Positions 1 to 47,781 of a stretch of 47,781 bases of DNA are shown here, piece by piece. The notes under the pieces were generated by a model. It saw nothing but the letters and a program-made list of their open reading frames with translations. It was not told the DNA's origin and did not search any database. Made by a program: the position numbers and the translations under genes. Source of the stretch: Reclinomonas americana ATCC 50394 (taxonomy: Eukaryota); the NCBI GenBank assembly GCA_048213135.1, contig PS015038.1, forward strand, positions 201,735-249,515, read 5' to 3'. Every line of letters starts with the position of its first letter. The first letter of the stretch is position 1.

Positions 1-977
1 GTCGCCGTGCAGGTCGCGGATACACATCCACAATGCGATCGACGGTGAATTCAGGTCCCAACAACGACGGCTCCGATCGTGGCGACACAGCATCCTCATC
101 AATCTCCGAGTTCTCGTACCACCCTCGTGGAGACTGCGACTGCGATGACGATGCTGACGACGACAATGACGCAGAGGACGACGAATCGAGAATGCGATTG
201 CGACCAAGAACGCGACCGCTTGCCCCAATCGATCCCCACGGTCCTCCGCCCCCAAAGCCCACTGTCGACGAGGCCACTGACGGTCGCGGAATACGCACTG
301 CCTGTGGTGACATGGACAGGCGACTGTGCCGACTACTGCGCGTACTGCCCGGACTAGCTGCTGGTGCGGCCTTCTTCGCCTTGGCCTTCTTCTCGCCCGA
401 CATGCTCTCAAACTGCAGTCGCGTGCGCTGCTCCAGGTTGCTGCTGGCCAAGTCGTACACACTGCTGCTCCGCTGCGACATGGGCGATAGAGGCGCGCGC
501 AAGGAGGAGGAGGAGGAAGACAAGGGCGGTGCGAGTGGAGGTGGCGGCTGGTGCCGCGGGAACACCGGACTTGCTGCAAAGTTGCGGAAGCGGATCACTA
601 CGCCTCCTCCCTCTTGCTCTTCCTGCGCGGAGGAGAGTGAGTGAGTGGAGCAGCACAGAAGCCGCTTGCTCACACACACGCACCTGCTCGTCATCATCGC
701 GTGGAGTGCGCAGGCCCATGCCGCGTCCCAGATCGTCCACATGCAGCTGCTCGTCGAGCAGTCGCCTCGGAGGCGGAGGAGGAGGAGGCTGTGAAGGAGG
801 AGCAGCTCGTGCAGAGGCACTTCTCACGCGTTCTGCCTCCTGTAACCGCCGACGCAGTTCGCCCAACACATCACTGACTTGTGCGTCGGCTGCACTCATG
901 TTCTTCCCCAATGGTGACAATCTGCAACGGTCAATTGCTCTTTCTCCGTCCTCCTTCGCCATTGTTCCTTTGTTCAT
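1..977 (-). CDS. Hypothetical Ser/Pro-rich low-complexity protein, 3'-partial (runs off window start)
   Basis: Exon 1 (M..SAADAQVSDVLGELRRRLQEAE..DDDEQ) ends at CAG|gtgcgt (~683). The acceptor ccgcgcag (~623) gives a stop-free frame EEQEGGGVVIRFRNF.. to position 1. Start uncertain (977, 962 or 899). No recognisable domain. Confidence 0.55.
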
Positions 978-1556
978 CTTTCCACACACACACACACGCA
1001 GTGGCGCTATTGTTGTGCACTGACACGCGCGCTCATCCCTTCGTCGCTCTACAGTCGACAATCGTTCATTGTGCGCATGTCAACAAGTTTGTTGCAAAGA
1101 GATTCCTCTCATCTTNNNNNNNNNNNNNNNNNNNNTTAGTCTCCTTTCTTCCGTCCTCCCTTCCGTCCACTTGTTCCTTTCGTTTCTATCTTTCCTACAC
1201 ACACACACACGCAGTGGCGCTATTGTTGTGCACTGACACGCGCGCTCATCCCTTCGTCGCTCTACAGTCGACAATCGTTCATTGTGCGCATGTCAACAAG
1301 TTTGTTGCAAAGAGATTCCTCTCATCTTCCCCTTCCTCGCCTTTCACGCATATGGTGTTTCCTTTGGCGAACGGCATGTGCGTGAGCAGCGACAGCCGCC
1401 AATAATGAGGCCAACCAACACACACGAAATGCCACTCGCATCTCAAATCCACCGCTCATCACTGCCAAACGCGTCTCCCGCGCACGCAACCGCGTATGCA
1501 ACGTCTTGTGTGATGATTGCATTTGCTTTTCTCTTCATAGCGCACGCGAAGACAAC

Positions 1557-3733
1557 ATGGCAGTTGCCGCACATCGTCATCGCTATCACCACTCGGCCTC
1601 GGGTGACCACATGCCACTCTTTCACCATCATGCGCCCGCCATGATGATCTCTCCTCCGTTGGCGTTTTACACTGCCACCACAACCATTGCATCATCATCG
1701 TCATCGACGACATCATCAGCGGCGGTGTCTCGCAAGGCGCACCACCCGTCGCCACCACCGCGCAAGCTCAAGAAGCCGGCCATTGCGACGACAGGATTTG
1801 GCGTGTCGTGTTTGTGTCGGCGGAGAGGTTGCTCGACGGCGGATTTGACCATCAACTGTGACGAGGAGCGCGAGGATTCGGTGGAGGACTTCTACTTGCC
1901 CGAGTCGCCCTCGTCTGCGTCGGATCTGGTGTTGTGGTCGTCGTCGTCGGCCTCGGAGGTCTCGTCGCCGTCTGCGTCGCCGACACCGCGACAGCTGCTC
2001 AGTGTGTCGTTTGGCGAGGAGCTCACAGAGGAGGAGGAGCGGCAGTGTCGTGAGCTGCTGCGACAAGTCATGCAGGCGCGACGACAGGTGCGTGCGTGCG
2101 TGTGGCTTGTGTGTGAGGTTGTGTTTGGCGCAAGTCGTCCTTATTTGGACTTGGATCACACAGAACTTTGTGCCATCGGTGGGCTTCCTGCCAATGCCCG
2201 AGACGATCGTGCCTCCGGCATGTGTCGCTCGCACGCCGACCGCCTGCGTGTGCGGTGGTGATTGCGCATTGCCACAGGCGCGCGTCACGATTGACATGAC
2301 GACGGGAGTGTATCACAGCGCGCGTTCGGATTTGCGTGTGGCGGTGGTGCCCGACGTGCATCCGGGCATCGTTCATCGCCTGCCCGCCGATGCGCCGTGC
2401 GTGCCGGTGCCGCTGGCGGTGTCGGCCGACGGGAAGCGCATTGCGGTGGCCGGCGCAGCGGGTGGCGGCGCCAAGGACATTGTGAGCTCGGCGTCGCTGG
2501 ACGAGTTGTCGCTGCCGCGGCACACGGTGGTGGCCGGTGCGGCTGCCGATGCGTTGACGTTTGTGGCCGACTCGCACGCGGTGCTGGCCGTGTCGACCGA
2601 CGCCGCGCTGACGGTGCTGAGTGCGGACTCGGGCGAGCGCGAGCTGCTGCACAATGAGCTGCCGATGGTCAACTTACCGTTGTGCTGCGTGGCCGTGTCG
2701 CCCGACTACCGGCAGACGGTGCTCGGCGACGCCAGTGGCATGCTGACGGTGTTCCAGGAGGCGGCCAGCGATGACAAGAGCAGCGACACGTTTGCGCAGC
2801 AGGTGCACACGCGCTCACGATCGCGGGTGTGTGCCGTGGCCTTTTCGCCCGACGCCCGCGATCTGGCGTGCACAAATCGCGACGGCACCGTGAGCGTGTG
2901 GTTCGGCTTCAACCCCATGTCGCCGGCGGACTTTGCCGACTCGGTGGTCAGTGGTCCGCCGCCGTCACGTGTGCTGTCGAGGCCGCAGGGTGGACGGCCC
3001 GACATTGGCTTTGCGCCGCTGGCGTGGAGCCCGGTCGGCAAGCGGCTGCTGGTCGGTGAGTACAGCCGCTCATCGCCGTGCTCGCTCCTCATGTGGCACC
3101 TGGACCAGCCGGGCACCTTGCCGGTGGTCAGCGTGGCGCACCCAGGCACCGTCACCAGCGTTGGCTGGATGCTCGACAACGCCTCGCTGTGCGTCAGCTG
3201 CTCCTCTGACATGACGCTCAGCACGTGGTGCGCCGCCGACCTCACCCGACTCCAGACCGTGCACCTGCGATCGGCACCACCGCGCATGTTGGCACTGCCG
3301 ACGCGGAACAGATTTGCTCCGGCACTGGCCACCTTGCCGGCGCACTCGAACAGCCTGGTGGTCTCTGCCGGCGGCTCCCTCATCAGCGTCTTGAATAGTG
3401 CGTTCAACACCCCTCCTCTCTCTTCTTTCTTCTCCTCCTTCCGTCTTCTCACTTGCCTGCTGTGCAGTTGTCGGCGTCGACGTCGAGGTTGGTGACTGCC
3501 GGCGCGCCGTGGAGGCCGTCCGCGCGTTGCTGCCACTGGACGACGACGACACGCAGATGGATGCCGAGAGCAGTAATGACACCGACGACAGCCGTCGCAT
3601 GTGGGCCGACAGCGATCCACGGCTATCGCTCGTCCTCATTGTCATGAACGCCTTCATGCTGGAGGAGGCCCGACTGCACGCGCTGCGATTCCGCTACCAC
3701 AAGATGGCCGCGGCGCAGCTGTCGCCGTCATAG
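1557..3733 (+). CDS. WD40-repeat (beta-propeller) protein with Ser-rich N-terminus, 3 exons
   Basis: Introns CAG|gtgcgt..ccacag (~2087-2277) and A|gtgcgt..gtgcag (~3398-3467) join three frames. WD-like blades: LAVSADGKRIAV, CVAVSPDYRQTVLGDASGMLTVF, VCAVAFSPDARDLACTNRDGTVSVW, LAWSPVGKRLLVG, HPGTVTSVGW..CSSDMTLSTW. Start uncertain (1557 or 1641). Confidence 0.75.
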
Positions 3734-3825
3734 CCCGTCACCTACTAATGAACCAATCCCCAATTAATGTTGTTATCGCTGCGAAGTTGTCCTCGTTGCA
3801 TCGCTTTCTCTTTGTTGTCGCGTCG

Positions 3826-4383
3826 ATGCTGGCTCACTTTATCGGTGGGCGACACGTGGTAGCCGGCTCCGGGGCCCTCTTTGCACTGAGCGTGTTGCGT
3901 TGCATCGTTTCTTGCGCGCGCGCGTGCAGCAGTTGTCTCACCCCTCCTCCCGAGCAGGCGCTCCTCACGACGCTTCAAGTGCGCCCACTTTGACCTCGTC
4001 GCCACGCACCTTCCCGCGCCCCCACCCGCCCCTCGCCCGNNNNNNNNNNNNNNNNNNNNCTCCCCGCCTCCGCAGCCGCTCTCCGCCAACTCGGCATCCT
4101 CTGCGCCATCAAACACACCAGCAAACGCGCAGTCGATCGCAATCGCATTCGCCGTCGACTCCGCGCAGTGTGCGCCCCACTGTTGGCCTCCGCGGTGCGA
4201 CCCAACACGGGCGTGGTGCTGCTGGCGCGACTGAGCGCGCGCGATGCACCGTTTGCGGAACTGCAGCAGCTTGTGCGCAGTGGATTGGAGCACACTGGGG
4301 TGTTGATGACGACGGCGAGTGCGCGGACGTCGCCTTCGTGGGCCTGCAAAGGGCACGAGACCGACGACGTCGAGGAGGAGTGA
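3826..4383 (+). CDS. rnpA: Bacterial-type ribonuclease P protein subunit (RnpA family), intron-containing nuclear gene
   Basis: Last exon (acceptor ccgcag at 4075) reads ALRQLGILCAIKHTSKRAVDRNRIRRRLRAVCAPLLASAVRPNTGVVLLARLSARDAPFAELQQLVRSGL. It contains the RnpA K-x-A-V-x-R-N-R-x-[KR]-R-x-x-R (RNR) motif at 4123-4164, followed by the typical hydrophobic strand and 'F.EL' helix. Upstream exons (MLAHFIGGRHVVAGSGALFALSV..) are less certain because an N-gap lies at 4040-4059. Confidence 0.8.
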
Positions 4384-4480
4384 AGTGGCGTCGGCGGGGA
4401 GAGGAGCATTGTCATGAAGCGTCTCTAGTCCTGTCGGTGTGTATCTTTGTCAACGAAACGCGCACACGCACACGCACACA

Positions 4481-5434
4481 ATGGCAGTGTTCTCTTTGTA
4501 TGTGGTCAACAAGGCCGGTGGTCTCATCTACCATCGCACCTTTGTAAAAGACGGTGAGTGGCATGAGTGATCCTCTCACTCACATTCATTCTCTCTCTCT
4601 CTCTCACTCATTCTCTCTCTCTCTCTCTCACACACTCACCCGCCTTCACTCTCACACTCTCTCACCTCTCCCTCTTTCTGTCTCTCTCTCTCTCTGTCTC
4701 TCTCTCCCTTGTCTGCTTCTCTCCCCTTGTCACGCATTGCCTTCTCTGTCTCCTTCTTCCTCTCTCTTTCTCATTCTTCCCCCCCGTCTCTCCTCTTCTC
4801 CCACTCTCACCTCTCGCTAAGTCAAACACGCTCCCTTCTCCTTCTCCCACTCTCACCTCTCGCTCAGTCAATGACACTCCCTTCTCTTTCTCCCATTGTC
4901 CCTTCTCTTCTCTCCTCTCTCCTCCCCTTCTCTCTCACGCCTTCCCCTTCTCTCTCACGCCTTCCCCTCTTCTCTCACCCTTCCCCTTCTCCTCCCCCCT
5001 CACCCTTCTCCCCCTTTCCAGTCAAGCTGTTCGACGACAACACCTACTTGCGCGTGGCATCCACCTTCCACGGCATGCACGCCATTGCGCGGCAGCTGTC
5101 GCCGACCAAGGGCTCCTCGGGCTTGTCGTCTGTGCAGGCCGACACCTTCAGCATGCACTGCTTCCAGACACTGACTGGTGGGTGATTGTTGCGCTCTCTC
5201 TCTCCTTGTACTCCGACCTTCTCTGACTCTCTCTCTGAACCAGGCACCAAGTTCTTTGTGGTGGCCGACTTGCATGCGCGCGACGTGGAGAGCCTGCTCC
5301 AGAATGTGTACGAGGTGTTTGTGGATTACGCCCTCAAGAACCCCTTCTACGAGGCCGAGATGCCGATCCGCTGCGAGCTCTTCGACATCAACCTCGACGC
5401 CACCATTGCCGGGTACAACTCCAAGGCACTCTGA
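4481..5434 (+). CDS. TRAPPC4: Trafficking protein particle complex subunit 4 (Trs23/sybindin family)
   Basis: Exons 4481-4553, 5022-5177 and 5244-5434 splice (GT-AG) to [73 protein letters not shown], the characteristic TRAPPC4 motifs. Confidence 0.95.
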
Positions 5435-5487
5435 TGAAGATTGTTGTTGTTGCTGTTGTTCCATAAGTGTATCGTGTATTGTGTGCT

Positions 5488-8400
5488 TCATTCATCGTCG
5501 GCATCCATGGCCGTGGCCTGCTGGTGCACGCCACTGCCACTACCGCCGCCGTCCTCGTCCTCCTCGCCCTCGCCGTCGTGGAGACCGAGTGTGTGCGGGT
5601 CCACCAAGTAGGGCGTCTCGTCGAGGCGCTTCATGCTGGCAATCGAGTCGTCGACCCACGCGCGGTACACGAACTTGGGTCGAGAGCGCACGCACAACTG
5701 GCGCAGCGATGGCAGGCGCCACGTGTCGAGCGAATCGCACACAACGTGCGTGATGATGGTGCTCGGGTTCGTCTCGATGGTGGCACCGTGCGCCGACAGC
5801 GCAATTGCCGTCTCGTTCAGCCAGCTGTCCTCGATGCGAGTCGACGGGTCACTGCAGGAGAAACCGGTGAGTCCGGAACGCACGCAGTGCAAGAGAGGCA
5901 CGAGCGGATAACGCAACCCGAGTTCGACAAAGGCGTCGACGTAGAAGATGAGGGGCGAGAAGATGCTGGTCTCGGGCATGCAACCGGTCTCCTCGTACTG
6001 CTCCATCTGCCACCAGTCGCGGCCGGCCGGCTGGCGATGCAAGCAAGATTCAAAACAAAGGACATGGTGTATGAAGGCACAAAAGCACGCACGCAACATC
6101 GTCGGGCGGTCGCGGATAGTCGACCATGCGGGCAAACACGGCACGCAGTTCATCCGTACTGACTGGCTCCATGTACGAGTCGCCGTACTTGTCGGAGAGC
6201 ACCTTGAAGGCCTCGCTGGTCTTCGGCGACGTGTAGATCATCCACCTGCAAGCAACGGTTAAGTGTGAAGAAGAAGACAGTCGCCCCTTCCCTTCACGAC
6301 TCAACTTTTCCGAGAGTGGCACCCGCTGGCGTCGATTGAGGCACTCGGCGAACCAGTCCAGCTTGACAATGTCGACAGGGCGAAAGACGCCGGTCTCGAA
6401 GCCACGAATCACGTCCTTGACTCGCACGTCTGTTGAAGGGAAGGGAGGTGAATAAACAAGAGAGACAGGAGGGACAAGAAACCATCGCAACTGTTGGAGC
6501 TGGCGAGCATAATGTTGGTGGTCGGCGTGCACTCCTGCGTCTTGCGGCCACCGTACTTGACGATCAGTTCCTCCACTCGTGCCTTGCCCGTGCGTCCATC
6601 GGTCGACTCCAGCGGGCCCTTTGTGTAGTTGATCTTGGAGTCGACATAGAGAACGACTGGAGGGACACAGCAGTGTGTGTGAGATCCAGCGTTTCATCCC
6701 ACTCTTCCCCTTCCAACGCACCAAACTCGTCGCCACGGAAGACGTTGCCCTGCACCTCCACACGCGACGTGTCCGTGTCGCGAAACTGCGGTGCAATCAT
6801 CAACGCCTGACGAGTACGCGGCGCCACGTTCCGACGCTTGCTGGCCGTCTCGTCGGGCAGGTACTCGCCCGTCCTCTTGGCGTTCGTGCCGAGCAGGCCG
6901 TTCTGCGACTCGGAATCGTGCACGAGCACCATGTACTCTGCGTGTTGAAAGCGATGAGCAGTTGCGGTGATGGTACCAAAAACACACGCACACTCTCACG
7001 CACCGTCCAGCGTCAGCGAGTCACGCCAGTCCTTGTCGTGACGCACTCGCATCATGCGCGGAAAGCGCAAGGTGTAGCCAGTGCGGAACTTGTCGGTGGT
7101 GATAATGGAGTAGCCGCGTACTTGCAGCACGATGGATCTGTGCATGCAGGCAACCAAAAGAGTGAGCACAAGGACTCTCCTCCCTGTGTGCCTACCACAC
7201 GACGAAACTTGTCGGCTGGGATCCACACCGACGGCACATCGTTGGCGGCCGGCCGCCAGCCTGCAGTAAGATGATAGAGGTGTAAGAGAAAGAGGTAAGA
7301 GTGGACGCAGGGGGTNNNNNNNNNNNNNNNNNNNNNNNNNNNNNNNNNNNNNNNNNNNNNNNNNNNNNNNNNNNNNNNNNNNNNNNNNNNNNNNNNNNNN
7401 NNNNNNNNNNNNNNNNNNNNNNNNNNNNNNNNNNNNNNNNNNNNNNNNNNNNNNNNNNNNNNNNNNNNNNNNNNNNNNNNNNNNNNNNNNNNNNNNNNNN
7501 NNNNNNNNNNNNNNNNNNNNNNNNNNNNNNNNNNNNNNNNNNNNNNNNNNNNNNNNNNNNNNNNNNNNNNNNNNNNNNNNNNNNNNNNNNNGCTATGAGA
7601 ACGGTGATACTCACAGAGAGGAGCGCAACCACACGCAACAGCAGAAATTCTCGTCCTCCAACACCTCGTCTCCGTCGGCCAGCAATCCTGTGCATCGACA
7701 GGCGAGAGTGTGTGAGCATGGCGGAGCTGTCACTCACCAGAGGCGTGCACACTTACCGTGCGATCGGTTGGCACCAAACTTCTTGAAGGTGCCCGCCTGC
7801 TTGCTGTACACCATCATCTCGCCGTCGAGGATGCAGCTGTTCTGGCCCATTCAGTGTGCAGCTCGCTGCTGTTGTCTATTTGCACAGGCGATGATCTCAC
7901 CTCTGCACCTTGTCGCTGAGACGCGACTTGAGCACGTCCACGTAGCGAGAGTAGAATCGGTCGTAGGCGTGCCCGTTCCTGCACCAGCACAGATGAGTGA
8001 CACGAAGAGAAGACAACGGATGCCAACAAGTACACACACCTGGAGAAGAAGCGGATCTTGTGGCCCTCGATGTGCACCTGGATGCGCTCGCCGTCGTACT
8101 TGAGCTCCCACGAGAGCTCCTCCGGACGCGAGCCCTGCAGCGCGCCACAAACATGGGCGGATGCATCGTCACCGTCTTCTCGGGGACGAGCGAGACGCAA
8201 CTTTATCCGTGCCACGCAGCAAATCGTCAATGTGTCGCACGTCGCGCAGTGGTGCCGCCAGCATGGGTCGCACGCAGGCGAACAGGCGAATGGGCTGTGT
8301 AGGGTGTGAGATGGTGCGACCACAATCCAAAGAACCACCGCCCGCCACGCTCACCGTCTGATCCAAATGGAACGCCCGATCGCGACACTTGACAGCCACC

Positions 8401-9377
8401 TCTTGCAAATCGGAACACGCACTGTGCAGCTTCTCGGCATCGGTGTGGTACGCCTTGAGCATGGTGGCGTGGTTGACGCCCATCTTCATTTCTGCGAGAC
8501 GAGAGTGAGTAACAGGGGAGTGGGAAGCGAACGCGATCGGCTGCGTAACCCTTCAAGATGATGCGCATGAGCCAGCGTTGCTCCAACGGCGTCGTCTTCT
8601 GCAACAGCGTGAAGAGGTGTTCACGCTTCTTGGCCGGCTCCGGCGCACTGGCCAGCTCGTCCAGCATGTGGTTCACATCGGCCACCGTCAGCGTCGATTG
8701 CTGCGTCGACAGTGTCGACATGACTTTGTACACCACGTCGGAAAAGTAGGCCGTCTGTGATGGCAGCACAGTGAGCACTCCCATCCCTCCCTTTCACCCA
8801 AAGAGCATCACGAAACATTGGAGCGGAAGCCGCCTCCAGTGCCATCCTTCCAGTACATCAGGCTGCGCGCCTTCTCGCTCGTCTTCGGCAGCTGGTACAA
8901 GTCGATGATCATGTGCGCGATCTTCTTGTCCTTCAGGCCGTACGTTCCACGCAGAGCCTCATCCAGCTGCATGCAGTGTTGGTGAGTGAGGGAGGGGANN
9001 NNNNNNNNNNNNNNNNNNGGCTGCAGACCACAGGCAACAAACCTCGGGCATGAAGAGTCGCAGGAAGGGATGGGTGGATCCGTCGCGCACCGAGTCGATG
9101 AACTTGGTGAACACCTCCAGCTTCTTCTTGCTGCCCTTGGTGGCGAGGATCTTCTCGAACACACTGCAACCGGAGATACAATGTGGGCACTTTGGTCGCG
9201 CCACTTGAAGTCACACTTTTACGACACCAATTGAACCCCACCACCACCACCACCACGCAACTTGCAGAGACTCACAAAGAGCACAGTCTTGTCGCGCTCA
9301 CGCAGACCGGGCGGGTCTTGCGCACGAGTGTGCCCACGCGATGAGGACCCGGAGGCAGCAGAGGCCGCTGCCGACAT
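5488..9377 (-). CDS. LIG4: DNA ligase IV (ATP-dependent, NHEJ) with two C-terminal BRCT domains; middle part lost in N-gap 7316-7591
   Basis: Spliced product has an N-terminal DNA-binding domain (RGTYGLKD; EQRWLMRIILKEMKMG), motif I ELKYDGERIQVH, FFSRNG, CILDGEMMV, OB-fold DVWIPADKSIVLQV and GYTLRFPRMMRVRHDKDW, then BRCT1 (VFRGDEFVVLYV..LIVKYGG..DIVKLDWFAECL) and BRCT2 (LSAHGA..ITHVVC..VYRAWVDDSI). About 16 visible introns. Confidence 0.95.
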
Positions 9378-9472
9378 GGTCTCCTCTCGCTCAATGCACA
9401 CGAACGAAAACTTGACTAATGTAAAGAGGGACAACTCGATGTCGACGTGCCCTTCTTTTTTTCCGCTTTCAT

Positions 9473-10248
9473 TCAGAGGTTGGTGAGTCGATGCAAGAGG
9501 GCGTACTCGAGCAGTGCACTCTCCAACTCGGCGGTGCGTTCGGTCAGCTGATCACGCTGCGAGAATACGCGAGTCAGCACCAAGTCGACCGACGTCGACT
9601 TTGTGCACACACCTCCTCTTGCAACGCTGTGCTGCGTTGCTCCTGGTCGACCAGTCGACGGCGGAGTGCATACTGCTGCTGGTACAGCGAACGTAGATGC
9701 GCGGGCGTTGACGCTTGCGGCAAATCAACGTCGACGTCGATGACAGTGGCCGATGAGCTAGAATGCACAGCAGGCGCGTGGCTCGTGCCCGGTCGTCGCT
9801 CCAGCATCTCCCGCACGAAGGCACTCACGAACGCCGAGTTTCCTGTGGCCGGAGCAGCAGCCGCAGCAGTGGAAGTGACGATCACAGGCGCGGGTGGCCT
9901 CTTGTCGTCGTCGTCGTCATCGTGGATGAGCGGAGACAAGGGCGACTCGGGGTCACTCTCGTCCATCTCCATTGGCGCATCATAGATGTCGTCCTCCTCC
10001 GCCTGCTCTCTCCGTCGAGCTTGTGGTGGTGGTGGCGCAGTGGTCTTCAGTCGTTGAATGTCCAACGAGGCACTGGCGACGACACTCGACACTGTCGCAC
10101 TGCGCGACGCAGCATCGCCTCCCGTGGAACGACGCATGCGCTCAAAGAACTCACGCTGTTGGCGCTCTCGGGCACTGCCACCACCATGGCCACCACCACC
10201 ACCACCTCCACGACGAGTGTCGAGAACAGAACTGTGTATGCGAGGCAT
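9473..10248 (-). CDS. Hypothetical disordered protein with C-terminal coiled coil; N-terminal motifs resemble HEIP1/REDIC1 (tentative)
   Basis: ATG 10248 (MPRIHSSVLD..RERQQREFFERMRR..SLDIQRL..). Intron GAG|gtgtgt (~9612) to an acceptor at ~9548-9558; last exon LTERTAELESALLEYALLHRLTNL, TGA at 9473-9475. Confidence 0.65.
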
Positions 10249-10405
10249 GAGAAGGAGAGAGAGAGAGAGATAAAGATGGAGCGTGAGTGAGGCAACAAGA
10301 GGGGCACCGTGCAGAGCCACCGGACCAGCGCTGCATGGGAAGAAACACACAGGTTCAACTGGACGACTTCGCACGAAAGTGACGTGGCATTCATTTTGTT
10401 TGTCC

Positions 10406-11812
10406 TCACGACCACGGTGTTGCCGGGCATCCTTGCGTGCAGCTGCCAACAAACATGAGCTCTCCTCCATTGCAGCAAGAGTAAAATAGTGATTACGCAA
10501 CTTGAATCCGTTGCAACCGTCAATCCACGACAGCGGCTCGTGCACCTCTGACGAGTCCTGCGCTTGCCAGAAGCGCTCGAGAGCGTCGGAGAGCGTGACA
10601 CCACCGACGTGCATGCGCGTGAAATCGTCACTGGTTGCCGCGCAGTGCGAGAAGCAGGCGCCGGCCCAGACCCCATGTGGCGGGCTGTCCCGCGCGGTGA
10701 ACACGGTCAGCAGGGCGAAAAAGCCCGGTCGGAAGGTGTTCAGCGCATAGGTCTTCTCCTCGGTGGTCCACGCGCTCGGAGCGCCCCACTGGCCCAAGTC
10801 GGTGGACAGCTGCCATGCGTCATACTGCTCCGTGTGCACCAGCGTCGGCGTCTTGACAAACGGCATGGCCACGCTGCTGAACAGACACATCCACGGCTTG
10901 GCGGCATTGGCCGCCACACACGCCTTGTTCAGCACCGGCTGCCACAACTCGTAGCCGGCACGCGCAATGGCCTCCAGCGAAGGCACACGGTCGGGATGCA
11001 GCGTAGGCAGGTTGGTGAGCCAGCCGGCGTCGGCAAAACCCGCGTGCAGCGGCACCACCGACGCCGCCACATCCACCGTGTTGACCACGCCCTGCCCACC
11101 GGCCGAGCACCCGGCATACAGCACGCGACTGACGCCCGGACGCAGGCCATGCACCTGCACGAGATCCTCCATGGCCGCACGCACATGCGCCAGCCCGCGG
11201 AACACAAAACCAGCGGCGTCGGGCTGCGTTCGATTGCCGGCAAACATGTCGCTGGAGCAGTACCTGCAAACGAGGCATGAGCGCGTGCATGTAAAAAGGG
11301 ACGTGAGTGAGCGACAGACACGCAACTGCACAAAGGCCAAGTGCGCGTCGGCAAAGAGCGCGTTCTTGGCGGCGCTCGGCGACAGCAGGCCGCCATCAAA
11401 CGCCACCTGCTGCTTCCACGGGTGACTGCTCATCAACTCGGGATTCGACTTGTACCGCTGGCGACACGACTGCTCGTCTTGGCACCACGCACCACCCTGC
11501 AAGCAAGAGAGTGAGAGTGAGAAGAGTGAATGACAGCGTGTTTGTGTGCGCGCAAACCTGCAGGAAGACGACCCATGTGTCGGAGGTACCCGGGCGATAG
11601 TAGTAGCCACCGGGTGTCTGATCGTTGCACACAGCACCTGTGTGTGTGTGAGGGAGGAGAGTGAGGCAGTGGGTCGCGGAGCAATCACACTGGTGGAGAA
11701 AGAGATGAGGACCTCGCGACTGCGCGTCGGTGTACAAGTGCAGCGTGGCCATGGGCGCAGCACATGCGCACACTGCCAAAGCAAGCAACAGCAACAACAA
11801 CGCGCTGCGCAT
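10406..11812 (-). CDS. Secreted pectin acetylesterase / Notum-family alpha/beta hydrolase, 5 exons
   Basis: Signal peptide MRSALLLLLLALAVCACA. Family motifs GAVCNDQTPGGYY, WVVFLQGGAWC, YCSSDMFAG, nucleophile elbow GCSAGG, YDAWQL, ACFSHC, and C-terminal IDGCNGFNCTQGC after splicing the intron starting at 10501. Confidence 0.9.
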
Positions 11813-11894
11813 CTCTCACAGGCGACAAGATATGACAAGTTTTGTCCCGCCCGCGCCACCGTTATACTCTCCTGTCTCTCTCTCCCAGCGAGTC

Positions 11895-13902
11895 ATGACG
11901 ACCACGATCGTGAGCAGTGTGGAGTTTGTGCGCGAGGTGACACAACGCGCGCATGAGCTCATTCGCGACACCGCGTGCAACGATCGCGACACACTGTACG
12001 AGCTCACACGGATGCTGGAGTTGGACTCGCGAGGAGTCGACGCGCCTGATCCACTCGCCGGCGACGATGCTGTGTGCCTGGAGGTCTCCTGCTCACTCTT
12101 ACTTGTTCTTTGTCTCTCACACACGCTGACAGTTGTCTTCCGTTGGTGACGTCGCGTAGTTGTTGCGAAAGCTGGTGATTCTGTTGGATACGATGGATCA
12201 CCGCGCGCTGCCCATGATGAGCAGCAGCATGTCGAAGCGACAGCGCAAGAAGAAGAAGATGAAGGCGAGCAGTGAGGAGACAGGTGCGTCGTCGTCGTCG
12301 GTGACGGTAACGGTGACGACACTGGAAGCGTTTGGAAGGATCTGTGTGCACGCACTGCTGGCTCGCCTGTTCTCGCGGGTCGGTGACTTGTACACGGGCG
12401 AGGCGCGGGAGCTGTGGGAGCACGCGATCAAGGGCTGCCTGACGTTGGTGGAGAGCGAGGTTTGTCGGGTTGACAACTGTTTGGTTTCGTTGGGCTCATC
12501 ATCGCCTTGGGCCAGCCGAGCGATCGTGATCGGGAGGTGGAGTGTGCCAAGCTGTATGCCGTGCAATCGCTGGCGCAGTTTGTGCACTTTCACGGCCACG
12601 CCTTGTCGGGCCGTGAGCATGCGTGGGTCGGCAGCAGTCGGGCGGCCATTGAGCGGCAAGTGCTGCGGCGCGATGTGCGGCAGCAACGCCTGAACTCGGT
12701 GTGTGAGCAGATCTCGTCGCTCCTGTTCCACAGTGAGCACTCCTCGGCCTACACGCTGTATTCGATCTTGGCGTGGACGGTCGGCTTGGCGGCGCCGGTG
12801 CTGGCCCTCTGGCAGCGCAATTACGAGTGGCTCGGCTTGTCTGTGGCGTTGCGTCGTCTTTGTTTGCTGTGCTTCACGCGTGCGCGTAGCTACGTTGCTC
12901 ACCTGCGCGCAGCATGGATGCACTGCTGGTGGCCGGCACCATGTCGGAACAGGCCACTCGCCAGCGCACACTGCAGTTCCTGCTGGAGCCCAGCACGTTC
13001 ATTGTGCACGATGTCGACATGCTCTCCCGCATGTACGCCCAAGGTGTGTGTGTGAGAGAGAGAGAAAGAGAGAGAGGGAGAGAAAAGGTGATATATCTGC
13101 GATTGGCATTGTGGGGTTGGTGTATTGATGTACATGGTATCACACTGCTCACTCTATCGGTGCGCTTATCTCCACTCACACGCGCAGTGCATGAGGAGGA
13201 ATATGACAGGAGCGACGCGACAGGCTCCACAGTTGCGTGGCTGGGCGGGGAGGGGAAGAGAGGCGAGGGGTTGGACATGTTCGTTCGCGCGCCACCGCAG
13301 GCTCTCTCCGTCGGCGCGCGCCACACTCACTTTCGTGCACCTGTTCTATCGTGCTTCTGCTTCCACGTTGAACAGTCCACCATGAGCGTGTGGTGGCTAT
13401 GGAGGGTGTGGACATTTGTTCTCGCTCACCCTCCGCACGCACACACACGCACATCCATTTTCCACAGGTGCCACCACCGGCAAACAGCAGATCATCTGCA
13501 GCGGCACCACCGCCGGACGCACCTAGCGATGACAGGAGCGTGATGACGACAGAGGTGCGTGAGAGTGTGTGTCTACTGTAGATTTGCGCGACCTGCGTGC
13601 GCGCTCACGAGGCCTGCAGGTCGCACACGGCGCCGGTGGAATTGTGCGTGCACGCTCCTCCTCGACGCCGCCCACCGGTGCGAGCGAGTACGCTCGAGGT
13701 GCGCATGTCGCGTCTCCCGTCGCCAGACCTTCTCCCTCTCCCATCTGACACCCAACTGACACCCAACTCAGGCACCGGCTCACAGCCGCCGTCGACGCAG
13801 CCGTTCAAGGAGGTGGCGCCGACGCGGCGAGGTGCGCGCACTGGCAGTGGCGGCAACGGTGGAAAGAACCGGCGGCCGGGACGCCCGGATCACGGACGTT
13901 GA
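11895..13902 (+). CDS. Hypothetical multi-exon protein (helical N-terminal region, basic NLS-like KRQRKKKK, disordered C-terminus)
   Basis: GT-AG introns join the frames consistently (VCLE|LLRKLV, VESE|PSDRDRE, LSVA|MDALL, YAQ|VHEEE, MTTE|..GTGSQPP..DHGR*). Exon structure in 13230-13470 is uncertain. No family recognised. Confidence 0.6.
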
Positions 13903-14053
13903 CCAAGATTGGCGTGCAGGTTGATTCTTCGACCAAATAAGCCTTCTATATACTATTACTGGCGCACTCGACGATGCATACGTCCGATATGATTGGTATC
14001 CCGCAGAGAAGCTTCCGTGGACAACTCGGGGCTTAGCAACAAAAGCATTACGA

Positions 14054-16224
14054 TCATTGTTCATTATCTGCATTTGCCGAGGAGTGGTTGTGGCGGTGGC
14101 GGTGGTGATGGTCAAGCATTTCGTCCAGCGACCGCTTCCCTAATTCGTTTGTCGCTGTTCCTCCTCCGCCGTTGGTTGTACGTGGTGGCTGGTGCCGCAT
14201 GTCCACGGCGGCCGCCGTGGGTGGACTGCGCGGAGCACAGAGGAGGAACTCGATGCGAGAGGCCTCTTGCTGCGTGATGGTACGACTGCGGGCCGCCGCT
14301 GCCGCCGCCGCCACCTCCTGCTGGTAGAGCTGATGTGCGAGCAAGAGTTGTTGCGGCGAGGGCAGCTGAGGCGGAGGAGGTGGTGGAGGTGGTGGTTGCG
14401 GCGGCGCTGGTGGCGGTGGCGGTAGGAAGGGAGACGAGAACACCGGTGGCGACGAGTGATGTGCGTGAAGCTGGTGATACCCTTGCAGTGGGTGATGCGC
14501 CACCGGCAACGGTGCTGCCATCCTCATGCCGACACCGCCGCCGACCACTGTCGCTGCTGGTGTTAATGGTGCTGCTGCCAAGAGAGGTGGTGACGACCAC
14601 GGCTGCTGTTGCGGTTGCTGCGGCTGCTGCATCATGCTTAATTGCTGTGGCGGCGAGGCGAGGGGCGCCGGTGGCGGTACAGCGTACATGCCTCCGAGGC
14701 TTCTGGGCACCGGCATTGCTGAGCCTGTGTTCCACAACACTTGCGGCATCGGCTGTAGCACCACCGGCGGCTGCATCGGCTGCGGCGGTGACGGCAGTTG
14801 GCCGCCGTGCATCAGCAGTTCACCGTCAAAGTCACCGACACGACGCCGTTTTCGTGCCACCACTACACCATCCCCACCATCCTCCAGCGAGCTCACGTGA
14901 CCGCCAGACGACTTGCGCGAGCGTGGCACCTTGCCTGGTTGCGCTGGCACCGGTATCATGGGCGACGAGACCGGCATGAGCACTGGCAGGGCCGACGCCG
15001 TCGGCGAGTGCATGGGCAACATCGACACCGGTCCGGAACCAAAGTGCCGCGAAAGCTGCGCTGCAGCCAGTGCGGCCGCCGCTGAGCCACCCACAGGACT
15101 ACTCGTGGCACCAGTGACCGACGTGGTGGTGATGGAGTTGGTTCCGGTGGCGGCGGCGGTGGCGTTCGGCCCATGAGCATGGTACACGGGCGACAGAGGC
15201 AGCGGAACCACCACCGATAGCGGCTGCCTCGTGGCATAGCGCGGCACCGATGCATCCCCCAGAGGTGAGCCGCCAGAGTCACCAAACGGGGCAAGTCGAT
15301 GGGCGGGGGCGGACGATGTCGCCCCCGAACCACCGCCAGCGCGCTTCGCCTTGCGCCGTTCTTGCGCTCTGGTGCATGCAAAACAAAAACAAGAACAATC
15401 CCATGAGAATGAGGCACACGAGGCAGTGGGTGGCGACCTCTGCAGGGAGAGACACCAGTCTTAAATGCCGACCGGGCGTGCATAGAGAAAAACCACCACC
15501 AGGTTCGCCATACAGCCATCGCTCACACACTACCATGTCATCCCCCACGTCTCTCATGCCCTCTTGTGCTCCTCACTGCACGCTGCTAGCACAGAAACGT
15601 GCCACACTATGCTCTCGAGTGCTCACAGCGTTCACCAGCCGCAAGCAGGGGCAGAAGTGGGCGGTCGAAAAAATCAGAGACATAGGGTTGGAGATGACCG
15701 AGTACGACGACAACAAAAGAACCACCAAAAATGGAAGCCCGTACAAGCCACAGCGACGTGCGCCACTGCAAGGCACGCACAGGAGACTACTGCGACTGTG
15801 TGCCTGCAGTGGACGCTTGCCAAATGCGCTAGCCTCCACACCAACATTGCTCTCATGCAATTTTGGGGTGGCCGATGAGCGCTGTTCATCACACCATACA
15901 CACACCACCACGTGCCTCTCTCTCTCCCTCACCCTCCCACTTACACACACGCACACACGCACCGTTTGTTGAGAAAAAAGTTGCGGATCTTCCACAGCGG
16001 CCGCGCTGCGCCCACCAACAACTCCATTTCATGAGCCGCCTCTTGCATGTCTTCCTCAGTCGGCCGCGGGTTGGTGCTATACACGCGATGCAGCACACTC
16101 AGCTGCATCATACACACAGTCAACCACACAACAACAACAGCAAAAGAAGCAAGCCTATATGGGCACCTCGGCGTTGGAAAAGTACGTCTTCTTCTTAGCA
16201 CCGCCCTGCTGCTGTCGTTGTTGC

Positions 16225-16259
<35 letters not shown>

Positions 16260-16649
16260 CTGTAGCTGCTGCTGCTGGTGATGCTGTTGCAGAAGCTGTT
16301 GCTGCTGAAGGGCAAGGAAGTCATGATGGGGGTCGCCCTGCAGGGCACTACTTGCACCTCGCGACGCCGCAAACGCCGCCATGGCCATCATCTGTTGCTG
16401 CTGCAGCTGCTGCTGTTGCTGGCGAAAGAGCGTGAACTGCACGCGATCGTCATCGTCGTCAAAGTCGTCCACATCGTCGTCGTCGTCATCGTCGTCGTCG
16501 TCGTCGTCGAGATCGGAGTCGTGCTCATCGTCATCGTCGCCACTGTCGTCTTCTGGTGTCATGGAGTGACCACCACCTCTGCTTCCGCCCGTGCCTCGTG
16601 GTGGCCGTGACGCACGCTGGCCACTGTCTTGGTGGCGCTTTCGTTGCAT
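14054..16649 (-). CDS. Atypical homeodomain transcription factor with polyD, polyQ and long Pro/Gln-rich C-terminus, 3 exons
   Basis: Introns GAG|gtgccc..atgcag (~16167-16103) and CG|gtgcgt..caccag (15963-15369) give KKKTYFSNAELSVLHRVYSTNPRPTEEDMQEAAHEMELLVGAARPLWKIRNFFLNKRAQERRKAKR. This matches homeodomain positions F8, L13, L16, P26, F49, N51, R53 and continues in frame into ORF 14054..15247. Confidence 0.8.
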
Positions 16650-17072
16650 TGCAAACGCTGCTTCTTCTTCTTCTCCAACACACACGCACGCACACGCACT
16701 CACAAACAGGAACAAGGCGAGAGGAGGAGGTATCTTTCCCCCGCTGTCTGTGGATTCTCGTCAACAAAATACGCGCACACACGCACGGTGAACACACACG
16801 AAGAGAGACAAAAGTGACGAAAGTCAACGAGTGTTCTGTGGTGATGGCGGTGTGAGCCGAATATAAAGCGCGCGTCACCCTATCTGTCTGTCTGTGTGAA
16901 TGTCTGAAAGAAATCGCGTCTGTACAAACTCACGACTGTTAATCGGCATCACGGTACGGTTTCCACACGCGCATGTGCATGAAGGAGTGCGTGTGGTGCA
17001 CGTGCAGTCAATGTACACCGTACGCTGCTAGCGTGTATGTTTTGTACGCGCATGTTTTTTGACGAGCAAGAT

Positions 17073-17326
17073 TCCTCACCCCGGAAAGGATATCGGCAGC
17101 CTGGCATCTTCTCAAATTCACGCACCTCACTGCCACTGAAATGCACTTGCGTATTCCGGTGGCAAACCAACTGCCGCGGGTGCATCCGGGGCATCAGGCC
17201 TCGCATCGTCCGTTGTCGTGTCCTAATCAAGGAAAACGGCGCACCTTGCTGTCCAGAAAGCACCACGACGGCGGTGAAAAACCATTGTGCGCACTCATCA
17301 ATTACAAACGAGCACTTCGGTGAGGA
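17073..17326. ncRNA. Candidate structured RNA or element of unknown class
   Basis: Nested complementary segments: tcctcacc 17073-80/ggtgagga 17319-26; ccgga 17081-85/tccgg 17185-89; cggcag 17094-99/ctgccg 17171-76; tgccactg 17131-38/cggtggca 17157-64; ccgttgtcgtg 17210-20/cacgacggcgg 17264-74. Intergenic. No diagnostic motif recognised. Confidence 0.35.
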
Positions 17327-17461
17327 CAGCCCCGTGCGTGTGAGGGTGCACGTGAGGGTGGAAGAGAGAGAAAGTGTGTGCGCGTGCTGTCCACTGCATA
17401 AAGTGTCAGTCAGGATTGTAAACACTGTATACCTAATTAGTCCATTGTTGTATTGTGCGTT

Positions 17462-18838
17462 TCACGAGAACGTGTGCTTCTCATCCACCAACGACGCGAA
17501 GTCCACGTCCTCAATCACGTCCACCTCGTACTGCCTCAGTGCGCGCGCCAACAGCACAGCCAGTAGGTGCTTGCCTGCGCGTTTATGTGGGCGGGGGGAG
17601 CACGCGCGTTAGCAGCAATGAGGCGCACACCATGGCCCACCGCCATTCCCAAGCCCTCACATGACTGCCCCTACCGCCCCCTCAGACAAACACATGCACA
17701 CACACACACGCATATGCATGCGTGCTCACACGCACAAAGGAAAAAAGTACGAACAGCAGAAAAACAAACGAGACACGATTTCGGGGAAACTGTGGCGCAT
17801 GGCTGACTCCGCGCACTGTCGTCCCCCCCAAAACAGCACAAATGCACACGCACCACACAAGGGCAGGGTACATGCAGAGGGAGAGAAAGAGAGAGAGGCA
17901 AAGACAGAGGCGAAAGACCAGCGAGTGAATCTTCCACGCGTCAAAAAAGGTATGCTGACTCTCGCCAATAATGGGGAGGTACGGTTGTCATGACGGCAAC
18001 ACCACCGGCGATCGCGCTCTCTCCCCCCATATGCACCCGCGAGACCCGCACGAGCAAAAAGAAGAAAGAGATCTCCGAACTGCTGAAATACAGGAGTTTC
18101 GCGAGGACGACTGCAGAGCAATGCACACAGCGGCACTCCCTTTGTGGCGGCAAAGAGAGAGATGCCGTCGAGGGAACAGAGAAAAAGACAAACGACGGGG
18201 CGCGGGGAAAAGCCGCAGACAATGTCGGCGCACACACACAAAACAAACAAGCACACACACAAAAAATGTTCGAGAGAAACAGGAACAGAACGGACAGCGA
18301 TTAGTGTGTTCAGAGAGGCCAGCGAGAGACTGAGAAGGAGAAGAAGGAGAAGAAAGATGAATTGAAGAGTGGGAGTTGAAGAACAGAAGAAGAACACGCA
18401 TTCCATCTCTCACAATCTCTCTCTCTCTCTCTCTGTCATTCACGCAACATGTGATTGCCTCGCGCTTGTGCACGACGGCGCTGGCAAAGTGATAGCAACT
18501 GCAGTAGCCCGAGAGGAGGCAATAGTACTGCGAGCGCGACTGTCCGTGCACCACAAACAGCGTGCGAGTGGCCTCTCCGCGACACCTCAACATGCGCACC
18601 GCCGACTGGTCAATCAGCTCCACGGCGGAGGAGAGCACGCCCGGGAAGAGGGCGTGGAGACTGAGAGAGAGGGAGAGTGAGAGAGGGNNNNNNNNNNNNN
18701 NNNNNNNNNNNNNNAGAAGGAGAGAATGGGGAAGGAGTGATACCTCAACAACAGTTCATCGGTGAGTCTGCCCTCGCGCTCAATCTCTTTCAGCAGCGCC
18801 TCGGCTTGCAGTTGCACAGGCACAACTACTTGTGTCAT
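17462..18838 (-). CDS. ZSWIM7: SWIM zinc-finger protein ZSWIM7/SWS1 (Shu complex, homologous recombination), 3 exons
   Basis: Spliced: MTQVVVPVQL..LTDELLLSLHALFPGVLSSAVELID..RTLFVVHG..YYCLLSGYCSCYHFASAVVHKREAITCKHLLAVLLA. The CxC..CxH SWIM motif is completed only by the T|gttgcg (18448)..gcag|GC AAG CAC (17575) intron. Confidence 0.9.
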
Positions 18839-19307
18839 TGCTGATTCTCCTCCCCGTCGTTGACGATCAAGACACACACGCAAACCGGGACAACTTGAGT
18901 GTGACGTCGATGTCGACCTTGTGATTGTCGTGACGGGTCTTTGTTTCAGGAGAGTGGCTTGGAGACAGGCAGCGGGAGATGGGAAGGAGTGAAGGAGAGG
19001 AGAAAGCTGTCGTTGCCGATCTCAGACACAACCACGCTGGTCGGTTGCGACGTGTATCATGCGTCGACATCGCACCCACAAGCTTTACGGTCGTATTGTG
19101 AAGATAATGCCTTCGCCAAGTCAGCCAGTATACGTTCTGCTTCGTCCACTCTCTCCGCTGGCTTGTAATACGCACTTTGGCTTGCGAATCCATTGCCGAC
19201 ACCACTTGTCTCGTCGGCTAAGTCGCTGCAATTCTCTGCCTCGGTCTCATGCCGATAACTACCTATTCATTTTTCTCCCTGGCACTACTACCAGTCCACT
19301 GACTTGC

Positions 19308-21375
19308 TCAAATGCGTACCGGCTCACTCGACGACGGCGACGCCTGGCTCATCTCCGTGTCGGTGTTTCCCAGCGACTGCAGAAAGCACCTCTTGAGTGA
19401 GAGAGCGAGAGGGCCACATCCTACAAGAAATGCTGCGAGACGGACCTTGTACTTGTTGAGCTCGCGCTTCCGCATGCACACGCACAAAATAGCGGTGGCG
19501 ATGACAGCGGTCAAGCCGAGACCGAGACCCAAACCGAGTGCCAGTGCCAGCCGATTGGACGCTGCATGATGCCATGGAGCGTGAGACCACTCATAAGGAG
19601 AGGAGCAAGTGCATGCAGCAAGCGCAACCTTCTTGGCACGCGGCGCCCAAGTAACCGGAATCTGCGACACACGAGAGGCAATGAGCGCGCGCACCGCGCC
19701 GCGCAGCACGTCTCACACCACTTACCGCACTCGCACGTGCCGAGGTTGCAGCGGCCGTGGCCGTTGCAGAGATTGGCACAGTTCGGGTAGCAAGTGTCGG
19801 AGATCTGGAAGAGCGTGTCGGGCTGCGGACCGGGCACAAAGTTGGAGAACGAGAACACAATGTCGATCGGTGTGGTGCCGCCGCCAACCGGCTCGTAGCG
19901 TGTGCCGATAATGTGTGCTCTGCGCGCGCAGCGGTGAGTCGCCATGGAGCAGACACAGAGAGGAGGAGGATGCAGGTGCCGCAACTCTACGGGCACACGC
20001 GCGCCGGGCAATCCAACAAACACCCAGGTGGGGAGCGCATACGAGTACGAGATGGTGCCGGCCTCCCTGCACGGCGCATGCATGAGGGGCTGCGAATCAG
20101 GTATCTATGCAGCAAATAGGCACACACGCACCTCATGCCGTCGACTGTGCGTTCAAACTTGCCAACCCAAATGTCGCACGGAATGCCGCGTGCTGTCAAC
20201 AGCGCACACAGATGTCATTGAGATATCACAAAAGCAGCGGCGTACGAGGTCACACACACACAGACCCTCGCCCTGTGAGGTCCACACTTCGTCGGAGCTG
20301 GGGTAGCCAAGAATGTCGCCCGCTGTGAGGCAGAAGAGACGTGTCAATCGACAGCACAGAGACGCAAGAGGGAAGTGCTCTCGAGACATTGACGGATAGT
20401 GCTCTGCGTTCTCGTGTTCGTGCGGTCTCTTGCGGACTCTTGCTCTCCTCACCACTTAGTCTTCTCCCTTTCTTCGCGTAACCCGCGACACTTTCCACCG
20501 GCTACATCGCCTCTCCTCGCAATCGCTCACATGCCTGTTGTCTTCTTCGTCTCACATTTCGGTAAGCTACACCAAGGTGACTTGTCTCTCCTTGAGCCTC
20601 TTTCACACACTATCCTGCTCACTCCCTCTCGTCTCTCGGGCTTGCTTGCATAACTTGCTTTCTTTTCTACTCAATCTTCTACATCGCACATCCTCACACG
20701 ACCTCGCTTCCAATGCCTTGCCTGCATCGCATCTCGTAACTTGACTTTCCTCTCGTCTAGCCATGATACACTGAACCTCTTTCACGCACTATCCTACTCA
20801 CTCCCTCTCGTCTCCCGGGCTTGCTTGCATAACTTGCTTTCTTTTACTACTCAATCTTCTTTCCCTCCGGCCATGATACATTGAACCTCGCAAACTCTGA
20901 CTTGTCTACCTCTCCCATTCAACGCACACCCTTGCTCTCCTCGTGCCTTGTCTTCTTTCCCCTCCCCTTCCCTCCTTCCCTTTCCACGCAACGAGAGACC
21001 GTGTTAAACATGGCATGCACTGGATCGAATCCAAACGGCGGCGCCGTCACCGGCGTGCACTGATCCCGCCCTCGCCGATCCCACACATACCCTGAATGTG
21101 CCGTGTAATTGTACACTCCCACAAAGTTCTGAGTCGCCGAGCGGCGCTGGTAAAACACGCGCATGTAGATCAAGTCCAACGTCTCATCCAGGTCAGTCCT
21201 GCACACAATGCATGCATGCATGCGAGGGTGAGGCTCATGCATGTTCTCTCTCTCTCTNNNNNNNNNNNNNNNNNNNNTACCGTACCGTACGTAACCGTAA
21301 CGTACGTACGTACGTACGTACGTACGTACGTACGTACGGTACGGTACGGTACGGGTACGGTACGGTACGTACGTC

Positions 21376-21448
<73 letters not shown>

Positions 21449-21795
21449 GTGTGTGTGTGTGCGCGCGCGCACGTGTGTGTGTGTGTGTGTGTGACTCTCC
21501 GTCTCGTTTCCCTGTTGTCTCCGTCTCTCTCCTCCTCCCTTCTCCTCTCTCTCTCTCCCTCTCCCTTCTCCTTGCTCTCTCTCCTCTCTCTCCCTCCCCT
21601 CTCTCTTCTGTCACGCAACGACGAGCGCAGCTGCAGGTCATTCGTTTGCACACTGATGGAGAACTGCAGCGGGAGCAGCGGCAGTGGATCGCCTGCTGCG
21701 GCCTCGGAGGGCGTTGGCAGCACACACGCGGTCAGCACCACCGCCACAGCAGTGGCGGCGAGGAGTGCGAGAAGAAGCGACCGTCGCCTGCTCAT
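19308..21795 (-). CDS. Type I membrane protein: signal peptide, ependymin-related/LolA-like lumenal domain, EGF-like domain, TM helix, short tail
   Basis: Signal peptide MSRRRSLLLALLAATAVAVVLTA; PLLPLQFSISVQ, ARGIPCDIW and FSFSNFVPGPQPDTLFQISDTC (ependymin-like motifs, from memory); EGF CANLCNGHGRCNLGTCECDSGYLGAAC; TM LALALGLGLGLGLTAVIATAILCVCM; about 8 introns. Confidence 0.75.
20593..20890. repeat. Degenerate ~90-bp direct repeat inside an intron
   Basis: 20593-20680 is repeated at 20772-20860 (..actccctctcgtctc[t/c]cgggcttgcttgcataacttgctttctttt..). gccatgataca[c/t]tgaacctc occurs at ~20760 and ~20870. Confidence 0.85.
21278..21493. repeat. Compound simple repeat (TACG)n-(CT)n-(GT)n in an intron beside an N-gap
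   Basis: Directly visible. The TACG part is probably a sequencing artefact (see rejected list). Confidence 0.85.
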
Positions 21796-21961
21796 GTGCA
21801 CGGGATACGATGCGATGATGATGGACGTGATGACTCATTTTTGTGTGTTCAATAAACGATGATGGAGCGCGGATGTGGACCCGGAACTGTGCGTTTACGC
21901 ACTGGACCACGCGCACTCGAGGGGAGGAAAAACAACAACGAACACGCGACACATTGTGTGC

Positions 21962-24900
21962 TTAGAACTTCTTGCTGTCGCACAGGTGGATCGACGAGCA
22001 GAGCTTGTCGGGATCGCCCTTGTTGATGAAGCTGTGAGGGCGACGAAAGAGTGTCAGATAACAAACCGCTGCACGACGGCGAGGACGACAATGAAGGCGC
22101 AACTACTGGATAATGTAGGCCGAGTACTCGCTCACAATGGCCTCGCAGGGAGCCGACACTGATGACGGGAACAGCTCGCAGGCCTTGTCGAGCCAGGCTG
22201 TGACACGGATAGGTGAGCATACATAGCTGGAAAGCGTGTTTCGGGGCGACAAGCGCAACTCTGGATCTCGGTCTCGGTAGCATTGGCGCTCAGCGCGTGC
22301 TCAGCCAGGCTGACGAGGTACTCGCAAGCTGCGTCGAGGGAGACGATTGAGCAAGAGAAAAAAGAAAGCCAGACTCACACACACGCAGTGACCAACCAGC
22401 GCACTCAAGGCCGCCAGCAACCTGGACCTTCGGCAGAGTCACGGGCTCCTCCACAATGCGCGAGCGGATGGACTGGTGCGAGCGGGCAACCTTGACAAAG
22501 GTGGGGGCGGCGGCCGACTGATCGTGCAGAGACACACCATGAGAAGGGGAGAAGAGGAGAACATGGAAGCTAAAAAATATAGTACCTTGCACAGCTTGAT
22601 GTGCTGGCAGAACTGAGCCGGGGTGCCGATCTTCTTCACCAGGTACTGCGCGTGCTTATATGAGTACATCTCGTCATTGTGAAACGACAAATAGATTGTG
22701 GCACATACCTGGATGAGGTAGTCGCCGTACGAGTCAATGATCTGGTCGCACACCGACGTCAGCGAGGCCGGGAGGAACTTGCAGACGTTGGCCACCAGCG
22801 TCTCACTGCAGAGCGCGTGAGTTGCTCCATTCACAGCCAAGTAGACAGCGCACCACGATCCACGCAACATCTCCTTGTCCGTTGGCTCCTGCGACAGCTC
22901 GCTCTCGATGATTGCCATGGCGTACTCGCAGCTGTGCAAAACAAAGAGATTGTCAGCATTCTCTTCACCCACTGCTGAGCAATCAGTGACAAATGACGCA
23001 ACGCAGGGCACTCCCACGAGACCTCCAGCGACTCGGTGCTGGTGGCGGGGGCCTTCTTCTGCACACACACACAGAGACAAGATAGTGGTGAGACGAGAAC
23101 AAAAAGACACGACTGCTTCTTCCCATCTGTGCTCACCGAGCACACGCCAATGTGAGTGCAGAACTGCACCGGCGTGCCCATCTTGTTCACGAGGAACTGC
23201 CACGATGCACACACCAGTCAGCATTCACGACGCAATCGGCAGGCAAAACAAACGACAACGATGCACACCTCGATCAGCTGATCGCCGTACTGGTTGAACA
23301 TGGAGACGCACAGCTGCTGGATCTCTCCGGGCAGGAACTTGCACAGGTTGTCGACGACCTTGATGCTGTGGTGAGACTCTTCTCGTCAGAGATCGCTTCT
23401 AGTAAAGCCCCTTCTCCAGCGGTGCACGACGCAACATGTCGGCCTCGGTGGCGTTGTCGCCCAGCTGGGACTCCAGAATGCCCATGGCGTACTCGCACCT
23501 GCATGCGGCACAGTGTGAGAGGGATGAAGAACACACAAAGAAACGTGATCGTGTCAAACAACGCAACAGAGCGCACTCAGTGCCGCTCGACGCGGACACG
23601 GGCTCCGGCAGCTGGCTCGGCTTCGGGCACAGCGCAATCTTGACGCACAGCTGAGGAAGAAGACAAAAGTGTCAGCCGGGCAATCAATCCAACAACCACG
23701 TCACGCGGCGTCAAGGTACCGTCTGCGGGTCCTCCTTGTTGATCAGGTAGTCTGCACAAATTACAAATATAAGCGGCGACACACAAAACGCAATAAGATA
23801 GGAGGGCCAGTCCACTCACCAATGATGACCGGGCCGTAGATCTCGATAATGGTCTGTGGCATCTCCCTCAAGTTAGTCGTCACCACCACCGATCCACGCA
23901 CAGTGAGACACACACGGCACGCAACGTCGCAGTCGGCCTTCAGCGAGCCCGGGAGCAGGCGGCACACGTTGGTGATAAAGTCGACAATCTCCTTCTCGGT
24001 GCGGTTGTTGGCGACAAAGCCCTCAGCCAGAGTCGCAATGTACTGGCACGCCTGAGAAGAAGAAGTAGAAATGGTTAGCACACAACATGCACAATCGTGC
24101 GGATAGAAGGAAATGACCCGACGTACCGTGCACTTCAGGTCCAACTGCACCGACTGGGGAGCAGTGTGGGTCTTGCTACCGCACAGCTTGATCTGCGCGC
24201 AGATCTGACACAGAAAAAACACACAACGTCAGCTCCTAATCATCACCACTAGCCGCGAATTCCTGGCGGGACTTACCGTGGCCGGAGGCTCACGGTCCAG
24301 CAGCAGCTGAATCAGCTGGGGGGTGTACGAATCGATGATGCTCTGCACCCCACCAGTGAGCCACTGCAAAATAAAAAAAACACACACGACCACACCGCTC
24401 TCACCTCGCACAGGCCCTTCATGGCCGACGGCACAATGTTGCACACGTTCTCGAGGAACTTGGCGATCTCGGCCTCGGTGGCATTGTTGCCGAGGGCGTT
24501 CTCCGCCAGACCCATCATCCACTCGCACGCAGAGCACTCAAAGCCACCAGTGCTGGGCTCCTCAGTCTCGGTCTTGCAGATGCCAATCTGCGAGCAAATC
24601 TGCGCCGTATTCACACGTGTCAACACACCATCATCGTCATTGTGGGCATCCAACAGTACATTAGTACGCACCGTGGCCGGGGGCTCGCGAGCCAGCAGCA
24701 GCTGGATCAGCTGGGGAGTGTAGCCGTCGATAATGCTCTGCCACGCAAAGTGAGCACAACAAATGCTTCACGCAAAGCATGCTTGACGAAGTACCTCGCA
24801 CAGGCCCTTCATGGCCGACGGCACAATGTTGCACACGTTCTCGAGGAACTTGGCGATCTCGGCCTCGGTGGCGTTGTTGCCGAGGGCGTTCTCCGCCAGA

Positions 24901-27694
24901 CCCATCATCCACTCGCAGACCTGCACACACACAAAAAACAGTCAACATGCCGTGCGCAACGGAGCCACGAATGACTGAATGAAGAAAAGGACGCACCGAG
25001 CACTCAAAGCCGCCGACGGTGACCTTCTCGGACTCCGCGCGCTTGCAAATGCCCAGCTGGCCGCACAGCTGCACATGCGCGAGTCAGTTTGTAAGAGCGT
25101 TAAGGGGACAGAAAGAAATCAAAGAGAAGGCACGCACCGTAGCCGGCGGCTCCTTGTTGATCAGGCGCTGGATCAGAGCGGGGCCGACCTGCGCAATGAC
25201 AGCGTCGCACACCTGCTCCAGGCTGGCCGGCAGGACCTTGCACACGTTCTCGACAAAGGTGACACTGTGTGTATGGGGTCAGTTATCACGACAATCGGAA
25301 GGTATTTCGTCTTTCGTTACGCAACATCTCCTGCTCGGTGCGCTCCGACTGAATGAACTGCTCAGCCAGGCTGCATGAAATGAAGTGAGCATGGAATCGC
25401 ACAGCCATTCGATGAATAACTCTCCCTCTCTCAATCACACACCTCACAATGTACTCGCAGGCAGCGCACTCAAAGCCGCCCAGGCGGGGGGTGGCGACCT
25501 CAGCGGCCTTGGGGCACAGCTTGATCTGGCCGCACAGCTGCAGCGAGGAGGAGAGAGAAAGAAGGGAAAAGAGTGAGCTCACGAAGCCGCCACACACACA
25601 CAGCGAGCAGTTCCACACACCGTGGCCGGATCCTCCTTGTTCAGCAAAAAGTCCACACTGCCACAATGGAAAAATAAACACCATGCTCACGCACACATAT
25701 ATATGCATGCCACCGCCACACGCAACATGACGGGCGCGTAGGCATCGATGAAGGCATCGCACTCGGTCTTCAGCTCTCCCGGCAGCAGGTCGCAGGCAGA
25801 CTCCACAAAGTGCGCAATCTCCTGCTCGGTGCGGTTCGAAGCCATGAACTGCTCAGCAATGGCCGCAATGTACTCGCACGCCTGTGTCGTGATTGTGAGG
25901 TGAGTGCGTGACAGAGAGCAGCACAGATACAACACCACAGAGTTGAACCAACGAACCGCGCACTTCATGTCGCCCAACGGCTTGATGGTGGCCTGCGGGT
26001 TCGGGCACAGGTGGATCTTGGCGCAGGCAACGTTGCCCGGCAGCTGCATAGATTGCAGTCAGAACACACACAGTGATGTCAAGAGAACATCACGCCACCA
26101 CGCACCTTCTGCTGGATGACCTGGATCAGCAGCGGCAGGTAGTGGTTGACGGTGCTCGAGCACACGCCGCTCAGCCACGACGGAGCCTTGTTGCAGACGT
26201 CGTCGAGGGCGTTCTCGATCTCGGCCTCGGTGGCGTTCTGGCCGACCACCTGCTCGACCTCGTCGACAATGTACTTGCAAATGGCGCACTCGGCCGTGTT
26301 CTCCACCGCCGGGATCACGTCGACAGTCGCACGCATGCGCAGCGTCGGCGCACCCGCCGCCGCCACCATGGTGGTCGCGGTCATCGTGGAGCTCGTGGTG
26401 CTGCTGGACTTGCACATACCAATCTCCTTGCAAATCTGCTGCGGCGACTGCTTCTGCAGCAGCAGCTGGATCTACAAAAGGCAAAGGTAGAGAGTGACGC
26501 GTGAGCAAGAAAGTAGACAAAGTCACCACAGGGAGTGTGAGAGATGTGTACCAGCTGCGGCGTGTAGTCGTCAATGAGCTCGGTGCAGACGCCCTTGAGT
26601 GCCGACGGCAAGACACTGCACACCTGTGTGTCGAAGGAAAAGATTCCGGGATCCCGTCAGTCAATAAACATGAAGTAGAAGGCGTCTCCCCGAGACACGC
26701 GCACGCACCTCGCCCAACACCTGCTCGATCTTGGCCTCGGTGTAGTTGCCGGCCAGCAGCTTCTCCACCTCAGTCATGACAAGCTCGCACAGAGAGCACT
26801 CGAGGCCACCCTGCACAATCGTCTCCTCGTGCTGCTGCACGCGAGTGTACACCGTCACCGGCTGCTCCGACACCGTGATCTCCACATGAGAGCCCTGCAC
26901 AGTCTCCGTCACAGTCACCAGCTCTGCACACACACACACCAAGAGAGGCCGTTAATGGCGCGCCATGTCGAGCACTGCTTTTTTCAGACGAGCACAAAAA
27001 GGACTCCACGCGCGCGCGCGCGTGTGTGCACAAGTGGACAGCGCACCACGCACGAGCCATGTGAGAGACGTCATCTCCGTGCGAAGAGAGATGCCGTGAC
27101 ACGAATATGCGGGGGTCGAAATGTCGTCGATCACACACTTGTGTCTCTCTCTGCGCTCTCTTCTCTCTTCTCTCTCACACACACACTCACCAGCAGGCGA
27201 GCTGTAGACGGCATCGGTGTTGACCGAGGAAGCAGCGCAACGGCGAATGGCGGTGCAGACGGTTTCGGGGGTTTCACGGGCGACGATGGCGTGCACCAGC
27301 GCGGGGGTCTCCGCATTGACGACTTGTGTGCAGAGCGCAGACAGAGTGCCCGGCAGTGCGGCGCATGCCTTGTGCAGCACAGCCTCCACCGCCTCCACGC
27401 CTGTCGTCGAGTCGACGAAATTCTCCGCTTCTGCCACCAGGAACTCACACTGTTGCGCGTGCACACACACAGAGTGAGCGACAGTGTGCGCGCGTGTGTG
27501 TGTGAGAGAGAGCAAGGTACAAGCGTCTGTGCGAGAAGTGGCACACACACGCGCCGCCATGTCTGATTCCTCTCTCTCTCGGCACTCACCAGCGCACACT
27601 CAGTGGCCTGTGTGGACGAGGGCGCTGCGCTTGCGACGCAGCTCAGTGCCAGCAGGCACGCAATGACGAGACAGCAAAGCACGCTCGCTCGCAT
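21962..27694 (-). CDS. Secreted saposin-like polyprotein (prosaposin/naegleriapore-precursor type) with 11 SapB domains
   Basis: Signal peptide MRASVLCCLVIACLLALSCVASA, then 11 units of C-x2-C..(N-x-T)ExEI..C-x2-LP..C..Y..I..L..P..C-x5-C, ending LCSSIHLCDSKKF* (TAA 21962-64). About 31 short GT-AG introns keep the frame throughout. Confidence 0.93.
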
Positions 27695-27741
27695 CGAACA
27701 ACGAATGATTGAATGATCTCATGATTAATTGATCGATTGGC

Positions 27742-30700
27742 TCATGAAAACCGCGGCTTTCCCGGCGAGGGTTGTCGCGGTGGAGTGCGCGCCATCAGTC
27801 GCTGGAAAATGTCATCGGGGTTGCCACGACGAATGCGCTGTGCGATGATCGTGTCGGCGAGGGCTTCTGGATGGATCGACGGGAGCACCCAGCTGCGTGG
27901 TCGCTCCTGCTCGGTCCACGCTGCGCTGAAGGATTGAGGTGGTGGTGCTGCAGGCAGAGGCATGGACGGAGGCGGTCCGCGAGGCGAGTAGTTGCCGCCC
28001 ATGGAGCTGGCAAAGATGGCCGACGGGACGTGGTTGTCGTCGGCGTTGGCCATTGGCGGCGGCGGCGAGACGGGCACGAAGCGACGGAGAACGTCGCGTG
28101 GATGCATCATTGGGGCCTCGTCGTGCGCGCCACCGCGAGCGGAGCGCATGAACATGGAGGGTGCGACGGCGGACTGGAAGCCGGGACGCGATGAGTCGTG
28201 CAGGATCGGCGTGTCGGCCCACGACGGAGGCAGGAGCAGTGGGCGTCGTGGGTAGATGCGGTCGCGCGACAGAATGCTGCTGTCGCCGGCGGAGGGTGGT
28301 GGTGGTGGGGCGGCGGCCGTCGACGTGGGCAGGGCCATTGGTCGGCGTGAGTACGCGCGTTGAGCGTCTTCGGCGACGGAGGGGCGAGGAGAGTTCGGAT
28401 CGCGTGGCGGCATGCCTGTGGACGACAGCATCATGGGACGGCGAGAGTAATCGCGACCGTCGGTCAGCCGATCGGGAATGGAGTCAATGGCCGACTGCAG
28501 TGCCGCAATGGGGCTGGCGGGGAGCGGAGGCGGCGGCATCGGCAGGGATGGCGGCGGCGGCGGCAGCGAGTGGTGCGCCGGTGGCGACGGATGATGCAGC
28601 GTGGTCGAGGCGGAGCCGGCGGTGTTGGAGAAGGAGGCGCCCGAGTAGGCGTCGCGCTGGCGAGCCACCGCAGTGGCTGCCATCGACGCAAAGAATTGCG
28701 CCTTGCGCTGCGCTTCTAGTGCGCCGCTCTGCTGCTGCTGCTGCGAGTGGTGTGTGCCAAAGCGCGGCGGCGACGGCGGCGACGGCGGCGACTGCAGGCG
28801 TGCTGCGGTGGCGGCCGCATTCGCCGCAATCATGGCATCCTGATCGTCCTCCTCGGCCCCCTCAAAGCCCACCATGGCTTCGGCCACTGGCACCAGCGGC
28901 ACACGAGAACGCCGATCGCGACGGGGATCAAACGGCTGCTCGTCGCTGTTGCTGCCACATGGAGAGAGAGCTCGCGGCGACGTGGCAGCCGACATGAGCG
29001 GCGACTGCAGGGCGGAGCCAGGCGCAGACTGCTGGCGTGGCGGCGTGGCATTCTGGTCGGCGTTGAAGCGACCACTCGTCGGCGACACCAGCAGTGAGTT
29101 GGCATTCAGCGGCGCCAGCGCGAGTGCAGCCGACGTCTTGCCGGCGTGATCTGAGCGACGACGCGCCAACAGATTGTCCACAGGCGTGAGACCCGCACCG
29201 CCACTGACACTTGAGCCGGCGGAGACGAGAGCAACACCAGCCGCAGGCGCGACGGCCACGGAGCGCGGCGACTGCGAGTCGTAACTGCCGTGGTCGTCCG
29301 CGGCCGCCGTGTACACCGGCTCCGGCTGCGCCATCTCTGTGTGCTGCCCGTACTCGTCGTCGTCGTCATCGTCGTCGCCCTTGGGCGTCGACATGGTCCA
29401 CGGGAGCAGACCTGTGGTCGACGAGACGGCGGCAGCAGAGGCGGCGGCAGTGGCTCGCTGGCGCGGACTGCTGGCCGCCGCAGCGGCGGCCTCTTGGCGC
29501 GCCACCAGGTGCAGAATGTTGGCGGCCTGGGTGAGCGTGCGCGCCACGTGGTCGGGGCCGGCGGCACCGGCCGCAGACATGTCGCGTCGTGCCGGTGTGG
29601 CGGCGCCAGGCGTCGTCGGCATGGAGAAGGCTTCGGCGGCGAGTGGTGTCAATGAACCAGGCGTGTGCGCCGCAGAAACGGGTGCCGTGAAGCTGCCGGA
29701 GACAGCGGCAGCCATCCGCAGCATGCGCGGAGGCGGTTGCATGTCGGGCAGCGCCGGCAACGGCGGCGGCGGCGGTGGCGGCAGTGGAGTGTCCGTGGTG
29801 GAAAGCAATGCAGGCGGCTCCGGTAACACCTGCCCACCAGCTGTCATTGCACGCAGCGACGAAGCGCTGCTGGATGGCGAGCCAGAGGGCGAGTGCAACA
29901 GCGCCCGCCGATCATTGTCCAACGACGTGTTGTTGTTCGCACTGCCGGTCGACGACCTCGTGGACGAGGCGTTGGCAGAGGGCGGACGCGTGGCGAGCGG
30001 TGAGTTGGCCGTGGGAGACCAGGCGTCGACCGGCTTGAGCTCCGGCGGCGAGAACATGAAGGGTGGCGGCGACAGGGCCTTTGGTGAACTCAGCAACTCC
30101 ATTTCGCCCTCCATCAGTGGCTGCTCCTGCTTTGCTTGTTGCCGGCGACGGCGGCGGCGACGAATGACGAACACGACAATGAGGCTGGTGACCAGCAACG
30201 CCAGCAACACCAGGCCGCCAACAAGAAGGCCAATCGCCAGCGGGGACAGACCGCTGCTCAGCGCCGATGCCACTGCGCGAGTGTAATGGGATGTGAGCAA
30301 ATCAAACAAGCAGTACAGAGGAAGGGGGGGGGGGGGGGGGGGGGGGGGGCTGGGCGCGCGCANNNNNNNNNNNNNNNNNNNNGAAGAGGTGAATAAAAAA
30401 CTTCACACGCACACGAAAGAGAAGCGATCATGACTCAAACCTGCAGCGAGCCAACGTCCGACAGCGGGAAGGAGTCGTCAAACTTCCATCGCACATTATT
30501 CGTCGCCGTGTCTCGTGTGGCGTCGTCGGTTCGCACTCGCGACAATACTACAAACACACATCCTCGGTCAGTGCAACGGTTGCCAACGAGCAAAATGTCA
30601 AAACCACTCACGAGATAACGATGCGTCCTCGCTGCATCGGCTGGTGGCATTGAAGGCGAGCAAGGTGTAGCCGTCCTCCGGCGAACCCCACACCGGCGAG

Positions 30701-33700
30701 TGCACACTTGTGCCAATGGCGGCCACGGATGGCGTGGGAAGTCGCAGTGGAGCGCCACGCTTGTCGAATGCACGCATAAACACGTGCACGGCGGTCATTG
30801 GTCGCCGATTGCAGTCCCACGACACCGACATGGTCTCCAGCGTCGACAATCGGGGCGGAGGTGCCGCCGAGGTGACCGCCACGGCGGCCGCTGCGCATGG
30901 AAGAAAAGATACAGCAGGTCAGTCTCCATCATCTCGTCCTGTGTGTTTCCCTCCGAATTCCAACTCACAAGCCACGGTGAACACCGACGAAAAGCCGTAG
31001 ATGCTCGTGTCGTTGGCCCAATCGACGCGAATCGAATATCCGGCACTCGCCGACAAGTCGACTGGCACTGTCCAGCGGTACGAGTTGCGTCGGCCGCTCT
31101 CGACGTCAGTTCCGCACAACGAGCGCACAGTCGCCAACACCACGGGTGTCACTGGCGTGGCCACCGACGGCGGGTACAGCAAGACACGCGTGATGGAGGT
31201 GCTGTTGGAGTTGCAGCGCCACGTAATCTCGGCCAAGCCACCGACATAGACCACGGCGGTAGTCTGGACTGTACCGACGGCGTTCGGGTCGTCCGTGGTG
31301 TGCGCCTCGGGCGTGTCCAGCGACCGCAGGCCAACATACGACATGAATGGAGCTGTGGGCGCGTCAGCGAGTTAGTGTTGTGTGTGCGTGTGTACGACAA
31401 AGAAAAGCCAACGGCAACGTTACCGTGCACGGTAAAATTCTGACTGCGCGCATACAGCGTGGGCCTGTCGTCGTCGATGATGCTCATCACGTAGTCGTCG
31501 CCGGGGACGAGGCGCACGGGCACAATAAACGAGAGCGCACTCGGTTCCAGCGACGCACAATTGATGGCTTCGGTGCGCGAGCGCACGACCACCTCGGTGG
31601 ACGACGGGGCGAGCACGATGCCACCGCGAGTGCGTGACAAGACGGCGCGCACCGCCGTGGTGGTCGGGTGGCGACAGCCGAATGTCACCGTGCCTGGCGA
31701 ACCGCCCACCGCGCTCAACGAGGTGCCGCCCATGTTCAGGGCGACTGGGCCCACCGCCGACTCCACCACCGTAACGGTGGCCTTGGCGTCGTCGCTGCGC
31801 ACCGACGGCACCGCCGAGTCCGACACACGAACTCGCACCGACACCGAAATCAGCGTGCGGTCGACTGACGGCACATGCCACACCACCACCGCCACATTGC
31901 CGTTGCACGCAAAGGGCGCGTTCTTGGCAATGTCGATCACAGCGTCGCTGTTGGTGACGCTTGTCGCCGCGAGACCCGTGACATCCACAAACTGAATGTC
32001 GGGATTCGGGTTGCAGAAGAAGCGGAGAGAGACATCGGCGTCGGTGAAGTAGAGGCTGCCGTCAATGGGCTGCTTCTGACCGCTGAGGAATGTGTGCTGC
32101 AGGGTGACGGCCACGGCAACTGCCGGCGCTGAGTTCACAGCGCCATTGGTGGCGTCGGCGATCTCCACTGAGAACACGTTGGACAAGGCCTGCGCATACG
32201 AGGCCAGCGGATCCCACTGCAGCGCCATCTCGTTCACCGTGGTGTTGTCGCACGTAGTGGTTATGGTGGTCGGATTCGACACATTGAAGCACTGCTTGTT
32301 GGCGCCGGTACCAGTGCACGCAGTGACCGAGGCCGCCGTTGTCACCGGAACCGAGCAGGTGAAGCGCAACGGGTACGAGTAGCCGTAGTAGACACCGCCG
32401 GCAACGGTGAGTGGGCTCGCCACAATCGCAAACGTGGGCACTGCGAGTGGTGGGGTGAGTGCCCGAAAAAGGGAGAGAAAAGTACTTGGTCGTTGTGTAC
32501 GCACTGGTGACTTCAAACGCGGGACTCGAGAGTGCCGTGGCCGGCATGGCAGCACCAGCAGACACATCGGTGACCTCAATGACAGCAGCAGCTGCGACGG
32601 CCGTCGACGGGAGCGCCGGGAGCACGACGGTAGCCATCAGCGGAGTGCGTGAGGCGCTCAAACCACACGTGATATCACCGGGAGCCGTCGTCACCGTGCC
32701 GACGTACACGCCGGGACTGAGAACGACGCGGGCGCGCACTTGCACAATCAGCACGTCGTTACAGGCAAAGGAGACCGACAGCGAGTTGTTGACACCCGGC
32801 GACACTCGCGCCGCTGGTGTCACGCCGCGGAAAGTGGCAACCACCGACGTGATCTCACTCCCTGCACAACAGCAACAATGATAGATGGTTGAGTGGCGAT
32901 TGTGCATCAAGGACACCATACAACACGCACCGTGTACATCAATCGTGCTGGTGCTCACGAATTGCCCGATGCGACTCTCGTCGGCGTCCGACACGCGGAG
33001 CACCACCGGTCCTGCTCCAATGAGGGAGGCCGGTGGCGTCCAGGCCACAGCAGTGGTGCTGACAGAACCGCGTGTCATGTTGCAAGCCACGGCACGGCTG
33101 TTGTTGATGGTGTAGAGGCTGGTCGCGGAGTCGGCCGCAGTGACCACCGCCAGCATGACCTGCCAACAAGAACGGGTGAGGACAACACAGCAGCTGCTGC
33201 AGCGCAGTGCGATATGGGACAAACCTGTGCGGTGGAGCCGCCACACGAGACGGTGAGGCTGGTGGGAAGGCCGGCCAGCAAGTGACCGCTCGGATTCGGT
33301 GCGACGGAGAGCACCGGAATGGCCACAGTCACAGCGGTCGAATCGGCGTACACAGTCGTCGCATTGGCGTCCTCCACCCGGATAATGACACTCACGGGCC
33401 ACGTGCTCTGCGCCGTCACCGGCACCGCCACCGACAGCATCGGGTTGCCGAGGGGACAGGCGATCAGCGCAGCGTTGATGACCACCGGAGTCATCAGCTC
33501 CTCAAAGTAGGTGGCACCCAGCGCACGCACTCTGCGCAATGCAACGCCAGTTGAGGACAAATGTCAACATAAAAAAAAAACAAGTGCGTCGCAGGCACAA
33601 ACCGCAGGGCAGTGACGGCCGAGTTGCTGGTGCACATGATGCGCGCCACGTAGGCGACGCCCGCAGGCACCACCGTAGCCGGTGTGGCCGACATGGAGGT

Positions 33701-36700
33701 GGGAAGCATCACCGGCGCAGTGACCGTCGCTTTTTGTACGGAGGAGGGTGAGTGAATTTCTCAGTGCATGCCACATAGCAGCATTGTGTGTCGCGCAAAC
33801 CTGCCAGTCCAAAAGAGAGGACGGACGACGACGCGGCCGAGTGAACCAGGCGCAGTGTGTAGGCAGTCGCCAGGTTGTAATTCGGAGGACCGCTGACCGG
33901 CACCGTAAACACAAACGTCTCCGTGGCGCCACCGGTACACACGGCGGTGACAGCCTGCGTCGTGACTGTGGTCACTGGCGCGGCCGTCTCCACCGTCAAC
34001 GTCAACGGTGACACAGGCGCTGGCACGAGGCACGTGAAGCGCACAGTGTACGAGTAGCCCGGATAGAGCGTTGGCGGGAGGTCAGCCGCAGTCACGGATA
34101 CAGCAGGTGCTGATTGTCGACAATAAACGGTGAGTGTTGTGGAGCAAAAAAATACACTCACAGACAACAACCAGCGCAAACCTTGCACAGTGAACGCTGT
34201 AGAACAGGCGTTGATCGACACATTGTCGCTGTCACGCACACACAGCTGCACGCTGGTGGAACTGGTCCACGCCGAGAGCAGTGTGACGGACTGCGTGCCC
34301 GCAGACACAGCCGGCACGCCAGAGGCCAACACGCTCAGCGCAGCATCGTTGCGCACGACGTACACATCCACAGCTGTGATTACCGAGGCCAGATTTGCAG
34401 TCCATGTGACCGTGGCGGCCGTGCCGGTCAGCGGTGGTGTCGGGCCGGCGACGAAACTCGCCACCACGTTGCTGATGCCCGGGGCTGCGTGATGTCGATG
34501 AACAAGAAGAAAAATACAAGTCATGTGAGCAACAGAGTTCAGTGGCCGTCACGAAAAAGTCGGTACGCACTGGTGACGGAGAACCACGAGCTGTTTCCCG
34601 TGGCGGATCGGGTGCTGGCATTCTCGACAAAGAGTCGGTAGGTGCCAGTCGACGGCACCAGCATGTTCACGGTGAGCTGGTTGAAGAAGCCACCGACAGC
34701 GCATTGCACGGCTTGCGTACTGGCCACCGTCAACACCTCGGACAGTGACGAGCCTTGCTGCAGCACATTGACCTGCGCCACGTGAAAGTGAGAGTGAGCA
34801 TGTACGAGGCGGCACAGCAGTCATTGGCCATGGAGCGAACCTGCGTAATCGTCGGGTTGTTGCACACAAACGAGATGCGAGTCGGCAATGAATACTGAGC
34901 CAGTGAGACGGCATCCGTCCAAGAACCCGCTCCAATCTGGTACTGCAAGCCGGCGGTCTCTCCACAGCTGTTGAGACAAAACACACGCGAAGATGAGTGC
35001 GAGTCGTACAATAGCGGAGCAGAGAACGGCGTCGAACCAGTCATCAAAGGAGAACAGGATGGCCCTGCAGAACATGTCGAGAATGAGCAACAAGCGAGTG
35101 CCGCAACACAACGAATATTGCTATTAACAAAACACACCGATGACTTCCAGCAGCGAGAGCGATACTACCCGAGAGGGCGTTCGCCCAATTGCCGCTCCAG
35201 TCTGCGGCAGCTGTACCAGTGGCCACCACCGTCGTGTCCACTTGGATCTGAAGATACGTGTGCCGGGTGTAAGTCAAGGGCACGCACCACAATAAACTCA
35301 CCGCGTGTCACGCAACTCGTGAGCCCCATCCGTTCCCGGAGCCCCAGCGGAACGTGTACGTCGCGGCAGTGGGCACCACGAAATCAATCGTCACTCTGTA
35401 CGCCAGCGCGTTTCCTGGCGATGCGCCGCACAGGGTGGCGGCAGGCATGCTCGTGAGTTGCGTGATCGTCGACATTGTCGCCGTGCACGATTTCACCTGC
35501 AGACGACACCCTCACTGTCAGCATATGATGCTGGCGTGGAAAAAATGCACCACCAATGAGACACATACACACACACACACACACACCGAATCAAAGTACG
35601 TGTTGAGGTTGGCCAGTGAGTCGGTGATCAGCGGCTGCATCGTGCCGTTGCCCGCCTCCACCGTGATGCCGGTGAGCGAGAGGCGGCCGGTCTGCAGCAC
35701 AGTGGTCGACGCCAGTTGCATGTCTGCGCGTGAGCATGAAGACACAATGAGCGAGGAGCACAAATGGGCTCGGAGGCGCCGGCACGCACCTGACACGTCG
35801 AACGCGGTGCCAGTGGTGGTTGCCGTCGAGTTGTCGAGGACCAGCTTCAGTCGGTAGGTTGCACCCGTGTGCACGGAAACATCGGTACCGACGAGCCAGG
35901 CGAGCGTGTTTGTTGTGACACCGTCGCAGACCGAAGGCGCGCCGCTGCGAATGACCAGCGACCAGCCCGCCGTGGCGTCGTCAATGATGGAAATGGACAC
36001 GGGAGCGGTGGCAGTCGGTTGGGCGACACACGTCCACGTCAGTGTGTACGACTCGAGACGGAAGATGACCGAAGGCAGCGCAGCGGAGGTCAGAGTGACG
36101 GATTCTGTGCACCAAAAGCAACAGGGTCAGTGCACAAAAACGCAAAGTGGTTTCCAGCTTGATGATGCCTACCAATCGACAATGACACGAGCGACGAGAA
36201 CGGGTCCGTGGCGGTGAGGCGGAAACACAACTGATACTGGCCGGTGCTGAGAGCGCCCACCGTCGCCGCCAGTGTCACCGACAGCTGTGAGAGGTCGGCG
36301 GAGAGTGAAGATGCTGTCACAGCCACTCCCATGCCGGTGTTGCAGCTGGCGGCCAAAAACATGTCGGCAGTCGCCGGCGCAGTGGTGAAGCCACCAACCG
36401 GGATCGTCATGGACACGTTCACAGTGCCAACGGGCACTGATGCTGGCACCGGTGGTCCAGATGCGCCGACTGCACGCGCGCAGCGATGGTGAGAACACGC
36501 CTCTCGATTTTTCTTGCGTCACAGCATGCAACACGTACCGACAGAAATCGTTGCCTCGGGGAACACCGTGCCACCGGTCGCCCACTGCGCACACACCGTA
36601 AACGAGCCGGGACCACTGAGCATCGTGTTGTACGCCACGTCGACTGTGTCGGCAGTGGCGTTGTCCGCAGTCGAGAGGGGCGCCATGACACTGCCGGCGC

Positions 36701-39700
36701 ACGTGGGTGACGACGACAGCGAGTAGATTGCCGCGCCGCCCAGCAGCGTCCGCGAGCCAGTGGGCGCCAGCGACAACGACAGCGTTTGCGATGCCGACGT
36801 GACCGACACTTGCGGTGACACGGTGGTGATCGAAGCTGTCGAGAGGCGAGGATGCGGGAATGAGTTCTCTAATGAAGGGAAGGAGAAGGCGACGATGTAC
36901 ATGCCTGCCAGGATCGACACGGATGGCACAAGGGCCGCAACCTGTCCACTCGTCCAACGGGCGCACAACTGCAAGCAACGGTAATCAAAGTAAGCAACTA
37001 CGAAGGGAGCGAGACAGAGAGCGAGGGCCAAACACGCAACGCTGTAGATGGCTGGCAACAGTGCGGAAGCCGGGGTCGGATTGATGGCCAGACGCATCTC
37101 TGTCGACGAGATCCACGTGGGTGCCACTTGGACATTGGCAGTCGCCGAGGCACAGGAGCCAGTGGAGGAGATGAAGAAGGTTGCGCCAGAGGAGGGGAAT
37201 GAACGACCGGCCATGGTGACCACTTGACCAGCAGTGCCGGCGTTGATTGTAGCCGGCGACAAGGAGGTGACGGTGGCGAGGAGCGTAATGTAGCGCACAC
37301 GGGGACCGTCGCCCACCAGCACATTGTTGCCGAACAAGTCGACTGCAGACGGCGACGTGAAAGTTGCCACGGCTAGCGCCTCGCCATTGGAGGCACCCGC
37401 AACTCCAGTGCCAGCAAAGTCACTCACGTAGCCTGTGTACGAACACAAAAAAAGCCGAGGTGAGTGAATCGGAGAACGGGCATGCGCGCAGAACTGGACA
37501 CTCCCGCCGCTCACCGTCTGCGGCCACGCGTCGTACGCGACGGAGCGCCTGCTGAGAGACCACGGCAAACGAGTCGGTATCGACAGCAATGCCCCACGGT
37601 GCGGAGGCCAGAGTGGCAATGGTGGCCACCGCCCCCGTGGAGATGGTCACTTGCAGAATGCGCGAGTTGCCGCTGTCGGCCACGTACACGTACAAGCCAT
37701 TGCTGCTGACAGAGAGCGAGAGAGGGGTGGTGAACTCGCCGCCGGAGCCGGCCAACACGCCCTGGCTCACACCACCCGAGTCCACTTGCGTAAGCGTGGT
37801 GCCCGTCGACACAACATACGTGGTCGACGTGAGCGCCACATCACTCAGTGCATTCGGGTTGGCCGTGTACAGAACCGTTTTCACGCCTGTTTCGCGATGA
37901 ACATGAGATACCACTACGACAACAGTAGCTCAGTGCGAACTCACCAGTGGACGGCACGACGCGGACGAGTTGATTGGCGCCGCGGTCGGCCACCAGCAGC
38001 GTTCCGTCACTCAGCACCGCGATTCCGTACGGATTGGTGAGAGCCGGTGCCACGTTGATTGTGCTCACTTGCATGTCGTCTGCACAAGGAATTGCAATGA
38101 GTGTTACATGACAGTTCCAGTCGCGCCACGTGATGGAGCACTGTTACGCACTGCTGCCAGGCACAAACGCGATGCGGCGAATGGTGTTGTTGCTTCCACC
38201 GTCGCTGACGTACGCCGTAAAGTTGGCAGCGGTGCTATCAATGGCAACACCCTGCACCGTGTCGAAGCGCGACGACAAGGCCGACCCGTCCAGCAAGCCA
38301 ACCGTGCCGGTGCCGGCAATGGTCAGCACAGTGAACTCGACTACAATCACTCTCTCGAGTCAGCTACCGCGAAGAAAATCGGTGGAGAGCTTCGACGCAG
38401 GTGCCACTCACCAAAGCTCACAGTGCCCGTCCGTGATGGCGTGGTCTGACTGGTGTTCCACAGCACGCACAGGCCAAATGGAGCCAGCGCAACTCCAGTG
38501 CCGTCCACGGTCAGCGACACGCTCGACGATGTGGCGCTCGCTGCTGTGGCAACGGTGGTGAGGGTGCCCGTCGACGAGCACCCGCTGGTTCCGGTGGCGA
38601 GAAACACGGAGGTGGGCGACCCCAGACCAGCGCCGTCCAGGAATACACGCTGCTGCGTGCGGTACAACTGCGACGGCCGAATGGTGCTGACCGAGGCCAA
38701 ATTGATGGAGACTCCCACAATGGCGTACGAGGCCGTCGGATCGGGGCGCATGAGAACGGTGTAGATTCCGGCCTGCACCGTGGCGGTGTTCCACGTGAGA
38801 GTGAAGGGCAGCGGGTCGGTCGAGGTGGCCGACGTTCGCGTCGTCGCCGTCATGATAGCATCGGTGGCAATCACGGGGAACGCCGTGGAGCACGCAGATA
38901 CACACAAGATGACACCGGTGGTGGTGTCGGAGGCGGCCAGCGTCGGCAAGTTGACGCCGCGGAGTTCGACCGCAAATGTGCCCTGCTCCCAGGGCAGCAC
39001 GGCCGGGAACACGGAGGTGACCGAGGCCACACTCACCGGACCAAAGTCGGTGTAGGCCGACGTTGTGGACCAGCGCACGCAAACGCGGTACGTGACGGCC
39101 GTGTTGAGACTGGCAAACAAACAGTGAGCACGCCAGTCCGACGAGCGAGTGAAGGAATCGACACACACACACACACACAACGCAACGTCGAGCCGTCAAC
39201 GACAAATGTCGCACTGATCGGTGACGCGATAGTGATGGAGGTGACAGCGGCGGAGGAGGCCAGTGTGCTGCAATTGGCCGCCATCACAATGGCCGATGCA
39301 TCGCCGGTTACATCGGTGAATCCCGCACCGTCGAGCGACTGTTGCGATAAAGTGAGTGAGTGCGAGTGGAACGCGAGATCACTACGCAGCAGCAAAACAA
39401 AGGACGCACAATTTTCTGACTGGCGAGTTGGAAAATGATGCTCGGCACAATGCGCGTCACCGTCGGCACAGTAGTGATGCGTCGAATCAAATGCGACGAA
39501 AAGTCGGCAACAAACAGGTCACCGCTGGTGTTATCAAAGGCGATGCCGTTGGGCAGCGAAAAACGAGCCTGCGGCGGGGGATGCGGTGAGCATCGCAAGG
39601 AAAGTGAAAAAGACTTGACACACAAAGACGCAACCGGAGAGCGAGCGGCGCCATTCGTGTTGCCAGTGGATCCGGTTCCGGCCCAGCGAACTGCAACAAG

Positions 39701-40897
39701 AAGGAGAGAGAGGAAAAGGCATGTGAGTGTGAACGTGTGTACATCCACGCAACAAGAGGAGCATGTACAACCGCACCGACAAAGCCTGCGTGATGTAAAC
39801 AACAATATCAGTACGGGTATGAAGAGTGCAATGAAGACACACCGACGACACACATACCATCAACGGTCGATGCACGTCGCACCACAGGTGTTGTGGTGTC
39901 ACTGTAGTGGGAAGAGGACGTGTCAGGGGCAAATACAGTGCGTGACATTACAAAGGGCGCAACGTGAAGAAGATGCTGGTCGACGAGTCCGCAAACACCA
40001 CCGAATTAGGCGCATTCAGCGGCACATTTGCAATCGCTCCTTCCGACACCGTAGGTGCCTGCTCAAGCATGTCAGTGGGTGCGCACACACACAGCGGAGA
40101 GAGAGAGTGAATCGCATGTTCGTACCAAGGAGAATCCCACCAGCGTCGTCACAGCATACGCTGCACGGGAGTGTCAGCAGAGAACAACATGGATTGCGCA
40201 CGGGACGATTGGCGGACGAAACGTGCAGTCAACGATACTTGGCGAATGCGCCCGTTGCCTGTGTCGGCCACCAACACTGCAGTGCTCACTCCAGATCCGT
40301 TGCGCAGCAGCGAGAGCGAAGTCGGCGACGAGAATGACGCGGCAGTGCCGTTGCCGTTGGTCGACCCGGCCGAACCGGTGCCCGCCAGCGTGGCGACTGC
40401 AGTGACAGACGAGAATGGGTGTGAGTGACTAAACCAGGATGCTCACTCGGCGCACGTGACGCACCAGTGCTGCCAGTCAATGTCCGCACAGCATGATTGG
40501 CAGTGTCACAAATGTACAATGTTCCACCGGCATCAAAGGCGAGTCCGCCGACTGAACCAAATGTGGCCGACGCAGTCTGTTGCAAAGCGAGAGTGGGCAT
40601 GTTGCCAAACAACAACACTTTGACACACCACAACCAAAGAAACATATTTTGCGAACCGAGCCGTTGACAAAGCCAGCAGAAAGGCCGCCGGCCGCCGTGG
40701 CCACACCGGTTGCGGCGTTGACGGTGCGCAGACGGAAACCGTCGCCGACCCACAAGACTCCAGTTGTGGGATGACGCGCCAAGCCGCGTGGACTGACAAA
40801 GCGGGCCAGCAGTGGGTTGGCCGAGTCCAGATAGCCGGGAACGCCCGTGCTGCACCACACATGCACACCGTGAGCACACAAGTAGCGGCATCGAATA

Positions 40898-40928
<31 letters not shown>

Positions 40929-43900
40929 TGTACTCACCCAGCAACGGTCGACACGACACCGGCGGTGGTCACGCGGCGAATTGCACCATTACCAGTATCC
41001 TGAGCGAAAAAATGAGGGCGGTGAACCGAATCACGAGCTCTCTCTCCACAAAACCATGCACGAACCGCGACGAGCAGCGAGCCGTCCGCCTCCAGTGCCA
41101 CCTGCGTGGGATTAGTGAACTTGCCCGGACTGCCGTCCGCGAAGCCCGACGTGCTACCAGCGTAGGTCACCACCGACGGAACGACTGTCGGGCGCGAGGT
41201 GGGGAGAAAAGGAAGTGAGAACATTGAAAGGTGTCTGTGGAGTACACCAGCACCCACCAATGGTGACTTGTCCGACGGCCTGGTACGTGTCCGAGTCGTA
41301 GAATCGTGTGCACACAGTGTACGTGGTGCCGAGGGTCACCGACGATGCGTCAATCACCATGCGGACGCTGCTGTTGGAGTCCAACAGGTACTGTATCACC
41401 GTCAGGCCGGCCTGAGTGGCGGCCAGCGCACAAGTGGTGCCGCGCGACACGACCAGCTGCTGGCCAGTGAGCGCCGCCGACGACAGTTGAAGCAGACTGA
41501 GGCCGGCGAGAGTGAGCACTTGGAATGGAGCCGCACTGATGACGCTCGGCGCCACACTTTGCACCACCGGCACTGCAGGACACGAGGTCAGCGTCCACAC
41601 AACGTGACATGCACAGGAAAGCAGGGTGTACGAACCTGAGGCGCAGCAGAGCTTCGAGTTGGTGAAGAGCGGGATATTGCGGTACGTCGTCCCCGACTTG
41701 TCAAAGTCAATCACCGAGAACGTGGTCACGGTGACGTCGGCCGCTGCGAGAGAATGAAGGAGTGTGGCGTGAGTCACACTGGTACTTTTGCAGGCAGACG
41801 CCAAGGCCCACGCACCAACTACACCAGTCCACGAATACGCAAAGCAAATGTTGCTCGAGGCCAGTGTCATCGGACCAATGATGGCTCCATCAGTGCAAGC
41901 GCCACTCCAGTTGTACGATGTGGTCGCCGTGGCTGGCGACGTAGAGAACAATATGAGTGATTGTATGCCGTGAGGAAAAACCTGACTGGCTCATGACACG
42001 CACCTGAGCTCGTCGTGCCAGTGTACACTCCCGGCTCGCTGGTGTTGTCGTCGACCACAATATACGGTCCATTGCCACCATTGGCGGTGAGCGGAAACGA
42101 GCCGGTAGTCGAGGTGGCCGTTACCTTGACATTGTTAAAGTTGCCCTGCGCGCGAAAAATATGTGTGCGTGTGAGCGGGAGATGCTCGTGGAGAGTGGCA
42201 GTGATGGCAGCAGTGGAACACACCGTTGTCGGTCCCACTACCGCCGCATAGTTGTTGGCATTGTTGCTGGTGATGACGTAGTACGAAATGTACGAGTTGG
42301 AGCGCTCGTAGCCGGGATAGACGCCGCAACCCGTGTCATTCATGTGCTGAGTAGCAGTCCGTGTTGGCTCTCGCAGGGGTCGGATGGGCAGCGAACTGGC
42401 CAGGCCCGTGTACGACATGGTGCAGCAGTACATGACGGCGGGCGACAGGTTCGACATGTACACGCAACCGGCCGGCTCGTTGACTGTCCCGCTACCGTGT
42501 GAGACGAGGAGGAGGGAGACGAAGTAAGGCAAGCAGGCGCACCGTACGAGATCGAAAAGGGCGACGAGTACGTGAGACCGGTGGGATCGGTGACGGTGAT
42601 GGTCAGCGAGCGATTGCCGGTGGTCGCACTGCTGAGCAACACCAACTGCTTCGACGCATTGACGGAGAACAGAGCTGCGTCGGCGCCCGACAGACTGTAC
42701 GTGAAGACCGTGTCGTCAATGTTTGCATCGTAGGCCGACAGCTGGCCCACAATGAGGCTCGCCGACGAGTACGTCGACGAACTCAGGTAGATGGCCGACG
42801 GCGCCACATTCACTGCCGAGCGACGACAACAGAGATCAGTGGTCATATGAAAAGGGAAGACAGTCGCCATCATGCAGTCACTCACCGGCATTGATGGTAA
42901 ATGTGCGCTCGACGAATGCCCCATACGCATCTGTGGCACGGACAGTGACCGACTGATTGGTGCTGCGGTAGCCAGGGTTGATAATCGTCAGCGAGTCGGG
43001 CGACGTCCCCACCCCGAAATCGGCCGTGTTGGTGGTGACAGTCCACGTCAGCGTGTCGCCCGGATCGGTGGCCGTCAGCAACCCCACGACGACGTTGGCC
43101 GCCAAAGTCGGCGGTGTGTAGGTGGTGGCCGACAGCTGAATGTTGGTCGGCGCCGTATTCACTGATGCGGGCAAGAGGAGTGAGTGTGGAGCGAGCAGGG
43201 CCAGGCTCATTCTTGTCTCCACACACACACACATACCACCGGTGATGGTAAACGCTTGCTCAATGTAGTTGCCTGAGGTGTCGGTGGCACGCACAGTGAC
43301 AGTGAGCGACACCGCTGTGACGCCATTCTGCGACATCGAGAGCGTAGTGCCCGAGATGGAGAACGACGCAAAGTCGCCAGTGGACTGCAGAGTGAATGTG
43401 ACAGAGTCGCCAACGTCGGGGTCCACTGCCGACAGCGTGCCAATCACGATGGGCGCGCCGGACGAGGGCATCGGGTATGTGTTGGCGGAGAGTGCGATGG
43501 ATGTGGGTGGTGTGTTGCCTGCAAGAGGGGGGAAGGGGAGAAGGGGGGGAAGGGTGAGGGAAGGGTGAGGGAAGGGTGAGGGAGGGGAGAGGGGGAGAGG
43601 GAGGGGAGACGAGGAGAGGGGAGAGAAGGGGAGGAGAGGGCAGAGAGGAAAAAAGGGGAAGAGATCGAGTGGGAGGTGAAGAGAATGAGAGTGAGTGCGT
43701 GAGAGAGAGAGAGAAAGGCAGCGGCAAGGACGGAAGAAACACGAAAGCGTGGGAGAGGAGAGATGCAAATGGAGTGGGAGGTGAAGAAAGAGAGAAAATG
43801 GAGAGAGGAGATCGAAGAGAGCAGCATGTGTGTGCAAGAACGAGAGAGGGGTAACACGGAAGAAGGGACAGAGCACTAAAGAAGGAGAAGGTTCAGGTGC

Positions 43901-44034
43901 GATAGTGCACGACTGTTGATCCACTCCTACTCAGTGCGCCTTCCTCCGTCTCCACATGCATGGTAACCGTCTGCAACTTAATTCTTGACACTTGCACACA
44001 TTCTCTCTCCCTTACAGTGCACACTGCTTTCCCT

Positions 44035-44077
<43 letters not shown>

Positions 44078-44257
44078 CAGCGAGAGAGAGAGAGAGGAGG
44101 CGAGAGAAATCATGTGTGGGAAGTGGCGGGAGACGAGAGCGGAATATATTATTGCGCACCACACATACACACAGATAGAGAGAGAGAGAGAGAGCGCGCG
44201 CGCGAGAGAGAGAGAATGTGCTGGAAACAGGTGGAGGATGAGCGGGAAAGAAAAGCT

Positions 44258-44295
<38 letters not shown>

Positions 44296-46273
44296 AAGCA
44301 TTTACAGCGACGAGGGTGCACATTACACAGAATCAGTGCCCTTGATAGCAACCACCTCGAGATCGGCGCCCCCACATTCTCTCTGGCTTGTGGACGGGAA
44401 CAGAGAAAAACTCTCTCCCTCCTTCTCTCGATTTCCCCTCTCCACCCCCCACAACATCCCACACACAAACCTGTTGCACAACAGACAACACCGTTGGGGG
44501 TGTACGCTCCTGGCGCACCCGCTGCTGAGTTCACGGCGTAGTCAATACGACCCCAGCCAGTGCCGGCGCAGGAATTCACACTGGCTTGCATGGAGACACA
44601 GTCTTTTCCTACACCGCCAATGTCATTGGCACTGCCGCTGGAGAAGTTGAGGGTGACACATGTGTTGCTATCTTGTGCCGCTCGCATTGCAAAGCAGCCG
44701 GGGACCACAGTGGAGGCTGTGGCATATGGTACAGCGGCAATCACAGCAGTGTTGGCAGGCAGACAAACAGCGTATTTGATACTGTGGCGGCACAGTCGTT
44801 CAGCAACGAGGTTAACCAACGAACGGCGGCGTGCTTGTACGCAACTTGTTACAAAGGGCCTGCGCAGCTGCGTCGGTGATGGCTGCCCATGTTCCGCGGC
44901 ACAGAGCAACAGTGCCAGCCGCGTTGGCAAACGTGTAATCCGGCACGGCTTGTGAACCACAGGCTGCGTTGCCACCACATGTGTGCGTGTGAGAAAGGGA
45001 GCGAGTGGGGAATCACAGAAGCAAAGGGACACTCACCAGTGGTTGGTGCTGATCCGCGAGCATCGCACTGCAGGAGCGAGACGCATGTCAGAAGGACGAA
45101 GGAATGGGGCAGAAGGAGACACGGACGCACCCAGGTGTATGTCAGCTCCACATAATCGATCGCTGTGTCGTCGGCGATCAAGACGTCAACCTGTCGAAGC
45201 GGCAATCAGCAGGAGAAACAGGAAACAGTGCTGAGAAAAGGGAAAGGCACGACTCGAGACTGATGTATGACGCGGGAACAGAAAAAGGAAAGATGGGCGA
45301 CAAGAGTTAAGATAGAGAGAGGGAGAGAGGGAGAGATCTAGAGGGAGAGAGGAGAGAGGGAGAGAGGGAGAGAGGGAGAGANNNNNNNNNNNNNNNNNNN
45401 NGCAAGAATAGAGACCATTGGATTGTAGAGACACGGCAACACGAGTGAACGGGAAGAGCAGAGGTGGACGAAGAGAGTTGAGAGCAGGAATCGAGACCAT
45501 TGGATTGCAGAGACACGGAAACACGAGGGAACGAGACAGGCGAAATGAACTGAGACAAGGAGTAGCAAGACTCGAGACCTGATCGCGTGTACAAAAGAGA
45601 GGCGAACGTACGAGGGAACAGGAAAAGGAGAGACGCGGAGACTGCACGCAAGAAAGAGCAAGGCAGAGACACAGAGGGTCCCTCACAGCAGCGCACGCAA
45701 CTCGCAAGTTGGTGTTGATCAGCGCCACCAGACCAGCGACACTCGACAAATCCGCCACAAACAAGAAGCCCGACGGATACGTGGTCTTTGACCAGCCGGT
45801 CGCCTGCGCCGCGATACTCTGCTCAAAGTACGAAGTCCACGTGGTGCCCGACGAGTGAATGCCGGCGCGCACAGTGTCATTGTCGGGATTGTCGGTGCTG
45901 CCAAAGCCCTTGACCAGCGCACGCACAGTCGCCGCCACAATGCCACTCTGCAGACCGGTGAACGTCGTCACAAAGTTGGCGTTGGTCGTCGCCAGGTCGT
46001 CAAAGTTCTTGCGGGTGGAGTACCCGGCGATCAGTGCCGCGGAAGGTGAGGCCGCCTCTGTACAAGGGGAAGGAGAGTGAGTGAGGGAGGGAAGGGAGGG
46101 GTGAAGGAGGATAGGGGGAGAGTGGGTGAGTGAGGGAGAGGGTGAGTGAGTGAGTGAGTGAGTGAGTGAGTGTGTGTGTGAGTGAGAAAGTGAGTGAGTG
46201 AGTGAGTGAGTGAGTGAGTGAGTGAGTGAGTGAGTGAGTGAGTGAGTGAGTGAGTGAGTGAGTGAGTGAGTGA

Positions 46274-46353
<80 letters not shown>

Positions 46354-46635
46354 NNNNNNNNNNNNNNNNNNNNNNNNNNNNNNNNCGTTTGCGTGTGGTG
46401 GTGAGACACGCCCAATATAGAGAAAGAAAGTAGACATTGTTCTCTCCCACTCTCCTCCTTCTCTCTCTCTCTCATGTGCGCACTGACCACTGGGAGCGGC
46501 AAAGTTGTCTTTGAGGCCCTGCAACACCACTTGTGTGTAACAGGCCGACATGGCGGCGTGAGGGAGCACCACCATCGCCAACATCGCCACCACGAGGCAT
46601 GACACGAGCGCACTGTGTAATGATGACACGCGCAT
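27742..46635 (-). CDS. Giant single-pass cell-surface protein: signal peptide, unknown and Cys-rich domains, 3 cadherin-like repeats, NHL-repeat clusters, Ig/IPT-like repeats, PA14-like domain, TM helix, ~800-aa Pro/Ser-rich cytoplasmic tail
   Basis: A continuous spliced frame can be followed from ATG 46635 (MRVSSLHSALVSCLVVAMLAMVVLPHAAMS) to ~30441 via ~45 introns. The TM (LAIGLLVGGLVLLALLVTSLIVVFVI-RRRRRRR, ~30163-30240) and tail lie beyond an N-gap at 30363-30382. Intron phases across the gap do not match, so the join assumes hidden exon(s). Confidence 0.7.
37280..41185 (-). other. NHL-repeat (beta-propeller) clusters within the giant surface protein
   Basis: Repeated units such as VTYAGSTSGFADG..FTNPTQVALEADGSLLVADTGNGAIRRV, TLAGTGSAGSTNGNGTAASFSSP..VADTGNGRIRQV, ARFSLPNGIAFD..LFVADFSSHLIRRI and LTNPYGIAVLSDGTLLVADRGANQLVRV. 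Confidence 0.88.
42543..43518 (-). other. Three tandem cadherin-like repeats, one per exon
   Basis: NTPPTSIALS..IGTLSAVDPDVGDSVTFTL..TVRATDTSG; NTAPTNIQLS..VGLLTATDPGDTLTW..TVRATDAYG; NVAPSAIYLS..VGQLSAYDANIDDTVFTYSLSGADAALFSV..TITVTDPTG. Exons 43237-43518, 42886-43161 and 42543-42812. Confidence 0.85.
45411..45530. repeat. Intronic ~35-bp direct repeat with 82-bp spacing
   Basis: gagaccattggattg[t/c]agagacacgg[c/a]aacacgag at 45411 and 45493. Confidence 0.8.
46142..46353. repeat. (GAGT)n followed by (GT)n microsatellite in the first intron of the giant gene
   Basis: Directly visible; abuts the N-gap at 46354. Confidence 0.95.
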
Positions 46636-47307
46636 GGTGGAGAGAGGGAGAGAGACGAGAGAGACGCGCGAGAGAGTGCGCGGGGTGCGCGTCACGGCGG
46701 TGCGGAGTGAGTGTGAGAGAAAAATTGCCCTTTTGGACGATGACGAACGTACATGACCAAGTATGGGAAACTACAGAGGTGCTGGCGATTGGATTCTGAT
46801 GGTTGTTGGTGACGATTGAGAGGGTGTGTGAGACTTGTCGTGCGTGGAATGGGCGCGAGGGTGGTGGTGGTGGATGGAGCGTTTGATTGTGTGATTCGAA
46901 CAAGCATGTCAATATTGTCTACCGAATGCAAGTGGGTGTTGGATGCCGGTCGGTGTTGGAGACGCTGGCGATGCATCGTTTACAGCGTGTGGTTACGTAC
47001 AGCCGTCTGTGGTCGTCTCGAATTCTGTGGACGGTGGTCAGTTAATTTCCTGTTCGAACTTCGGCTTGTTTTTTCAAATTCGAATACGGCTGTCTGCAGA
47101 TCAGCAACGTGCGGATCAACAGTTAGCGGATGAAAAGGCGAACGTGGCAAGTTGCAGACTGTGGATCTGCAAGCAGAAGACGTCTGCAAACGACGAGCAC
47201 TGCGAATTCGAACCACAATTTCGAAACAAAACAACGCACCTCATAAAACGACAGTGAGTGTTGTGCATGCCACCCATTTCCGCATATCACTGCCAAAGAC
47301 TGTCTAA

Positions 47308-47671
47308 CATGAGCAGGCTTCGTCGGATCCGGAGAACGAGAGCGACGTCGCTAGCTGCAGTTCGAACTCTCTGCGCCGCGAAGTCGACTTCGCGATCGGT
47401 TTTTCCCGTGCCACCGCCGCCCTCCTCGCTGGATCCTCCACGTTCCAGTGGCCCTTACGATCGCTCCTTCGCATGCACACTTGCCGACAACAGGCCTGCA
47501 AGCATGAGCTGTCCCACGCCCTATTCTTCTCTCGACGTCGGAGCGCAGAACATGGCAGCCGCCGCCGACGCAACCGTGGACGACCTCTCAGCGCCCACAG
47601 AAGAGGAGGAGAGCATCACCGGTACCCGTGATGCCTCCGCGCATGGGGCCGAAGAGACTCGTGTGACTGAC
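47308..47671 (+). CDS. Possible exon of a gene continuing beyond the window
   Basis: Open frame ending ..VDDLSAPTEEEESITGTRDASAHGAEETRVTD at a GAC|gtgagt donor followed by a pyrimidine tract. Frame and start uncertain; no homology recognised. Confidence 0.3.
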
Positions 47672-47726
47672 GTGAGTTTCCGAACCCACACGAACACGCA
47701 CTACGTGCACCTCTTCCTTCTCCTTT

Positions 47727-47781
<55 letters not shown>

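Follow-up and report, generated by a model that had tools for sequence, protein, structure and literature searches.

Two anti-correlated classes of 5′ splice site, AG//GUNNN and NN//GURAG, are described for other eukaryotes in PMC11732430 and PMC9803359, and in human, according to the account in PMC4856993, registers with a bulge at +2/+3 have been validated and non-canonical registers are estimated at 1.5% of 5′ splice sites. By comparison with that human figure (PMC4856993), ∼26% of the introns (33/126) in the window, that is, the whole 47,781-nucleotide stretch of Reclinomonas americana DNA analyzed here, begin with a donor of the form GTT-N-[C/A]-G, mostly GTTGCGT (i.e., the usual start with one extra T), hereafter called shifted. 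The intron side of this class, GTTGCGT, also differs from the GURAG of the NN//GURAG class as that class is presented in PMC11732430. The GTTGCGT start is thus a far more frequent odd splice signal here than is known elsewhere.

All counts come from this single GC-rich stretch, with introns predicted from the DNA sequence. Of the introns in the table, 52 were checked by homology, paralogy, or motif in four genes (saposin, pectinacetylesterase-family [PAE] esterase, DNA ligase IV [LIG4], and ZSWIM7). A dynamic-programming (DP) gene model, which had misplaced or missed 8/31 saposin introns before curation, supplied another 72; one intron was entered manually, and one entry is a donor with its acceptor inside a gap. 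In the checked genes, G precedes 32/32 unshifted donors, and A, C, or T precedes 18/20 shifted ones ([[2, 18], [32, 0]], Fisher p = 4.5e-12). Across all 126 introns, 4 shifted donors follow G and 29 follow A, C, or T, while 69 unshifted donors follow G and 24 follow another base ([[4, 29], [69, 24]], p = 6e-10), and the association persists inside each intron phase tested (phases 0 and 2). A preliminary description of this DNA had put shifted donors at roughly a quarter of introns (about 30, ∼4 of them after G) and unshifted donors after G at ∼70, close to the present counts, and all 16 donors that it named lie where it placed them and read as it gave them; 14 more are added here (23925, 23567, 23002, 22259, 8816, 8549, 8201, 7208, 5917, 44845, 39963, 39634, 37040, and 35316). 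Its figure for unshifted donors after non-G was ∼8; of the 24 in the table, 11 are clean GTGCGT, GTGAGT, or GTACGT hexamers, and the other 13, with odd hexamers, are probably DP errors.

The class also emerges when it is not built into the model. In a gene model given only GT..AG and coding potential, GTTGCGT is the top donor heptamer, and 12/20 checked shifted and 18/32 checked unshifted donors are regained at their exact positions; a mixture model blind to exon bases divides the donors into 57% GT-G-N-G-T, 27% GT-T-G-C-G-T, and 17% noise. GTTGCGT occurs 32 times in the window, compared with 12.3 ± 3.3 in shuffles (0/100 reach 32), and within genes it is found 27 times in sense and twice in antisense. 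As many as 24 of the 27 sense copies act as donors, compared with 4/17 for GTTGCG followed by a base other than T. GTGCGT after non-G serves as a donor in 7/39 sense copies, and in 17 it stays in the exon, unspliced. After non-G, the intron table has 22 GTTGCGT donors and 7 GTGCGT donors. Judged from the DNA sequence, the second donor class is real and tied to the −1 base, and this holds for its existence, cut position, frequency, and −1 dependence.

In other respects, shifted introns resemble unshifted ones: median length is 67 and 69 nt, respectively, the acceptor is CAG in 28/28 and 61/66, a CTNAY branch motif is found in 21/28 and 64/78, and base composition is alike. Aligned by position, the 28 shifted donors have T+3 in 28, G+4 in 24, C+5 in 26, G+6 in 28, and T+7 in 22, and the 66 unshifted donors favor G over A at +3 (46 vs 7) and are mixed at +4, the equivalent of shifted +5 (C 28, T 18, A 16, G 4). 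The 7-mer G-[G/T]-TGCGT is common to both classes, and its surroundings match: G is rare at −2 of unshifted donors (7/66) and likewise at −1 of shifted ones (4/28), and it is frequent at +7 of the former and +8 of the latter.

On balance, we favor the view that all of the introns are of the ordinary U2-type GT-AG kind and that their two donor classes represent a single recognition word, G-[G/T]-T-G-C-G-T, read in two ways. Class 1 would be G/GTNNGT with a loose intron side, and class 2 H/GTTGCGT (H = A, C, or T; a single slash marks the exon-intron junction) with a strict one. The site-recognizing RNA, presumably the U1 5′ end, would require the first G of the word. Where the second letter is G, the only GT would begin at letter 2, so the first G would stay behind as the last exon base; where it is T, the GT would begin at letter 1, so the cut would fall one base upstream and the exon end would be free. 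On this view, the GU would determine the cut position when U6 and Prp8 act, and pairing would lie one base off the usual register, with a bulge at +3 less likely. Both the identity of the reader (U1) and its pairing in the shifted register are inferred, and a displaced register fits the sequence statistics. The earlier idea that G+1 replaces the missing exonic G gains from the common 7-mer, the matching scarcity of G, and the mostly unspliced GTGCGT after non-G. Predicted pairing speaks against it: in nearest-neighbor calculations with the textbook U1 5′ end, with pseudouridine and snRNP proteins left out of the model, 24 shifted non-G donors have a median energy of −1.6 kcal/mol and 53 unshifted G donors one of −7.4 kcal/mol, and in only 2 of the former is G+1 predicted to pair with U1 C9. 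For the idealized sites CAU/GUUGCGUG, CAU/GUGCGUGU, and CAG/GUGCGUGU, the same model gives −2.0, −4.3, and −10.9 kcal/mol, and shifted sites are predicted to pair badly in all registers.

C at +5 would not match position 5 of standard U1, with which A, present in only 2/28 shifted donors, would pair. Because textbook pairing is weak and does not account for the near-invariant C+5, a variant snRNA may be involved: the sequence 5′-ACGCAAC-3′, in a paralogue of U1 or at an altered U1 5′ end, would pair with all seven GUUGCGU bases, leaving the standard class to a standard or ACGCACC-type U1. The near-fixation of the seven positions and the way in which the heptamer alone predicts donor use both favor such a dedicated or altered guide RNA, and the preference for G at unshifted +3 hints that position 6 of the reader may not be U or pseudouridine. 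The U1 5′ end is, however, very widely conserved, and mutation pressure together with wobble pairing can by itself favor +3 G and +4 C in GC-rich genomes; we consider the guide-RNA explanation unlikely. No snRNA gene was found in a search of the window.

Somewhat less probable still is that U1 binds in its canonical register with the +3 U bulged, or that the decision is made late by U5 and U6, the shifted donors being the local form of the known intron-side-strong class that offsets a weak exon end. The donor classes of other eukaryotes and the validated human registers noted above provide precedents. A at −2, enriched in shifted donors (16/28), suits canonical-register exon pairing, i.e., a bulge, better than a pure shift, and the unshifted non-G donors are mostly perfect GTGCGT or GTGAGT (10/24), as compensation predicts. 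Yet a bulged site should be weaker, whereas GTTGCGT outnumbers GTGCGT after non-G and non-G GTGCGT often stays unspliced in exons; moreover, the scarcity of G at −1 is left without a reason, and the intron-side consensus is not GURAG.

It is very doubtful that the class is a historical by-product, with GTTGCGT introns simply keeping the 5′ end that their origin as a mobile family, or one-base sliding, had given them. Saposin introns do lie 0, 1, 2, and 3 nt apart with the donor class tracking the last exon base, but internal 8-mers in common per intron pair are no more numerous among shifted introns (0.15) than among unshifted (0.21) or mixed (0.17) pairs, a BLAST comparison of the window introns found no repeat family among the shifted ones, the sense heptamer is almost never left unspliced, which argues for a present-day function, and a G-to-T change at +1 would break the reading frame. 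That the true donors are GC at +3 (GTT/GCGT), another nearby GT, or coding read-through is barely credible: every GTTGCG donor has an in-frame GC at +3 and several shifted introns have a length divisible by three and contain no stop, but the GC reading lowers the domain score at 9/9 saposin junctions (by 3.3–7.5 bits), creates a stop at 22103, and never scores better in PAE or LIG4, the GT reading gives gap-free alignments, and, among 30 shifted donors checked for read-through, 15 run into a stop.

The one-word, shifted-register reading draws on individual junctions, all on the minus strand unless noted. The curated saposin-repeat gene (21962..27694) has 31 introns, no internal stop, and 1096 aa in 11 SapB domains that align gap-free over every junction, with Pfam SapB_1 and SapB_2 matching one exon. 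Its 22 unshifted donors all follow G, and the 9 shifted introns, supported by paralogy, are CAT/GTTGCGTGT (25658..25726), GAT/GTTGCGTAA (25265..25325), TCT/GTTGCGTTG (23499..23567), CAT/GTTGCGTCG (23366..23435), TGC/GTTGCGTCA (22932..23002), GAT/GTTGCGTGG (22806..22868), and GTA/GTTGCGCCT (22032..22103), all phase 2, AGA/GTTGCGCTT (22198..22259, phase 1), and GAC/GTTGCGTGC (23854..23925, phase 0). The donor-blind model agrees at 25726, 25325, 23435, and 22259. The intron at 23854..23925, which the DP model read through because it is 72 nt and stop-free, gives a domain HMM score of 103.1 bits, compared with 97.3 for the GC(+3) alternative. Cleavage before the G, as originally proposed, is borne out at 22103, where an exon that included the G would contain TAG. 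At three other junctions (25325, 23435, and 22868), joining exonic AT to T or C regains the conserved Ile. Near the first Cys pair, introns of paralogous domains lie 0, 1, 2, and 3 nt apart, and donor class there follows the last exon base.

In the PAE gene (10413..11812; Pfam PF03283, E = 9e-26; 23 homologues), the phase 2 intron GCA/GTTGCGTGT (11264..11326) is gap-free with 8 homologues and its GC(+3) alternative scores lower; splicing of CAA/GTTGCGTAA (10443..10501, phase 2) gives GFNCTQGCP, compared with GFNCSSGCP in homologues. The intron CAG/GTTTGCGCG (11497..11557), after G, is gap-free over FLQ/GGAWC; its TGCG is displaced by two, and the identical 9-mer is the donor at 33800.

LIG4 (5491..9377), with one or more exons lost in the N gap 7316-7591, has 9/16 shifted donors; over the N-terminal half it can be aligned with P0027, which is from Chromera velia, and with P0024. 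CAA/GTTGCGTGG (9164..9261, phase 2) is gap-free against P0027 and AAA/GTTGCGTCT (8135..8201, phase 0) is supported by homologue alignment, GC(+3) being no better at either; AAT/GTTTCGTGA (8755..8816, phase 0), likewise aligned, lacks any other in-frame donor up to 45 nt away. Splicing of AGG/GTTACGCAG (8492..8549, phase 1) gives RIILKEMKM, compared with RIILKEMKL in P0024; this donor (G/GTTACGC) is among the few shifted ones after G. The donor GCT/GTTGCGTGT (7633..7639) is probable, with read-through leading to a stop, and is assigned alone, the next exon and the acceptor lying inside the N gap. Retention of CAA/GTTTCGTCG (7138..7208, phase 2) would shift the frame from its length, and residues 1-44 of the downstream exon align end to end with human LIG4 555-598; the exon after AAA/GTTGAGTCG (6246..6305, phase 2) aligns from residue 1 with human LIG4 742-781, weakly (E = 0.16-0.8). 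GAT/GTTGCGTGC (6031..6097, phase 0) is placed by reading frame, with a stop on read-through, and CGG/GTTGCGTTA (5852..5917, phase 2, after G) by reading frame and motif; sequence searches of the PDB gave no match for the exon adjoining the former or at the latter. In the ZSWIM7-like gene, splicing of the 874-nt intron CAT/GTTGCGTGA (17575..18448) gives AITCKHLLAV, which regains the SWIM cysteine and completes the CxC...CxH pattern. The DP donor GTTGAGG at 18749 is probably false, GAG/GTATCAC at 18743 giving a better fit to the human protein.

Elsewhere, confidence is low for GTC/GTTGCGTGA (21613..21619; DP intron of 421 nt crossing an N gap) and CTC/GTTGCGTGG (20986..20992; DP intron of 271 nt), and AAG/GTTGCGCTT (19562..19628, after G), in the gene that lies downstream of the saposin gene, comes from the DP model only. 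GGC/GTTGCGTCG (12848..12912, plus strand, phase 2) is found by both the DP and the donor-blind model, and the probable intron CAA/GTTGCGTAC (44782..44845), absent from the DP model, joins two DP gene pieces. In the giant gene, both models place CGA/GTTGCGTGC (45695..45701; acceptor uncertain, the 511-nt span holding an N gap), CAC/GTTGCGCCC (39902..39963), CCG/GTTGCGTCT (39569..39634, after G), and GAC/GTTGCGTTG (39110..39186), and the DP model places AGC/GTTGCGTGT (36969..37040), CAC/GTTTCGTCC (40161..40222), where retention brings a frameshift and a stop, and CGA/GTTGCGTGA (35248..35316), where read-through meets a stop and the sole in-frame alternative is the GC at +3.

The window is eukaryotic DNA of 59% G+C, rich in short introns (median ∼68 nt) and interrupted by nine N gaps. 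Reading frames, homology and paralogy served to place all junctions and to predict the removal of the putative introns from mRNA. A gene model built by dynamic programming (DP) was given only GT..AG ends, limits on intron length and self-trained coding potential as inputs, acceptor and branch scores being added later. On the gene-rich minus strand, the donor-free version of this model returns GTTGCGT as the commonest donor heptamer (12 introns), together with three GTTGCGC and two GTTTCGT donors. A three-component mixture model that was shown intron positions +3 to +8 and no exon bases separates the donors into GT-G-(C/T/A)-G-T (57%), GT-T-G-C-G-T (27%) and noise (17%). We refer to the second kind as shifted (GTT-N-(C/A)-G, mostly GTTGCGT, that is, a local GTGCGT-type start with an extra T) and to donors in the ordinary register as unshifted, and we name each donor by its first intron base. 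The donor-blind model recovers the exact donor in 12 of 20 later-checked shifted introns and in 18 of 32 checked unshifted ones, so both classes are found equally well by coding information alone. Gene finders with standard donor training would misplace many exon ends here, as our own first model did.

The intron table holds 126 introns from this one 48-kb window (52 checked by homology, paralogy or motif, 72 from the DP model only, one added by hand and one donor without an acceptor), and over half of it derives from our own gene model. Shifted donors account for 33 of the 126 (∼26%). In the four checked genes, which encode a saposin, a pectinacetylesterase-family (PAE) esterase, DNA ligase IV (LIG4) and a ZSWIM7-like protein, 2 shifted donors follow G and 18 follow A, C or T, compared with 32 and 0 unshifted donors, respectively (Fisher p = 4.5e-12); the anti-correlation between a G at the last exon base (−1) and intron-side strength is present in these counts. 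Over the whole table, the corresponding numbers are 4 and 29 for shifted and 69 and 24 for unshifted donors (p = 6e-10), and p = 3e-10 is obtained for the 111 introns that remain without DP introns longer than 130 nt. The counts by −1 base in the preliminary description match this table closely, and its observation of a one-base-shifted donor class tied to non-G exon ends is confirmed by the counts, by gap-free junctions and by an excess of the motif. Among the 24 unshifted donors after non-G, 11 have a clean GTGCGT, GTGAGT or GTACGT; the others have odd hexamers and are likely DP errors. The loose donors GTACAC, GTACTT, GTACCT and GTCCTC are seen after G only. Introns in phase 2 make up 18 of 33 shifted but 9 of 79 unshifted consensus donors; phase as the driver of donor class is nevertheless rejected, because the −1 association is still seen when phase 0 (p = 6e-5) or phase 2 (p = 3e-4) is taken alone, being weaker in phase 1 (p = 0.11), and the correlate is thus the −1 base, not phase.

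In the unshifted consensus (n = 66), G is found at −1 in 53 donors and at −2 in only 7, +3 is G (46) over A (7), +4 is free (C 28, T 18, A 16, G 4), +5 is G by definition, +6 is T in 51 and +7 is G in 33. In the shifted donors (n = 28), −1 is A (9), T (8), C (7) or G (4) and −2 is A in 16, followed on the intron side by T at +3 (28), G at +4 (24), C at +5 (26), G at +6 (28) and T at +7 (22). After a one-base slide, the two classes share the sequence G-(G/T)-T-G-C-G-T-(G). Each of the 33 shifted introns begins with GT; a CAG acceptor is present in 28 of 28 shifted introns of ≤130 nt and in 61 of 66 unshifted ones. A CTNAY branch motif is found in 21 of 28 shifted introns, with a median distance to the 3′ end of 17 nt, and in 64 of 78 other introns, where the median distance is 20.5 nt. 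The classes do not differ in intron length, base composition, CTNAY motif and spacing, or CAG acceptors, and nothing suggests a separate spliceosome for the shifted introns; judged by sequence, these are U2-type GT-AG introns, with GT and AG ends and a branch-site motif upstream of the acceptor.

The heptamer GTTGCGT occurs 32 times on the two strands together, compared with 12.3 ± 3.3 times in dinucleotide-preserving shuffles (0 of 100 reach 32), and within gene spans 27 copies are sense and 2 antisense (binomial p = 1.6e-6). Twenty-two of the 27 sense copies are donors in the intron table, two are probable donors (7639 and 44845), two are intronic and one is exonic after G. GTTGCG followed by a base other than T serves as a donor in 4 of 17 sense copies and GGTGCGT in 14 of 20, while GTGCGT after a non-G base does so in 7 of 39, with 17 unspliced exonic copies, several of them within homology-checked exons. 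After non-G, GTTGCGT is therefore a far better donor than the perfect standard hexamer. Further copies beyond the modeled gene spans, at 1484-1490 (minus strand), 3894-3900 (plus strand) and 47568-47574 (minus strand), may be donors of window-edge genes or of a small plus-strand gene at 3748-4380.

The saposin gene (27694-21962, minus strand; 31 curated introns, 1096 residues, no internal stop) has 11 SapB domains, and one of its exons matches both SapB_1 and SapB_2 in Pfam. The 11 domains align gap-free over all junctions, and nine shifted junctions sit where intron-less paralogues run on. Curation of this gene mended eight DP errors, two of which were stop-free 72-nt introns that had been read through, one with the shifted donor 23925. 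In the PAE esterase, the best named homologues of which are amoebozoan (32-34% identity), eight homologues are gap-free over junctions 11326 and 10501, and they are likewise gap-free over the junction at donor 11557, CAG/GTTTGCGCG (the slash marks the cut). The identical donor is seen in two introns, at 11549-11557 and 33792-33800 (minus strand), with TGCG displaced by two bases and both after G; these may represent a two-base version of the shift effect.

An HMMER scan with LIG4 gave four matches, two of them usable: a Chromera velia protein and a metagenomic fragment of 55% identity can both be aligned across junctions 9261, 8816, 8549 and 8201. Downstream of 7208, the next exon matches human LIG4 residues 555-598 over its whole length; downstream of 6305, the next exon gives a weak match to human LIG4 742-781 that begins at the first exon residue. 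One LIG4 exon compared with longer proteins gave no match. Three C-terminal exons searched against the PDB also gave none, and junctions 6097 and 5917 are for that reason placed by frame and motif alone. The exon following the probable donor 7639 lies inside a 276-N gap (7316-7591), which costs LIG4 at least one exon, between the NTase motif III region and the OB fold. The CxC...CxH SWIM pattern of the ZSWIM7-like gene is regained when 18448-17575 is spliced out; the intron (17575-18448, minus strand) is 874 nt long, more than ten times the median, and rich in CT/GT low-complexity runs. The best named homologues reach only 30-40% identity, no near-identical entries for the window exons were present in the protein collections searched, metagenome scans for relatives found none, and a WD40 exon gave generic WD40 matches only.

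The best explanation of the two classes, in which we have moderate confidence, is a displaced-register model: there would be one recognition word, the first G of which is obligatory, and the cut would be set at whichever GU the word holds. Such a word would account for the G that precedes every unshifted donor in the checked genes, for the scarcity of G just upstream of the word in both classes and for the fact that non-G GTGCGT is mostly ignored. Each donor was also folded against the textbook 11-nt U1 5′ end, with pseudouridine and snRNP proteins outside the calculation. Unshifted G donors have a median of −7.4 kcal/mol, with G+1 paired to C8 in 53 of 53, compared with −1.6 kcal/mol for shifted non-G donors; idealized sites give −2.0 (shifted), −4.3 (unshifted after non-G) and −10.9 kcal/mol (unshifted after G). 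As modeled, plain complementarity to a standard U1 fails to account for the shifted-site preference, and we therefore keep the displaced register at moderate confidence. The earlier proposal that intron G+1 replaces the missing exonic G is partly supported: it fits the word statistics, but textbook U1 is predicted to pair G+1 of the shifted non-G donors with C9 in only 2 of 24.

The near-invariant C at +5 would be a mismatch to standard U1 (A, which would pair, is found there in only 2 of 28 shifted donors), and a variant guide RNA complementary to GUUGCGU is a serious rival to the displaced register. Rfam searches of the window returned no match at the gathering threshold and, at E values up to 1, nothing beyond weak matches of miRNA-like or sRNA kind, with no snRNA among them. 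Weak microRNA-like matches, on both strands and far below gathering scores, fall in a palindromic GCAT-rich stretch adjoining an N gap (21278-21368), which is probably a low-complexity repeat. A third option is a bulge or compensation at the U5/U6 stage. Human U1 registers with a bulge at +2/+3 (Roca et al., 2012, as cited in PMC4856993) resemble the present case in that GUU donors can be drawn with one U bulged, but a bulge leaves unexplained both the scarcity of G at −1 and the advantage of GTTGCGT over GTGCGT after non-G. We consider it unlikely that one major spliceosome uses two parallel 5′ splice site codes, with an additional guide RNA (either a U1 paralogue or a remodeled U1 5′ end, with ACGCAAC) that would read H/GUUGCGU (H being any base but G) by seven contiguous pairs and free exon ends from −1G; if true, this would account for most phase-2 introns.

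The remaining readings fare worse. GC lies in frame at +3 of every GTTGCG donor, so that GTT/GCGT, a GC-AG reading that adds one residue, is a formal alternative; it lowers the leave-one-out domain HMM score at nine of nine saposin junctions (by 3.3-7.5 bits), brings in a stop at 22103 and is never better in the PAE and LIG4 comparisons. An introner-like mobile family is rejected, since the shifted introns show no extra internal similarity (8-mer sharing per pair of 0.15 for shifted-shifted, 0.21 for unshifted-unshifted and 0.17 for mixed pairs) and BLAST finds no family. An assembly error inserting a T is rejected by argument alone, as it would track neither the −1 base nor the strand.

The displaced register may be compared with human 5′ splice sites at which U1 pairs in a shifted register (Roca and Krainer, 2009, cited in PMC4856993). 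In human, both shifted and bulged U1 registers are established, and PMC4856993 puts the validated non-canonical registers, all together, at an estimated 1.5% of sites. Both systems have a GU with an extra U and G at +6 instead of +5, and a cut at the GU with pairing one base out of register is the likeness we propose. Here, in contrast, the class makes up 33 of 126 introns, has a strict heptamer with C at +5 and is almost completely tied to a non-G exon end, and the textbook U1 5′ end is not predicted to favor the shifted register. Two anti-correlated donor classes, AG//GUNNN and NN//GURAG, are reported across eukaryotes (PMC11732430, PMC9803359), and 5′ splice site classes defined by LUC7 are reported as well (PMC11842720). 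As in those classes, exon- and intron-side strength are anti-correlated here, and a strong intron side is needed without −1G. The consensus GUUGCGU differs from that of the //GURAG class in having an inserted base and C where A is expected (A at +5 in 2 of 28), and the split is nearly all-or-none, not just a tendency. In its logic the present case resembles both known systems, with compensation for a missing −1G and, as proposed, pairing out of register; it differs from them in its ∼26% frequency, in the inserted base with a strict heptamer and in the near all-or-none split. Full-text literature searches for a GTTGCG, GTTGCGT or GUUGCG donor class found no relevant report among the papers listed, subscription journals and supplementary files being outside their scope.

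A precedent for one genome having two donor consensuses, the second read by its own snRNA, is given by U12-type introns, whose donor and branch sequences are distinctive. The donors described here are GTTGCGT, with no U12-type donor or branch consensus, and the branch motif, its spacing, the acceptor and the length are as in the other introns. The shifted share is also far above the 0.36% given for human minor introns in PMC4856993.

How the exact cut site is chosen under flexible U1 pairing is an open problem, and human out-of-register donors are rare and have been studied singly. Out-of-register donors appear to make up about one quarter of those in this window and follow an almost binary rule, an exon end without G being followed by GTTGCGT. 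This provides a natural system for separating site recognition from cut-site choice, for asking which base pair is truly obligatory and for testing the co-evolution of snRNA sequence with the donor consensus.

In the SapB domains (22329-27590), paralogous introns at the first Cys pair lie at a near-identical spot, offset by 0, 1, 2 or 3 nt: after codon 3 in domains d04, d06 and d08, within codon 4 in d11 (phase 1) and in d09 and d10 (phase 2), and following codon 4 in d01. Donor class tracks the last exon base in these introns, the phase-2 copies being shifted. From their sequence positions, the offsets look like intron sliding among paralogues.

On the minus strand, 27745-46754 holds a very large gene or gene pair with ∼50 introns and a length of more than 4000 residues, after which comes a single-exon tail of 849 residues rich in Pro, Ser and Ala. 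Two long exons here have no match in Pfam. The DP model missed donor 44845 and had split the gene into pieces, which the 44845 intron probably joins. Within the 167-nt intron at 39691-39857 (minus strand), a sense GTTGCGT at 39753 goes unused; it has a branch-like motif of its own and shares the acceptor. A micro-exon within this intron was rejected, since the GTTGCGT at 39753 and an upstream acceptor give a 31-nt exon that breaks the frame; the site may be a cryptic or alternative donor.
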